Assembly (NCBI GenBank): GCA_030867685.1
Contig: JAQOWU010000007.1
Span: forward strand, 1,302,001 to 1,366,000
Origin: Wickerhamiella versatilis
Taxonomy: Eukaryota
DNA: 64,000 bases
Direction: 5' to 3'
The notes beneath the pieces are model-generated. The model searched no databases. It saw nothing but the letters and a program-made list of their open reading frames with translations, and was not told the DNA's origin. The position numbers and the translations under genes are program-made. The number at the start of each line of letters is the position of its first letter. Position 1 is the stretch's first letter. This document shows, piece after piece, positions 1 to 64,000 of the stretch.

Positions 1-111
1 GATCTCCTTTCTTCAGCACCGCCAAAACTAGGGAAGGCTGATATTTTTCTTCTTTGGTTCAATAGTTGCGTATTTACAATATATGTTAAACTTAAATAAC
101 TCTGAATCACA

Positions 112-1269
112 TTACGAAGATTGTATGGACGTTAGAACGTCGTTCAAATCTTTTTCAGTTAAGACCACTCCAGCATCGGAGCATTTAGCCCTTGTTCTCA
201 ACTCGACACAGATACCATCAATATCAATCTCTCCAAACCGAGGGTGGGCGCAGATGCGATCCCACACATCCGAGCAGGTCATGAATTTTGCATTTGACGC
301 TGGAACCTCTTCATCTTGGCTCGCACCCGATTTGGGTAATTGCTGCTGATCCTGCTGCTGAGCCTGCTCCTGCGGTCGTTGAGGCACATCTTGCGGAAAC
401 TCTGGTGCGATTTGCTCGGCCTTGTCCTCCTGGGGCGGAAAATCGAACAGGTCTTCGAGTGGATCAAACAGGCTGTAGTCATCCGCCATCAAACCTGGAA
501 GAGTTGTGTCACCACTGAAAGGATTGATGGCTGTATTACTCTCTTCAGATGGACTTTGCCATGTTGGGAATTCCGCCGCTACAGTAGGTGCCCTCACTGG
601 TATTGGCTTATCTCTGGTTCCACATGCTAATGATAAGTTTCCACAGAATTCCTCTGCTGATTGTGACTGACCAGTAACCATTTTCGGCTCCACGAAAGGC
701 AATTCGGGTTCTGGCTGGCTTTCCAACAAAGTGGGCTGAATTTGATTCTGCTGGAATAAAAACTGGGAGTTAGGTGTTGCTGGTGACGGTGCGAAGTTAA
801 AGGGAAGTTGCCAATCTTTTTGAGACTGGGTCGGCGGTATTTTCGGAGGCACGGAGCCAGTTGTGCCAGAGCCGAGGCCTGTGAGAGATTGTGGACTGGG
901 TATATATTGTCTTTTGGACGCTGGTAGATCATGTTCTACTTTGCCATTAAGTGTTGGTGAACTATCAGAAGGAGGCTTGGAATTGCCCCCTCTATACTGC
1001 TGGAGTTCCTCTTCAAGTGCCATGAGCTGAGACCTCAGCGCCATATTCGTTGATTTCCAGGATCGTGATTCTGTCTCGAGTTCTTTTAGGCGAAATTCAA
1101 GTCCCTTTAGATGCTTTTCCTTGCGTTCCCGGAACGCCCGTTGTGCTGCGCGATTCTGTGCTCTTCGCTTTGCTTCAGGCTCGTCGATACCATCAAAAAG
1201 ATCTTTTTCGTATTCATCTTTCGGCTCTGTTATGTACGGCCGTTTGATGGACCCCACAACAGCCGACAT
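112..1269 (-). CDS. YAP1: Yap1/AP-1-like redox-regulated bZIP transcription factor
   Basis: bZIP basic region KRRAQNRAAQRAFRERKEKHLK plus leucine zipper; n-CRD-like FCGNLSLACG; C-terminal PAP1/c-CRD CSDVWDRI..DIDGICVELRTRAKCS. Confidence 0.92.
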   Translation of the reverse strand: MSAVVGSIKRPYITEPKDEYEKDLFDGIDEPEAKRRAQNRAAQRAFRERKEKHLKGLEFRLKELETESRSWKSTNMALRSQLMALEEELQQYRGGNSKPPSDSSPTLNGKVEHDLPASKRQYIPSPQSLTGLGSGTTGSVPPKIPPTQSQKDWQLPFNFAPSPATPNSQFLFQQNQIQPTLLESQPEPELPFVEPKMVTGQSQSAEEFCGNLSLACGTRDKPIPVRAPTVAAEFPTWQSPSEESNTAINPFSGDTTLPGLMADDYSLFDPLEDLFDFPPQEDKAEQIAPEFPQDVPQRPQEQAQQQDQQQLPKSGASQDEEVPASNAKFMTCSDVWDRICAHPRFGEIDIDGICVELRTRAKCSDAGVVLTEKDLNDVLTSIQSS

Positions 1270-1308
1270 GGCGGTCTACTCAGTGAAGGGTGGCAAACAC
1301 GAGTTTGC

Positions 1309-1315
1309 TTACTAA
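1309..1315 (+). promoter_or_regulatory. Yap-response-element-like site TTACTAA, 40 bp upstream of the YAP1 ATG
   Basis: Exact TTACTAA in the YAP1/GDB1 divergent spacer. Confidence 0.4.
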
Positions 1316-1549
1316 CTGTGCTTAGATGATGACTGGAGCGCCATCAGACCCAGCGGGCTACTAAGAATGTGGGTATAAACCCTTGCCTCCAAGACTACAC
1401 GGCAGAGTGCGATAGATACGCCAAGAAATCATATTTAATCCTTGAACGTAAATAAAAATCTAATGGCTTGCCGCCAAATAACCCCTAACCGCCAATATCT
1501 TGAAATAGGCAGCAATTGGCAATGCTGACTCCGCGTAAGGCCCATTGAA

Positions 1550-4500
1550 ATGTCGTCCCCACCCGTCCAGGAACTCTGGCTTGAGGATGGTGTTCCTATC
1601 ACTGGACCTGGTGAGGTGCTGGTTTTGCCAGACCCCAGAAAACCGTATATTTTACGATTGCATATTGCTGCTACGTCTAAAGTCCTGAACAAAGGAACTC
1701 TTCACACTAACTTACCTCCAAAAAACACCCCATTCGATCGCTCACGGTTCTACAAGCATGACATTGGCTCTCAGGGCATTTACAATGATGCAATTATAGA
1801 CCTGGACCTGTGGCAGGGAGGTTGCTATTCAGTCTACTTAACGTATACCGCAGTTGAGGGGGATTACGGCTCAGAAAAAGCATCTGAGGCCAAGTCATCG
1901 CTCTGGTCATTTGTAGTTGAGACGAGCTTCGGTGATAATCTGGTGAGCAACGGACTGTGCGTACAAACTGTGCTTTCGAAGCTGATGAAAGGCACTGCGA
2001 GCGAATGGGGCACACAGCTTCAGACAATTGCCGACAAGGGATACAACATGATCCATTTTGTCCCCCTTCAGCCCCGGGGAGTCTCAGATTCTCCATTTTC
2101 TCTTACCGATCAACTTGGATGGGACCCGATTAAGTTCCCAAATGGCGAGGCCGATATCAAGGCATTGGTGGAGCTTCTTCAAGAACGAAACATTCTCGGT
2201 CTCAGTGACTTGGTGCTAAATCATACTGCATCAGATTCCCCGTGGCTTGCGGACCATCCTGAGGTCGGTTATTCTCCTGATACGGCTAGTCATCTCATTG
2301 GAGCTGTGGCTGTTGAGGATGCATTATTGCAGCTCAGTGAGAAAATTGAAGGCCAACGAATAGACAGTGTCGAAGATATTGACAATTTGAAGCCGTCTAT
2401 ACGGGATGCGTTGGAAAAAATCAAGTTGTGGGAATTCTATGTCGTCAATGTCGCGGATGCAGTAAAGGCAGCGGAGGAGCACCCTTATGAGGGGAAAATT
2501 CCAGGGGATCTTCCTAAGGCTCTTCCAGACCTCGCGTGGCTTTGTGAGGAAGACATTGTGAGCCTCGGTGACCGCTATAGTAGGAAAGTTAATACCTCAA
2601 AGCTCGCAGAACTTGTAGCTGGCACACCATTCACCGCCAAGCAAATTGTGGATGCTGTGAATGCCCCACTCTATGCTGAATATAACCAGGATTTAGACTG
2701 TATTGTTCAGCAAGTTACTGATCGCTTGCGATATCTTCGAATTGAGGGGAAACTCATGGCTCCAGAAATCACCAAGAAGGAACCTTTGATAGAACCCTAT
2801 TTTACGCGTGTCGGGGATAAGCCCTTGGCAAATAATGGATGGGTGTGGGGTGGTGATCCATTAGTAGATTTTGCGGGACCAGATTCCAAGGCCTACATTC
2901 GGCGCGAGGTGATCATTTGGGGTGACTGCGTGAAGCTGCGTTACGGAAAATCCAGAAGTGACTGTCCATACTTATGGGACCGTATGAGCGATTACGCTCG
3001 TATGCTGGCTACCTACTTTACGGGAATAAGAATTGACAATTGTCACTCGACACCTCTAAATGTTGGTGAATATATTCTTGATCAGGCCAGGCTTGTGAGG
3101 CCAAACTTGTATGTCGTGGCTGAGCTCTTTAGCGGATCCCAAGAGATGGATAAGCTTTACGTTGAAAGACTCGGCATTGATTCCCTTCTCCGAGAAGCTA
3201 TCCAACCTGGAAGCCCCAAGGATTTTTCGACACTGATACAGGTCAATGGTGGAAGCCCAATTGGTTCCTTGCTGGACGTCACCTCGCCCCATACCATCAA
3301 ACCACGTCCTACACATGCCTGGTTAATGGAAGTGACACATGATAATCCAATGCCGGCTGAAAAGCGTATGGTGGAGGATACATTATCCACGGCAGGACTA
3401 GTTGCTATGTGCCAGGTCGCATCTGGTTCTACGATGGGGGCTGATGAATGCTATCCTTTTCAGCTCTCTGTGGTCTCTGAAACGCGGCCATACGTTTTTG
3501 GTGGGGGAATCTCAAAGGCTAAAAGCGTTCTCAACAAGCTGCACCATGAGATGGCCTCTAAAAAGATGGTGGAGTCATATACTGACTTTAGAGGACAGTA
3601 CATAACTGTTCATCGGCTCAATCCTGAGACGGGAAGTGGTGTATTTCTTGTCGCTCGCACGGCTTTTTGGCACGACGATGAACAGAAGTTCGATCCTGTT
3701 TGGCTTGAAATGACCAAAGCAGAATTTGTTGAGGGCTGGGCGCTTGTAGTCGATGGCCCGGGCGGTGATAAAAATGATAAAGAAATCAAGCCTTTCAGCA
3801 CACATCTTGAAAATGTTGAGGGTATTGTTGATTGGGATGGGAAGAACAGTACTGTGAGACTTGGCGATAGATTCCCACAAGGATCTGTGGCCATTTTCCG
3901 GACAGAACGTGCCTTTGCCGCTGCAGAAATAGAAAAGCTCGTGCGACAACCCGCCTCCCCTGTGGTCTCCGATCTTTCCCTGATTGATCTCAATATCTTA
4001 CTTTATCGTTGTGAATCTGAGGAAAGGTGCTCAACAGATGGGAAATTTGGTGTCTATGACATTCCTGACTATGGCCCATTAGTGTATGCTGGTCTGCAGG
4101 GATGGGAATCTGTACTAAAGCCGATAGTTTTGAATAATGACCTGGGGCATGCGGTCTCTGCAAATCTACGGCAAGGTCTGTGGGCACTAAGTAATTGTGC
4201 GGACCGTTTAGAAGGATACGAAAAGTTTAAAGAGGTTATCGAATATCTCCATACGCGCTATAATGCTATTGAAAAAGTTCCGAGCTTTCTGCGTCCCCGG
4301 TATGTTGCTGCTGTTCTCCTAAAGCTCCACAGTGCTGCTGTTGATCGAGCCATCCAGCTAATGCCCTCGAAACTATCTTCTGCTGGATTTGTTAGACGAT
4401 TGGCGCTCACCAGCGTTCAAATGGTAGCCAATTTACCAAATGTGTCACTATCGCCCTTAGAAGACACACCTAGTATGGCTGCGGGGCTACCTCATTTCGC

Positions 4501-5845
4501 AGATGGCATTATGCGATGCTGGGGTCGTGACGTCTTCCTGAGCCTGGGAGGTCTACTTTTGGAAACTCACAGATTTGACGAGGCTAAGCAGCATATCCTG
4601 TTTTTTGGGGCCACCCTGAAGTATGGCTTGATACCCAATCTGTTGGACTCTGGTCGAAACCCTCGCTATAACGCCCGAGATGCGGTATGGTTTTTCGTTC
4701 AAAGTGTGCAGGATTTCTGCAAGTTCACAGAATCTTTTGAGATACTTGATGTTCCCGTGAAACGCCGCTTCCCTCTAGACGACACCTTTGTAGAGTGGGA
4801 CTCCCCAGAAGCATTCAAGCATTCATCAACCGTTGGAGAAATGGTTTTCGAGGTGTTAACCCGGCATGCGGCCTCCATAACGTTCAGGGAACATAATGCT
4901 GGGTCTGCTATAGATATGCATATGCGAGACAATGGCTTCAATCAGCATCACTGGGTTGACTGGGAGAATGGATTCATTTTTGGCGAAAATCAGGACAATT
5001 GCGGTACTTGGCAGGATAAAATGGGTGAGTCTGTGCGAGCTGGTTCCGAAGGGGTTCCTGGAACTCCCCGGGATGGTGCAGCGATTGAAATTATAGGGCT
5101 GCTGAAATCCTGTTTACGGTGGGTGAATGAAACCAGGCGCTCAGGTGGTTATGCATTTTCTGAGACAGTTACGACACAACATGGTGACAAGGTATCAACG
5201 GAGGACTGGGAGGAGCTGGTACAAAATTCCTTTGAAAAAGCATTTTGGATCCCAGTGGACTCTGCTGACGACAAAATCTACGATATTGATAGTAACTTGG
5301 TAAATCGTCGTGGTATTTACAAGGACCTGTACCGTACGGGGAAACCCTATGAGGACTATCAGTTGCGGGCCAACTTTCCGATTGCCATTGTCGTTGCTCC
5401 GGAACTCTTCGATCTGAAAAAGGTCATAAGCGCATTGTCCACTGCCGACAAGGTTTTGAGGGGGCCTGTAGGCATGGCAACGCTTGATCCTGCCGATTGG
5501 AACTACCGTCCATACTATATAAATAGCGAGGATTCAGACGACTTTGCCACTGCTAAGGGGCGCAACTATCACCAAGGCCCTGAATGGCTTTGGCCTACTG
5601 GCTTCTTTTTGCGTGCGCTTATCATGACGGACAAAAGACGATCAATGTCACCTTTAACAACAATTGCGACATTCAGAAATTGGGTTCAATATTTGGTTAA
5701 GTGGTTGTTTGACAGTCCTTGGGCTGGCTTGACAGAGCTAACCCAAAAAGATGGTCAATTCTGCCCCGATTCCTCTCCCACCCAGGCATGGTCCGGTGCC
5801 CAGCTAATAGAGGCAATTACTACACTGCCACACGTACAGGTATAG
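1550..5845 (+). CDS. GDB1: Glycogen debranching enzyme (4-alpha-glucanotransferase / amylo-1,6-glucosidase)
   Basis: Motifs DLVLNHTA, WGDCVKLRYG, GIRIDNCHSTP, AELFSGS, AAGLPHF, RCWGRDVF, NYHQGPEW, QAWS. Confidence 0.97.
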   Translation: MSSPPVQELWLEDGVPITGPGEVLVLPDPRKPYILRLHIAATSKVLNKGTLHTNLPPKNTPFDRSRFYKHDIGSQGIYNDAIIDLDLWQGGCYSVYLTYTAVEGDYGSEKASEAKSSLWSFVVETSFGDNLVSNGLCVQTVLSKLMKGTASEWGTQLQTIADKGYNMIHFVPLQPRGVSDSPFSLTDQLGWDPIKFPNGEADIKALVELLQERNILGLSDLVLNHTASDSPWLADHPEVGYSPDTASHLIGAVAVEDALLQLSEKIEGQRIDSVEDIDNLKPSIRDALEKIKLWEFYVVNVADAVKAAEEHPYEGKIPGDLPKALPDLAWLCEEDIVSLGDRYSRKVNTSKLAELVAGTPFTAKQIVDAVNAPLYAEYNQDLDCIVQQVTDRLRYLRIEGKLMAPEITKKEPLIEPYFTRVGDKPLANNGWVWGGDPLVDFAGPDSKAYIRREVIIWGDCVKLRYGKSRSDCPYLWDRMSDYARMLATYFTGIRIDNCHSTPLNVGEYILDQARLVRPNLYVVAELFSGSQEMDKLYVERLGIDSLLREAIQPGSPKDFSTLIQVNGGSPIGSLLDVTSPHTIKPRPTHAWLMEVTHDNPMPAEKRMVEDTLSTAGLVAMCQVASGSTMGADECYPFQLSVVSETRPYVFGGGISKAKSVLNKLHHEMASKKMVESYTDFRGQYITVHRLNPETGSGVFLVARTAFWHDDEQKFDPVWLEMTKAEFVEGWALVVDGPGGDKNDKEIKPFSTHLENVEGIVDWDGKNSTVRLGDRFPQGSVAIFRTERAFAAAEIEKLVRQPASPVVSDLSLIDLNILLYRCESEERCSTDGKFGVYDIPDYGPLVYAGLQGWESVLKPIVLNNDLGHAVSANLRQGLWALSNCADRLEGYEKFKEVIEYLHTRYNAIEKVPSFLRPRYVAAVLLKLHSAAVDRAIQLMPSKLSSAGFVRRLALTSVQMVANLPNVSLSPLEDTPSMAAGLPHFADGIMRCWGRDVFLSLGGLLLETHRFDEAKQHILFFGATLKYGLIPNLLDSGRNPRYNARDAVWFFVQSVQDFCKFTESFEILDVPVKRRFPLDDTFVEWDSPEAFKHSSTVGEMVFEVLTRHAASITFREHNAGSAIDMHMRDNGFNQHHWVDWENGFIFGENQDNCGTWQDKMGESVRAGSEGVPGTPRDGAAIEIIGLLKSCLRWVNETRRSGGYAFSETVTTQHGDKVSTEDWEELVQNSFEKAFWIPVDSADDKIYDIDSNLVNRRGIYKDLYRTGKPYEDYQLRANFPIAIVVAPELFDLKKVISALSTADKVLRGPVGMATLDPADWNYRPYYINSEDSDDFATAKGRNYHQGPEWLWPTGFFLRALIMTDKRRSMSPLTTIATFRNWVQYLVKWLFDSPWAGLTELTQKDGQFCPDSSPTQAWSGAQLIEAITTLPHVQV

Positions 5846-6009
5846 ATAATTTCACTATTAAATGGTAAAACTCCAGTATTTTTAAAGATCCACTATATTC
5901 AAATACCCTTATAATCAATTATTTGCCTCTTTAAAGATGCAAGGTTTGAACGATACGCGTAAACATATCACCCTAGCCCATAAGGTGTATTCTGTAAACA
6001 GGACTCAAA

Positions 6010-6549
6010 ATGGGCCGAAAGAACAAACAGGACGGGGATTTGAAGGTCTCGAAGACTCGTGAGACACAAAACACGCCCAAAAAAGAGGGAGGTCGTGCAT
6101 CCAGTGGTGGAGTGAGCCCACGCAAGGTAAGTGACGGAATAAAGCAACTTGGGCCTAATGTTGTGCGGCTGTTAAGAGAGGTATGGAGCCTGCTCGACAC
6201 AGACGGAAGCGGTGTTGATCGCTCAACCTTGCAAAATATGTTGTCGAGCCTTGGAATGGCACCAGCAGACACCATGGCAGCTCGCATGATTGAACGCACA
6301 GGAGAGCCTGTGACATTCGCTGCATTTGTTGCTGTAATGGCTGTCTCAATGGGCAACACACCTGAGAAACAGGAGCTTGACTATGCATTTAGCGCGTTTG
6401 AAGATTCTCGTGGCCTGCAGGAAGGTGAACTAAAGAGGAGTTTACAGGATGAGGGTCTCACTTCCGGGGAAATCAATGAAGTTTGGAAGAGGTATACGAA
6501 ACGAGGATCTTTTAACAAACAAGCTTTTGTGGATGCCATGGGGATCTGA
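6010..6549 (+). CDS. EF-hand protein, probable myosin II regulatory light chain (Mlc2/Rlc1-like)
   Basis: Basic/Ser-rich N-terminal extension, LREVWSLLDTDGSG degenerate EF-hand, VTFAAFVAVM, ELDYAFSAFED, FNKQAFVDAM pattern typical of regulatory light chains. Confidence 0.7.
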   Translation: MGRKNKQDGDLKVSKTRETQNTPKKEGGRASSGGVSPRKVSDGIKQLGPNVVRLLREVWSLLDTDGSGVDRSTLQNMLSSLGMAPADTMAARMIERTGEPVTFAAFVAVMAVSMGNTPEKQELDYAFSAFEDSRGLQEGELKRSLQDEGLTSGEINEVWKRYTKRGSFNKQAFVDAMGI

Positions 6550-6554
6550 TTGAT

Positions 6555-7082
6555 TTAGCCGGCACGAAGTGCCTCGGCCTCCTCAAATATGGAGTCGAGG
6601 TGGTCTATATTGGCACCTTGGCGGACTAAACGGGTAGATGCGCCTAGGAGACTCGGCAATCTAAATTTTTTATTTAGCAAAATTGCCACCAGCAGCTGTG
6701 TTCGCTCGCGCTTTAACAAATGCTCTGGGGTGACATGACGCACGACACTGGGCCACCATTTTGGTTTGGAAAGCTCCCTTTTGCTGTACGGGTGTTTACT
6801 CCGTTTTGCAGGCTCCACTTCCCTTATAAGTTCCCTAGCCAATGCTTTTGCGTGTCTCCCTGGTAGGCTGTTTAAGAGCATGTTCAACATATCATATGAT
6901 CCTTCAATCTCAGGTTCATTTGAATGGTTTCCAGCCCCCGATTGAGTCGTTTCAAGTACATCTGTATCTCCATACACGTGTATGCATCCTCGATCCTTGT
7001 TGATAGCCTCCAATTTGAAGCTAGTAAAGTCTAGGCGTACCAATAAAGTTCGAATGGCTTGTTCTCCCGCAGTATCCAGCAT
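6555..7082 (-). CDS. YDR124W-like / DUF2841 family protein
   Basis: KALARELIREVEPAKRSKHPY...KPKWWPSVVRHVTPEHLLKRER matches the family motif as I recall it. Confidence 0.7.
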   Translation of the reverse strand: MLDTAGEQAIRTLLVRLDFTSFKLEAINKDRGCIHVYGDTDVLETTQSGAGNHSNEPEIEGSYDMLNMLLNSLPGRHAKALARELIREVEPAKRSKHPYSKRELSKPKWWPSVVRHVTPEHLLKRERTQLLVAILLNKKFRLPSLLGASTRLVRQGANIDHLDSIFEEAEALRAG

Positions 7083-7693
7083 AATTAATCGCTGGATGAC
7101 TTACCTGCGTACTTATAACTATTTCTACATAATTTCACGATACTTTCCAGCAACTATATATTATGGCTTCCCGCTATTAGAACCATGTAGTATTTGTCTC
7201 AGCACTTGACCGAGCCTTTAGATCCCTTAATTATTGTTATCCCACCATAATGCTAAAGAAAGTTCACTAGTTCACTGCCTCTTAAGGTAACAGTATCATT
7301 CGAGCTTGCCTAATGAGGCAATACGCTACGTTCTTTCCGATTGTGGAAACAGGTTAGGGCCTATCCCACCCACATCTATAGCACAAAGTGCCCGGTAATA
7401 ATTGGTTTTTTTTTAAGTTTTTCACGATTAAACTGATCACAAACGTGTTGTCTACTGCCAAGGTTGATGCAGCGCTCTAATTCAAGTTTTCACCTAATAA
7501 CTTTCTCACAAATTGTTCATCGTGATATTTACCTGGAATTTGTCTAAAGAGCCGAACTCATAATTCTAGTACTTTGTTTTTACTCCCTTTTTTATATATT
7601 CAGGCTTAAAGCCATCTGAAGCAGTACTAAACACTGATATTAATTCAAGAACCACCAATGCACGTATGCCCATATTACCAAGTGTTAGTGTTA

Positions 7694-8128
7694 CTACTGA
7701 TCGACAATCAGCTCATCACATCCCCAATCCTCATAAGACCCATCTGGCAAGTAGCGCCGTACCACCAGAGGGATTTTGCGCTGTGAAAGTTCTTTCATGG
7801 CTATTTGAAGGGGATCTGTCTCACCTTCCAGTTCTACAAGCACGGGTGCATTCATGGATATTTGGAGGGCTCTCGTACCCAGAAGCCGTGCACGCTCGTA
7901 TTTTGTCATATAAGGTGTAGTGGTCCGTTTCTCTTTCGGTATGGCCAACTCTTTTTGCGTCCTCAATCTTTGACCACTGGAGACAATCTGACGGCCATCC
8001 TCAGCAAGCTGAGCAGCATTTTCGTCGTCCTCCTCATTGACTACGTCCTCAGGCTCTGAAAATTGGTCTTCAAACTCGTCGTATGCAGCCTCGAAGCCAT
8101 CATTAAACCCACCCTCGTCGTCTGACAT
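7694..8128 (-). CDS. RPB6: RNA polymerase I/II/III shared subunit Rpb6
   Basis: Acidic N-terminus; [28 protein letters not shown]...[18 protein letters not shown]. Confidence 0.98.
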
Positions 8129-8156
8129 TCTGTGAGTCTGATTACGTCAGATTTCC

Positions 8157-8855
8157 ATGAATTCTGCGTCGGGGTATCGCCGGCCTGACCATTCCTGTAA
8201 AGAGTGTGGAGTGGTTTTTGACCGTCCAGCAAAATTAAGAGATCATATGAGAAAGCATACTGGGGAGAGGCCTTTTCAATGTTCTACTTGTAATGCAGCA
8301 TTTGCTAAAAAAAAGGATTTAGATTCTCACCAGTTAAGTCATACCCCATCGACAGAAAAGCCATATAAGTGTCCAAAGTGTGATAAGGGAGTTAATACTT
8401 TACAGCATCTTGAGGTCCACATGCATGTACACCGCCAATTGGTCTGTGAACTTTGTCAACGGACATTTGTACGTCAGAAAGTTTTTGAAAAGCATCGAGC
8501 AAGCCACGCAAAGTGCGAAGATTGTGACAAGTTGTTCAGAAACCGCATAGATCTGGGGACGCACATTTTTCGACAGCATCAGTGTAACTACAAATGTGCC
8601 GACTGTGGGGAAACTTTTCCTAACAACCAACGGCTCACTTGGCACGTGAAAAGGCATCAGCGGACCCGCGAAAAATTCTTGAAAGATGCCAAAAAAAATG
8701 TGGCGTTAAATGTCCGTACTCTGACGGGATTGGAATATTCACAACGCCCCTTCTCGTGCGATTGGACTGGATGCAATCACCGCTTCACACGAGAGTATGA
8801 TCTCTTGCGGCATCTAAAGAAAGGGCATGATGTTGATGTTGATGGCAACCATTAA
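8157..8855 (+). CDS. PZF1: C2H2 zinc-finger protein, TFIIIA-like (7 fingers)
   Basis: Six tandem C2H2 fingers, a spacer containing LTGLEY, then a terminal finger C-x4-C..RFTREYDLLRH; head-to-head with RPB6 as for S. cerevisiae RPO26/PZF1. Confidence 0.82.
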   Translation: MNSASGYRRPDHSCKECGVVFDRPAKLRDHMRKHTGERPFQCSTCNAAFAKKKDLDSHQLSHTPSTEKPYKCPKCDKGVNTLQHLEVHMHVHRQLVCELCQRTFVRQKVFEKHRASHAKCEDCDKLFRNRIDLGTHIFRQHQCNYKCADCGETFPNNQRLTWHVKRHQRTREKFLKDAKKNVALNVRTLTGLEYSQRPFSCDWTGCNHRFTREYDLLRHLKKGHDVDVDGNH

Positions 8856-9215
8856 TTTATAAGGTTCATGTTATGATTTGCCACGCTATGTCCCGTTCTG
8901 TTACGATTTACGATAATCTGTGTGAGATTATGATGGTAGCTGTCATAGAAGATTATTTATTTGTCTATCTATCCTTTGCATTTACAAATTGTTAGGTTGT
9001 TTAAGTTCAACAACTGGCAATTCTGTCATTTTTGAGAATGTTTCATCAGCATTATTAGCCACACTTGGATGCGTCGTCATCCTTTAAAAAAAATGTCGGA
9101 TCGCCCAACTACCTGCCTTCTCAGGATAGTTTGACTATTAACTTTGGTAAGTAAATAAGTATATAATTCAACTGAGTGCTTCGCTGTCACAATAAATAGC
9201 ATATATATGAGGATG

Positions 9216-10127
9216 CTATGGGTCAGTACGGTTCTCAAGCTCTGCAACACGCATTTCCAAAGAGTTTATTCTCTGGATAGCTGCCTCAAGTATGACAGCT
9301 TTTGAGTTGCTCGGCTGTTCAGGTGTGACCAGCCTTCCAAGATCAACAAGAGCGGCATTAATTCTTGCTCTCCGTTCCTGCTCAGCGAGTTTATGACTTT
9401 TCTTCTTGTTCCGCAAGTCTGAGACTAAGCGGTCTGGTTCGGCAAACCCTAAATGGCGGTGGGTACCTTCAATAAGGTTCTGGTAATTAGACCGGTTCAG
9501 GGCCTCTTTATCACCCTCACTTGTTTTCCGGGGCCGCGGTCGAATGCGAGGGGTTGACGACCTTGAAGGGGGGCTCATATGGGAACTTCCAACACTACCA
9601 ATGGAAGCCGCGCGCCCCTGATTAGGGAGGCGTGATGTGGTTAGAACAGCTGAATTCAACTTTTCTTCAATCTCATCTTGTCGGCCAGATGCCTCTGGCA
9701 AATCTAGATTCATCAGAGATGCCGGCGTGGCGGGTGTAAGGGGTTGTGGACGTATCATAGGACTCTGTTTCACGACCTTCCCAGGTGCCCGCTTTATTCC
9801 AACGTTGTTGCTTGTGTTATTACCAGGGAGAGGGGCAGGACTGGAGTTCACCTGGGGGCTATAAAAAGAGGGTGGCATTGAAAAATCAGGAGGCGCAGGT
9901 TCGTCTAGTCTCAAGTCCGTAGGACTCATTAACGGGGTGCCATCAGCAGCAACTGAAAGCGCAGGCGAGTAAAAGAGAGACTGGGGGTCCAGCGATCCGG
10001 GAATTGAAGGTGTATCATTGTCATGCCACATACTGCTACTGAAACGGTCTCCACTGAAACTCTCCTCAACAAAATGACCTTCTTCAAAATTGGTTTCACC
10101 GAATCTTTCCTCCGCTTGGTTTTCCAT
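9216..10127 (-). CDS. PHO4: Phosphate-response bHLH transcription factor (Pho4/Nuc-1-like)
   Basis: PATPASLM, SNYQNLIEG, KKSHKLAEQERRARINAAL...SKAVILEAAIQRI; first ATG at 10127 (the track starts at TTG). Confidence 0.82.
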   Translation of the reverse strand: MENQAEERFGETNFEEGHFVEESFSGDRFSSSMWHDNDTPSIPGSLDPQSLFYSPALSVAADGTPLMSPTDLRLDEPAPPDFSMPPSFYSPQVNSSPAPLPGNNTSNNVGIKRAPGKVVKQSPMIRPQPLTPATPASLMNLDLPEASGRQDEIEEKLNSAVLTTSRLPNQGRAASIGSVGSSHMSPPSRSSTPRIRPRPRKTSEGDKEALNRSNYQNLIEGTHRHLGFAEPDRLVSDLRNKKKSHKLAEQERRARINAALVDLGRLVTPEQPSNSKAVILEAAIQRINSLEMRVAELENRTDP

Positions 10128-10408
10128 CAATTTCTCAACTGTAGCTTATTCTTGAGACCTTTCGCTGACAAATAGCTGTGACTGAGTCAGGGACTGTTCG
10201 GGGTTGTTGTGACAATCCAAAGTTCCCCCCTACCCTTATTTTGAGATGGTCACATGGCATCAGTTGTGAGAATCATAGCATGCTACTAGTTGCGAATTTC
10301 AGCGATTTTATAGATTGAATTAATCCTATGATGTTTCTACCAGGTTCTTTTGCTAGGTTTGAGACTCATCCGAATATACCTGTAAATATATACTATTGTT
10401 ATGCTACG

Positions 10409-13400
10409 TCATGTGTCCTTTTTATGCATCTCGACGTAACGAGCTGCCTTAGCCTTGACATAGTCCTCACCTTGTTCATCGCCCTGCTCACTCTCGAATT
10501 GTAACCATTTTTTGAAGAACAGTTTGGCCTGCTTCATTGTAAGCTTGCGCGCTATGACCCGCTCCATTAAGGCTGTCACTCTATCCTTGTTGACATGTTT
10601 GATTTCCTGGTCTATATAAACCTGCCAGATGTCGGCCTTCTTGGGGAAAGCTGCGACGAGTCCTTCAAACAAGGTTCGGCCCCGCTCCGAATCACCCAAA
10701 GAGTACTCGTTGCAGGCCGCCTGGATGATAGCCTGTTTGTGGAGCCGCTCTGGAAGACGCTTCAAAGCAGCATCTAATAGTTGACGGGCCTTGTCAGGCT
10801 GTGAATGGTTGAAATAGAATAGTGTAAGTGTGGTCCATACCGTCAGGTTGTCTGACCCGAATTTCCTGCAGGCTGTTTGAAGCGTAGTTCTAGCCTCAAC
10901 ATCATTGTTGGCCTTGGCCCATACGTCAGCCATCTTAAGGTACATAGTTAGTGAGTCCATCTGTCTCGTGGATTCACCAAAAACATCCGCAACAGTGGCA
11001 GATGTGCCGAAGTTAGCCTCCAGATTTAGCCAAGCCACCCATATATTTAAGCGTTCCTTCTCATCGCTTGCCGCTATAGATTCCAGAGCACGTCTTGCGA
11101 TCGTACGAGCGCCGTCAATTTCACCCAGTTGAAGCATGAAAGCCATATACTGCATCCAAACCACAGAACTACCAGGATTCGCGACTAGGAGTCGTTCGAA
11201 ATCCTTCGAGGATTCTGGGATCCGAGACTGAAGCTCAGCAGTCCTGTCTTTGACGAACTCTGGCTTGTGTCGACGCTTACGACGAGGCTCATCATCCTCT
11301 GAGTCTGACTCTGAATCTGAGGACTGATCTGGTTGGTCAAACGCATCACCCCACCCCGCACTAAGTCCTGCGGCTGGTTTAATTTCTTTAACTGCATCCT
11401 CATCCTCATCCTCATCTTCATCAGACGGGAGCTCTAGCCTGATTGACTCTCCTTCATCTGAAGCATCGCTGCTGTCTCCTGACTCAACGGAGATTTCCAT
11501 AGCATCTTCAAGCTGATCAGATCCATCTCTCTCGTCAAGTTCAGAATCAGATTCATCGCCTTGTTCGGAATCATCACCATCTCCAGAGGCCACTTCCTCT
11601 GCTTCATTTAAGTATGATGCCTTCATTCCAAGTGATACACGGCCCTTATCCTTATCCACAGAAAGGACCTTGACCCTAACAGGCTCACCGACAGTGAATA
11701 TCTTTGACAGGTCATCAATGGGTCGATCTGAAATTTCAGTGCGGTGACAAAGACCCGTAAAACCCTGTGGCAGCGTCACCAGGACGCCAAATGGTTCTAC
11801 CCGACGAACTACCCCACTTTCAAACTGGCCCACAGAGACCTGCTCCACAGGTTTCCGACCTGTTATTACACTCTGTTTCAATGAGAGCTCTATCCGGCCA
11901 TTATCGACGCTTATGACTTTTGCCGTGACCACGTCACCCTCGCTCACGAAACTCCGCCAATCTTTCAAATAGGCATCGCTTAATTGAGATATTTGTACAC
12001 GTCCAACCAGATTTGGACCGAGGGATACGAATACGCCATATTCTGCCACATTAGATACGAAGCCCTTGATAGTTTGACCAGCGCTGACATTCTCAACGGG
12101 AGGATACTTAGGTGGCCAGGGAATTAGCTCGTTGAGCTTGAAAGCATCCTTGAGTGGTTTCTTGGGATCCTCAATAACTTCAGTTCCGTGAACCTTAGCA
12201 TGTTGCCGTCCTGGAAGTCGGACCGACAAGGTAGCTGCGCTGATTCTTGTCACTTCTGCGACTGTCGGAGTATCCATACAAGTAACAATTAATGGGTCCG
12301 TGGATTTTACAGTAACCTCCAGTGCCTCACCCACCTTCACATCCTTTCCAGCCAGATCCACTGGCCAAAGGCGTACCCTTGCCGTTGGGCTAAGGTGGAC
12401 CCAAATACCCTCAGTATTTATGTTGTTCACAAATGCTAGTGCTTTAGCACCAACTTCAAGAATTTGAGGTGCAACGGCAGCAAGCTCATAGACAGCATGG
12501 GCACTATTTCTATGCGATATAGGCAAGAAACGGTGATTTCGAGCATCGTGCATGCCCAATATCTTTACACGTAGATGCTGCCCAGCTTTGAACTGGTTCA
12601 ATGGATGCTGGTGATCTTCAATATCATCCCATTTATTGAATAGTAGAGAAACATCTATGCGGCCCTGATGCTCACCCACCCGCACATTTAGCTGGGTATC
12701 AAGCACCTTGGTAATAATAGCATCAGTCTCAGATGATATCTGAAGTGTGAACCGTTCTTTTTCCAGGCTTATGGAGGCCACCTGAACCGCTAAAGACTGT
12801 CCCACAACATATTCCTCCTTCCCTGACGTGGGCATTAAGCCGACCAATTTCCCCAGAGAAACGAAAACATTCGAGGCAGTCACATTGACCACAAACCCCG
12901 GATATTCTGATCCCAGCTGTAAGTCCGTGATAGCCTGAGGTATAGGGTGCGCCAGCATTGAAGGCTTTGCCGTAGCTTCTGTAACTTTCTTATTCGAGAA
13001 AACCAAAGCTTCAATAGTGTCCCCAGGGTTAAATTTTTTATGTCGCTTGACCGCTTTCTCTGCATCGTCATCAAGATGCAATAAAGGTATGAAACCGGTT
13101 TCCCCGTCAAGATCTACCATTACACCATCATTCTTTTTAGCGACAATTGTCGCCTCCACAAAGCTCCCTGGGGATTGAGAGCCCTTCTGGCCCGGTCTGA
13201 CACTCAAAATGAGTCGATTCTGGTCACGGATAGACTGCACCACATATAGACTGACCGTCTGCCCAAGACGAAATAGCTCTTCAGGTTTTGATGGTGGAGT
13301 CTCACCCATTAAATTGAGGGGTAAAAAGCCTCTAATACCATTGAAGAATTCGCATACAGCTCCTCTAGGCTTGAATTGACCCAGAACACCAACAACCTTA

Positions 13401-14827
13401 GCACCCTCAGCAGGGAAATCCGTAACAGCATCACAATCCATAAGTGATTGCTTCAATGTCAAACGGCACCGCTTCTTCTCAGCATCAACGTCAAGCACAC
13501 GGGCTGCTACACGCTGATCCTTTTTGAAACGTCGCCCAGAGGATGAGTCGCTCGTATGTTGCCCTGGAACTATACCTGAAACCCTTCCCATCGATACAAC
13601 GAGCCCATGTTCTAATATCCGCTCCACAATTCCTGGTACCACGGCCCCTACACGAATTTCCTCATACGCCACATAAGGGGCGTCCAAAACAGTCTGCTGG
13701 AATGATATCTGCAAAAGATTATCAACAGCAGACCAGTTCAGCACCCGGGAGTCATGAGTTGAACCAGGTTTAAAACGTTCGAGACTATCAACATGCTCAT
13801 CGCTAAGCTGAGAGATATGAACGAAACCTTCCGCACCCTTCATCTCTACTATCAGGCCTAAAATGCTCGCAAACTTCACTTTGCTACGAGCTTTTGCACC
13901 ATAGTCCAATGGGGATTTCAGGGGATCCAATTTAACGATGTGAGGAAGGAAGGAGAGCGCAAGAGGTCTTGAAGATCCAACCTCATTTGGGTGACTCCAT
14001 AATATTCTTGAACTTCTGCCCTCAGGCGGGTCCCATCGACGTGAGTGAATAAAATCGGCAGTGGCCTCTATATGTCCAAAAATAGTTAGATGCACACCTG
14101 TCGCAGTTTCATCGACTGGTTGATACGACACAAGAGTTCCAGGAACAAGAGATTCTTGTTGATGAACCGTCAAAAGCTCTGTATGCTCAGTTGTCAGCTG
14201 AGCGATGCGGCCATTAGCATCCTTGATTGCAGCCAAAAAAATCTGGTCATCTATGAGCTTTTCGGGAATAAATCCACGTCGATTGGCTCCTAGATCAAGG
14301 ACACAACCACGGTCTTCAACACTAGTAACTTTTGCTTGAATTGTCATGCCAGGCAACCAGTCATCTTCATCAATTGTCTGATTTACCAACTCGGGGTCAA
14401 CTGAAAGCTCCAATCTACGCTGAGGAGCTTCTCCCAGACCAACAACTATTGTCCGCAAATATTGACCGCTCTGCACCGTACTTCCGTCGTCAAGTGTAGC
14501 ATATCCAATTAGATTGTTAGGCAACGAAATAGTAACGGATTCAGCTTCAATATTGGTTACTTGACCAAGTATAAGAGTACCAATACGTAGTGTAGCAAAA
14601 CTTAAGGGCTCAATTTTGGCTTCACGTTGCTGCTTCTCAGGTTTGGCATCGCGCTTCCGTCGTTTCGGTCGATTGGATTTTCTCGTTTCGTCGTAAACGT
14701 CCCGCGTGGCTTCAAGGCGGGCTCTTTTGATATCTAGGGGATTTGTTTCTCCACCACCTCCTCTGGGAAATGGGGTATCGCCATCACCGACAAGCAAGCT
14801 GTCAGTGCTTTTTTTTCCTGAAGCCAT
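10409..14827 (-). CDS. RRP5: rRNA biogenesis protein Rrp5 (S1 repeats + C-terminal HAT/TPR)
   Basis: FPRGGG N-terminus, multiple S1 domains, acidic linker, DFERLLVANPGSSVVWMQYMAF HAT region. Confidence 0.96.
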   Translation of the reverse strand: MASGKKSTDSLLVGDGDTPFPRGGGGETNPLDIKRARLEATRDVYDETRKSNRPKRRKRDAKPEKQQREAKIEPLSFATLRIGTLILGQVTNIEAESVTISLPNNLIGYATLDDGSTVQSGQYLRTIVVGLGEAPQRRLELSVDPELVNQTIDEDDWLPGMTIQAKVTSVEDRGCVLDLGANRRGFIPEKLIDDQIFLAAIKDANGRIAQLTTEHTELLTVHQQESLVPGTLVSYQPVDETATGVHLTIFGHIEATADFIHSRRWDPPEGRSSRILWSHPNEVGSSRPLALSFLPHIVKLDPLKSPLDYGAKARSKVKFASILGLIVEMKGAEGFVHISQLSDEHVDSLERFKPGSTHDSRVLNWSAVDNLLQISFQQTVLDAPYVAYEEIRVGAVVPGIVERILEHGLVVSMGRVSGIVPGQHTSDSSSGRRFKKDQRVAARVLDVDAEKKRCRLTLKQSLMDCDAVTDFPAEGAKVVGVLGQFKPRGAVCEFFNGIRGFLPLNLMGETPPSKPEELFRLGQTVSLYVVQSIRDQNRLILSVRPGQKGSQSPGSFVEATIVAKKNDGVMVDLDGETGFIPLLHLDDDAEKAVKRHKKFNPGDTIEALVFSNKKVTEATAKPSMLAHPIPQAITDLQLGSEYPGFVVNVTASNVFVSLGKLVGLMPTSGKEEYVVGQSLAVQVASISLEKERFTLQISSETDAIITKVLDTQLNVRVGEHQGRIDVSLLFNKWDDIEDHQHPLNQFKAGQHLRVKILGMHDARNHRFLPISHRNSAHAVYELAAVAPQILEVGAKALAFVNNINTEGIWVHLSPTARVRLWPVDLAGKDVKVGEALEVTVKSTDPLIVTCMDTPTVAEVTRISAATLSVRLPGRQHAKVHGTEVIEDPKKPLKDAFKLNELIPWPPKYPPVENVSAGQTIKGFVSNVAEYGVFVSLGPNLVGRVQISQLSDAYLKDWRSFVSEGDVVTAKVISVDNGRIELSLKQSVITGRKPVEQVSVGQFESGVVRRVEPFGVLVTLPQGFTGLCHRTEISDRPIDDLSKIFTVGEPVRVKVLSVDKDKGRVSLGMKASYLNEAEEVASGDGDDSEQGDESDSELDERDGSDQLEDAMEISVESGDSSDASDEGESIRLELPSDEDEDEDEDAVKEIKPAAGLSAGWGDAFDQPDQSSDSESDSEDDEPRRKRRHKPEFVKDRTAELQSRIPESSKDFERLLVANPGSSVVWMQYMAFMLQLGEIDGARTIARRALESIAASDEKERLNIWVAWLNLEANFGTSATVADVFGESTRQMDSLTMYLKMADVWAKANNDVEARTTLQTACRKFGSDNLTVWTTLTLFYFNHSQPDKARQLLDAALKRLPERLHKQAIIQAACNEYSLGDSERGRTLFEGLVAAFPKKADIWQVYIDQEIKHVNKDRVTALMERVIARKLTMKQAKLFFKKWLQFESEQGDEQGEDYVKAKAARYVEMHKKDT

Positions 14828-14834
14828 GCTTACG

Positions 14835-14852
14835 AAATTTTTTTGATGGGCC
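14835..14852. promoter_or_regulatory. RRPE-like A/T tract plus GATGGGCC motif immediately upstream of RRP5
   Basis: AAATTTTTTTGATGGGCC 8-25 bp upstream of a ribosome-biogenesis gene. Confidence 0.4.
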
Positions 14853-15373
14853 TATTTAATCTTTTTAAGGGAAAACAGACGATCAGTGTAACAGTATAAC
14901 GGTCTAATACCCAATTCTAGTGTGTTTCTAATTTATTTAAACTTGTCCGAGAAAAATATTGTCGTCAATGATCTTCTTAAGACGCATTTTAAGACACACT
15001 GTATTCCACTTTAGTATTTGCCATAAATCTAGCAGGCTGGTAATTGTACAAATGTATTCGAACTATGAGCTGTTATTTAGCACGAATGATGGTCATTAAT
15101 TCCTTGAAATATTCATGGGAGAACGCACACAAATCTGCCTACGAAGAAAGAGAACACCGTTGTCTATGAAAATCATATCCAAACAAAGAGCTAGTACTAC
15201 TGAGTACTAGCGAAAATAATAGCCAGCCTCTAGTATTCGGCCAAACTGGTGTACAAAGCCGCAATGATATATTTTCAATAAATTATCGGGGGAGCAGGTT
15301 AACTCGCACTGCTAACAAGAGTAACTATACTCACAGCCCCTAAAATTTTTTTATAACTGAGTGGAGTATCAAC

Positions 15374-15589
15374 TCAGTCACCACGTTTTTCCAGTGGGTT
15401 GTACAGCAGGAATTTCTCAATAAGATCAACGTGCGTCAAAATCATCCGTCGGCAACAGTACCGCTTGAGCTTCAGCATGTCAAGAGCATCACCCTCGCTC
15501 ACGTTCTCATCCTGCAAGTATTCCAAATACTTTTCCCACTTATCACCCACGACTTTGCCGCATGAGAAGCAGCGAACTGGAATGATCAT
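15374..15589 (-). CDS. RPB10: RNA polymerase shared subunit Rpb10
   Basis: [18 protein letters not shown]...[17 protein letters not shown]. Confidence 0.98.
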
Positions 15590-15625
15590 TCGTCCTGTCT
15601 GACTAAGAGAACAACGCCATCACTT

Positions 15626-16480
15626 ATGTTCAGGTTCGCTCTACCGAGATTGAATCTGAAGTTTGGCTTTAGCTCTATTCGAAGATACGCGACGCACCAT
15701 GAACTTCGTGATCCTCCGAGATTTCGTCGTTCTGGTAATTCCGGCTTTTGGAATAAATGGAAAGTACCAATTTTGTTTGCTGGAGGAGTTGTAGCTTTTG
15801 ATTACTTTGTGTTGCCTCAGTGTTTTCGAATCCCCTTTGTTGGACCCCAATTGCGACGGACACCAGAGCTTGTTGTTTATGGCATCATAGGTCTCAATGT
15901 TCTAGGATTTCTGGCGTGGAGAGCACCTTTCAGCGCCAGAGTATTTAGTCGATATGGATTGTTGCAAAAGGATCCGAGGTTTTTCAACGTCTGGCAGATG
16001 ATTGGCTCTGCGTTCAGCCATCAGGAATTTTGGCATCTTGGTGTTAACATGTTTGTCCTGTATCAATTTGGTGTACCGGTGGCAAGGATGATGGGTGCCG
16101 CTGGATTCACCGAGTCTTATCTAGATGCATGCGTGCTCAGCTCTCTTGGAAGTATGCTTTTCCCGGCTTTGTTAGGACAAGCTGGATGGGGTGCAAGTTT
16201 GGGTGCTTCAGGTGCAGTTTTCTCTGTGCTAGGCACCTTCTCCTGGTTGGTTCCTAGTGCAAGGCTTGCTTTATGGTTCATTCCATTGCCAATTGGTGCA
16301 TGGTGGGTGTTTCTTTTGACACTTGGTTATAATGGTCTCGCCATGATCGGAAAAACTAGTAGGTTAGGAGGCCTCGACTATGCAGGTCACGTAGCCGGAT
16401 CCCTGGTCGGTATTGCGTATGGTTATGTTGTACAGGAGCGCGCACGAAGACGACGTCGTCAATTCAGTAGAACCTGGTAA
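15626..16480 (+). CDS. PCP1: Mitochondrial rhomboid protease (Pcp1/PARL-like)
   Basis: Arg-rich presequence, SAFSHQEFWHLGVNM, catalytic GASG and DYAGHVAG. Confidence 0.92.
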   Translation: MFRFALPRLNLKFGFSSIRRYATHHELRDPPRFRRSGNSGFWNKWKVPILFAGGVVAFDYFVLPQCFRIPFVGPQLRRTPELVVYGIIGLNVLGFLAWRAPFSARVFSRYGLLQKDPRFFNVWQMIGSAFSHQEFWHLGVNMFVLYQFGVPVARMMGAAGFTESYLDACVLSSLGSMLFPALLGQAGWGASLGASGAVFSVLGTFSWLVPSARLALWFIPLPIGAWWVFLLTLGYNGLAMIGKTSRLGGLDYAGHVAGSLVGIAYGYVVQERARRRRRQFSRTW

Positions 16481-16697
16481 AAGCTTCAGAATTAGATTCT
16501 GCTGCACATATTCATTGATGATTCCATGGGGGTAGGGGATCAGTCCCCGGTGGTTCAATATAGAATACTCCCTTAAAACAACCCACCTTATTAGCTGTAC
16601 AAAGTTAGCTTAAAATTGCTGCATGATATATATACATGATAAAAATGCATAGTCGTTTAGACTACTTATGGCAATAAATATGTTCCGGTCAACTACA

Positions 16698-17156
16698 TCA
16701 ATTTGGTGATTCATCATGGAGGCCTTCTTTCACGACGTAAAAATCACCTTGACTTTCCTTGGCAATACTTGTTGGCTTCCAATGCTCGAAATTATGAGCT
16801 GATACTTGTTCATCTGCCGCTGCCGTCAAATTTATAGGTGCATTGAGTACTGGCACAAGGCGAGAAAGGGGCTCAACTCCAGTGGTATCAATCAAAGAAA
16901 GGATCTCTACAAACCGCAGTTGAGATCTCAAATCATCCAAGACATGAGGATGTGAGCGTAATTCAGTCCCATCCAATGCAGCGAGACGGGACAATTTCAT
17001 CACAGTGTCCCAGGTGGGCGGGTTGCGGAGAGGAGCAGAGAAGTCAACAAGATCATGAGCCTTCCAAGTTGCATTTTCAAGTATTCCTGGAATCTTGTCT
17101 CGACTTATGCGTTTCCCCTTGTGGATTAACGGCCTTGTGAACCTGATCCCCCCCAT
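16698..17156 (-). CDS. Mitochondrial Glu-tRNA(Gln) amidotransferase subunit F/C-like
   Basis: KLSRLAAL...LRSQLRFVEILSLIDTTGVEPL and C-terminal SQGDFYVVK resemble GatC/GatF; start uncertain (ATG 17156). Confidence 0.65.
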   Translation of the reverse strand: MGGIRFTRPLIHKGKRISRDKIPGILENATWKAHDLVDFSAPLRNPPTWDTVMKLSRLAALDGTELRSHPHVLDDLRSQLRFVEILSLIDTTGVEPLSRLVPVLNAPINLTAAADEQVSAHNFEHWKPTSIAKESQGDFYVVKEGLHDESPN

Positions 17157-17370
17157 ATGACTGTAAAAATCCAAGCGATTATGTAATTTTACAGTCCTAG
17201 AAATCCCTCAGTTGATAACTAGAAACCCCTGAAAAATAACTTTTATTTTCGTTGATTGCCCATCTACGAATACAATGCTCTATTTATGCAATGTGGTGAT
17301 GTATTGGCGTTTCATTTATGTAAGTTCTCCAAGTCGTATAATATCCTTACACCTAACTCTGCTCTGACTC

Positions 17371-18528
17371 ATGGCCAAGACGCTAGTCGTCAAGCTGGGC
17401 ACCTCAAGCCTTTTTGATGAAAATACATTAGAGCACAGGCTATCTAATATGGCCCAAATTGTTGAGATGGTGGTGGATCTAAGGAAGCGGGGTTATAATG
17501 TCTGTCTTGTGAGCTCAGGTGGTATCGCTGCAGGCTTAAAGCTTAAAGGATGGAGTCAACGTCCAAAAAAGACTTCACAGGTCCAGGCGCTAGCTGCTTT
17601 AGGGCAGGCATCATTAATGAGGCTTTGGGATGAGCTTTTTCAAAGGTTTGGTATTAGAGTTGGTCAGGTTCTGTTGACGCGGAACGACATCTCTGACAGG
17701 CTTCAATACAAAAATGCTTGCAACACACTCGAAGCTCTTTTAGAAATTGGGGCTATACCTATCGTAAATGAGAATGATACACTGACTGCACAGGAGATAA
17801 GGTTCGGAGATAATGATACTCTGAGTTCAATTGTGGCACATATGCTCGGCGCATCTTCCTTGTTTATTCTAACCGATGTAGACGCACTCTACACGTCTAA
17901 TCCACGGGTGGACCCATCTGCAAAGCCTATACGCGTTGTAAAAGACTTAAACGATATTCAAGCTGACACAACAAGCTCGCCTGGATCTGGTGTAGGTACT
18001 GGTGGAATGGTTACGAAGCTTATAGCGGCAAACCTAGCAACTTCTGCTGGAATTGGGGTCTATGTTTGCCGGTCCTTTTGGGCTAAAAATGTTTCACACA
18101 TACTGAAAGACGTTGAGGATGGAATATCTCCCGAAAAGTCGCATTGGACATACACTTACTTCGTACCGCACGAAAAGGCTATCAAAGATCGGGCTTTCTG
18201 GCTGCTTCATGGGTTACATCCTTCCGGAGTCATTACCATCGATAGCGGTGCATACAAAGCAGTCACGAGGCGAGATCGTGCCGGATTACTACCTGTTGGT
18301 GTGCAGGAAGTTAAAGGAAACTTCCACGAGTCTGAATGTGTTGAAATATGGTGCTCTCAACAGTTGGTAGGCCGCTGTCTTGTAAATTATTCGTCAATTG
18401 AACTTCAAAGAATCAAAGGCCATCGGTCAACAGAGGTAGAGCAAATATTAGGCTACGCAGATTCGGAGTATGTCGCATATCGCGACAACCTTGCATTTTT
18501 CGAGCATCCTGAACTTACGAAGCACTAA
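17371..18528 (+). CDS. PRO1: Glutamate 5-kinase with PUA domain
   Basis: VVKLGTSS, IPIVNENDT, FGDNDTLS, GTGGMVTKL, C-terminal PUA GLLPVGV. Confidence 0.97.
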   Translation: MAKTLVVKLGTSSLFDENTLEHRLSNMAQIVEMVVDLRKRGYNVCLVSSGGIAAGLKLKGWSQRPKKTSQVQALAALGQASLMRLWDELFQRFGIRVGQVLLTRNDISDRLQYKNACNTLEALLEIGAIPIVNENDTLTAQEIRFGDNDTLSSIVAHMLGASSLFILTDVDALYTSNPRVDPSAKPIRVVKDLNDIQADTTSSPGSGVGTGGMVTKLIAANLATSAGIGVYVCRSFWAKNVSHILKDVEDGISPEKSHWTYTYFVPHEKAIKDRAFWLLHGLHPSGVITIDSGAYKAVTRRDRAGLLPVGVQEVKGNFHESECVEIWCSQQLVGRCLVNYSSIELQRIKGHRSTEVEQILGYADSEYVAYRDNLAFFEHPELTKH

Positions 18529-18532
18529 TTGC

Positions 18533-19321
18533 TCATTTCCATAGGTATAAATAAAAGGTTTCTTCAGTTGAAACCCAATATGCTTCTTCCCTTGACGGAA
18601 TAAAAGATAATCTTGTTTCACCACCATCCCATGTTATATTATGATGCTGGCGGCATATCCAGTTCGGTCTATATGATAACTCAAGTACATAGGCAGGATC
18701 CTCCTTGCTGTGGTAACTCGATCTGAACGGGTGTAAGTAAAAAGATCGTTCTGCACTCAGTTCCTCTACTACAGGACCCTTGTTGGGTTTTTCTGACCCT
18801 TGAGTACTGCCTGGCTCAACTCTCTCTGTAAGTGTTTTGTTATCTGCCGGAGCTGTGGCTTGAGATAGAACTTCCTCCAAGGGCTTCGGATGATTGGCAC
18901 TAAAATCGTTATCAGGTATTTCTGTTCGGCTGAGCTCTCCTTTAGCCTTCATACGAGGAAGCTTGTAGTTTCTGTCCAACATTGTTCCTGATGCATCCTC
19001 CACAAGCTCAAGGCATGTCTCTATTGTGAGATCCTTTACAAGTGACTCTGAAATACCCAAAAGTACCACCTCGGGATTCATGCAGCAATCCCAAACGTAA
19101 CACGGTGCACCACTTTTATCCATATCATTCCGTGGAGGATTAGATACTACGATTGGCACGGTCCAATCGCTGCCTTGTTGTATTAACCTCGCGATGGCTG
19201 AAGAATCAACAACTTCAGGAGTAGGTACCTGAGAATCTGTGCATACATTTATAAATACTTTAACACCCGTGGAAAGCTCCTTGGTTTTAATCGCGTATCC
19301 CGGCGTTGGGTCGAGTTTCAT
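18533..19321 (-). CDS. PIH1: PIH1 family R2TP co-chaperone
   Basis: PTPGYAIKT...KVFINVC...DKSGAPCYVWDCCMNP...YKLPRMKAKG PIH1 N-terminal domain. Confidence 0.88.
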   Translation of the reverse strand: MKLDPTPGYAIKTKELSTGVKVFINVCTDSQVPTPEVVDSSAIARLIQQGSDWTVPIVVSNPPRNDMDKSGAPCYVWDCCMNPEVVLLGISESLVKDLTIETCLELVEDASGTMLDRNYKLPRMKAKGELSRTEIPDNDFSANHPKPLEEVLSQATAPADNKTLTERVEPGSTQGSEKPNKGPVVEELSAERSFYLHPFRSSYHSKEDPAYVLELSYRPNWICRQHHNITWDGGETRLSFIPSREEAYWVSTEETFYLYLWK

Positions 19322-19489
19322 GTGCTCCGGGTTCTGGTATTTGTCATGATTTTTCTAAAGTGGCGCATAGTGATTATATCTATTTTATGGATGTTCATTG
19401 CTTTAATACTCAAAAAAATTTGGGATATAGTTTTTTTATCTCCAGACTTCGAGCCTAAAATGCCAGCGCGCATGTTTAGATTACACAAT

Positions 19490-21313
19490 TTACCCGATCC
19501 ACGACCTCACGGTCATGAATGAAGTGTAACTCATCATTACAATCCCGAAAATAACGAGAATCAAGTCGAGGAACCAGGCAAAACTCAATCTTGTGACACA
19601 TCTCATATGAAGCCAAGGTGGGTAAACATATACCAATGGCACGCAAGCAAATGAGCCGACAAGTGCAACGAACTTATCAAGATCATCTGCACCAATATAC
19701 GCCACTATACCCGTGCAAAATACAACTCCGAACCTGAACAAGTTCTTCTCCCACTTTACTTTTCGATTGAACTTTCCTGAGCGTGAGAAGAGACTTTGTT
19801 CTAATATACGAATCGCTGGGAAAAGTTGTAACGGGGTGGATAGCAAAATGGCGAGTGAATAAAGAAGTTGGATCAAGGAGACAGCTGCGGAATGCGGCAG
19901 GTTAAGAAGAATTACAGTCTGCACCTTAGACCCAGTGGCAGCATAGAGTAGTACACCTACACTTACCATGATCACAGTGATTATTATCATGACTGCACCA
20001 AGAAGGGAATCAAACTTCTCGGGGTGCTTCATTGACTCCTGAATAGGAATTATAAGGCAAATACCCTCATAAGCGAATACTGCAGTTCCAATGAAAAGCG
20101 TCCAGTCTTTAGAATTAAATAGAACAACGTCTTCAATGCCCTTTGTAATTAGGTGTATGCCTGACCAGCCATAAAGGTAACATAGACCAGTCAAAATAAA
20201 AGCATCCGCAATAAGTGCAGTGGACCCAAGCTTTCCGATATCACGTACCATGCTGAGGGGTAGAAAGACGATAAGTTGCAGAATTATCAAGCTTGAGATA
20301 GTCCATAACTCTCCATTCTTGACATTTGTGATAAAACTTTGTAGGTTTTCCGATACGAAAACAACATATGCCGATGCAAATCCAATTTGAGAGACCACAA
20401 TACTAGTCAGGATAAGTTTACGTACCTTGGGCCCATAAAGAGCTCCGCCAATATCACCAAATGAAGAGACTTTGGTATGATCCTTTGTCGAAATAAGTAG
20501 CAAGAAGCACCAGTAGCTTATAAAACTCACAACAATTAGAACGACCGAGCAAAACAATAAACCACCATTCGAAAATGCCTTGGGCAAGAATAAAACACCA
20601 GTGCCAACGAAAGATTTCAATAGCAGCATAACGGTTTCCAGTGTGCTAGTTCGTCCTGCTCTCTGGCCGTGCTGAGGTCTAAGAGGTGTCCGTTCATCTC
20701 CTTCGTCCTCTTCTTCTTCAAGCTCCTCACCAGCAAAATGCCCGTACAGAGACAAGAACTCAAGGAAGTTATTAGTGTAAGATACTGTGGGTGGATTTGT
20801 CTCATCGACAGCCGAGATAGGATCTTGTTGGTTCAAAACATATTCTCTGCGCATGCCACCCGGCACAAGAATTTGCCGAGCTTCTAAGGGCTCACCAGAT
20901 GGACGAGTAAATGTAGGCCTTCTGGAAACATCAAAACTACGTGAGCGTCCTCTTTTGATATCAGCCTCATCACCTTCATGCTCACGTTGCCAATTCACTA
21001 TCTCTCTAGTAATATCGCCACCCGGCATTCGTAACGACGACTCACCATCACCATCAAGGGCATCCTCATGTTCACTTGCAGGAACATATCTTCCAATATC
21101 GCGTACGACATCTGGATGTGGGTTTTCAATATCTACCAAAGATGGACGGCTGCTGACACTTCCCGCCGCACTACCTGGGCCACTTCCCGGTAGACTTGAG
21201 CTAGGACCAGCGGTCTGTCTAGCTATATTTGCAATCGGTAAAGCACGTGAGCTCTTGTGAGAACTCCGACGGCTTGAGCGACGACGGTTCATCGGGCTCC
21301 TTGGCTCAGGCAT
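19490..21313 (-). CDS. Vacuolar amino acid transporter (Avt3/Avt4 family)
   Basis: GGDITR, PGGMRR, NFLEFLSLYGHFAGE, LLKSFVGTGVLFLPKAF, multiple TM helices; first in-frame ATG at 21313. Confidence 0.92.
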   Translation of the reverse strand: MPEPRSPMNRRRSSRRSSHKSSRALPIANIARQTAGPSSSLPGSGPGSAAGSVSSRPSLVDIENPHPDVVRDIGRYVPASEHEDALDGDGESSLRMPGGDITREIVNWQREHEGDEADIKRGRSRSFDVSRRPTFTRPSGEPLEARQILVPGGMRREYVLNQQDPISAVDETNPPTVSYTNNFLEFLSLYGHFAGEELEEEEDEGDERTPLRPQHGQRAGRTSTLETVMLLLKSFVGTGVLFLPKAFSNGGLLFCSVVLIVVSFISYWCFLLLISTKDHTKVSSFGDIGGALYGPKVRKLILTSIVVSQIGFASAYVVFVSENLQSFITNVKNGELWTISSLIILQLIVFLPLSMVRDIGKLGSTALIADAFILTGLCYLYGWSGIHLITKGIEDVVLFNSKDWTLFIGTAVFAYEGICLIIPIQESMKHPEKFDSLLGAVMIIITVIMVSVGVLLYAATGSKVQTVILLNLPHSAAVSLIQLLYSLAILLSTPLQLFPAIRILEQSLFSRSGKFNRKVKWEKNLFRFGVVFCTGIVAYIGADDLDKFVALVGSFACVPLVYVYPPWLHMRCVTRLSFAWFLDLILVIFGIVMMSYTSFMTVRSWIG

Positions 21314-21576
21314 ATTGATGACTACACAACCTGACAATCGCGTGATAAGTTCCAACCTTATTGGGTTGGAACCGGTAATGAGCCGAAGAAAAAAAAATGA
21401 TTGTCTTAATTAATCTAAAAACGCTTCCTCAAGACTTATAAGAGATATTTATATAAAGTTTGGCTAAAAGAATCGTTACTTTTAGAACAGAAGTCTACAT
21501 AAACTCGTGAATGATGGTAGCTCTCTTTAATTCTTGCCGTAGCTTCTAAATAGCTATGATATTTAGACGTAAAGTC

Positions 21577-24573
21577 TTAACGTCTGTTGGGCGGAACCCA
21601 CTTACTTTGAGGCTTCTTGTCCACAGGCTTTGCATTGCCGAATGGATCCTTCGTGGGTACTGGTTTAGCCCCTCCAAATGGATCCTTTGTTGGCACTGGC
21701 TTCGCTCCTCCAAATGGATCCTTGGTGGGTACTGGTCTAGCCCCTCCAAATGGATCCTTTGTTGGTGCTGGTTTGGCTCCTCCAAATGGATCCTTAGTAG
21801 GTGCTGGTTTGGCTCCTCCAAATGGATCTCTAGTAGGTGCTGGTTTGGCTCCTCCAAATGGATCCTTTGTTGCTGTTGGTTTGGCTCCTCCAAACGGATC
21901 CTTGGTGGGTACCGGCCTGGCGCCACCAAATGGATCCTTTGTTGCTGTTGGTTTGGCTCCTCCAAACGGATCCTTGGTGGGTACCGGCCTGGCGCCACCA
22001 AACGGATCCTTCGTGGCCACAGGCTTAGCACCGCCAAACGGACTAGCGGCTGGAGCAGGCTTAACATCATTAGTAGCAGCAGGTCTCGCGGCACCAAATG
22101 GACTTGGCTTCGCTGAGGGCGGAGGAAGTTCGTGTTCTTGACGGATTGACGATGGAACGAACTTGTTGCGAGAAGTCTGGGCTAAACGCTCCTTTTCTTC
22201 CGCTTCTCGTTTGGCAGCTGCTTCTCGCTCTTCCTTGAGACGCGCTTCGCGCTCTTCGCGCTGTTGCTGTTCCTTCCTGATCTTCTCCTCATGTTCTTCG
22301 ATACGCTTGGCCTTAGCAGCACCTAATAGTTCTGCTTGCCTCTTCTCTTCGGATGCAACTCGCTCAGAGTTTTCGGTCTTAATTTCAGCCAAAAATGCAT
22401 GGAACGGGCTTGACAAACGTGTCAACCTTTCCCGTGCTTGAACGGCGTGATCATAACGTGAGCGAGCACCTGTCAAAAGAGCACGTTTGCGGGCTTCATA
22501 TGCCTCACGATCCCAACCCTCTTGTTGCTCAACCTCCTGAGACCATAGCTTCGCCTCCTCACGTCTCCACGCCCGAATGAGATGATCTTGTCTTCTCGCA
22601 ACAGACCGCATAGCCGATCTAAGATCCTTGGATTCCTTAGCCAGCTGTTGAACCTGCATCTCAAGAAGATCACGCTGAGACATTTTGTCCAAGCCATTCA
22701 TATCGACATGCACAATACCTTTGGCATTGATATCTTCAGCGAGTCGACGCTTGATCTCCATCTCAGCAGCTTTCTGCTCGCGCTCAATACGCTTAATCTC
22801 ACGCTCACGAGCCTCATTAGCTTGGCGAGCTGCTGCTGCTGCTTGCTCCCTGAGAGCATTTTCGTGGCGCTCACGAGCCTCTTGGCTTTCCGCTGCCTGC
22901 TGCTCCTTGGCTCTCTTCTCAGCACGCGCTCTCTCCGTTTCCTTGTTCCGAAGGAATGTCGAATTTTCAATGGCGAAGCCGCTCTTAACAGCCTGACTGA
23001 GTGCCTGAGCACGGTTATCCGCAATCTTCTTTGACTTGCTGTCAATCTCTGGCAGAACTTCAGACAAACAGGAATGAAGGGAGGAGAGTTGGTTCCGCAC
23101 AAGGTCACCAACCGGTGAAACGCCATCAAGTGCTTCTTGGAATACCACTGATCCAGTCGCATGATCTATGCGTACGTGGTGAGACCCGGAAACAAGAAGC
23201 TTTTCTATTTCGAGCGGCGATGCGGTAAAAGGGGCAGGAAGTGTCGCAAGCTCTATAACAAATGACAGTCGAGCCTCAGTATAGAGTTCCGAAATCTGAG
23301 TGAAAATACGAGATGCAAGTACGTGGAAGAGCGGCTTGATATATGACTGGTAAGACTTCACTTTAGCAATCTCAGCAGACACAGGTCCCAACTTTTTATT
23401 GAGCTCAAGAACATTAAAGTGGCTCAGTACTTCGTATAGTCGGCATATTTCGGGTCTTGCGTACATCAAAACGTTTTTGGCCAATGCTTGCTCCAGAAGC
23501 TCACTGCGTTTCGGTACCTGTCCCAAATTGAGAAGAGAAGCCCAGCGATGAGCACGAGGGGACTCTTCAGATGTGTCTTTATCAGAAATACACAGAACAC
23601 TCAATAAGAAAAAGGAAGCTATACGTTGCAGTTCACCCTCTGGCGCGGAGTGACGAGCATTGTACACCATAGAATAGTATTTAGACCAAGCCGCAGCGTG
23701 ATAAAGATAATTATTGCTGACAGCAAAAACCTTTGCCAATGTCTCGTAGTAAGTGGCCTTGTTAGATATGCGGATTGGGTGACGCGAGGCTGTCAAAAGA
23801 GTATGAACATCCTCAACTGACCTGAAGGCCTCTTGCCAGAGCTCCAGCTTAACTGCGACAGTTAACTGCTCGAAACGAGTATCGAGGAAACGTTGCAATG
23901 TTTGAGGATCATTCAAGTTTATCTGGTTAGGAACTGTCGAACCTCCACGAGCAGCATAGCTCAGATGAGTGCGCAACATCTCACAAAGACGGCGAAACTC
24001 GGTTTTGCGACCATAACGCAGACAAAACTGGAAGGCCCGTCTGGTAACCTGTGCATACTGGGTTTCCAACTGGCTGTTGTTTCGCAGAACATCGAGAACT
24101 GTCCTGTAACCCTCCCAAAGAAATTTTAACCATGGTGTCACCACCTCACGGTCCGTCCGGTCTTTAGTCTGCTCAGATGACACTGTTGCCATAAGAAGAT
24201 CCTGAGGGGTTTGTTCCGCTTCCAAATCGTCATCTATGAGCTCGTCAGCTGCCTGTTGAGCCTCTCCAACGCGCTTTTCACTGAGCTCAAGCAAGTGTTC
24301 TATCACAGCTATAAGAGCCGTACTATTAGTAGGTGTAACAAGCTTCTTATACTGGTGCAATCCATCCTTCAGAACCTTGCCTTTACGCTGCTGCACAGCA
24401 AGTTCAGCAAAACGCTGAACTACTGGCTCAAGATTGGGAACAGATAACGCACGCGTACGTTTTGAGAGTAAAGTTTCATATAACATGTCAAGCGCTGCAG
24501 ACTGCTTTTCCATACCTACAAGCTCATCTGCCCGCTTGAGCACATTCTCTGGTCTCACTACGATCGGAGGCAT
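21577..24573 (-). CDS. RPG1: Translation initiation factor eIF3 subunit a
   Basis: RPENVLKRADEL, TPWLKFLWEGYR, LELWQEAFRSVED, PCI domain, long coiled-coil, repeat-rich C-terminal tail. Confidence 0.96.
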   Translation of the reverse strand: MPPIVVRPENVLKRADELVGMEKQSAALDMLYETLLSKRTRALSVPNLEPVVQRFAELAVQQRKGKVLKDGLHQYKKLVTPTNSTALIAVIEHLLELSEKRVGEAQQAADELIDDDLEAEQTPQDLLMATVSSEQTKDRTDREVVTPWLKFLWEGYRTVLDVLRNNSQLETQYAQVTRRAFQFCLRYGRKTEFRRLCEMLRTHLSYAARGGSTVPNQINLNDPQTLQRFLDTRFEQLTVAVKLELWQEAFRSVEDVHTLLTASRHPIRISNKATYYETLAKVFAVSNNYLYHAAAWSKYYSMVYNARHSAPEGELQRIASFFLLSVLCISDKDTSEESPRAHRWASLLNLGQVPKRSELLEQALAKNVLMYARPEICRLYEVLSHFNVLELNKKLGPVSAEIAKVKSYQSYIKPLFHVLASRIFTQISELYTEARLSFVIELATLPAPFTASPLEIEKLLVSGSHHVRIDHATGSVVFQEALDGVSPVGDLVRNQLSSLHSCLSEVLPEIDSKSKKIADNRAQALSQAVKSGFAIENSTFLRNKETERARAEKRAKEQQAAESQEARERHENALREQAAAAARQANEAREREIKRIEREQKAAEMEIKRRLAEDINAKGIVHVDMNGLDKMSQRDLLEMQVQQLAKESKDLRSAMRSVARRQDHLIRAWRREEAKLWSQEVEQQEGWDREAYEARKRALLTGARSRYDHAVQARERLTRLSSPFHAFLAEIKTENSERVASEEKRQAELLGAAKAKRIEEHEEKIRKEQQQREEREARLKEEREAAAKREAEEKERLAQTSRNKFVPSSIRQEHELPPPSAKPSPFGAARPAATNDVKPAPAASPFGGAKPVATKDPFGGARPVPTKDPFGGAKPTATKDPFGGARPVPTKDPFGGAKPTATKDPFGGAKPAPTRDPFGGAKPAPTKDPFGGAKPAPTKDPFGGARPVPTKDPFGGAKPVPTKDPFGGAKPVPTKDPFGNAKPVDKKPQSKWVPPNRR
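21618..22101 (-). repeat. Coding 36-bp minisatellite (KDPFGGAKPVPT units) in the eIF3a tail
   Basis: 11 tandem [KR]DPFG units plus two upstream SPFG variants; GGATCC-like sequence recurs every 36 bp. Confidence 0.95.
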
Positions 24574-24808
24574 CGCAGTTTTTCAGCTTAGTCAGAATGA
24601 CATGTACTCCATAGCTGTTAGAATGTTGTGCCTTTTGATCATACAAAGTCTTTACGCGCCATCCTTCCCAAATACCTTTACATGTGTCATATTCACTAAA
24701 ATTATCACATTATGTTATAAATTTTGCCTCCCTTCGAAATTCATCGTCATTTAATTTAACCGTGCTTTTGTTTGGTTATATAAGCATGCACGTCTGCATG
24801 TGAACAAA

Positions 24809-25363
24809 ATGGACGATCCTTTACCCGATAATTTTGACGCTGCTTACAGGTGGTTCTGTTCTCAGTTGCACGAAATTAATTTTGAGGAGCCTCCTCTTCT
24901 TGACGAGCAGGAAAATGAAGTCTTCAGCAATTTTTTTGATAAAGTTTTGGTTGAACCACAACCTTCCCCTATGCCCCTCTTCGGCCTGAATGGCCCAACT
25001 GAGCCCTTTATGGGAACTATTGAACACCAAGAGGGTCCAATGGGTCTTTCACGAGGCACACCTGAAAGAAGACGAGATATTATGACAGCGGATCAAGTTA
25101 AGCACAATCATTTGGTCAGCGAACGGCGGCGGCGCGACCATGTCAAGTCTCAATTTGACGAGATACGTTCATTGATACCCTCCCTCCAATCAGATGCGAC
25201 TCTACCACGGTCAACTATCCTCCGACGAATACATGATTATATCCTAGAAATTGCTGATCAAAATCGAGAAATAAGAAGGAGATTGGAGGCAATAGATGTT
25301 GATACATCTGAGATAAAGCCCTTCAAACCTTCATCCCCTTTGCCAGACAGTAGCTCCAGCTGA
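24809..25363 (+). CDS. bHLH transcription factor, Ino2/Ino4 (Yas2-like) type
   Basis: HNHLVSERRRRDHVKSQFDEIRSLIP...RSTILRRIHDYI bHLH; N-terminal PPLLDEQENEVFSNFFD activation-like motif; ATG at 24809. Confidence 0.72.
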   Translation: MDDPLPDNFDAAYRWFCSQLHEINFEEPPLLDEQENEVFSNFFDKVLVEPQPSPMPLFGLNGPTEPFMGTIEHQEGPMGLSRGTPERRRDIMTADQVKHNHLVSERRRRDHVKSQFDEIRSLIPSLQSDATLPRSTILRRIHDYILEIADQNREIRRRLEAIDVDTSEIKPFKPSSPLPDSSSS

Positions 25364-25435
25364 TATACACTAATACAAAAGCTACTGGTACTGGTATTAG
25401 TACTTAAACTATATTCCAATAATTTATGGCACAAA

Positions 25436-26998
25436 TCATGGGAGCATTTTCAGCTGATTGGATGCCTCCCATGCAACACTTCGTGCGTCTTCAAGAACTT
25501 GCGGAGGCCCTTCAACCACCAGCAGAGCGTGTCGTCTAGCAGCCTCCCAATCTTTATTTTTTAGACAATTCCTGGCAAGCCAAAGTCTTGACCGTGGCTG
25601 CCACTCAGATTCTTCGGGATCATGCGTTGCTTCTTCCATATGATTGATGGCTTTTTGCATACGTTCCAATTTTTCATAGGTCAAGCCAAGCTTATGACTT
25701 AAAAACGCATCTTGACCTGCTACCCGTAGCCCCTGCTCATACATCATGGCCGCATCATCTAGTTGGCCCAATTGCTCATGACAGCTGCCAGCAGCTGTCC
25801 ACATGCGAGGATCCATAGGTCTCAACCCTAGTGCACGCTGATAGTAATAGAGTCCATAATGGCAGTTACCAAGAACTTCATACGCTTGACCAAGGCCATA
25901 CCAAGCTCTGAAATCACGGGGGCTCAAGTCCACGGCGGCACGATAGCTTTCTATGGCAGCATGCGTGTTTTTCAGCTCAATATATTCATGACCCATTAAG
26001 GTCCATGCAGATAGATAATCCCGATTGAGGGTAAGCGCTCGCTGGTAGAAGGACACCGCACGTTCATGCTCGCCCTTTAAAGAGTACCAGTTTGCAATTA
26101 TACAGCATGTTTCGGCACGATAACGATCAACCTTGATAGCCGCTTGCGCAATATAAGCCAGCTTATCTCTTTCCTCATTGATATAAAGCATATTTGAATA
26201 GACATCCATTTCATCAAGACGTGTAGGATCCTCCTTGAAAAGCTCCTCAAATAGCTGGCGGGCTCGTGTTTCTTCAAAGTCAGACATTGCCACCAGGGCT
26301 TCCTGCAGCTTCACAAAATAAAATTGGGGGAAAATCTGCCGGAGCACAAGGATGTCGTCAATTACATCGTTACCCGGCCGGTTGTATTCTTTCGCACATG
26401 TGATATTAAAAAATCGTAGCATCAACTGAAAATCTTCTGTTTTCCCTGCTCCACTAAACAAACTCTGCGACTCTGTCCAGGAAGTAGTACACGAAACTAT
26501 TTCAAGCCAGGCCGACCAGTTAAAAGGATATAGCTCAACAGAGCTTACGAGGACCTTTAATGCCTCCTCGATTTGATTCTGGCGTCTGAGCACGCAAGCT
26601 TTAAGGTAGAGTAAATGAGGATCTTCCAAAACATTGTCTAACGCTGTTAGGATCTCCAGTAAATACGGGTTCGGGCTTCGAGACCCCAAAAAGAGATCTT
26701 GTTGAGCTTCCTCTGCCACAAGTTCACCATGTAAATAACGTGCATAATACTTAATGAAAACGCTTTCTGAATCCGCTGCGTCTTTTAATGATGAGTAGGC
26801 ACGCGCAACTTCGCGGTTCGATAGGTACCGCTTCGCACGGTGTGCCAGAGGACTCAAAATTGGAGGGGGGTGTGGAGCATACTCTAGTCCCGTACCAGTC
26901 GCTGCCTCAACCGCCCAACGTGCAGCTTGCTCAAGCCCGCGATTTCCAAGGTCCCAGGCGGCACGGTCTAACCTTTGAGCTAACGCTAAGGCGTCCAT
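25436..26998 (-). CDS. CDC23: APC/C subunit Cdc23/Apc8
   Basis: RGLEQAARWAVE, YPFNWSAWLE, AWTLMGHEYIELKNTHAAIESYR, DFRAWYGLGQAYE TPRs. Confidence 0.96.
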   Translation of the reverse strand: MDALALAQRLDRAAWDLGNRGLEQAARWAVEAATGTGLEYAPHPPPILSPLAHRAKRYLSNREVARAYSSLKDAADSESVFIKYYARYLHGELVAEEAQQDLFLGSRSPNPYLLEILTALDNVLEDPHLLYLKACVLRRQNQIEEALKVLVSSVELYPFNWSAWLEIVSCTTSWTESQSLFSGAGKTEDFQLMLRFFNITCAKEYNRPGNDVIDDILVLRQIFPQFYFVKLQEALVAMSDFEETRARQLFEELFKEDPTRLDEMDVYSNMLYINEERDKLAYIAQAAIKVDRYRAETCCIIANWYSLKGEHERAVSFYQRALTLNRDYLSAWTLMGHEYIELKNTHAAIESYRAAVDLSPRDFRAWYGLGQAYEVLGNCHYGLYYYQRALGLRPMDPRMWTAAGSCHEQLGQLDDAAMMYEQGLRVAGQDAFLSHKLGLTYEKLERMQKAINHMEEATHDPEESEWQPRSRLWLARNCLKNKDWEAARRHALLVVEGPPQVLEDARSVAWEASNQLKMLP

Positions 26999-27349
26999 TA
27001 GCTAAGAGAGCAGGGCGCTGGCACAAACAGCCCCACAAAACGAGAAATTCGGCGATTCGTCAAATTTTGGCAGCCAAAAGCGTTTGTATCTGTGTTACTC
27101 TCGTGTAATGGTGACACATAAGTATATGCTGGTGTTTTCAGTTTTTGAAACTTAAATTACGAAATTACCGATAGGAGGGAATCTTATCTGAATGAAATGC
27201 AATGCTTCCACTGTGCCATTCTCCAATAATATACCTTCAAGTAGTCCCCAGAGACTTATCGTATACCTCCTGTCTGGTGGAGATGGTTTTGGTACTATCC
27301 TGTTCCGTCCTGTCCCTAACCCAAAATCATCTGCGCATAACGGAAATCA

Positions 27350-27766
27350 ATGGAGTGTACAGATGAGCCCACAACAGGAACCACACAACAGATTTCGTTT
27401 GAAGCACCATTCAATTCCAGAACCGATGATGATTTGTCCGATCCACGCCGTCCACCTCCAACATTGGCAAGCGACTATGCGCCTCCAATGCTCACACATG
27501 ATGCAGGTTCACGATATTCATGCGATCTGAGAAATTGCTTCGGCTGCTTGTCATGGATAAGGGATAAGTCGTGCTTTCCGACTAAACAACTGGAATCACC
27601 AACTCCCTGGATAGAACCACCGGGTAGTCCGTCAGGATCTTGGGCATGGCTAGATGCTCGCAAAAAACAAGTTGTTAATTGCAAGACGGGAATCAAGCGC
27701 ATTTATTGTGACAATTTCACCGGAGATACTAATCCGCAGAGAAAGAAACGTGCTCTAGAAAAGTAA
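27350..27766 (+). CDS. Hypothetical orphan protein (138 aa)
   Basis: ATG-initiated ORF only; no recognisable domain. Confidence 0.3.
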   Translation: MECTDEPTTGTTQQISFEAPFNSRTDDDLSDPRRPPPTLASDYAPPMLTHDAGSRYSCDLRNCFGCLSWIRDKSCFPTKQLESPTPWIEPPGSPSGSWAWLDARKKQVVNCKTGIKRIYCDNFTGDTNPQRKKRALEK

Positions 27767-27855
27767 ATCTATCGATAAACGCCCTAGCCCTGGGACCACA
27801 ATGTAGTGATTATTAGTAACCGTCTCGACCACTCGAGCGCAGTAACGTTATTATC

Positions 27856-28404
27856 ATGGATTCGAGTGTGCGCGCAAAAGAGGCACAAAACGCCGGATGT
27901 CAATCACAGTTATCAAATGCCTTTGGAACCGTGTTAAAGTCGATTTCCTCGCAATTGAGCTCTTCAGCTGGAACAATATCGAAGAACATAAGTAATGCGC
28001 TTTCGCAGACCCTGCCCGAGATTTTTTCGAAAGCCAATATCACAAAATGCCTCAATTGTACCTCACAAAAGATTGAAGATGACTTGGATGGTGACCAGTC
28101 AGACTGCGGAGGGAATAAAAAGAAGAAGAAGAAGACCTCTGCCCCAAGCAAGGATACGAAGAGGAAAATAACTGTGCCTGGAAAGGAGAAGAGCTCAAAG
28201 GATAAAAATGACTCAAGTGACGATAAAAAATCGCCGGATGACCAAAATGGCAGTGACGAGGAATCCTTCTTAGACTACCCCTCGAAATTTGACAAGTCCA
28301 AGAGCTACTCACCGCCTAAAGGCCATACCGACGCCCTGCGTAAAAGATGGTCTCTGAGAAGTCAGCAGAAAGACACCGTAAAGAATCACTGGAGTCATAA
28401 ATAA
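27856..28404 (+). CDS. Hypothetical Lys/Asp/Ser-rich orphan protein (182 aa)
   Basis: ATG ORF with low-complexity charged C-terminal half, followed by AATAAA-rich 3' region. Confidence 0.45.
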   Translation: MDSSVRAKEAQNAGCQSQLSNAFGTVLKSISSQLSSSAGTISKNISNALSQTLPEIFSKANITKCLNCTSQKIEDDLDGDQSDCGGNKKKKKKTSAPSKDTKRKITVPGKEKSSKDKNDSSDDKKSPDDQNGSDEESFLDYPSKFDKSKSYSPPKGHTDALRKRWSLRSQQKDTVKNHWSHK

Positions 28405-28604
28405 TAAAATAAATATTGTAATATATAAACGTGTTTCTTTTATACGCCATTCTACGCATGCTCATGCATGATTAACTTCGAGTAGTCACCGAAACTGTCA
28501 CGAAATCAATAAGAAAGCTGATAATTTCAAGAATTTATTACAAAATACAGGTTAAAACTATTATTAGAACTAAAATACAGGCTCTTGATCGAAAACAACC
28601 CTCC

Positions 28605-31600
28605 TTAAACAAGGAGCAGGCCCAGTATCAAAACATACTTGAGATTGGTTGTTGGGATACGCAGTTTTCCAGCTGCATTAGCAATTTCTGGGATACCAGA
28701 ACCACTACCAGTAGACATTGGTTCTTGAGAGGCAACAGGGAGCTGAGAGGCTGTTGAGTAGCTGAGACTGGGACTGGGACTAGGCTCTGGATTGGGACTA
28801 CCACTTGAGCAGGGCTGCAACGAAGTTATGGTGATAGTAGTACCAGATAGTTCTTTTTTCACCACGGTTGAACATCCACTCTCACTTTCAGGGCAGTCAA
28901 TGGGAGAGGTTATGGTCTTTGTTTGTCCGTCTCCGGTTATAGTCTTTGTAGTGGAGCAGCCTTGTGGAGATGGCTTCTCAGTTTCACCACTGTAAGTTGG
29001 AGGTGCCTGACCTGAACTGGGGGAATCACTACCTTGCAGGGCTGTAGTTGATGCAGGGGGGAAGTTTGCATTCGATTCATGGGCAGACGATTGCGGTTGA
29101 CTGACTTCAGCCGAAGTGATTGGAACAGATTCACTGAAATTCGGGATATTTGAGCTGCCTGGCAATAGAGTACCTCCCTCAGATAAAGGTTTAGGTGTAG
29201 CGGCGAAAGAAGCACTTGCTGGAGCAGCGGGTGATCCTGACTCAATCTGTCCGGGAGAGCTCTGTGCTGTTGGATTGGACACTTCAGACACATCCTCTGG
29301 GGAAGCCTCTGCACTCGATGGTGTTACATGCGGATAAGTTGTGGTCAGCGTGCAGGGACAGTCGGAGATGGTCAACGTGGTTGGCTGCGTAATTGTCCAA
29401 GTCTTACCATTAGTACCAAATGTGGTCGGGGTCGAGAAAGAGGCAACGTAAGAGCTCACTACGACAGTACTAGTGGTACTTGCGACTGTGGGTTCAGCTA
29501 ATCCAGTAGGGGTTGATGGGGTCCTACTTGGATTCTCAGCAGTCTCCTGCGAAACAGATGGGAGATTCGAAATTTCTGAACTGCAAGGAACTGTGAAAGT
29601 ATCAACAATGCTGGTAGTAATGCCTGAAAGGGTCAGTGTAGATGTTATTGTTTGTGGCATACTGCATTGACCTGAAGTGGTAGGTGTGACCGTCCAATAA
29701 CACGTTGTCACGTAGTGGCTTTCTCTGCAACTTTGGCTTGTACAAGGTATAGTCACTGTTGTAGTGCGTATGGATGGCTGTGAACTTCTAGTTGGGCTCA
29801 TAATAGTAGAAGCTTCGGGGCTTGACGCACCACTTCCACTTCCATTTCCACTTCCAGAAGTTCCAACTGGCGCTTCTTCGGTACTATCGGGTGGCGCAGT
29901 TCCAGTTGGTATACTCAGCGTAAATGATTCTGAGCCAATACCACTAGATGAGATTGGAGTTGAATTAGCTGCGTCCGCCGCTCCTGACCCTTTCATACTA
30001 CTTTCTGGGGATTCAGTGGGTACATTAGATGGAGCTACCCCTGAGCCAATGTTTCCAGTAATTGGATTTTCTCTACTATTACCAGTTGAGTATGGTGAAG
30101 AGCTATGAGTACCTGTCAACGTGCAAGGGCAGTTAGATACTGTCAAAGTAGTCGGCGACGAAATAGTCCAAGTCTGTCCATTGGTGCTAAAAGTGGTTGG
30201 TGTGGAAAACGAAGTGTGGAAACTAGACACAACAGTCTCTGTAGGTGATCCTAGAGGTGATTCACCACGGCCACTATTTTGTGATACTGGAGTAGCATTA
30301 ATATGGCTTGGTGTAGCACTTTCTATCTCCAATGCTTCACTCGCACTACTGTATGGTAGTGATGGTACCTGGCTGCGTAGGGTACAAGGACAGTCTGTAA
30401 CAGTAAGTGTAGTTGGTGATGAAACCGTCCATGTCTTCCCATTGGTACTAAACGTCGTCGGTGTGCTTATAGTCGTAAAGAAGCTAGACACCACAGTCTC
30501 AGTTGGAGTACCCGGTGGTGTTGGACCAACATTCGCTGCATCTCGTGATTCTGAGGATCCAATGTTGGATGCAACACTTTCTGAAGCTGAACCAGATCCA
30601 TTCGTTCCATTATAAGGCATTGATGGTACTGAGCTGGTCAATGTGCAGGGACAGTTTGTAACCGTCAGTGTAGTTGGTGATGAGACGGTCCATGTCTGTC
30701 CATTGGTACTAAACGTCGTCGGCGTGCTTATAGCCGTACAGAAACTAGTCACTACAGTCTCGCTTGGAGTACCTGGTGGTGTTGGGCCAACATTCCCTGC
30801 ATCTCGTGATTCTGAGGATCCAATGTTGGATGCAACACTTTCTGAAGCTGAACCAGATCCATTCGTCCCACTATATGGCATTGATGGTACTGAGCTGGTC
30901 AATGTGCAGGGACAGTTTGTAACCGTCAATGTAGTTGGTGATGAAACCGTCCATGTCTGCCCATTGGTACTAAACGTCGTCGGCGTGCTTATAGCCGTAC
31001 AGAAACTAGTCACCACAGTCTCGCTTGGAGTACCTGGTGGTGTTGGGCCAACATTCCCTGCATCTCGTGATTCTGAGGGTCCAATGCTGGATTCAATACT
31101 TTCTGAAGCTGAACCAGATCCATTTGTCCCACTATATGGCGTTGATGGTACTGAGCTAGTCAATGTGCAAGGGCAGTTTGTAACCGTCAGTGTAGTGGGC
31201 GAAGAGACGGTCCATGTCTGTCCGTTCGTACTGAAAGTAGTAGGTGTAGTTATAGCTGTATTAAAGCTTGATACTACAGTTTCAGTTGGTCCACTGACTG
31301 GTGTCGGTCCAACATTGGTCGCATTCCACAATCTTGAGGATTCAGTATTGGATTCAAAAATTTCCGTAGTTGGTATAGCCGTATGGAAGTTTGATACCAC
31401 AGTTTCAGTTGGTACACTGACTGGTGTCGGTCCAACATTTGTGGCATTCCACAATTTTGAGGATCCAATGTTGGATTCAATACTTTCTGAAGCTGAACCA
31501 GATCCATTCGTGCCATTATAAGGTGGTGATGGTACTGAGCTAGTCAATGTGCACGGACAGTTTGTAACCGTCAGTGTAGTGGGAGAAGAGACGGTCCATG

Positions 31601-34600
31601 TCTGTCCATTTGTGCTGAAAGTAGTAGGTGTAGTTATAGCTGTGTGAAAGCTTGATACTACAGTTTCAGTTGGTACACCGGCTGGTGTCGGCCCAACGTT
31701 GGATTCCACACTTTCTGAAGCCGACCCAGATCCATTCGTTCCATTATACGGAGATGATGGTACTGAACTGCTCAATGTGCACGGACAGTTCGTAACCGTC
31801 AGTGTAGTTGGTGATGAGACGGTCCATGTCTGTCCATTTGTGCTGAAAGTAGTAGGTGTAGTTATAGCTGTGTGAAAGCTTGATACTACGGTTTCAGTTG
31901 GTCCACTGATTGGTGTCGGTCCAACATTGGATTCAATACTTTCTGAAGCTGACCCAAATCCATTCGTTCCATTATACGGAGATGATGGTACTGAACTGCT
32001 CAATGTGCACGGACAGTTTGTAACTGTCAATGTAGTTGGTGATGAAACCGTCCATGTCTGTCCATTTGTGCTAAAAGTAGTGGGTGTAGTTATAACTGTG
32101 TGAAAGCTTGATACTACGGTTTCAGTTGGTACACTGACTGGTGTCGGTCCAACATTTGTGGCATTCCATGATCTTAAGGATCCAATGTTGGATTCAATAC
32201 TTTCTGAAGCTGAGCCAGATCCATTCGAGCCATTATAATGTGGTGATGGTACTGAGCTAGTCAATGTGCACGGACAGTTTGTAACCGTCAGTGTAGTGGG
32301 CGAAGAGACGGTCCATGTCTGTCCGTTCGTACTGAAAGTAGTAGGTGTAGTTATAGCTGTATGAAAGCTTGATACAACAGTTTGAGTTGGCACATTGACC
32401 GAAGTTGGTCCAACATTGGTGGCATTCCACAATCTCGAGGATCCGACGTTGGATTCAACACTTTCTGAAGCTGAACCAGATTCATTCGTCCCATTATATG
32501 GTATTGAGCTGACTGGTGTCGGTCCAACATTGGTGGCATTCCACAATCTTGACAATCCAATGTTGGATTCAATACTTTCTGAAGCTGAACCAGATCCGTT
32601 TGTCCCATTATATGGTACTGAGCTGACTGGTGTCGGTCCAACATTGGTGACATTCCACGATCTTGACAATCCAATGTTAGACTCAACACTTTCTGAAACT
32701 GAACCAGATCCGTTCGTCCCATTATATGGTACTGAGCTGACTGGTGTCGGTCCAACATTGGTGGCATTCCACGATCTTGACAATCCAATGTTGGATTCAA
32801 TACTTTCTGAAGCTGAACCAGATCCATTCGTCCCATTGTAAGGCATTGATGATACTGAGCTGGTCAATGTGCAGGGACAGTTCGTAATCGTCAGTGTAGT
32901 TGGTGATGAAACCGTCCATGTCTGTCCATTTGTGCTGAAAGTAGTAGGTGTAGTTATCGCTGTGTGAAAGCTTGATACTACAGTTTCAGTTGGCATACTG
33001 GCTGGTGTCGGTCCAACATTAGTGGTATTCCATGATCTTGAGGATTCAATATTGGATTCAAAAATTTCCGTAGCTGTTACAGCGGTACGGGAACTTGATA
33101 TTACAGTATCGTTTGAAGTACTCAGTGGTATTGACCCAAAATTCGTTGCATTCCATGATCCTATGGATGCAATATTCGATTCAGCAATTTGAGTAGCCGA
33201 CTCCGATGGTCTATTTGTACCATTATAGGGCAGTGATGGTACTGAGCTAGTCAATGTGCACGGACAGTTTGTAACCGTCAGTGTAGTGGGCGATGAGATG
33301 GTCCATGTCTGTCCGTTCGTACTGAAAGTAGTAGGTGTAGTTATAGCTGTGTGAAAGCTTGATACCACAGTTTCAGTCGGCACACTAACCGAGGTTGGCC
33401 CAACATTGGTGGCATTCCATGATCTCGCATCTGGAGTACTCGAAGTGATATTGTAAGTAGCTTCTCTTGGGGTTCCCTCTCCTGTGCTGGTGTACGATGA
33501 ATTTATAGTAAGAACTGTTGACCCAGTAAATGGTGTAAAAGCTTTTGAGATAGCAGTGTCATTTGCGAAACTTAGCGATGTCGGTCCCGAATTTGTTGCG
33601 TTCGAAGACAGTAAGGTCGGAAAAGCGGGTGTTGTAGAATGTGTTTGTCCACCTTCAGTGAAATTCTCACTCAACCTAAGTGATGGTCGCTGTAAGAAAG
33701 TTGAATATTTCGGCAGATTCGATGTGGAGTTACTCTGAATAACAGTTGTACCTGGTTGAATACTAGTAGACAACTCTGTTTGTGATTTTGCACCGGCAGG
33801 GATCCCAGTCTGATACGATTTTTGTGTCTCATTGTAACTGGCAAAAATTGTCCTACTATTGGCGTATTCAGTCTTGGGTGAAGTTTTATTTGATGGTTGC
33901 CCCACTAAAGAATTTAATGAGGCATTCTGACCTGTTGCAAAACTTTTTCTTTCATACGTGTTTTGGCCATTACTCTGTGAATTAGCCGTCGACGCAGGAA
34001 TCCAAATTGAGGTAGACAATTTATAGCTGGTTGTATTTCCTGTAGTATCCTGGGTTGAGAATCCTTTTGAGAGGTACTGCGATCCATCTCCACGAGATAA
34101 TAATGATGACCCATTAGAGCTCTTCAGATTTTGAGATGCAGGTGTAGCCAAGCTTTCAGATACTAAGCTGGAAGCAGAAATTGAAGAATTCTCATGAATA
34201 CTGGAGATAATTGGTTTGCTTTTAGTTAAGCTTGCTGAATTTGTATTAGTCCCGTTGCTCTCTGAGCCTGTTATGGACTCACTCGTCGAGAAAGGAAAAC
34301 TCGGAAGTGCTGAAGTTATGAATCCACCATTTTCAGTGAGATAGCGAATAGATGAGGAGTTTAATAAATCACTGGTATCTACTCCCAAAGAAATACTTTT
34401 CGAAGGCTTTTTTAATGACAACTTCGTTGTGTGTGATTTTTCTCGCAATAAGGAGGAAGAAGGTAACGATTTATTCAACGTTGTGATAATGGAGGTATCC
34501 CCAATACTTCCCGAGGAAGAAATCTTCCTGGAGGCTCCGTAGGGTTCCTGAGAGAGATCACTTTGAGTCGTCACATTCTTCTCTAAAGAAGTGGGGACAA

Positions 34601-35360
34601 CAGAGTTCGTTGACTTCTTGGCTATTGGCGACGATGAGATGGTACGAAGTCGTGAATAGCCACTGTTGGTAGCATATTGAGAGCTAGTAATGCCCTCAAC
34701 TTTGCTAAAAGAGACACTCGATGGTCTTTTGGACTCAATAATATCCGATTTGCTCTTCTCGGAACTACTCTGCTTCGGTTTTGTGAGCTGTGATCCGTGA
34801 ACCGAATCCGACTGAGCATTATTAGAGCTTGAAAGTTTGGAGTTAACCTTACTGTATGAGCTCTTAAGTGGACTTAAACCACTGTATTTCGGAGCACTTG
34901 AAATTGTAGAAGAATGAGATTGCACAGTTACAGAACTTTCTGATCTCCCAAAAGGATGAGAACTACTTCTCTTTGTTTGAAGCGTAAGTGTTCTGCTTGT
35001 CGACTGCGAATGTGTTGATTTTCTAGACGATTCAGTGTTCCCTCCCACAATTGAGGGTGACACAAGGCCAGATATATCAACCGAACTCTTTCTTGGTAAC
35101 GTTTGTGAGGCAACTGCCCCTAGAGTGCTTGAGTTATTACTAGTTGAATCGCTGCTCTTCACATCACCATCGGATGGTGAGAGCGGCCCAGATGTGGGCA
35201 GTGAGTCTTGAGGTGTGACCCATGAGATCGTACCTATATCTCCGCTTGAGGAATGAGCACTAGTCAGTCCAGTGTCTGAGGATATATCTAACTCTACCGG
35301 CTGATCCTGACTTGCGGCAAGTTGTAAGATCACCACTACCGCGAGCGATTGCAGCAACAT
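28605..35360 (-). CDS. Large GPI-anchored Ser/Thr-rich cell-wall adhesin/flocculin-like protein (~2250 aa)
   Basis: Signal peptide MLLQSLAVVVILQLAAS from ATG 35360; 12 Sed1/Ccw12-like modules (TVVSSF..PTTFSTNGQTWTVSSPTTLTVTNCPCT); many NxS/T sequons; GPI signal NAAGKL...YVLILGLLLV. Confidence 0.9.
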   Translation of the reverse strand: MLLQSLAVVVILQLAASQDQPVELDISSDTGLTSAHSSSGDIGTISWVTPQDSLPTSGPLSPSDGDVKSSDSTSNNSSTLGAVASQTLPRKSSVDISGLVSPSIVGGNTESSRKSTHSQSTSRTLTLQTKRSSSHPFGRSESSVTVQSHSSTISSAPKYSGLSPLKSSYSKVNSKLSSSNNAQSDSVHGSQLTKPKQSSSEKSKSDIIESKRPSSVSFSKVEGITSSQYATNSGYSRLRTISSSPIAKKSTNSVVPTSLEKNVTTQSDLSQEPYGASRKISSSGSIGDTSIITTLNKSLPSSSLLREKSHTTKLSLKKPSKSISLGVDTSDLLNSSSIRYLTENGGFITSALPSFPFSTSESITGSESNGTNTNSASLTKSKPIISSIHENSSISASSLVSESLATPASQNLKSSNGSSLLSRGDGSQYLSKGFSTQDTTGNTTSYKLSTSIWIPASTANSQSNGQNTYERKSFATGQNASLNSLVGQPSNKTSPKTEYANSRTIFASYNETQKSYQTGIPAGAKSQTELSTSIQPGTTVIQSNSTSNLPKYSTFLQRPSLRLSENFTEGGQTHSTTPAFPTLLSSNATNSGPTSLSFANDTAISKAFTPFTGSTVLTINSSYTSTGEGTPREATYNITSSTPDARSWNATNVGPTSVSVPTETVVSSFHTAITTPTTFSTNGQTWTISSPTTLTVTNCPCTLTSSVPSLPYNGTNRPSESATQIAESNIASIGSWNATNFGSIPLSTSNDTVISSSRTAVTATEIFESNIESSRSWNTTNVGPTPASMPTETVVSSFHTAITTPTTFSTNGQTWTVSSPTTLTITNCPCTLTSSVSSMPYNGTNGSGSASESIESNIGLSRSWNATNVGPTPVSSVPYNGTNGSGSVSESVESNIGLSRSWNVTNVGPTPVSSVPYNGTNGSGSASESIESNIGLSRLWNATNVGPTPVSSIPYNGTNESGSASESVESNVGSSRLWNATNVGPTSVNVPTQTVVSSFHTAITTPTTFSTNGQTWTVSSPTTLTVTNCPCTLTSSVPSPHYNGSNGSGSASESIESNIGSLRSWNATNVGPTPVSVPTETVVSSFHTVITTPTTFSTNGQTWTVSSPTTLTVTNCPCTLSSSVPSSPYNGTNGFGSASESIESNVGPTPISGPTETVVSSFHTAITTPTTFSTNGQTWTVSSPTTLTVTNCPCTLSSSVPSSPYNGTNGSGSASESVESNVGPTPAGVPTETVVSSFHTAITTPTTFSTNGQTWTVSSPTTLTVTNCPCTLTSSVPSPPYNGTNGSGSASESIESNIGSSKLWNATNVGPTPVSVPTETVVSNFHTAIPTTEIFESNTESSRLWNATNVGPTPVSGPTETVVSSFNTAITTPTTFSTNGQTWTVSSPTTLTVTNCPCTLTSSVPSTPYSGTNGSGSASESIESSIGPSESRDAGNVGPTPPGTPSETVVTSFCTAISTPTTFSTNGQTWTVSSPTTLTVTNCPCTLTSSVPSMPYSGTNGSGSASESVASNIGSSESRDAGNVGPTPPGTPSETVVTSFCTAISTPTTFSTNGQTWTVSSPTTLTVTNCPCTLTSSVPSMPYNGTNGSGSASESVASNIGSSESRDAANVGPTPPGTPTETVVSSFFTTISTPTTFSTNGKTWTVSSPTTLTVTDCPCTLRSQVPSLPYSSASEALEIESATPSHINATPVSQNSGRGESPLGSPTETVVSSFHTSFSTPTTFSTNGQTWTISSPTTLTVSNCPCTLTGTHSSSPYSTGNSRENPITGNIGSGVAPSNVPTESPESSMKGSGAADAANSTPISSSGIGSESFTLSIPTGTAPPDSTEEAPVGTSGSGNGSGSGASSPEASTIMSPTRSSQPSIRTTTVTIPCTSQSCRESHYVTTCYWTVTPTTSGQCSMPQTITSTLTLSGITTSIVDTFTVPCSSEISNLPSVSQETAENPSRTPSTPTGLAEPTVASTTSTVVVSSYVASFSTPTTFGTNGKTWTITQPTTLTISDCPCTLTTTYPHVTPSSAEASPEDVSEVSNPTAQSSPGQIESGSPAAPASASFAATPKPLSEGGTLLPGSSNIPNFSESVPITSAEVSQPQSSAHESNANFPPASTTALQGSDSPSSGQAPPTYSGETEKPSPQGCSTTKTITGDGQTKTITSPIDCPESESGCSTVVKKELSGTTITITSLQPCSSGSPNPEPSPSPSLSYSTASQLPVASQEPMSTGSGSGIPEIANAAGKLRIPTTNLKYVLILGLLLV
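30110..33420 (-). repeat. Intragenic tandem repeat block of the adhesin (mosaic of about 120-, 200- and 240-bp units)
   Basis: Near-identical DNA units, e.g. 240-bp units around 30530-31160 and 120-bp units around 32400-32840. Confidence 0.92.
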
Positions 35361-36537
35361 GATTGAAGGACTGACGGTTACTACTCTATATATAACATTG
35401 AGCTGGAAGCCAGCCCACTTTGATCTTTCGATTGGATGCAGATGCGATCTGACCTGCGTGCCGCATGCATGCATGCGCTAAGAGATCACAATTCTCTTTG
35501 CAATTTTATTATCTAGGGATCCAACAACCTAGTGAAGTTTTTTATAGAATATAATTGGACAATTGTATTTTGATTTCTTAACTTGATATGTTTTTAATCA
35601 ACAATTGAGGACATTATGCAAAATCGCACTATAGCTCACGCGGCATTAATAACCCACACGCAAGTTTCAGCGCTAAATTAGATTCAACCTCGCTGTAGTG
35701 AGAGCTGTCAAGTACATATCAATGCCGATGAAGTGGAATACTTAGCAGAATTTTCTTATTTAGAGCTCAAAGCCGATATGGGCTATCATAAGGAAATTTG
35801 CAGTCTAAAAATTGAGCTAAAAAGCAAGTAGACTCAACCGTGGTACTAAAAATAGAGTTATATATTTGTTTCGACAACATAGGTGATTGTTTCTGTTTTG
35901 AATCCATCTTTCTGAAAATTAGGAATACACCTTGTTATCTTGAATGGCTCTGCCACTAGAACAATATAGTCACTATTTTTCAACAATTATGCCTGAGAAT
36001 TTCTCATGTGTGTTTGAAATAGGACAGGTTATTTTACGTACGCGCCGCATTGAAAATCTGGCGCACCGTTGCTAATATCATCAAATTAGCTTCAGTGATT
36101 TTCTGGGCGATTGATTATTTGCTCGAGCTCTACTTTCACAATGAGTAATTTTATAATCAACAAAAGAAGTTAGCATACAAACATATATTGCTAGAATAGG
36201 AAAGAGTTGGTAATAATATTAAATAAAAGCATCGAGCAATATCATCTTTTCTTTCAAAAATGAAATCTCGGGACTAAACCTTAAAGGAGATGTATCTGCA
36301 TGAAATTTTGCTACTATTTAGGCTAGTAGATCTTTTGTTTTATCTATTTAGAAGAAACACACTTCGGTGTCCCATCAGTACTCATCTCAGAAAATAGTAA
36401 TTTATGCTATCAGTATAGCCATTGTACTCATCAATCATCAATTTTCGATTTATTTTCTTTTTCTTTCCTGAAGTATTCATAATAAAAGTCTTATAAAAAA
36501 ACATATATTAACTTACTCGCTTAAATCGCAATTACAA

Positions 36538-37842
36538 ATGCTTGGTTGGGTAATAGCAGTTGTGGCCCTTATAATATTTTTGTGGCTCGTGCTCATTCCC
36601 CGCGATGCGGATCCAGAGATTATAATTGATCAAGGATCGCTTTCTACAGTACGACAACCTGGTGAATCAGCTGTGTTACGTTCCCATCTTAACGACCATG
36701 GCAGACCTCTCCTGGGAGCTGCTTTAAAAGCGTTCAAAATCTCCACAATGTGGGAGCCGACTGTGTTTTCTATCGAGATGGTAGATGAAACATTACATTC
36801 AGCCAAGGCTGATCTTCCAACATTAGTCGGTCGCTTCCAGGCAACTCTTGAAGAAATTGAAAGCGACGATACTATAATTGCCGCTCTACCTGCAGGTATT
36901 GAGGCCCTTGCTTTAGTTTTTGCGGCTTCATTCGCAAACCACGATTTGCAGTTTATACTCCCTGGAGATGCAGCGAATTATAAGGGTATATTAGTGGAAT
37001 CTGGTCCACTTGTCAACGGAAAGCCATTAAAGGAGTTAGGAGAAGTAATCCCGCGCACTTCAAATGCAATGCTTAAGACAGATGATCGGAAATATAGCCA
37101 GCAAGATATTGGAACGGCCATTGCTTCCCAAATTGCCGCAATGGGAACAAAAAGGTGGTCATACGACGACAAAATACTCGTTTTCAATGGACTCCCAACG
37201 CCTTATTGTCTTACAATGATGCTTGCAGCGTTAAGTATTAGTGCGAAACTAGTCTTTCTTCAGCGCAGTCCTACTCTCAACGCATTCGATGCATTGGAGA
37301 CAATTGCTCCAACGGCCATCATAAGCGAAGATCTAACCATGCGCTCACTTCTCGACAAGGTGAACGAGTTTGGCGCGAAGAAGTGGACCCAGTTTGCTAT
37401 TTCGAAGATTCGTTTGAAGAAGGGGCATCTATCATCCGGTTTATTGCCTGGCTTTTCATCTGTAACAACGATATATTCAGAGTCCGGTCCAGACGATTTG
37501 TGCTGGCTTGACAACAGCGAGACATCCGCTTTACGTAGTCTTACAGGCTGTCAGTTGCTTCGCGCGCTAACAATTCCAGGAATGGAATTGCCCATAGCAC
37601 AAACTATGCCTGGTGACTACCGTGATTCACAAAGCCTCCCAGGAACCAACTTCGGGGCACCGCTACCAGGAGTAGAGCTTAAATTAGTCGGAGGTGTCCA
37701 AACTGGAGAGTTATATTATCGTTTCAATGATGATTGGAGCCCGAGTGGCTTGACCGCGGAATTTCGTGGTGATGGATGTGTGTATGTTCATATAAAACGC
37801 GTTACTGTCAGTGATAAGTACTTTTATACTGGAGAACGCTAA
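36538..37842 (+). CDS. Membrane-anchored degenerate acyl-CoA-synthetase-like (AMP-binding fold) protein
   Basis: N-terminal TM, VRQPGESAVLRS motif, C-terminal NFGAPLPGVELKL and FRGDGC; no intact P-loop signature. Confidence 0.65.
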   Translation: MLGWVIAVVALIIFLWLVLIPRDADPEIIIDQGSLSTVRQPGESAVLRSHLNDHGRPLLGAALKAFKISTMWEPTVFSIEMVDETLHSAKADLPTLVGRFQATLEEIESDDTIIAALPAGIEALALVFAASFANHDLQFILPGDAANYKGILVESGPLVNGKPLKELGEVIPRTSNAMLKTDDRKYSQQDIGTAIASQIAAMGTKRWSYDDKILVFNGLPTPYCLTMMLAALSISAKLVFLQRSPTLNAFDALETIAPTAIISEDLTMRSLLDKVNEFGAKKWTQFAISKIRLKKGHLSSGLLPGFSSVTTIYSESGPDDLCWLDNSETSALRSLTGCQLLRALTIPGMELPIAQTMPGDYRDSQSLPGTNFGAPLPGVELKLVGGVQTGELYYRFNDDWSPSGLTAEFRGDGCVYVHIKRVTVSDKYFYTGER

Positions 37843-37962
37843 AAGAAGCATGCTATATAGCGGGGATCAAAGGATAATATTATTTTTAATTATATGCTAG
37901 TTTTAGTCTCTTTGACCTATGTGATGTTTTTTTTGGAGTCGCATCTGCAAATATTAAGGGCT

Positions 37963-38484
37963 TTAATGCTTTGATCGTCCCACTAGTTGCCATATGTTCT
38001 TTAATCGTGATGAGATAGGGATAATAAGCCACTTGGCAGTGAATGGAGTGGCCCATACAGAAAAAACAAGTCTAAGTGGCATGATAGCTTTAACAATGGC
38101 ATACGAAGCTGCACCTTGCAAGACAATGCGAGAACCTCGACCAGCTGCCTCAGAAAAATGCCAGTCATTCCTTTCAGCCATGCGTTTGATAAAGTTTGTA
38201 CCATGATCAATGACCCAGTCAGGGATACCACCAGGAACATAGTCAAAATAATAGAATCCACCCCAGAAACCAAACAATGGCACAATTGCCGATAATTCAT
38301 GCAACAAAAGAAAACTAGTTATGTGTGACACAGGGGCTTGATTGATACGCTCAGCATAGGCTCGCATGAATTTAGGAAACCTTGAGGCTGCCTTTTCTCC
38401 TCCTTGTTTATTCAAGCGCTTTGCAGCACGCGACACACTGGTTCGCGTGAAGATTAAAGGATGGCCAACTGCCGGCCTGAACAT
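37963..38484 (-). CDS. MRX11: Mitochondrial Mrx11-like membrane protein
   Basis: Presequence; SHITSFLLLHELSAIVPL, GAASYAIVKAIMPLRLVFSVWATP. Confidence 0.75.
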   Translation of the reverse strand: MFRPAVGHPLIFTRTSVSRAAKRLNKQGGEKAASRFPKFMRAYAERINQAPVSHITSFLLLHELSAIVPLFGFWGGFYYFDYVPGGIPDWVIDHGTNFIKRMAERNDWHFSEAAGRGSRIVLQGAASYAIVKAIMPLRLVFSVWATPFTAKWLIIPISSRLKNIWQLVGRSKH

Positions 38485-38618
38485 TAGTCAGTTGATTTTG
38501 ATCAGAACCAACTAGTTTAAATTATCCCACCTAGCTATAGATAATAACCACAATGAAATTTTAGTTGTTCTAAACGATCTACTTAGGGTTCACTTACGTC
38601 AATGCTATTATGCCACCA

Positions 38619-39911
38619 TTATGTCCTAATGGCATAGTCACCACTCTGCGTGATATAACGTACCCATGGACATGATGGGTACTGCAATTTTGGCTCAACA
38701 ATACGAAGGTACCGCACTTGGATACCACTAGTTGTAAAGTAAGGAATACTAAACTTGACTTGGATTGGTCGCTTTGTCTGCTCGTCTTGAGATTCCACCA
38801 CAGGGAGACCTAACTCTGCCCGGAGTACTGCCTCCTTCCCACCAGCAAACTGCTTGATTTTCCACACGACACATGCTTGCTCGGGACGCCATTTGGCAGA
38901 TCCCGAGGTCACCTTGAGTTTTGGCGAATCAGCATCATCAGGTACAGGAATAATGATCTCGACGTTATTAGCGGTCGATCGAGATTTGAAAGCCGCCTTT
39001 GCATGGGCACTTATTTCAATTCTTGAAGCAGCATGGCGATTAAGTTTGCAGTCAACCCATATCAATGGCTTCACATTTGAGCTGAGACGGTAGCTCATAA
39101 GCTGGAACTCACCATCAGGTGGAATAAAACTGATGGTGCGGTCACTCTCGAATCGGGAGAGGCGAACACACTGGTGGAACTTAACATCCTCCATTTCTAT
39201 AGTGCGCTTGCCAAGAGGCTTTCCCGTGTTAGACTGGTGATCAAAAACTACACGATCATTGAGTCCAAGACGTAGCTCTGGCATACCACTCAAGTAGCAT
39301 TTCATTACAACCTTCCCTAAAATCTCGCTTCGAAGTACCTGTCCTTGTGGCGAGCACAACATGTTTATTGACTCAATAACATCAAGGAATGCCTCGTTTT
39401 TACGGTAGTTTATGCCCTCTGAGCGCCAGGAAACCGCGTTAGTGACTGCGACAGGGGGTTTAGGTGCCCGGGAAGGCTTGAACTGGAAAATCCTGTCATG
39501 TTGTGTAATATACTCTTTCAATATACGAGTCTCTGTGGTCTGCGGGAACCCATAGTCCATCATCTCGTCCAATAGCTCATATATAACGACAAAGTTATCC
39601 CGAATAGACTCTTCGGCCAACTCCTTCAGGTAGCCCGTTAAAACCTCGACTATTCGGTGAAGGAAAAGCAATATTTCCATAGCATTGGTATTGTGGCGGG
39701 AGAGAGCAAGTACATAAAGGTCGTTGTGGCTCAAATAAAGATAATTTACACCCTCATGCGAAAGGCAAGGGCTGACAACGTTCACTTCGTCCTCAGCTTC
39801 CATCAACAACATAGGAAACTTATCTATAGCGCCCATAGGCACATCTCCGCGGTAGTTGCGGGCCAGCAACGGTTTCCCCTTCTTGTCAAGAAAGAAGACC
39901 GCGCTAGCCAT
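38619..39911 (-). CDS. APM1: AP-1 adaptor complex mu subunit
   Basis: EESIRDNFVVIYELLDEMMDYGFPQ, LSGMPELRLGLND, DVKFHQCVRL, IPYFTTSGIQVRYL; ATG at 39911. Confidence 0.95.
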   Translation of the reverse strand: MASAVFFLDKKGKPLLARNYRGDVPMGAIDKFPMLLMEAEDEVNVVSPCLSHEGVNYLYLSHNDLYVLALSRHNTNAMEILLFLHRIVEVLTGYLKELAEESIRDNFVVIYELLDEMMDYGFPQTTETRILKEYITQHDRIFQFKPSRAPKPPVAVTNAVSWRSEGINYRKNEAFLDVIESINMLCSPQGQVLRSEILGKVVMKCYLSGMPELRLGLNDRVVFDHQSNTGKPLGKRTIEMEDVKFHQCVRLSRFESDRTISFIPPDGEFQLMSYRLSSNVKPLIWVDCKLNRHAASRIEISAHAKAAFKSRSTANNVEIIIPVPDDADSPKLKVTSGSAKWRPEQACVVWKIKQFAGGKEAVLRAELGLPVVESQDEQTKRPIQVKFSIPYFTTSGIQVRYLRIVEPKLQYPSCPWVRYITQSGDYAIRT

Positions 39912-39947
39912 GATCAAAGAGTATTACTAATTCTATTCCCCTTAGAC

Positions 39948-40700
39948 TTAACTAGATGTTGTAGAATTTTTACGTGTGTAGGCACTAAATGAGCCATCTT
40001 CTCGCCCAATATAAGCTGCATGTGCATAGTCAAAAAGCCCAACTTCCACGACTCCACAAAGGTTTTTAATCCTGGACGTCAATGCGGTCACGTTCGTCGG
40101 CTCTATAATGCCGAAGTCGGTGTCCAGAATGACATTTCCATTATCAGTAACCACGGGTCCAGCCTTAACCTTGCCTCCCTGTCTAAGTGTGATTTGTTTG
40201 GCACCGATACCTTTCAGCTGGTGAGTTATTTTTTTGACACTTTGAGGCACAACCTCGATCGGCACGCCCTGATGCCAGTGTTCACCCAGACACTTTGAAT
40301 ACTTCGAATGATCTGCAACAACAATCCACGTCTTGGCACACTTTCCAACAAGCTTTTCCTCCAGCAAACAAGCTCCTCCACCTTTTATGCAATTAAGATC
40401 ACTGTCTATCTCGTCTGCACCGTCGAAGACAATATCAATATCATATGGTGCAAATTGGTCTATCTCCTTTACCTGAAGCCCAGCATCCAATATAAGCTGT
40501 TTGGACTGAAAACCTGTTGACACAAACGTCATATTGGACACATCAAGCTCTCCGGACTTTGCCTTTTGCTCTATGCGATCAACACAGAATATAACAGTGC
40601 TTCCTGAACCAATTCCTACCACCTTGAAACTTGGACTGAGATAGTCGTCTATAGCCTGGTAAGCAGCAGCCCTCTTGGATGCAACAATATTTTCACTCAT
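39948..40700 (-). CDS. RKI1: Ribose-5-phosphate isomerase A
   Basis: GIGSGSTV, DGADEID, IKGGGACLLEEK, GPVVTDNGN; conserved core starts at ATG 40700, with in-frame upstream ATGs at 40766 and 40811. Confidence 0.96.
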   Translation of the reverse strand: MSENIVASKRAAAYQAIDDYLSPSFKVVGIGSGSTVIFCVDRIEQKAKSGELDVSNMTFVSTGFQSKQLILDAGLQVKEIDQFAPYDIDIVFDGADEIDSDLNCIKGGGACLLEEKLVGKCAKTWIVVADHSKYSKCLGEHWHQGVPIEVVPQSVKKITHQLKGIGAKQITLRQGGKVKAGPVVTDNGNVILDTDFGIIEPTNVTALTSRIKNLCGVVEVGLFDYAHAAYIGREDGSFSAYTRKNSTTSS

Positions 40701-41247
40701 GTTAGTGCCAAACGTGCTTGCTGACAGATGCCGAAGTGGCCTTATATTAGGGCATCGCAGAAACATACTGGAATGTCTTCCAAATTTCCAGAAACTTTGA
40801 CGACAGATCATTGACAACTATACCTTGATCAATTCAGTGAAGCTGGACCAGCGAGACCTAACGGCTCAAATACAACCAGATGGCAACGGAGATGTAGACC
40901 CCACGAGATGACTCAGCGATTGGAGTCGAAGCAAAATCTCAAAATGGCGATTAGATGGCTCTCCGTTTAGATCCACAAGATTTGGTTAAAAAGATTTTGA
41001 GACAGTTTTAGTATCACAGGCTCTTCCCTGACCGAGATTAGCACGGAATGTTTTTTCTGCATGTAGCAAATTAAATGGACTCTGTGCGTCCTTCTTTTAT
41101 GAAATTCCTTTATAATTCGAGGAGCATTTAGATATCAAGATAGTTGGTATATATATTCGATCTATGCTGTCCCAACATCCTCGCTGAAATGAAAATAACA
41201 GCTTGCAAAGCTGCGAGTCTGGCTAATATTACCTAACTTGTGCCTAT

Positions 41248-42036
41248 ATGGAGGACGATTTTGGTGAGCATCTCCAAAAGCGCGTGCGTAATCTGCAGAA
41301 AAGAAAACAGAGACTGGACAGATATGCAGAGCTTCCAAGTGATCAACTAAATGAAGATCAAGTTGCTGCACTGTCACACAAAGATAGTGTTGAGGCTCCT
41401 CTGAAAGAACTCCAAGAGCTTGGAACAGCGTATAATCAGTATTCTGAGCAGCGGGCAAAGGAGACTGCGAAAGAGGCTGAGGTTATCAGGGCTGAAGCAC
41501 AGGAGCATGGGAAGCGTGAGGGCCGTAGTGCTCTCGGTGTAGTCTTGAGATTTTTGCATGTTGCTGCTGTCAAGTACCAAACGCCAGGAGTTCCACCTGA
41601 AGAACTTTCAGCCATAGCAAAACTCTTAGAGCAGCTGTATTGCGGAACTGATGATGCTCAAGACTATGCTGAGAAGCTCTTGTCAGGCTCGGATGACCTG
41701 GTTACAGAGGACTGGCCTTATTCTAGACTCCGTAACCTCTCATTATCCCCTCCAAAGTCAGCCTTGCCAGAAACGACCCAAGAACAGAAAGAAAGTTCTC
41801 CGGTGATTTCCTTCTTGCAAGAGGATGAGCTAGTCGAGGAACCCGTGACTGTGATTGAACGAGAGGAGAGTGCCCCGGTGCAGGAGTCAAATAATAAAGA
41901 ACAAAACGGGACCAAAAAACAGGATGAGGAGTTCGTCCCTGCACGGAGAAAGCCCCGCACTGGTCCCAACCAAGCCCAGGAACCACAAAAGCGACGTAAC
42001 CCACGAAAGGGCAAGCAAAGTTCGCATAAACAATAA
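41248..42036 (+). CDS. Caprin/YAG7-like protein
   Basis: LQKRVRNLQKRKQRL...LNEDQ helical N-terminus, ISFLQEDEL, basic disordered C-terminus. Confidence 0.6.
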   Translation: MEDDFGEHLQKRVRNLQKRKQRLDRYAELPSDQLNEDQVAALSHKDSVEAPLKELQELGTAYNQYSEQRAKETAKEAEVIRAEAQEHGKREGRSALGVVLRFLHVAAVKYQTPGVPPEELSAIAKLLEQLYCGTDDAQDYAEKLLSGSDDLVTEDWPYSRLRNLSLSPPKSALPETTQEQKESSPVISFLQEDELVEEPVTVIEREESAPVQESNNKEQNGTKKQDEEFVPARRKPRTGPNQAQEPQKRRNPRKGKQSSHKQ

Positions 42037-42166
42037 GATCAACAGTACTATTAGATGGCTTAGGATAAAGAGTTAAGTGTCAAAAAAATTAGTCTAGAAA
42101 GCACGCTGTTTTTTGTTCCCTGTCGATGTGTGGGGATTAGCTCAGCGTCTTCAATTATTATTATTC

Positions 42167-43561
42167 ATGAGCGCAGCTGCCAAAAAAGATGAGGGCAATA
42201 AGGCGTTTAAAGAGGGTCGTTATGAGGATTCTCTGAAGTGCTATGAAAAGGCAATAGATTTGGATCCCAGAGAGCCAGCATACTATGCGAACAAAGCTAT
42301 GTGCCATATCAAACTTGAGCAGTTCGGGGCAGCGATCGCCGCTGCTACCTCTGCAATTTTCATCGATGCAAAGTATGCAAAGTGCTACTATAGACGTGCC
42401 ACGGCGCTATGTGGGCTAAGTGACTACAAGAAGGCCATACCAGATTTTGTGAAAGTGACTGAGCTGGTCCCTACCGATGCAGTTGCCCGCCAGAAACTAA
42501 CAGAATGTCGAAAGATGGCTCGAGCACTAGCATTTCAACGCGCTATACAACAGGAGAATCCGCCCTCTATTTTTGAGTCCTTGGATCTCGACACTATGCC
42601 TGACGATGATGGCTTGGGCCCCTTTGAGCCAACGGTAGAGTTTGCTCATAAGTTGGTAAAACATTTCCGTGATGGAAAAAAGGTAAGTCGTCGCAAGATT
42701 TATGAGATTGTTAAGCGGACTTCAGAGGCATTTCGCGCTGAGCCGGTACTCACCGAAATCGATCCAGGTGCTCAATTCACCGTATGTGGTGACACACATG
42801 GTCAATTTTTTGATTTGTGCAACTTATTTGACACATACGGTTGGCCTTCAGAGGATCATGGATATCTATTCAACGGTGACTTTGTCGACAGGGGTTCGTG
42901 GTCTACTGAGATTGCATTGACATTGTATACCTTCAAACTTGCCCTCCCAAATCGCTTCTACTTGAATCGTGGAAATCATGAGACAGACAGGATGAATATG
43001 ACTTACGGATTCAGTGGCGAGTGTTCGGCGAAATATACATCGGAAAAGGTTTTCAAAGGATTTAGTGAATCTTTTGCTAATTTACCTATTGCTGCTCTCA
43101 TAGCCGGAAAATACTTGGTCGTTCACGGCGGTTTACCAAGCCATGATGGTGTGACTCTGGATGATATTCGAAAGATTGACCGCAGTCAGCAGCAGCAACC
43201 CAGAAATGAAGGCCTCATGTGTGAGCTTCTTTGGGCTGACCCTCAGCCAGAACCAGGCTGGGCGCCCTCCAAACGGGGCGTTGGTCACATGTTTGGCCCA
43301 GATGTAACCAAGCGCTTTTGCGATAATAACAAACTCAAGGCCGTAATTAGAAGCCATGAGGTTCGGCAAGGTGGCTACGAAGTAGAGCACGATGGAAGAC
43401 TGATCACGGTTTTCAGTGCGCCAAACTACTGCGATAGCGTAGGAAATCGAGGTGCCGTAATAAATATAGGACCGGATGAAGAAATGCATTTCCAAACATT
43501 TGCGGCTGTTAAGCACCCAGACATACCAGCCATGGCCTACGCAAGTGGTCTCATGCGTTAA
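42167..43561 (+). CDS. PPT1: Ser/Thr protein phosphatase 5 (TPR + PPP domain)
   Basis: Three TPRs; GDTHGQ, GDFVDRG, RGNHE, SAPNYCD; ends PAMAYA; first ATG at 42167. Confidence 0.96.
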   Translation: MSAAAKKDEGNKAFKEGRYEDSLKCYEKAIDLDPREPAYYANKAMCHIKLEQFGAAIAAATSAIFIDAKYAKCYYRRATALCGLSDYKKAIPDFVKVTELVPTDAVARQKLTECRKMARALAFQRAIQQENPPSIFESLDLDTMPDDDGLGPFEPTVEFAHKLVKHFRDGKKVSRRKIYEIVKRTSEAFRAEPVLTEIDPGAQFTVCGDTHGQFFDLCNLFDTYGWPSEDHGYLFNGDFVDRGSWSTEIALTLYTFKLALPNRFYLNRGNHETDRMNMTYGFSGECSAKYTSEKVFKGFSESFANLPIAALIAGKYLVVHGGLPSHDGVTLDDIRKIDRSQQQQPRNEGLMCELLWADPQPEPGWAPSKRGVGHMFGPDVTKRFCDNNKLKAVIRSHEVRQGGYEVEHDGRLITVFSAPNYCDSVGNRGAVINIGPDEEMHFQTFAAVKHPDIPAMAYASGLMR

Positions 43562-43796
43562 TACTAATCTTACAATAGTAGCTAATCTTTCCTAAGTGAA
43601 TGCTGAGCAAGTTAATTTTTTATTTCATTTCAACTAATATGATTTCTGCAAAGACATAATAACCATCACCACAACATTGCTAAATAACAGATAAACCCCA
43701 AAAAAAGTTTAGACAAATGAGAAATTTAAAGATAAAAATAATTGAGAGACACATTGCGGCCTCGAGATTATGACTTCTCAGACCCTTCTGCGGAAC

Positions 43797-45281
43797 TTAC
43801 CCATCCAAGGCCGCTCGTGCCTCAAGCCACGATTCAATGTTGCGTTCTGCCCATTCAATATGGCATCTTACAAATGCTTTGACCATTTTCCGAACGTCTG
43901 CCTCTTTTGAAGCCTTATATCGTAGAAGTTCTGCCTTCACAGCATCTGATGCGGCCAATGAATCTTCCTTTGCCACTTCTAGCGCTCCTTTCAAGTGGTC
44001 AATACTTTCCTTTGTACGTGTGATATTATTTCTTCGAGAGCTTTCGGGATCCACATCCATCATACCATGAATTGCATGATTTATTTGAGAGAGGCCAGGG
44101 AGCCGGAAACGGGCGGATGCTGACGGCAAATGAGTTGTCTCGGGTTGCGCCTCATGCGCAGATTCATCTACAACGGACGCAACTTCATCTTCTGCATCAA
44201 GATCGTCATCTTCTGAATTACCTAGGGCATGAGCTATACGCTCATCTGCATGTAAATAGGTAGAGATACGTTGAGCCTCTGATTCAGCTTTTTCAAGCTG
44301 AGCAAGTTGTCTTTGCTTAGAATTCAGAGCCTCTTCAGTCATTGTTACCTGTAATGCACGGTAACGACGGTACTTAAGTACCTGACGAGCTGTGGCCGCC
44401 AATTGGACACTTTCCGTTAAAGGTTCGCTGAACTCCACTGCCAGCTGCTCTGTCAACATTTCTGTTGATATATAGCCTGTATCTACTGCTTGTCCTGCCT
44501 TCTCCACAGCTTGGGCAAAAGGAGGGGGCGACGTTTCAAGAGAAAAGGCATTCAGCTGACCGCCGAGATCAGCACTATCTGCGGCCAGCGCAGCAAAATG
44601 CTTGTTCATTCGACGGGCAGATTTCTCTAGACCACCACCAATTACTAGTTCATACTCCTTAGCTGATGTTTCTGCTTCTTTGAAATATTCATCATCCTTA
44701 AACTTTGCACCACTGGGCGGTATCGGAAGCCACTGGTGTGCCTGCTTTGGATGCGTTGGATCTAAAGGTGGGGCCTGGAGTGGCGTCTTAGGCATTTCCA
44801 CCTGGACTAAAACCTCGTTCCACGACACATTGGGGTCTAGGAATCGTTCGAAAAGCCAACTCTGGCTCAATTCAGGAATAGCAGTGCAACGATTAAGAAA
44901 TGCTGCCAGCATTCGCCGACGATGTTCAATTATTTTCACGTCTTCTTGTGCATGGGCAGGGCTTGAGGCATAGGCGGAGAGAGAGTGCTTCTCAGGAATG
45001 GGGGGTATCACAATCGTAGGAAATAACCGTCTGAGACAACGCCTGAGGCTTTCAAACTCGCTGTATCGACGGCGAACTGCTTTGGTGCCCACTTTAATGG
45101 TGTATGTGATGTGTCCGGAGTGGGCATTGTCACGCGACTTTCCAGCATCCGTAATTAGTATTTGCTGACCTTCTAGAGGCTCATTTTGTGCCAATGAGTC
45201 CTTCGCGATACGTGGTACATCTCCATTACCAATTGATTCATTATCATTCACGCTTAAGGGATTGTTGTCCTCAAAGTCCAT
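43797..45281 (-). CDS. PX-BAR sorting nexin (Atg20/Snx41 family)
   Basis: VRRRYSEFESLR, IPPIPEKH, IIEHRRRML, MDVDPESSRR; ATG at 45281. Confidence 0.9.
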   Translation of the reverse strand: MDFEDNNPLSVNDNESIGNGDVPRIAKDSLAQNEPLEGQQILITDAGKSRDNAHSGHITYTIKVGTKAVRRRYSEFESLRRCLRRLFPTIVIPPIPEKHSLSAYASSPAHAQEDVKIIEHRRRMLAAFLNRCTAIPELSQSWLFERFLDPNVSWNEVLVQVEMPKTPLQAPPLDPTHPKQAHQWLPIPPSGAKFKDDEYFKEAETSAKEYELVIGGGLEKSARRMNKHFAALAADSADLGGQLNAFSLETSPPPFAQAVEKAGQAVDTGYISTEMLTEQLAVEFSEPLTESVQLAATARQVLKYRRYRALQVTMTEEALNSKQRQLAQLEKAESEAQRISTYLHADERIAHALGNSEDDDLDAEDEVASVVDESAHEAQPETTHLPSASARFRLPGLSQINHAIHGMMDVDPESSRRNNITRTKESIDHLKGALEVAKEDSLAASDAVKAELLRYKASKEADVRKMVKAFVRCHIEWAERNIESWLEARAALDG

Positions 45282-45706
45282 TCTTGGAAGCACAATAAGG
45301 GTGGTGATGACTCAGCGGGCCAAGGCTGTATTGCCGGGAATTCCGCACTAACGGAAACTCACGGGGTCACAAGGGTAAATAAAGCTCTACTCTGGTTAAT
45401 TATAAATACAAATTGATGCTTATTTCGCTAAAATTTGCACCTTCTCTATGATCACTACAAAATATGCAAGAAGGTGACTGAATCAATTTTATGCTATGAA
45501 CATAGAAATAGGCGTCATTGAAAGAGATGATATGATGAAACGATGAAACGAGTTGGGTTACGGAAATTTAAAAAGATAATGTGTCAGTAGTAGGGTATAC
45601 AATGTGATGACCAATTTACATGCATAATATTAAATATCTTTCTGAGCGCAACATGCAAGAAGGGACTAAATAACAAGTAGCGAGTAAAAATACGGATATA
45701 AATATG

Positions 45707-47095
45707 TTAGCTTGTTTCCACAAGCATGCGCCATTTCGACACTTTCTCACCGATGTCGGTCCGGGCAGCACCAACATCGGCCGTCAGTCTAGTATGCACA
45801 GCCTCCACTTCTTCGTATGGCACATTACGGCACCCGTCTAAGGCATTGATGCCTCTGTTAGTGAGCTCACTAAGGTATTCTGACAATTGGGAATTATGAT
45901 TCTCCACCTGCTCGCGCTGGGCTTCGAGTTGATGTAGGCGCGATTCCTGAAGTGCCATTTGCTCCTCATAGAACCACATAAGACCTGCAACCTTATCTCC
46001 AGCCTGCTCTCGAAGCTCATTTACTTCCTTTTCCATTGCCTTGAGGCGTTGCTCCTGGTCGGCTGAGGTCAAAACATCATGATTTATGTGAGCCTTGGTA
46101 GTAATTCGCTTTGCCTGATCGGCATATTGAAGAGTGGCAAATGTTTGTTCGTATACCGAGGGGTTGACACATGCTATGATAGAGGTTTTGGAATTTCCTC
46201 CAAGGGAATCTTGAAGCAACCTGGTTAACACGGATTCACGGTAAGGAATGACGGAGGTGCCTCCTTCAGCTAGTAGATGTATTACCCTTCCAAGGGTAAC
46301 CAAAGATTTATTGATGTTTCCGCCTTCCTTTAACCGGTCTCCTGTCGCTCCTGTTTGACTTGCACGCTCCGACCCAGCAAGATCAACCAACCGCACCAGA
46401 CTTATTTTCTCCTCCTGAAGATCATCCTTTTCGATCACTTGCTTAATTTGTAGCGATATTACAGCGTGCGATCGTGACGAGTGCTCGTTTATCTTTGTAG
46501 AAGCTGTTGCACGTACTTTCGCCCCACGCGCTAAGCACCTGAGGACCTGATCAGTATTCCTCACTATCTGCTCGGTAATTCCTTCCACATAAACTCCTCT
46601 AGGCCCATCTCTGAGCCTTAAGGAGGTATTTCCTGGCGAGGAGGAGTTGTTGGCCAGAAGATCTCTTACGTGCTCGTTGTATATTTCCATGAATGAGAAT
46701 CTTACTGTGACTGCAGCATTTAGCATAGATATCCGTTGGAACATGTCCTCACATAGCTGTGGGACAAGTCCTGGGTCTTTCGGAGATCCCAGCATAGTAT
46801 GTGACTTGCCTGAACCCGTCTGCCCATACGCAAATATGCAGGCATTGTATCCCTCAAACGCATGGTTGAGGGACTCACGGCCAAACATCTCATGGACTTC
46901 GCAGTTTGCACTTTTGGGATCAAAGACTTTGTCGAATGCAAATGCTTTTGGACCACGCCTTTCACCAATCCCCTGTAGCTTCACTTGATCTCCATCAAAA
47001 AACAATTGTAAATCATCGTCTGTGGGCCTGGCACGCACGGCTACTTTTACGTTTCCTTTCCGCCGTTTAGCCACCTTCAAAGGACTGCCAGCCAT
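45707..47095 (-). CDS. Short kinesin-3 family motor
   Basis: GYNACIFAYGQTGSGKS, SSRSHA, LVDLAGSERA..TGATGDRLKEGGNINKSL; short coiled-coil tail; first ATG around 47095. Confidence 0.85.
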   Translation of the reverse strand: MAGSPLKVAKRRKGNVKVAVRARPTDDDLQLFFDGDQVKLQGIGERRGPKAFAFDKVFDPKSANCEVHEMFGRESLNHAFEGYNACIFAYGQTGSGKSHTMLGSPKDPGLVPQLCEDMFQRISMLNAAVTVRFSFMEIYNEHVRDLLANNSSSPGNTSLRLRDGPRGVYVEGITEQIVRNTDQVLRCLARGAKVRATASTKINEHSSRSHAVISLQIKQVIEKDDLQEEKISLVRLVDLAGSERASQTGATGDRLKEGGNINKSLVTLGRVIHLLAEGGTSVIPYRESVLTRLLQDSLGGNSKTSIIACVNPSVYEQTFATLQYADQAKRITTKAHINHDVLTSADQEQRLKAMEKEVNELREQAGDKVAGLMWFYEEQMALQESRLHQLEAQREQVENHNSQLSEYLSELTNRGINALDGCRNVPYEEVEAVHTRLTADVGAARTDIGEKVSKWRMLVETS

Positions 47096-47468
47096 ATTGT
47101 TTACAAGAAGTATGTTTATGAATGAAGCCCTTACCCTGTACACATAGAAGTGGCCTCACTCTTGAATCTATCAAGGAGTGAACTGGTCAATAGATATTAA
47201 GAAGGGGGATTGAAAAAAAAATCAACGGAATTGCACTAATGTAGTCGACAAAAGGGAAGCGAAATTAGAGGGGATTTGATGTGGTTCGTGTGGTTTGCGT
47301 GAGATATGGACATAGAAGTTTGTGTGCTCGTAGTAAGTCAATGTTATCTACACCTAGCTCCAGGTTCAATTAGAACCACATGTTTTTTCTTGGAGAATGT
47401 CAAAGAGAATCTAAGGTTAAGAGATTTAGATTCTGTCATTAGGAACCGCACTTGACTCAGCTGTATTG

Positions 47469-48278
47469 ATGTTGAAGCCGTCGCGCCAAACACTGGTTGA
47501 CTGGGTAAATGACTCCCTAAAACTTGATATTGACAAGGTTGACGATTTAGGCACTGGTGCTGCATACTGCCAGCTTCTTGACTCTCTTTTTGGGGACATA
47601 CCAATGAACAAGGTGAAGTTTGACAGTAAAAACCAATTTGACTGGGAGACAAATTGGAAGATTGTACAGCAAGCATTTGTTAGGCATGAGATTCACCGTG
47701 ATTTTGACGTGCAACGTCTCATGAGATGTCGGCTGCAGGACAATTTGGATTTTTCGCAGTGGCTGTATGATTTCTGGCATAAACAAAGTCCTATCTCTGG
47801 CTATGACCCAGTGACGAGAAGAAATTCATCATATAGATTGTCTGGTGTTCCAGCAAGCCGTACGGCTGGAACTTCCCGTTCTGTTTCAGGTGCTTCATCG
47901 ACCTCCGGTGGATCCCTGAGTCGTGTCCCACCACCTCGACCACGGTCGCGGGTTGCGTCTGCCACTGGTTTACTCGATCTCAAGCAAGAGAATACCAGGC
48001 TGCACCAGGAAAACGAAGAGCTCCGTACTGAGGTGGCAGATTTACGGGTTGCGGTCGACACATCGGTGGGCGAGCGGGAACTTTACTATTCAAAATTGCT
48101 GGAGATCGAGGAACTGGTGGGTGTAAAACTTGACGAATTCTACGCATCAAATGGCGATGAGGCGGCTGTTGGCTCGAAGGACCCCACTTTGGCATTAATC
48201 CGTCAAGTGCAAGACATCATGTTCGCGGCACCAGATGGTTTCCAACCTCCTCATCGACTGGAGGATGAACCTTTTTAA
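47469..48278 (+). CDS. BIM1: EB1 family microtubule plus-end tracking protein
   Basis: CH domain SRQTLVDWVN..GTGAAYCQ..QDNLDFSQW; EBH ERELYYSKLLEIE; acidic-aromatic C-terminus EDEPF. Confidence 0.94.
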   Translation: MLKPSRQTLVDWVNDSLKLDIDKVDDLGTGAAYCQLLDSLFGDIPMNKVKFDSKNQFDWETNWKIVQQAFVRHEIHRDFDVQRLMRCRLQDNLDFSQWLYDFWHKQSPISGYDPVTRRNSSYRLSGVPASRTAGTSRSVSGASSTSGGSLSRVPPPRPRSRVASATGLLDLKQENTRLHQENEELRTEVADLRVAVDTSVGERELYYSKLLEIEELVGVKLDEFYASNGDEAAVGSKDPTLALIRQVQDIMFAAPDGFQPPHRLEDEPF

Positions 48279-48448
48279 TGATGACTTGGAAATCAAAGGT
48301 CTGTTGGCCAAAAAAATTAATTAATTTTTCTTTTCAGAGGAGAGGAGAGGCACTTTATACCTCAAACAAGTTAAATTGGGCATTTCAGTCCAATCCAAAT
48401 TTATTTAAATGTCAAAAGCTTCAAGTGCTGGCTTATATGTCATCTAAG

Positions 48449-49480
48449 TTATTTACTAGAGTAATGGGTGGTTGACTGCTTGAGGATCGTTTGAGCAGCT
48501 AACTCTGGTGTAATGTCCCGTTGAGGCATGCCCATCATTTCAAAGCCCACCAAGAACTTCTTTACTGTGGCAGAACGCAGTAGCGGTGGATAGAAGTGGA
48601 ATAGGAGGTGCTCAACATCAGGCTCCTGGCCACCAACAAACTTTTGGTGAATACCCATCGAGTAAGGGAAACTAGTACGGAACAAGTTGTCATACCTTAT
48701 TGTCAAAAGACTCAAAATTGATGCCAGATCTTTCTGTTCTTTCTCCGTCAAATCATGCAAAGATGGTATACGACGCTTGGAGACGACCATAGTCTCAAAC
48801 GGCCAAGTAGCCCAGAATGGCACAAGCGATACAAAACTATCGTTCTCATCAATTATTCTTTCCTTCTTAGCAAGTTCTTCTTTAACGTAGTCCTCAAGCA
48901 TGTGCCTTCCCGTTTTCTGGTGATACTCAAGAAGTGCTTCATGCTCAAGCTGGGGCTCATCTGGGATCACACTGGTGAGCCAAGCTTGACCATGTGGGTG
49001 CGGGTTGGAACAACCCATTGTAGAACCCTTGTTTTCAAAAATTTGGCAATATTTCACTTGAGGATCATCTATCGCAGTTTGATAGATTTCCTTCCACGCA
49101 TCAATGACTTTCACAATGTCTGGTACTGCCATGTTTGCCAGAGTAACATTGTGTTTCGGCGAAAAGCACACCACGAAACATCGTCCTACCACTGGATCGG
49201 CCCGGAATAGTCCATCATTCAGCGGTTCACCTGAATTATTTGGAGTTACTGCCATGAAGTCGTTCGGGAAAATATAAGTATGCTCGTACTGCGGATTCTC
49301 GGATCCATTCGCCCTGGTGTTCCCAGGGCACAGGTAGCACTTTGGATCATACGCCGGCTTGTCATCGGCGATTGTCTCCTCATCTCCCTGCCAAGGACGC
49401 TTCGTTCTATGTGGCGAGCATAAAACCCACGATCTTCTCAGTGGATTATAACGCCGGTGAACTTCAGTAAGTACTGTCAT
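48449..49480 (-). CDS. GAL7: Galactose-1-phosphate uridylyltransferase
   Basis: HRRYNPL, SPHRTKRPWQG, CYLCPGN, MGCSNPHPHGQ, PPLLRSATVKKF. Confidence 0.97.
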   Translation of the reverse strand: MTVLTEVHRRYNPLRRSWVLCSPHRTKRPWQGDEETIADDKPAYDPKCYLCPGNTRANGSENPQYEHTYIFPNDFMAVTPNNSGEPLNDGLFRADPVVGRCFVVCFSPKHNVTLANMAVPDIVKVIDAWKEIYQTAIDDPQVKYCQIFENKGSTMGCSNPHPHGQAWLTSVIPDEPQLEHEALLEYHQKTGRHMLEDYVKEELAKKERIIDENDSFVSLVPFWATWPFETMVVSKRRIPSLHDLTEKEQKDLASILSLLTIRYDNLFRTSFPYSMGIHQKFVGGQEPDVEHLLFHFYPPLLRSATVKKFLVGFEMMGMPQRDITPELAAQTILKQSTTHYSSK

Positions 49481-49823
49481 GTTACCCCACTGCGTACCTA
49501 TCGAGTAATTATATATGTTATTAATAATCGTGTTTCAAGCGAAGTGCATGAAAAGATGCCGTGCACCTGTCGTGTAATGTATGTGCTCCGCTGTCGTTTT
49601 CTTGAGTAGGAGATCTTTATCACCAGATCGTAGTCAGATATATTTATTGTTAGACTGCTGCCAACTGCGGCATGCTGCACCGGGTAACGCAAGGTGACAT
49701 AGTCGATAACACCGCCGATATCACACCCTGTGATCCCCTCTGCCCTCCCCTCGGTGGTTCGTGGAGACAGAGGGTCACTACCCCAGACCAGAGAATTATT
49801 AAGTTTAGAGTAAGCCGGAGAAA

Positions 49824-52800
49824 ATGGACCTGCTGGTGCCATTCTTGGCAAAGAGTGCTGACATCCAAGAACTTCTTGGTGAATGCAGGACTTTAGAAGA
49901 TGCTAAGCTACTTTTAGCGGTTTACAGAGCAGCGCCAAGTAACCCCCTAGTGAAGAAACATATTGAGGCGGTAACTTATGATCTTTTGCGTTTTAAGGGC
50001 CACGAGGAAACTCTTTCTTTCCTAGTCGAAAATATAGACGAAGTAAGGGCTCAAACATTATCACACGGTGATACAGATACCTTGACTTATGTGTTCCTTC
50101 ATAAAAAAGCTTCGCCGGATACCGAGGTTCTCAGCCGAACCTGGAATCTTTTGACTGATGAAGATACGGCCCGATCTGCGGCTACTCTGTTGACTTTTGC
50201 ACTTCCTCTTTCCGCACTAAAGTTCAATGCGTGGCCTTATATTAAGGCGGCCATGGATGTTGATCCAAACTCGGCCCTGAAGGCATGGTTGGCATGGTCA
50301 AAAACTGATAACGACGCTTGGAAAGACGACGAGTACTGGGAGATATTACAGCAGCATATCGGACGAAGTTCACTGACTCGAGAAAACACCAAGTATGCGT
50401 TGCAGATAATGCGTCATACGTTTAAGAGACTTCCGGCATCAGTCCACATGAAGCATTTCGACTGGGAGGTAGGCTCAAGTGACTTGTGGTACAGGCTTTT
50501 GACATTAATTGAAATTGTAGGGGTAGACGCTTCCCATAATCAGACTGTTGATAGCGCCTCTAGTATAGTGGCAATCTGCGGGCCCACATCGCCAATTACT
50601 GCATCTTGGATCTTGGTTTTACTTGAGGCTGGTCTTACTTGCAATATAGACCCTGTAAAACAGTTTTTGACTGAACTCATGATGTCATTCGATGCTAGCC
50701 ATCTACAGTATCTTAAAGCTAATCCTGGCTTTGTAGCCAATGTGCTCTTACCGCGAACTGCGCTAGCAAGTAATTTTGTTGTGGATGATGCCAGAAATTG
50801 TGCTTATATAGACCTCTTTTCCAGTTTCATCCAACGAGTGGTAAGAGCTTTTGAGAATGAGGTACCTGCCCTCCTACGAGCAGTCTGTGAAGAGAACTTA
50901 GAGAGAAGGCTAGTTTGGGAAGCGCCACGTCTGTTAATTTGGCAAGTCCTAGCAAAATATTTGGGAGGAATTGATTTTGAAACAGCGAAGCTTGTCGTTG
51001 AGGCAGGTTGTTCTGCTAGTCAGAATTCGCGAGCGGCTCCTCTTGCCATGGCTACTCAACATGCATGTTACACGATAGTTTTTAATAACTTTTCTATGGG
51101 CTCTCCAGAGGAATATGCAGTACTCATAGGTATCATGGGCTCTAATGGACTCGAGTGGATTGATGTGGACCAGGTAGCAAGATGGATACCACACAAGGAG
51201 CTCCCCTCCATGTCTCCGCTCTACAAGGCCATTTCAGATAATTATACGCATGAAGGGCCGGAATTGACAGTCAATATTGACGATCCCGTGGGAGAGGTTC
51301 AAAGGATGAAGCGAAATCGGACCCGTGAAGAGCGCAAAGATGCTGGGCTCCGAGTAAAAAGACTTTTCGAACAACTCGACGATTGCTCTGATAGCCTATG
51401 CCTGGATGCCTTCTCATATGAGGATGCTCGACTAGCCATTCTGCAGTGTTTGAAACGGAGAAATGAACCTTTATCACTGGAACTTCTTCAAGAACTTTGG
51501 GAATATATGAAAGAGACAGGTTTGAGACAAATTGATCGACCCGCACATCATGCACTCATCGCTCTGCTGCCACTTGTCAACGGAAGTTGTGAGCCATTGG
51601 CATTGGAAATCATAAGTGAGTCTTTCGCTCGACGTGATATCCTAGGTCCTCTGGTCGACGCCTTGTATCCGAAGGAGGGAGAATGGGTTGGTAGGGTGAT
51701 GGCATCTGCTTATATGCAGATGCACCTAGAACATCCTGCTTTCTTGATTGACTCGATACTCGCGGAAAAACTTGGTACTTATGAAAGGTTTTGGGGTAAA
51801 CCCGAAAGCTATGCCAAAGCCCGCGCCATTAGCTGGTTCGACAGAAGTTCACCTCCTGCCTTAGGTCTCTGGTTATTCAAATCTTCGAAATTTAAGCTCC
51901 TTAAGCCCGGAAAAAGCCATGATGGAGATGAAGAGCGTATTCGCTGTCTTGCTTACCAGCTTATTTTAATATTGCAAAAACATGGCTCACTAGGTCCTGA
52001 GGTACTACCGCAGTTAGACGTCGCTATTGAAATCGAGACTTCCCCAATGGTGCGCGTGTACATTGAATGGCTTTATTCTCGCCTACTGGCATCAAATACG
52101 GAATATATTGGTCGTGTGACCGGAAAACTAAGCAAGCAATTGGCGCCTCGACTTGTATCATCTTTTGGCCGTATATCAGTGCTCGTAGCCATGGCAACAG
52201 ATGAGCCAGGTCTTTTGGAAGGGATTGTGAGCAACCTATTACCTCTTGCGACTAACAACCGTGCGCAAATAAGACACTTTGCCCAAGGCTGTCTTTATGC
52301 CATGTCACACATACCGTGCTTGCTGCGCCAACTTAATGAGCCTTGGCGAAGTCTTGTGGTAGATACCGGAGAGATTACTGGGATGATGGAAAGCTACAAG
52401 GATTTTAAACCGGGAGATGAACTGTTCTGGGATATCTCTGATACTCGTCTCGGCCCAATCTGTGGTGGCATTGTCTCTAAGGTTATGGATAATCGAACGC
52501 CTCATGACTATCTGACTGTTTCTGATCTAGTTCGGTTTTTGGGTGGAACTAAAGAAGATTACGGTGAAGGCTGGCAGCCTGTTCCTAATGAGTCTATGGC
52601 TTTGTGGCAGCACCTTACAGCGATAAAGGGAGATAACGAGCCTCTGCACCAAATTCAGACAAAGGCAGCGGCGGAGTATATGAAACGTTCTGATCTGGTT
52701 GTTGTAGCCTCACTGTGCGACCTTGTTCCTAACCTCGGAGGAATATGTCGTCTGTGCGATGCTCTCGGTGTAGGTGAACTTGTCTTGAACTCTCTTGCAG

Positions 52801-53147
52801 TTACCACCACGCAACAATTCAAGTCTACGGCAGTTAGTGCAGATCGCTGGATGCCAATGAGGGAATGCAGCATCCCCAATTTGCCTGCATATCTAACTGA
52901 AATGAAGCGGAATGGGTTCACTTTGGTTGGACTTGAGCAAACAGATTCTAGCCGTGTTCTCAGCTCTTCTCTAAAATTCCCAAAGAAAACTGTTCTGTTG
53001 ATCGGTCGTGAACGTGAGGGAATAGATGGGGATCTTCTAGCATTGCTTGATTGGTGTGTGGAGATCGAACAAAAAGGAGTAGTACGTTCCATGAACATTC
53101 AAACAGCCACAGCAGTGCTTGTACACTCCTACAACCAACAATCATAA
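49824..53147 (+). CDS. TRM3: tRNA (guanosine-18-2'-O)-methyltransferase
   Basis: Long helical N-terminus plus C-terminal SpoU domain (LVVVASL..PNLGGICRLCD, GLEQT, GREREGI, RSMNIQTA). Confidence 0.92.
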   Translation: MDLLVPFLAKSADIQELLGECRTLEDAKLLLAVYRAAPSNPLVKKHIEAVTYDLLRFKGHEETLSFLVENIDEVRAQTLSHGDTDTLTYVFLHKKASPDTEVLSRTWNLLTDEDTARSAATLLTFALPLSALKFNAWPYIKAAMDVDPNSALKAWLAWSKTDNDAWKDDEYWEILQQHIGRSSLTRENTKYALQIMRHTFKRLPASVHMKHFDWEVGSSDLWYRLLTLIEIVGVDASHNQTVDSASSIVAICGPTSPITASWILVLLEAGLTCNIDPVKQFLTELMMSFDASHLQYLKANPGFVANVLLPRTALASNFVVDDARNCAYIDLFSSFIQRVVRAFENEVPALLRAVCEENLERRLVWEAPRLLIWQVLAKYLGGIDFETAKLVVEAGCSASQNSRAAPLAMATQHACYTIVFNNFSMGSPEEYAVLIGIMGSNGLEWIDVDQVARWIPHKELPSMSPLYKAISDNYTHEGPELTVNIDDPVGEVQRMKRNRTREERKDAGLRVKRLFEQLDDCSDSLCLDAFSYEDARLAILQCLKRRNEPLSLELLQELWEYMKETGLRQIDRPAHHALIALLPLVNGSCEPLALEIISESFARRDILGPLVDALYPKEGEWVGRVMASAYMQMHLEHPAFLIDSILAEKLGTYERFWGKPESYAKARAISWFDRSSPPALGLWLFKSSKFKLLKPGKSHDGDEERIRCLAYQLILILQKHGSLGPEVLPQLDVAIEIETSPMVRVYIEWLYSRLLASNTEYIGRVTGKLSKQLAPRLVSSFGRISVLVAMATDEPGLLEGIVSNLLPLATNNRAQIRHFAQGCLYAMSHIPCLLRQLNEPWRSLVVDTGEITGMMESYKDFKPGDELFWDISDTRLGPICGGIVSKVMDNRTPHDYLTVSDLVRFLGGTKEDYGEGWQPVPNESMALWQHLTAIKGDNEPLHQIQTKAAAEYMKRSDLVVVASLCDLVPNLGGICRLCDALGVGELVLNSLAVTTTQQFKSTAVSADRWMPMRECSIPNLPAYLTEMKRNGFTLVGLEQTDSSRVLSSSLKFPKKTVLLIGREREGIDGDLLALLDWCVEIEQKGVVRSMNIQTATAVLVHSYNQQS

Positions 53148-53232
53148 TAAAATTTGTCCATATTGTAAGATAATAACGTGCCGAGTGATATTTTGAGTTA
53201 GTTAGGCTATGCATAGTATAGACAGAATTATA

Positions 53233-54033
53233 TTATTCGACGAAATGTTCGATAATTGAGGGTGCAGCGGCCTCGATTAAGTCATAGGCAGTAAAAACTA
53301 AACGCTGGTCAAAAGGCCCCGAATAGGACCCTGTTCCTATGTCAATTGTTCGCAAAGGGGCCGCTATATGCCCATCTTTCCAGGTTATGCATATGGCTGC
53401 CTCCGCGACGGTTTCTTCAGCATCAGTGGGATCTACCAAGGCTGTTGGGCCTACTAGGGCCACTACAAATAAAACAGGAGGCGTCCATCCATCACAGAGC
53501 GGCACCGAAAGCGACCAGTCATCGTTGAATTGAGGAATTTCATCTACAGGCGTATCTTCTGAAGATTCGATTTTCAAGGGAAGGCGGGTCGCTTTAAGGG
53601 CCTGAAAAACTCCTGCAGAGACGAGACCCAATGGATATGAAGTATAAGATAAAATGACACAATCCACGTACAATTTGAATGCATACGTGGGTGTAATATA
53701 CAAGGCATTTTGTAGTTGAGGGCAGGCATAAAGCGCCTGACTGAGAGAAACTCCCAGGCTTTGAGGCAAAGAATCTGTGTCCTTCTGACCTGGAACCTCC
53801 ACAGAAACTTCAACTAGGTCATTGTGGCTAGCTGTTACTTTTGCCTTGACACCCACGATGCATTCCGCACCATCGGCAGTTTTGACAGAAGCACTGCCGT
53901 TGGTCATCGGTAAAATATCAACATCCGTTTCAAGGGGACGGAACTGTCCTACTCTACGACTGTCCAGTCGTACAGGCGTACTATTTGCCAGTGATTGACG
54001 AAGGTACTCCTGCTCGGTGACCGAACAGAGCAT
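53233..54033 (-). CDS. RRP42: Exosome core subunit Rrp42 (RNase PH fold)
   Basis: EYLRQSL...RLDSRR..QFRP, NGSAS, VGVKAKV, FKLYVDCVIL, ALKATRLP. Confidence 0.88.
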   Translation of the reverse strand: MLCSVTEQEYLRQSLANSTPVRLDSRRVGQFRPLETDVDILPMTNGSASVKTADGAECIVGVKAKVTASHNDLVEVSVEVPGQKDTDSLPQSLGVSLSQALYACPQLQNALYITPTYAFKLYVDCVILSYTSYPLGLVSAGVFQALKATRLPLKIESSEDTPVDEIPQFNDDWSLSVPLCDGWTPPVLFVVALVGPTALVDPTDAEETVAEAAICITWKDGHIAAPLRTIDIGTGSYSGPFDQRLVFTAYDLIEAAAPSIIEHFVE

Positions 54034-54075
54034 ATGACTAACTAGTAAGTGGTATAGGATGGTTATTGAAAAAAC

Positions 54076-54534
54076 ATGTCTATTCTCGACCAGTTAAGTG
54101 ATTCATTTTCGAAATTTATGACTGTGGATGAAAACGATGAGCCCGTGATATCTTATGAAAACCTTCCAAGGGCATTAGAGGAGGCCGGGTTGCCACATGA
54201 GCTAGGTGCCAAGCTAAAATCTCGCATGGACCCCGAAAACTCAGGCTATATTACCTTCGAGAATTTCGTGTCTGTGGCCGTGGATGTATCGCAAAAGGAA
54301 CCGCCTTCCTATGTTTTCAAGCTCCTAGCAAATCCCCAAACTCACCGCCTATCTCAGGATAGCATTCTAAAGACCGCGGAACGACTTAAAATACCCATCA
54401 CCGCTCAAGATGCAGTAAAACTTCTTGAAATGAGTGGTACAACCCCCAAATCGTTTGCTGCTTTGCAACGGCGTTTAGATAATGTGTTTGGACCGGAAGT
54501 AGGCGCGGAGGTAGGTGATCTGCCAGACACCTAG
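54076..54534 (+). CDS. Small EF-hand (centrin/calmodulin-like) protein
   Basis: EF loop MDPENSGYITFENF, flanked by degenerate EF-hand helices. Confidence 0.65.
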   Translation: MSILDQLSDSFSKFMTVDENDEPVISYENLPRALEEAGLPHELGAKLKSRMDPENSGYITFENFVSVAVDVSQKEPPSYVFKLLANPQTHRLSQDSILKTAERLKIPITAQDAVKLLEMSGTTPKSFAALQRRLDNVFGPEVGAEVGDLPDT

Positions 54535-55095
54535 AGCGATAAAACTTAGGAAAATAATGAAGAAAAACTTTTTGACACGACTATTTGTGCTCTCGTTAGT
54601 ATTTCTCAGTCTCTCCTCGCGAGCTTTAAGGTATTCAAGACTATCCTTGATCTCCTCAGCTGTTTCCGAAATCCTACGAAGTTCTACCTCCGCAGGGGCT
54701 AGTCTCTCAGCTGCCCGAACAGCGCTCCAATCACGCGCTGCAGCACCAATCTCTACCTCAATGTCCACATCACGGTAAAGGCGCTGCGGGATGTGTCGTG
54801 CAGTGGAAATACGCTTGTTCTCGAAACATATGTCAAAGCTCGTGTCTGGAACTGGTGAAAAAGTAAAAACGGCCTGACCGAGCAAGGATTGACGATAAGC
54901 AAGAGTACTGCCCCGAGCGTCGATAATATTCATGGATAGCTCCTGTCCATCCCCTTGTATTCCATATGTATGTGTCTTTACAATCACCAACGACTCCTGA
55001 CCAACAAAATCCCGAATGCAGCGTTTGCTATCAGCATCAACGCTAAACTTGAGTGCCTGCACAACTGTTGCGAGCAGAAGCCACAAGAAATTCAT
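54475..55095 (-). CDS. ERV25: p24 delta family cargo receptor
   Basis: Signal peptide, GOLD domain, REERLRNTNESTNSRV, TM, YLRAYFRSKHII. Confidence 0.95.
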   Translation of the reverse strand: MNFLWLLLATVVQALKFSVDADSKRCIRDFVGQESLVIVKTHTYGIQGDGQELSMNIIDARGSTLAYRQSLLGQAVFTFSPVPDTSFDICFENKRISTARHIPQRLYRDVDIEVEIGAAARDWSAVRAAERLAPAEVELRRISETAEEIKDSLEYLKAREERLRNTNESTNSRVKKFFFIIFLSFIALGVWQITYLRAYFRSKHII

Positions 55096-55448
55096 TTAGA
55101 TGAAGTGGCCTGTCTTATGTCAGAAACGCGCTATAAAGGGTGGGCGCGTGCCGACATCAGGATCAAGCTGAAGAGTAAGAATGCAAAAACATAAGATATA
55201 ACTGGTGCTTCTAATATATAGTAACGATCTTTTTCCAGACTCAAACTTCATGCTGATAACGCCGTAACCAAAATATTCGTAACTAGAGTTAAAGCACTAA
55301 AAGGAGAATATTTCTCGATCTACACATATTGTGGCGGATTTTTATCATTCGGAATGAAGGCTTTGAAAGGGGAGAATGTTTCAGGTTTCCTATTAACCAT
55401 TTCCATCTCGACAACCATCTGACTAATAAATATATATCGTGACTGGTC

Positions 55449-58421
55449 ATGAGTGAAGAGGTTAAGGATGAGTTGCCGGTGGAGGGTAAGCCGGCAGCAA
55501 CTCCTGGACCTATAGAGTCAAAACCAGAGGAGAGTGGTGGCCAGGCATCTCCTCGCGAATCGGATGCACCTGAACCTCAGGGGAGTGAGTCAACGACTGA
55601 TCCTTCAGGAAGTGCGCCACAGGAAGATGAGGCAACAAATGGATCAGGTGGGGTAAAAGCGAATCAGGATAGTAATGATAATGATCAAGACGATCAAGGA
55701 GAAGAAGACGAAGAGGACGATGGCGAGGATGGCGAGGATGGTGAGGACGATGACGACGAGAGTGGTGAAGAAGAAGAAGATGATGATGAGGAGAACGAAG
55801 ACTCCAACCAGCCCTCAAAACGCCGTCGATTGAGGCGAAACCAGTTTTTGGATGTGGAAGCCGAGGTAGATGAAGATGAAGCCGAGGAAGAAGAAGAGGA
55901 GGGCTTCGGCAAGGATGATGGCTTCATCCAGGAGGAGCCTGAACCTGAAGAAGGAGCTGAAGCTGCCGCCCATGAGCGTATTTACCGTCGTGTTGATAGG
56001 CATGATGATATTGCTGAGGGTGATGCTGAGGAGCTGGCTGAAAGATATAGGGAGAAGTATGGCCGTATTTCTGCATCGAAGTATCATCAAGATGGTTATG
56101 TACCTCAGCAGCTTCTCCTCCCATCAGTCAATGACCCGGCCATTTTTGGTATCGGCGCTCGTCTAGGTCGAGAAAAGGAGATTGTGCGTGCTGTTTTGCG
56201 CAAGAGTCTTAGTCTCCAGTACACGGCGTCGCCCCTCAATATATACTCCGTGTTTCAGCGTGATGCATTCCCTGGAAGAATATATATCGAAGCACCGAGC
56301 CAGGCGGCAGCGATTCATGCCTGTAGTGGTGTACCAAACGTCTATACTACGTCGCGGATTGTTAAAGTACCAATCAAGGAGTATCCAGATATGTTCAGGG
56401 TTCATAAAACACAAGATGTTGAACTCACCCCTGGAACATATGTGCGAGTCAAGCGTGGAAAATATGCTGGTGACTTGGCTGTTGTCGAGAATTTGAGTGA
56501 AAACGGTTTAGAGGTCAAGCTACGTCTAGTACCTCGACTAAACTATGGGCGTGTTGTAGTAGATACTGCAGAAAAAAGAAAGCGATCCGAGCGTCCTCCA
56601 CCCCGGCTTTTCAATGCGCAGGACGCAACGCAGAGCGGTGGTTCGCTCCAGAAGCACGGACCAACTTCATATGTCTTCGAGGGCGAAGATTACGACAATG
56701 GATTTTTGCTCAAAGATTTTCGACTGGCGTATATTCAACTTGATAACGTGAACCCGACTTTGGGTGAGATCACGGCGTTGAAAGGCTCGGCTGATGAAGG
56801 TCTTGATCTTCAGGCCTTGCAAGACTCTCTGCGGCATACTCAGCCGGCCCAGTTCAAGGCTGGCGAGGCCGTGGAGGTCACTCAGGGAGAGCAGACAGGA
56901 TTACAAGGTAAAGTGGTTGGCACATCTGATGATATTGTTCAGGTTGAGGGTGATGACATTAAAGTCAGTGTACCAGCGAGTCACCTCCGCAAACACTTTG
57001 CAATTGGTGATCATGTTCGTGTTATGAGGGGATCATCGCGCGACGACACTGGTCTTGTTGTCTCAAGGGATAATGACTTCGTTACCTTTTTGAGCGACAC
57101 TAAAGGATCCGAGACCACTGTATTTGCTCGTGACTTACAAGTTGCAAGTGATACCGCGCAGACATCGAGTGTCGGTAAGTACAACATTCATGATCTTGTC
57201 CAGTTGAACGCACAGACGGTCGGGTGCATTGTGGGAATAGAGCGTGATCGTGTGAAGGTATTAGCTCAAGATGGACAGTTGGCGACAGTTACTCCTCAGG
57301 CAATTGTAATGAAAGTTGTTAATGGACGTCAACTGGCTACCGATGCCCATGGAAGACAGATTGAGATTGGTGACACGGTGCGTGAAATTGGCGGTGAGCG
57401 TAAACAAGGCGCCATCCTACATTTGTACCACCAATTTGTTTTCCTACATAATCGCGAATTGACGGAAAACTTAGGTGTTTTCGTGACTCGTGTCTCCCAG
57501 GTAGCAACAGTGGCAACGCGTGGAGCTCGGGCTGAGCGTGGCTTGGATTTGGCTCGTATAAACCCATCAGTAGCTGCAGCCAATGCCGCATCTCAGCAAT
57601 CAATGGGACCACCACCTCAACGTGCCACATTCAATACGAGGCGAATGCTCGGAGTCAAAGTTTCGATTGGACCTGGTTCTGGATACAAGGGACTAAAGGG
57701 TATTGTGCGAGACGTCAATGAAACAAGTGCACGTGTTGAACTCGAAGCCAAGAATAAAGTCGTTACAGTCAATGTTCAGAAGCTACTATTTTCTCAAAAT
57801 GGGAATATGGTCCCTTTCCGAGAGTTTGTTATGCCAGCACGTCGCGAATTCGGGTCTGCGACACCCCGTGTTCCTGCGACACCATCTATGTCGGGTGCTG
57901 GCAATGCTGGAGGAGGAGGAAAGACTCCTGCTTGGGCTGCCTCAGGGAAAACACCTGCTTGGAATGGTGGTGGCAAGACGCCTGCTTGGAACGCTGGAGG
58001 CGCCAAGACTCCTGCATGGGGTGCTGGAGCTACAACCCCGGCCTGGAACGCTGGTGGCAAGACGCCTGCTTGGAATGGTGGTGGTGGACAAACTCCAGCC
58101 TGGAATTCTGGAGGGAAGACGCCGGCCTGGAACGCTGGAGGAGGACAAACTCCAGCATGGAACGCTGGAGGCAAGACACCGGCCTGGAACGCTGGAGGCA
58201 GGACACCTGCATGGAACGCGGGCGGAAAGACACCAGCGTGGAGTTCTGGTGGCTCCGCTCAAACACCATCATGGTCTTCTAATGGCGGATTCTTTTCTGC
58301 ACAAACACCAGGTGTTGCACCGACTCCAGCTGCTTATGACAGTGCGCCGTCACCGGCACCTGCGAAGACGCCCGCAGCATGGGGAGATGACGCTCCAGCA
58401 TACGAACCTGAAAGTCCATAA
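55449..58421 (+). CDS. SPT5: Transcription elongation factor Spt5
   Basis: Acidic N-terminus, FLDVEAEVD, NGN domain LLLPSVNDP, KOW domains, C-terminal TPAW repeats. Confidence 0.97.
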   Translation: MSEEVKDELPVEGKPAATPGPIESKPEESGGQASPRESDAPEPQGSESTTDPSGSAPQEDEATNGSGGVKANQDSNDNDQDDQGEEDEEDDGEDGEDGEDDDDESGEEEEDDDEENEDSNQPSKRRRLRRNQFLDVEAEVDEDEAEEEEEEGFGKDDGFIQEEPEPEEGAEAAAHERIYRRVDRHDDIAEGDAEELAERYREKYGRISASKYHQDGYVPQQLLLPSVNDPAIFGIGARLGREKEIVRAVLRKSLSLQYTASPLNIYSVFQRDAFPGRIYIEAPSQAAAIHACSGVPNVYTTSRIVKVPIKEYPDMFRVHKTQDVELTPGTYVRVKRGKYAGDLAVVENLSENGLEVKLRLVPRLNYGRVVVDTAEKRKRSERPPPRLFNAQDATQSGGSLQKHGPTSYVFEGEDYDNGFLLKDFRLAYIQLDNVNPTLGEITALKGSADEGLDLQALQDSLRHTQPAQFKAGEAVEVTQGEQTGLQGKVVGTSDDIVQVEGDDIKVSVPASHLRKHFAIGDHVRVMRGSSRDDTGLVVSRDNDFVTFLSDTKGSETTVFARDLQVASDTAQTSSVGKYNIHDLVQLNAQTVGCIVGIERDRVKVLAQDGQLATVTPQAIVMKVVNGRQLATDAHGRQIEIGDTVREIGGERKQGAILHLYHQFVFLHNRELTENLGVFVTRVSQVATVATRGARAERGLDLARINPSVAAANAASQQSMGPPPQRATFNTRRMLGVKVSIGPGSGYKGLKGIVRDVNETSARVELEAKNKVVTVNVQKLLFSQNGNMVPFREFVMPARREFGSATPRVPATPSMSGAGNAGGGGKTPAWAASGKTPAWNGGGKTPAWNAGGAKTPAWGAGATTPAWNAGGKTPAWNGGGGQTPAWNSGGKTPAWNAGGGQTPAWNAGGKTPAWNAGGRTPAWNAGGKTPAWSSGGSAQTPSWSSNGGFFSAQTPGVAPTPAAYDSAPSPAPAKTPAAWGDDAPAYEPESP
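57918..58275 (+). repeat. Spt5 CTR coding repeat (GGKTPAWNA-like, 27-30 bp units)
   Basis: 12 TPAW plus one TPSW unit in tandem. Confidence 0.93.
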
Positions 58422-58501
58422 ATGTTATTGGTAGCTATCATGCTAAATGTCGGATGACTCTAGTATTAGTTCACGTTTATAATTTGCTTTAAAACGATAT
58501 G

Positions 58502-58530
58502 AAAAAACAAAAACAAAAACAAAAGCAAAA
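58502..58530. repeat. Short (AAAAAC)n microsatellite between SPT5 and MRPL39
   Basis: aaaaaacaaaaacaaaaacaaaagcaaaa. Confidence 0.6.
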
Positions 58531-58582
58531 ATGAAAATAAACCGTTTGCCTAAGATGCTTGCACATCCAATCTATATACAAG

Positions 58583-58819
58583 TTAATTAATTCGAGTACC
58601 ATTTTTGTCGTAAGTAGCGTTCCTAAAGTTTGGAGGATTGCGAGCTTCCACTTTACGCTTACGCCCCTCGACAAAAAGCACATGTCGCATCGCGATCGGA
58701 TCATAACGGGTTTGCGTCATCGCTGGGCAGTTACGTGGCCTGTGCACATACCGGGTGTAGCCTGTCTTCGCCACAGAAACTAGCTTGATCAGAGTCAAGC
58801 GGGAGCGGTTCTTGGCCAT
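58583..58819 (-). CDS. MRPL39: Mitochondrial ribosomal protein bL33m
   Basis: IKLVSVAKTGY...RYDPIAMRHVLFVE L33 motif. Confidence 0.88.
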   Translation of the reverse strand: MAKNRSRLTLIKLVSVAKTGYTRYVHRPRNCPAMTQTRYDPIAMRHVLFVEGRKRKVEARNPPNFRNATYDKNGTRIN

Positions 58820-58868
58820 ATATTACCTGACTAATCAAAGGACACTCGAGGCACCTAAGTTGAAATAT

Positions 58869-60617
58869 ATGGCTGCAGCATTTCTCGACTTACGATTTCC
58901 CACCTTGGCATCTGTAGAAAGTCGGTTGGAGGTTGAAGGGGAACGTATAGCTTCTGAACGATCTCAATTGGAGGCTGAGGAAAAGCAACAGGAAAAACAG
59001 CGCGAGGCTGAGGCAGAAGTTGCGACAGAAGAGGTCAGAAAATTAGTTCGTGTGTGCATAGACAGCCATGGTGAGGGGTCTGAAGAGGTTCTCCAACGTT
59101 TACCTGCAAAAATAAACCACAGGGCTCGTGCTAAGCTGTCGGAGGTGCTTAAATTACGAGACTTGTGGGAATCCACCAAACTTTACGAAGATGTTCAGAA
59201 TTTATTGCAGCATTTAGAAGGGTTGTCAATAGAAAAACAGGCGATTGAGTATCCCAATGTCGATAAACTCCGTATTGCTCTGGCAAAGGACTGGCTTTCC
59301 CAAAAAGGGGCTGATCTCGCTATGCAAGCTACAGATAAAATCTCTCAGTTCTGGATGACGCTATGCTCAGAGCTCAGAAAAGCATTAGAATCATCACTGG
59401 GTGACTGGCCGAAAGTAAAGCCAACAGAAGAATTTTGGCATCTGGCCGAAGTTGCCGAAAATGTGGACACTTTAGTGGTCTATGACATACTAGCACAGCC
59501 TTTGGTCAAGCGAATCAAATTTCACTTTGGTAATCCCCGTCGCGATACACATCGTCCTGACAAGCCTCAGTGGATGCTAGATTTTGTCCTGAGAAAACAG
59601 CTGGAACCTGCTCGCGAAATGGGCGTTAATCCAACAAACTTGTGGGAAGCACTTTGCCCATATGTAGTGGATTCTCTATGCGAAAACTATCCAGATGCCC
59701 CGCTAAATGTCCATGAGTCCGAGGTCTTCGATACTGCAGCTACGGAACTAGGCATTAAGACAAATCTTACTGCAGCATACGTACCGAAGATTGAGGATGA
59801 ATTTTTGAGAATCGAATCAATACGGATCCTTGATTCACTTAATGGTGTTTTGGATGATTCAAGCGCAGACGATGTGGATTTCGATTGGAGTGGACCGACA
59901 AAACCAACATTCGGAGCTCACAATGCTATGCGGATCTGGAAGGACGCTCTCGGGTTAGTGCGCGGCCTTCCGTCGAGTACACAACATCTTGCGACGGAGT
60001 ACTGGTTGAGGCCATTGCTTGATAAATTATACTCCCGCTATGTAACAGCGTCAGAGACCTCCGATATCGAGAAACTTGTATCTACGCTGGGCTCTGTTTC
60101 ATATGTTGAGACAGTGCTCCGCACCTATGGAGCCGTCGAGGTGCTCATTCCAGAATCATTTGAGGATATTGCCGAGAAGTTTTCCCTGTTCCGGGATGAA
60201 GTTGCACACCAAGTTGCCCGTGTCTTGCGACGCGAACTACAGAGTCAGTTGAGAATTTATTTTACGGTCGATTGGTCCGGAAATGAGGTATACACGCCAC
60301 TTGGTGCATCATTGGATCATATAGGGAGTGCAGTGGACAGAGTATCGCGTGTGACAGGCCCCGCTGACTTTTTATCTGTCATAATACCATTCTCCTCGGC
60401 TGTTTCTGACATATGGTGGCGCTCTGTTATCCAAGCGAATGTTTTTTCCGTTGCGGGAGGGCTGCGTTTACTTGAAGATATTGATGCAATGTGGACCCGT
60501 TTTCGCCTTGCGCCGGCGCAAGGCAAGCGTATACGCTCTGCGGCATCATATTTAGCTGGCGAGTCTGCTGATCTCTCTGAGGAGGACTTGTCGAGTCTTC
60601 GTCGAAGACGTATTTAA
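58869..60617 (+). CDS. TIP20: RINT-1/Tip20 family tethering subunit
   Basis: RIKFHFGNPRRDTHRPDKPQW and FSVAGGLRLLEDI match RINT1/TIP20 patterns; first ATG at 58869. Confidence 0.72.
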   Translation: MAAAFLDLRFPTLASVESRLEVEGERIASERSQLEAEEKQQEKQREAEAEVATEEVRKLVRVCIDSHGEGSEEVLQRLPAKINHRARAKLSEVLKLRDLWESTKLYEDVQNLLQHLEGLSIEKQAIEYPNVDKLRIALAKDWLSQKGADLAMQATDKISQFWMTLCSELRKALESSLGDWPKVKPTEEFWHLAEVAENVDTLVVYDILAQPLVKRIKFHFGNPRRDTHRPDKPQWMLDFVLRKQLEPAREMGVNPTNLWEALCPYVVDSLCENYPDAPLNVHESEVFDTAATELGIKTNLTAAYVPKIEDEFLRIESIRILDSLNGVLDDSSADDVDFDWSGPTKPTFGAHNAMRIWKDALGLVRGLPSSTQHLATEYWLRPLLDKLYSRYVTASETSDIEKLVSTLGSVSYVETVLRTYGAVEVLIPESFEDIAEKFSLFRDEVAHQVARVLRRELQSQLRIYFTVDWSGNEVYTPLGASLDHIGSAVDRVSRVTGPADFLSVIIPFSSAVSDIWWRSVIQANVFSVAGGLRLLEDIDAMWTRFRLAPAQGKRIRSAASYLAGESADLSEEDLSSLRRRRI

Positions 60618-60719
60618 AAATTCAGCGTAAACTATGTGGCTTAAGATATAGTATCGCTATGAGACCAACCAGGACAACTACCTAGTGGTTAATTAAGCGT
60701 TTTTAATTCTAATCAATTT

Positions 60720-62504
60720 TCATCTCGGAAGCATTATGTCGTGTGTGGCTTGGCTCGTAGTAGTGGTATTAGTATTGATACTCGGCTCGCTGTCTGTGGA
60801 TGTACCCCACCTTCTCTCGCATGATATTTCCGTGTAAGGAGACAGGGGTTCTGTACTTGATGGCGTTGAGAAATGTTCTTCAACGAGATGCCTTATAACT
60901 GGCCAGCCATATGCATTACTGAATCGTCTTCTAACAACTATATTGTTGTGAGCTTCAGGTAACAGCTGAACCAAAACCTTTCGCCAACTCATGTCGTGAT
61001 GATAGGCACGGGCGATCCTCTCTTCTATATGAGCGCTCTCAACTTTTTCTTTTTGAAAAGACGGCAATACAAAACGCTCTTTGAAACGGCGGTCTGGTAG
61101 GTCCGATTCCTTATAAATTCTATCATGGAATATCACGTCTGAGCGTTCTGAAGGGTCTGCGACGAACCGCTGATCAGGATGTGGTGGGCGCCAAAGCAGC
61201 AATCCACTCTCGATTAGTGAAGTCTTCCGTGGAAGTGGCATTTCATCCAGTTCAGCAGTGTCATTTGTCCGCGTTTGAGATCGCCGAATCATGCTGTGTG
61301 ACACAGTGCGTTCGAAATTAGGGAGCCATTGGGTCTGAGGCCTTCCAGCAACAATCTCAGCACGTCCAATTGCTTGCCAGTCAAGAAATAGGATTGAAGA
61401 TGTCCTTAGAGGGACAATACCATCATTGACAGAGTTCGCGTAGACTGTACGTTTTTGAAATCTCCTTAAAACCGTGTGCACTTGATTGTTCTTGGGTAAC
61501 CGTTCCAGCAAAGGATCCTTGTTAGGACTCCAGCTTAAACCCAAATCGCGACCCGTTTTTCCTACCACGCCAAAATCAAGAGCAAATCGGACATATCCTG
61601 GATTTTCATGAGAGATTCCTAAGAACGGCGACGCAAGTGTTATAAATGATCCGAGTTCTATCTTTGAAAAAAATCCTGGTTGTAAGGTCTCAACATAACC
61701 AAGCGCATATGTTTGGATGAGCCCGCCAAGACTATGAGCCACAAAGCTCAGCTTTGCAGGACGATATGCAGGGTAAAGCTCATCAACAATCCAGCGAGCG
61801 ACGCGCCTCCCAAGCCATTTCACGCCTTTTCCGGTATGACACGCATTGCCAGTATAGCCACGACATATTAAATTCTCACCCGATTTTTCTGCTCCTGCAT
61901 CAATACATTCCTTGAGATAATGCATATCAGCTGTTACATTCGACATCAGACCGTGTGTTAAAATTACAATATGCAAAGGTTCATCTTTGCGCGGACGTGG
62001 AATCTGCCACAGAACATCTGTGTCTTGTAGATTAACCTTAAACTCCAAAGCTCTACTATCTGCAGATAACATTCCTGCATGCTTTGTACTCTTGCGTGAT
62101 GTACCTATGACAATCTGGTATTCTGCTGAAGCACTTTCGTTGAATAATGCTTCGGAGATAATGTCGATTAACCAGACGTGTTGATGGTTTCCCGAGATGG
62201 GTAACTGAATACACCAGTGACTCGCTGCATGAAGATGATTTTCATATCGAGGCTGTTCTGATTCATCCACTACTTTATTTGCTTCTTGGTAAGACAGAGG
62301 TCTCATGTCAACATAGAGAGAAAATGGGCCCTGAAGATACGCGGCGCGCAGCGGGAGTGTTTCAAGGTTCTTGACCCGAAGCCACAAGCATGGGCGGGCA
62401 CATTCGGGAATTGGGGTATAGCTGACCGTATATCGGCACAATTGGCCTAATTTAAGACGGGACTGGGACTGGAAAAGAACGATCCCAGGATCCTCATCGT
62501 CCAT
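60720..62504 (-). CDS. DUF676 serine hydrolase/lipase (Rog1/Ydl109c-like)
   Basis: LRAAYLQGPFSLYVD, ILTHGLMSN, SFVAHSLGG nucleophile elbow, YANSVNDGIVPLRTS, AHNNIVVRR. Confidence 0.88.
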   Translation of the reverse strand: MDDEDPGIVLFQSQSRLKLGQLCRYTVSYTPIPECARPCLWLRVKNLETLPLRAAYLQGPFSLYVDMRPLSYQEANKVVDESEQPRYENHLHAASHWCIQLPISGNHQHVWLIDIISEALFNESASAEYQIVIGTSRKSTKHAGMLSADSRALEFKVNLQDTDVLWQIPRPRKDEPLHIVILTHGLMSNVTADMHYLKECIDAGAEKSGENLICRGYTGNACHTGKGVKWLGRRVARWIVDELYPAYRPAKLSFVAHSLGGLIQTYALGYVETLQPGFFSKIELGSFITLASPFLGISHENPGYVRFALDFGVVGKTGRDLGLSWSPNKDPLLERLPKNNQVHTVLRRFQKRTVYANSVNDGIVPLRTSSILFLDWQAIGRAEIVAGRPQTQWLPNFERTVSHSMIRRSQTRTNDTAELDEMPLPRKTSLIESGLLLWRPPHPDQRFVADPSERSDVIFHDRIYKESDLPDRRFKERFVLPSFQKEKVESAHIEERIARAYHHDMSWRKVLVQLLPEAHNNIVVRRRFSNAYGWPVIRHLVEEHFSTPSSTEPLSPYTEISCERRWGTSTDSEPSINTNTTTTSQATHDIMLPR

Positions 62505-62848
62505 AGTATAGTCAGCTGACTAATCTGATGTCCCATCAGCACCGATATTATCTATTTGACATTCGGTGGATGTACAGTGTGTGTTTGGCACTGATACACA
62601 ATCGTAAGTATATAAAAAACACGCGTCCATTAGAGACTATACCTATGAGCTGGTACGTGGGTGAGTATTACTACCCAACCGGCTATTTATATAGTGCTTT
62701 GCATAGACATGATCTTTAGAAGAACAGGATATACTTGAATTTTCATTTTCAGTGATCTCACCTAAATACTATCCCCCCAAATTTTTAGAGAGGGCCGCAT
62801 GCGTTACTTTTAGTAGTATTCGTATATAATAGGTAGCTCACCAGCAAA

Positions 62849-63169
62849 TTAGAACTGTAGAGCAGCGCCCTTGACCTTCTTTTCACCACCGAGCTCGAAG
62901 TGCTTGGTACGCTTGAGAGAGAGCTGAGCCTTCGTCTTGCACTTGGTGCACTCGAGACGCAAGACTACCTTCTTGGTGGTCTTCGCCTTTCTGTGGAAGA
63001 TAGGACGGGTCTGACCACCATAACCACGCTGCTTGCGGTCGTACCGCCTCTTACCCTGAGCATACAAAGATGCCTTACCAGCCTTGTACTGGGTCACCTT
63101 GTGAGGAGTGTGGCGGCGACAGTCCTTGCCTTTGCAAAAGGTGTTACGCGACTTCGGGACGTTAACCAT
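62849..63169 (-). CDS. RPL42: 60S ribosomal protein eL42 (L42/L44), intronless
   Basis: MVNVPK...[42 protein letters not shown]. Confidence 0.98.
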
Positions 63170-63523
63170 TGGTGCTGGTAGCGATCAACGCTTGCCTGGA
63201 CAGAGTCGGTGATGGTAATCCTGATTATGTAACTTGGTGATGGGCCCTGAGCCCTGTTGACATAATCGGATTAAGATACCGGGCCACGGATGGGCCCTGG
63301 CAAATAGGGAAAATATATACGAACAGCGAGCGCTCGGACAATACTCAAAAGGGCACCGCAATTCTAAATGTGCAGAATGCCTTCCAGGAGGCCGGTGCTA
63401 CATGCCACTTAAAAAGTCATCTAGATTTACCCTTATTAGAGAGCTAGCATTTATACAAAAGTATAGCCAGTGAGAGATACTACTAGCCATAAAAGCTTCT
63501 CGATAGAAATAACATGACCGCCA

Positions 63524-64000
63524 TCATGCGCTGTCAGAGCCCGCTTCTTTTCCCCCCACTGACTTACTGAGTTCATCTGGTAACGGAACGCTGGTCTCAC
63601 TGCTGGGAGGGGAGGCAAGGAACTCCTCAATTCCCTTCTTCAGAGGCGATTCCTCGCTCTCAGACTTGATTTCGGATGCAGCAGCGGGCACTGATTCCAC
63701 GGCAGGGATAGAGGTTTCGCTATTGGGCTGAGACGCGACAAATTCGTCCGCCTCCTTCTTAACCTCCTCCTTCACGGAGTTAAGCTTTGTTGCTAGGATT
63801 TCAGAGGTTGTACTTTCACCTGAAGCCTTAGATTCCGGCTTGGAATCAGCCTTTTCATCACGAGGCTGGGGAGCAACAAATTGCTTCAATTCTTCCTTGA
63901 TGCCGCCAAGTACACCCACATCCTTGGATGCAGGCTTGGGCCATTCTCTCTTGAAGGATTCAGTCTTTCGTAGACCAGCGAGCTGAATCTGGCCGTGTGT
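63524..64000 (-). CDS. 3' part of a gene truncated by the window edge; Glu/Ser/Lys-rich C-terminus, function unknown
   Basis: Frame stays open from 63919 to the window end (THGQIQLAGLRKTESFKREWPKP...). Confidence 0.6.
   Translation of the reverse strand, partial: THGQIQLAGLRKTESFKREWPKPASKDVGVLGGIKEELKQFVAPQPRDEKADSKPESKASGESTTSEILATKLNSVKEEVKKEADEFVASQPNSETSIPAVESVPAAASEIKSESEESPLKKGIEEFLASPPSSETSVPLPDELSKSVGGKEAGSDSA

Follow-up and report, generated by a model that had tools for sequence, protein, structure and literature searches.

The known elements of the fungal Yap/Pap1/Cap1 factors control a few dozen stress genes from positions farther upstream than those of the sites described here, and TGACTAA is the SV40 AP-1 element through which Yap1 was discovered; the Candida Cap1 consensus is MTKASTMA, which our motif fits with its overlapping half-sites and A/C flanks. 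Specific words near transcription starts are also known: HomolD replaces TATA near the start site of TATA-less housekeeping promoters in fission yeast, while the plant telo-box and mammalian TISU mark housekeeping genes that have short leaders (very short 5′ UTRs for TISU), at the transcription start or slightly past it. To our knowledge, no general regulatory factor is a bZIP. The Yap1 sites named in a review include TGACTAA, TTAGTCA and TTACTAA (PMC6545440). These words recur unchanged at our locus, and on this source the original statement that the words are of the bZIP-site class holds. The budding-yeast general regulatory factors Reb1, Abf1, Cbf1 and Tbf1 are described as shifting in usage between lineages, and Y. 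lipolytica was reported to have new nucleosome-depleted motifs of its own (Tsankov et al. 2010, PMC2897762; the Yarrowia-specific list is its Table S6). Our locus resembles the Yap/Pap1/Cap1 systems further in that a bZIP with the Yap signature is encoded nearby, but it differs from them in that the words accompany about 40% of genes, with unrelated functions, lie on or right next to the start site, and are purged from ORFs.

The sample is a single window, a 64-kb stretch of DNA from Wickerhamiella versatilis, a yeast of the Wickerhamiella/Starmerella clade with a very compact genome, and all counts and statistics are restricted to this stretch; ORFs cover 85% of it, head-to-head gaps measure 28–49 nt, and genes were identified by Pfam domains. 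The motif family was defined as T[G/T]A[C/G]T[A/C]A (TKASTMA), and TGACTMA denotes TGACTAA plus TGACTCA. All 12 TGACTAA/TGACTCA copies of the original prediction are present and its six variants (1309, 39924, 8142, 1526, 26998 and 42137) read as claimed; five further exact TGACTCA copies (11480, 28209, 29238, 39369 and 55586) all lie inside long ORFs. The RPB10/rhomboid protease gap of 36 nt holds TGACTAA at 15600–15606 (plus strand, tCTGACTAAg), 10 nt from the RPB10 ATG (15589, minus strand) and 19 nt from that of the protease (15626). At 24588–24594 (minus strand, tCTGACTAAg) the eIF3a ATG (24573) follows 14 nt downstream, and at 38484–38490 (minus strand, aCTGACTAATG) the heptamer overlaps the ATG of a FLILHELTA/MRX11-like gene, its final A being the A of the ATG. 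The plus-strand copy at 54035–54041 lies where two head-to-head ORFs are 42 nt apart: the minus-strand ORF 53233–54033 has its ATG 1 nt away, and an EF-hand ORF has its own (54076) 34 nt away; the SPT5 ATG lies 22 nt downstream of the copy at 55420–55426 (plus strand, tCTGACTAAT). Between a minus-strand 78-aa ORF (ATG 58819, 8 nt away) and a RINT1/TIP20-like ORF (ATG 58869, 34 nt away) the plus strand reads cCTGACTAAT, with the heptamer at 58828–58834. The copy at 62517–62523 belongs to the near-palindrome TAGTCAG|CTGACTA (62509–62523) and lies 12 nt upstream of a DUF676 lipase-like ATG (62504, minus strand), the left arm of the palindrome being 4 nt from that ATG. A perfect dyad, CTGA(C/G)TCAG, is found at 10182–10190 (heptamer at 10183), 54–55 nt upstream of a bHLH (PHO4-like) ORF. 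TGACTCA at 17365–17371 (plus strand, tCTGACTCATGG) overlaps the PRO1 ATG, which is the real start because the kinase domain begins at residue 3. The word TGACTCAGC occurs on the plus strand at 40909–40915, upstream of a minus-strand ribose-5-phosphate isomerase ORF (RKI1, ATG 40811), at 45308–45314, 26 nt upstream of a PX/Vps5 sorting-nexin ATG (45281, minus strand), and at 47453–47459, with the ATG of a CH-domain (BIM1-like) gene 9 nt downstream. As had been claimed, all copies but the RKI1 one (97 nt) are within about 60 bp of an ATG, the farthest being 55 nt away (10183).

Related variants extend this picture. TTACTAA, a Yap-type overlapping site, lies at 1309–1315 (plus strand), 39 nt upstream of a Yap1/Pap1-like gene; TTAGTAA is found at 27813–27819 (plus strand), 36 nt upstream of ORF 27856–28404; and the plus-strand site at 39924–39930, part of the dyad ATTACTAAT at 39923, occupies the 36 nt that separate two tandem minus-strand genes, with the ATG of an AP-complex mu subunit (39911) 12 nt downstream. 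An 8-bp relative, TTACGTCA/TGACGTAA, whose flanks form the palindrome TCTGA...TCAGA, lies at 8142–8149, where the RPB6 and C2H2 zinc-finger ORFs stand head to head 28 nt apart. Of 15 sites compared, 14 have A/C as the left flank, a count inflated because we chose the orientation of eight of them (five TGASTCA and three TTACTAA), and 12 have T/G as the right flank; where the word itself sets the orientation, the left flank is A/C in all seven TGACTAA sites. The dyads at 10182, 39923 and 62509 are what a dimeric DNA binder would be expected to use.

Clustering at start codons was confirmed by placement tests against chance. TGACTMA is not enriched across the window (17 copies versus 20.3 ± 4.6 expected from dinucleotide shuffles) and the whole family is under-represented (21 versus 36.5 ± 6.5, all 100 shuffles giving at least 21). 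The start-proximal zone, defined as −70 to +6 around 38 ORF starts, covers 2,794 nt or 4.4% of the window and contains all seven copies of TGACTAA (binomial P = 1.7e-10, ranking first among the 8,149 heptamers tested) and all three of TTACTAA. TGACTCA is only weakly positioned by itself, with four of ten copies in this zone and five inside ORFs, and this Gcn4-type word contributes much less signal than the TTA-containing Yap-type words. Sixteen of the 21 family sites lie outside ORFs, at a median of 13 nt from an ATG, compared with 54.5 nt when each is randomised inside its own intergenic interval (P = 0.0014, 5,000 trials), and the proximity persists in intervals of 200–425 nt. The distance is not fixed, ranging from −1 to 55 nt among the listed sites, the RKI1 copy apart. 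A site lies within 70 nt of the ATG in 17 of 40 ORFs, and the Pfam assignments (RPB10, rhomboid protease, PRO1, eIF3a, AP-complex mu, sorting nexin, SPT5 and RINT1/TIP20-like) bear out the claim that these genes are unrelated. A consensus TATA box accompanies none of the 17 site-bearing ORFs and four of the 23 others, a difference that is not significant (Fisher P = 0.12).

The family is also depleted four- to fivefold from coding DNA, with five copies in ORFs versus 22.9 expected after codon shuffling and 28.9, 22.9 and 21.6 expected from codon-phase Markov models of order 1, 2 and 3. It ranks first of 1,260 symbol-permuted control patterns under every null model, and TTA-containing words are absent from ORFs, where 3.4–6.2 of each would be expected. 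In non-ORF DNA we counted 16 family sites versus 8.0 expected, rank 3 of 1,260, the two patterns above it being the same motif offset by one base. CTGACTMA occurs there eight times versus 0.61 expected, a count reached in none of 1,000 shuffles, and 16 of 19 MTKASTMA loci lie outside ORFs.

RNA reads came from a strain about 2% divergent from the window sequence, in four runs over 43001–63000 (20 kb) with a depth of about 4–500, mostly 10–100. Start-site data reach one of the 12 exact sites and one variant. At least two template-switch-tagged 5′ ends of a minus-strand mRNA fall inside the 58828 copy, at 58832 and 58828, which are the two minus-strand A residues of the site (96 and 103 reads in X12, 67 and 59 in X13); these capped ends within one copy place the element in the core-promoter zone. 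The p24/EMP24 mRNA has its tagged 5′ end at 55106 (minus strand), 11 nt before the ATG (65 reads in X12, 42 in X13), and a one-base-longer motif relative, CTGACATAA, lies 10–18 nt upstream of it. Among the best-supported tagged ends listed, 5′ UTRs measure 9–13 nt. The original prediction of a core-promoter or start-site-positioning element is thus partly supported: the Yap/AP-1-class words, the unrelated genes and the core-promoter zone stand, whereas bZIP binding, a genome-wide pattern and a role in positioning the start are suppositions, the last of them facing a variable distance to the ATG and a p24 start 10–18 nt downstream of its word.

Our tentative reading, to which we give slightly less than an even chance, is that T(G/T)A(C/G)T(A/C)A, with C-TGACTAA-T as its optimum, is a genuine, selected promoter element and a predicted double-stranded dyad site of the Yap/AP-1 bZIP class, found at roughly 40% of the window's promoters. 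As such it looks more like a general promoter signal than a stress switch. A constitutively nuclear Yap-family dimer would occupy the sites, keep the tiny promoters open in the manner of a general regulatory factor and help the initiation machinery assemble directly beside the site, so that transcription would start inside it or a few bases away; stray intragenic copies would act as cryptic promoters or roadblocks, and this would account for the purge from genes. A candidate reader is the 385-aa Yap1/Pap1 orthologue encoded at 112–1269 (minus strand), with bZIP_1 and PAP1 domains, the basic region QNRAAQRAFR and a Cys-rich C-terminus, and the dimer may be this protein or a paralogue; we purely infer the identity of the factor. 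The orthologue keeps both Cys-rich regions of a redox-gated, normally exported factor, a feature more in line with a stress switch than with constitutive action. A bZIP dimer on the start site (58828–58834) or on the ATG (17365 and 38484) should also hinder initiation or elongation unless displaced.

It is rather unlikely, in our view, that the basal machinery, TFIID or Pol II, itself recognises the word as an initiator-type core element, with starts on its A residues and no bZIP. The tagged ends 58832 and 58828 do coincide with the two A residues of the transcribed-strand word TTAGTCA, and a pyrimidine precedes each; this word matches the classical initiator consensus YYANWYY at six of seven positions, a start inside the word most easily explains the sites that abut or overlap an ATG (17365, 38484 and 54035), and avoidance of cryptic starts would yield the ORF purge. 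Initiators (YYANWYY/TCAGTY) are, however, degenerate by nature, whereas an exact 8–9-mer recurs here with much higher information content, dyad variants and symmetric flanks that indicate a dimeric binder, at variable distances from the ATG. The related word of p24 stands off the start itself, and molecule ends at 54068 weakly suggest a minus-strand mRNA start about 27 nt upstream of the 54035 word. Pyrimidine-purine steps are moreover described as a general start-site preference in yeasts (PMC7849388). An enlarged ordinary Yap1 regulon for oxidative or chemical stress, whose conditional sites would be start-proximal only through tiny promoters and UTRs, is unlikely. The words are exact Yap1 sites as given in the review (PMC6545440), the redox-type orthologue has a site 39 nt upstream that suggests autoregulation, and head-to-head gaps of 28–49 nt force any site near an ATG; but the genes concerned, 17 of 40 with RPB10, eIF3a, SPT5 and an AP-complex subunit among them, are far too many for a stress set and include no classical antioxidant gene, sites stay ATG-proximal in the 200–425 nt intervals, and we infer that so strong an ORF purge is typical of general factors and atypical of conditional activators.

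We consider it quite improbable that the word is a telomere-repeat-like telobox bound by a Myb-type factor of the Tay1/Tbf1 class. The Y. lipolytica telomeric unit, given as TTAGTCAGGG (PMC6282006, PMC7857110, PMC12412787), does contain the heptamer, six of seven window copies extend as TTAGTCAG, and telomere-binding Myb proteins of other fungi, such as Teb1, are described as also acting at promoters (PMC7857110). Yet the GG continuation occurs in one of seven copies and GGG, the part that Tay1-type proteins are reported to prefer in these sources, in none, and the variants TGACTCAG, TTACTAA and TGACGTAA are left unexplained, as is the dyad symmetry. Chances are smaller again that the motif has no function, being a by-product of the stops in the word (TGA, TAA, TAG; three of six frames), of coding TpA avoidance and of very short intergenic regions in a window that is 85% ORF and has no elevated overall count: the nulls that preserve frame, codon usage and phase-specific di- to tetranucleotides still expect 21.6–28.9 copies in ORFs, every one of the 1,259 other same-letter patterns is less depleted, the words are enriched in non-ORF DNA, and sites are ATG-proximal within their own intervals. 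That the words are branch points (CTGAC/ACTAA) of introns in the 5′ UTR or directly after the ATG, which the original prediction had named as a possible refutation, is largely refuted, and its probability is minimal. CTGAC and ACTAAC do resemble fungal branch sites, and GTAAGT occurs 45 nt upstream of 17365 and 107 nt upstream of 38484, but introns there would delete the ATG and conserved N-terminal residues. No splice joint was seen in 43001–63000 across four RNA runs and six sites, in a stretch that has no spliced gene as a positive control, which indicates that these six are not branch points; at four of the six remaining sites, neither strand carries a GTRWGT within 400 nt.

A selected promoter element of the Yap/AP-1 class would share with general regulatory factor sites a single word across many unrelated promoters, and differ from them in being a predicted bZIP site. 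The HomolD box (CAGTCACA) has the core AGTCA in common with the motif but is orientation-dependent and non-dyad, and its word is not positioned in the window (CAGTCAC, 14 copies, ten inside ORFs). The likeness to the telo-box and TISU lies in a specific word near the start of housekeeping genes with short leaders; sequences and factors are unrelated, and TISU is fixed on the AUG where the distance here varies. In GAL7, also in the window, TATATAAT precedes the apparent start by 32 nt, in line with the ‘classic’ mode with TATA at −30 described for Yarrowia and fission yeasts (Lu & Lin 2021, PMC7849388).

Our check of the window sequence showed that the coordinates given in the original prediction for 12 exact copies of TGACTAA or TGACTCA and six variants close to start codons were all correct, and revealed five further exact copies of TGACTCA (11480, 28209, 29238, 39369 and 55586), all within ORFs. 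We treated these heptamers as a family, T[G/T]A[C/G]T[A/C]A, represented by the patterns TKASTMA and CTGACTAAT. Over the whole window TGACTMA is not over-represented, with 17 copies for 20.3 ± 4.6 expected from dinucleotide shuffles; TGACTAA occurs seven times for 9.4 expected, and TKASTMA is in deficit (21 copies for 36.5 ± 6.5 expected). We next defined a start zone spanning positions −70 to +6 of ORF starts, which occupies 2,794 nt or 4.4% of the window. All seven copies of TGACTAA fall in this zone, where 0.28 would be expected (P = 1.7e-10), and TGACTAA is the most start-zone-concentrated word in an unbiased scan of 8,149 heptamers. The start-zone fractions of other words are 7/12 for CTGACTA, 3/3 for TTACTAA and 4/10 for TGACTCA. 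The Yap-type words C-TGACTAA-T and TTACTAA account for the signal, TGACTCA contributing less. Sixteen of the 21 family loci are located outside ORFs, and the five inside are all TGACTCA. Measured to the closest start codon facing them, the 16 non-ORF sites lie at −1, −1, 1, 8, 9, 10, 12, 12, 14, 22, 26, 36, 39, 55, 97 and 389 nt, with a median of 13 nt versus 54.5 nt for random placement within their own intergenic intervals (P = 0.0014). Short intergenic DNA alone is therefore an insufficient explanation, and the predicted proximity of the motif to start codons is both borne out and sharpened.

Because the word carries stop codons in three of the six frames, we relied on null models that respect the reading frame. 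ORFs contain five family copies, compared with 22.9 expected from codon shuffling within ORFs and 28.9, 22.9 and 21.6 expected from codon-phase-specific Markov models of order 1, 2 and 3, respectively. As a composition control, all 1,260 permutations of the seven symbols of the pattern were scored alike. TKASTMA was the most depleted pattern under every model (ratio of 0.17–0.23), the next lowest ORF ratio being 0.38–0.49 and the median about 1.0. The deficit is located in the TTA-containing words TGACTAA, TTACTAA and TGAGTAA, each absent from ORFs versus 3.4–6.2 copies expected, with TGACTCA being mildly low (5 versus 7.7–11.6 expected). In the 54 kb of ORF DNA no single heptamer is significantly depleted by itself, significance being reached for the family only, and our claim is therefore made for the family. 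In non-ORF DNA the family is twofold enriched (16 copies versus 8.0 expected) and ranks third of the 1,260 patterns, the two above it being the same motif shifted by one base. The element is real, is under selection and is situated in the core-promoter zone.

By definition, all 21 family loci are 7-bp words made of two half-sites (TTA or TGA) that overlap at a central C/G, and a dyad of this kind typifies the sites of bZIP dimers. The positioned family words comprise seven copies of TGACTAA, three of TTACTAA and five of TGASTCA. Once aligned, the sites read C-TGACTAA-T, with the left C present in 6/7 and the right T in 4/7 of the TGACTAA sites. Over 15 sites the left flank is A or C in 14 and the right flank T or G in 12, an apparently symmetric arrangement in a small sample where we chose the orientation of eight sites (the five TGASTCA and three TTACTAA); in the TGACTAA sites, whose orientation is fixed by the word, the left flank is A or C in 7/7. 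Several sites form extended dyads, three of them perfect. They include CTGA(C/G)TCAG at 10182, ATTACTAAT at 39923, TAGTCAG–CTGACTA at 62509–62523 and the 8-bp relative TGACGTAA at 8142, which has palindromic flanks. Positioned copies of TGACTCA read TGACTCAG in four of five cases, three of these being TGACTCAGC, compared with none of the five copies in ORFs. CTGACT at first displayed a strand split of 9 forward to 1 reverse, which fades after addition of the short RPB10 gene and of a minus-strand 78-aa ORF; outside very short head-to-head gaps the bias is about 7 forward to 2 reverse by our own count and is not significant, and no conclusion is based on it.

The 38 non-nested ORFs of at least 100 aa cover 84.8% of the window, to which the short genes RPB10 (15374–15589) and the 78-aa ORF (58583–58819) are additional. 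A family site lies within 70 nt of the ATG in 17 of the 40 ORFs, and two more have the 8-bp relative in common. According to Pfam, the genes that bear the site are unrelated and include those coding for RPB10, a rhomboid protease, glutamate 5-kinase (PRO1), eIF3a, a FLILHELTA protein, an AP-complex mu subunit, a PX/Vps5 nexin, a CH-domain protein, an EF-hand protein, SPT5, a RINT1/TIP20-like protein, a DUF676 esterase and a bHLH factor. Within the window, this diversity supports the general start-proximal use at unrelated genes that had been proposed from the sequence. A consensus TATA box was detected for 0/17 motif-bearing ORFs versus 4/23 others, a difference that is not significant. The PRO1 product shares 65% identity with its counterpart from Wickerhamiella sorbophila and 59% with that of Starmerella bacillaris, which places the source of the window within the Wickerhamiella/Starmerella clade of yeasts. 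For three species of this clade, a preprint puts genome-wide mean intergenic lengths at 370–549 bp (10.1101/399394). Start codons of head-to-head genes are separated by 28 nt at 8129–8156, 36 nt at 15590–15625, 42 nt at 54034–54075 and 49 nt at 58820–58868, with one bZIP-type dyad in each gap. The paired promoters must therefore overlap, and the 5′ ends of the paired mRNAs may overlap as well. A metagenome scan with SPT5 for relatives suited to a conservation check returned 116 pattern matches, none of which was confirmed.

The first gene of the window (112–1269, minus strand) encodes a Yap1/Pap1 orthologue with bZIP_1 (E = 1.2e-6) and PAP1 (E = 1.9e-20) domains, both Cys-rich regions and a basic region reading QNRAAQRAFR, residues that we take to be the Yap signature. 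This ORF provides the organism with a cognate bZIP of the Yap family. A Yap-type site, TTAGTAA (1309–1315), precedes the ATG of this gene by 39 nt, which suggests autoregulation; the site had been listed originally without identification of the adjoining Yap1/Pap1 gene. A review gives TGACTAA, TTAGTCA and TTACTAA as Yap1 sites (PMC6545440), and these words, together with the half-site form and the Yap-family gene in the window, lend support to the bZIP-class identity first assigned to the motif. Judging from the sequence, a bZIP dimer would be the most economical putative reader of the site, since the word is a dyad, matches Yap sites exactly and occurs alongside a Yap-family gene.

Four RNA runs were mapped to 43001–63000, an interval spanning six of the sites first noted. 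Their species label is that of DNA runs containing 93–98% of the window's sampled words. RNA reads are 95–100% alike to the window with about 456 fixed differences in 20 kb, indicating that the RNA strain differs from the window by about 2%, and depth ranges from about 4 to 500 per bin, mostly 10–100. No joint skipping sequence was reported in the four runs over 43001–63000, where there is no spliced gene to act as a positive control, so the six sites located there do not serve as branch points in spliced introns. Of the six sites outside this interval, four lack a GTRWGT on both strands over a distance of 400 nt. At 17365 and 38484, where GTRWGT is present, splicing would remove the ATG and the conserved N-terminus. 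The scenario named at the outset as able to overturn the prediction, in which the motifs are branch points of 5′ introns, thus fails for six sites on RNA evidence and is unlikely for the rest, and we rejected it.

In X12 and X13, the two poly(A) libraries, reads pass from the genome into an adaptor-like tail starting with CCC, presumably the reverse complement of the template-switching oligo, which would mark capped 5′ ends of minus-strand mRNAs. Tagged 5′ ends at 58832 (103 reads in X12, 59 in X13) and 58828 (96 and 67 reads) correspond to two A residues of TTAGTCA on the transcribed strand of the 78-aa gene, leaving leaders of 13 and 9 nt, respectively. Those at 55106 (65 and 42 reads) precede the ATG of p24 by 11 nt, and in the promoter of this gene a motif relative one base longer, CTGACATAA, occupies the region 10–18 nt upstream of 55106. 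Strand invasion is unlikely for these ends, as the three bases that precede them are not rich in G. Among the best-supported ends listed for 43001–63000, start-site evidence concerns one exact motif site (58828–58834). Tagged ends at 49483 and 49480, suspect for a GGGGT just upstream, and ambiguous molecule ends at 54068, 55455, 55091 and 62496 were excluded. An apparent plus-strand tagged end at 48464 in the 3′ region of GAL7 (44–50 reads), where the genome reads ATGGG, was rejected as a strand-invasion artefact and is a warning for start-site mining of these two libraries. According to our reading of pile-ups and poly(A) tails, 3′ ends follow the stop codon by about 9, 17–21 and 32 nt for three genes and by about 110 nt for RPL44. 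Transcripts appear extremely tight, with tagged 5′ ends 9–13 nt before ATGs and short 3′ UTRs (58574–58832, 55095–55106, 48428–48451, 58421–58453 and 62740–62849). Leaders of about 10 nt, combined with the median of 13 nt to the ATG, place the site at roughly −10 to +10 of the transcription start. GAL7 (minus strand, start region at 49478–49520), which has no motif, is very highly expressed in 4/4 RNA runs. Its tagged 5′ ends are 3 and 0 nt before the ATG and the next in-frame Met is residue 76, so that its mRNA is either almost leaderless or represented by strand-invasion artefact ends. TATATAAT is found 32 nt upstream of the GAL7 start, a distance that fits the “classic” TATA-to-start spacing described for Yarrowia (PMC7849388), the GAL7 start being only apparent.

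The main rival to recognition by a bZIP is direct reading of the word by the basal machinery as an initiator-like element, whose A residues would serve as starts. At 58828–58834, the only exact site with start data, both A residues carry tagged 5′ ends, consistent with this explanation, but the high information content of the word, its dyads and the p24 case, in which the related word lies upstream of the start at 55106, argue against it. An expanded but conditional Yap1 regulon ranks next. The motif-bearing genes are not restricted to stress or detoxification functions, however, and instead include RPB10, eIF3a, SPT5, PRO1, the AP mu subunit, the sorting nexin and the RINT1-like gene; should a very large Yap1 regulon turn out to be the correct explanation, it would also be unusual. 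The telomere unit of Yarrowia, TTAGTCAGGG, prompted a weaker interpretation of the word as a telobox, a telomere-repeat-like Myb-type site, against which the flanks have no G-run, with a GG continuation in 1/7 copies and GGG in 0/7. We also rejected the HomolD box CAGTCAC(A/G), which is not concentrated in promoters (10 of 14 copies in ORFs), and a three-frame stop signal or uORF terminator, since both orientations and dyads are represented among the sites and leaders are too short for uORFs.

Within the window, use at many unrelated promoters (about 40%) coincides with avoidance in coding DNA, and both properties would give a general bZIP-type promoter element a role resembling that of general regulatory factors. 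The identity of such factors turns over among yeasts, and one study describes novel Yarrowia-specific motifs that are depleted of nucleosomes (PMC2897762). Three considerations count against such a role: a dimer bound at the start site or ATG should obstruct, the Yap1 orthologue looks redox-gated, and the distance to the ATG is not fixed. We put forward as a tentative idea, more doubtful than probable, that in Wickerhamiella/Starmerella a Yap-type bZIP and its site were promoted from a stress switch to the main start-proximal organiser of housekeeping promoters that lack a TATA box. A single dyad word would then mark, open and help fire some 2,000 minimal promoters, some of them 28–49 bp long and shared head-to-head, with starts inside or beside the bound site. 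In the portion of the TGACTAA literature covered, we found no prior description of a TGACTAA-type word as a start-proximal general element. To our knowledge, the general factors described so far belong to the Myb, bHLH or zinc-cluster classes. If true, this proposal would establish, for yeasts, a previously unrecognised class of general regulatory factor or core-promoter element and bear on an open question of yeast regulatory evolution, namely which factors define promoters and how this role moves between DNA-binding families. A bZIP stress-factor site filling this role directly at the start site would constitute a new example of rewiring and would show a eukaryote fitting working promoters into 30–50 bp with 10-nt leaders, while offering a compact, portable promoter part for industrial Starmerella and Wickerhamiella strains.

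Several other features of the window were observed. Scans for tRNAs and Rfam families returned no match in the window. The largest gap (1,063 nt, 35475–36537) is AT-rich, has neither ORF nor tRNA or Rfam match, adjoins a 434-aa ORF without Pfam family (36538–37842) and contains the sole ATG-distant family site, TGAGTAA at 36142, 389 nt off. A 114-aa ORF (49498–49842, minus strand) overlaps the start of a 1,107-aa ORF (49824–53147, plus strand) by 19 nt and is situated 17 nt upstream of the GAL7 start codon; read depth drops about 20-fold from the bin containing most of it to the next, and it is probably not a gene. Near the 3′ ends of two convergent genes, reads of the RNA strain show two apparent strain differences: 10 nt without a match ahead of 53507 (7 reads in X9, 23 in X13) and the loss of 1 nt at 53149, seen in most reads. 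The CRE/Yap-A-type 8-bp word TGACGTAA has two copies, at 8142–8149 and 38594–38601, both in promoter-side intergenic DNA, the latter producing a GTAAGT that resembles a 5′ splice site. Finally, 5 of 13 telomere-like CCCTAA/TTAGGG words fall in the non-ORF 15% of the window (1483, 7354, 15338, 27314 and 38583), two of the words reading CCCTAACC, and the non-ORF copies may be Tbf1/Tay1-type promoter sites and as such a second candidate general element.
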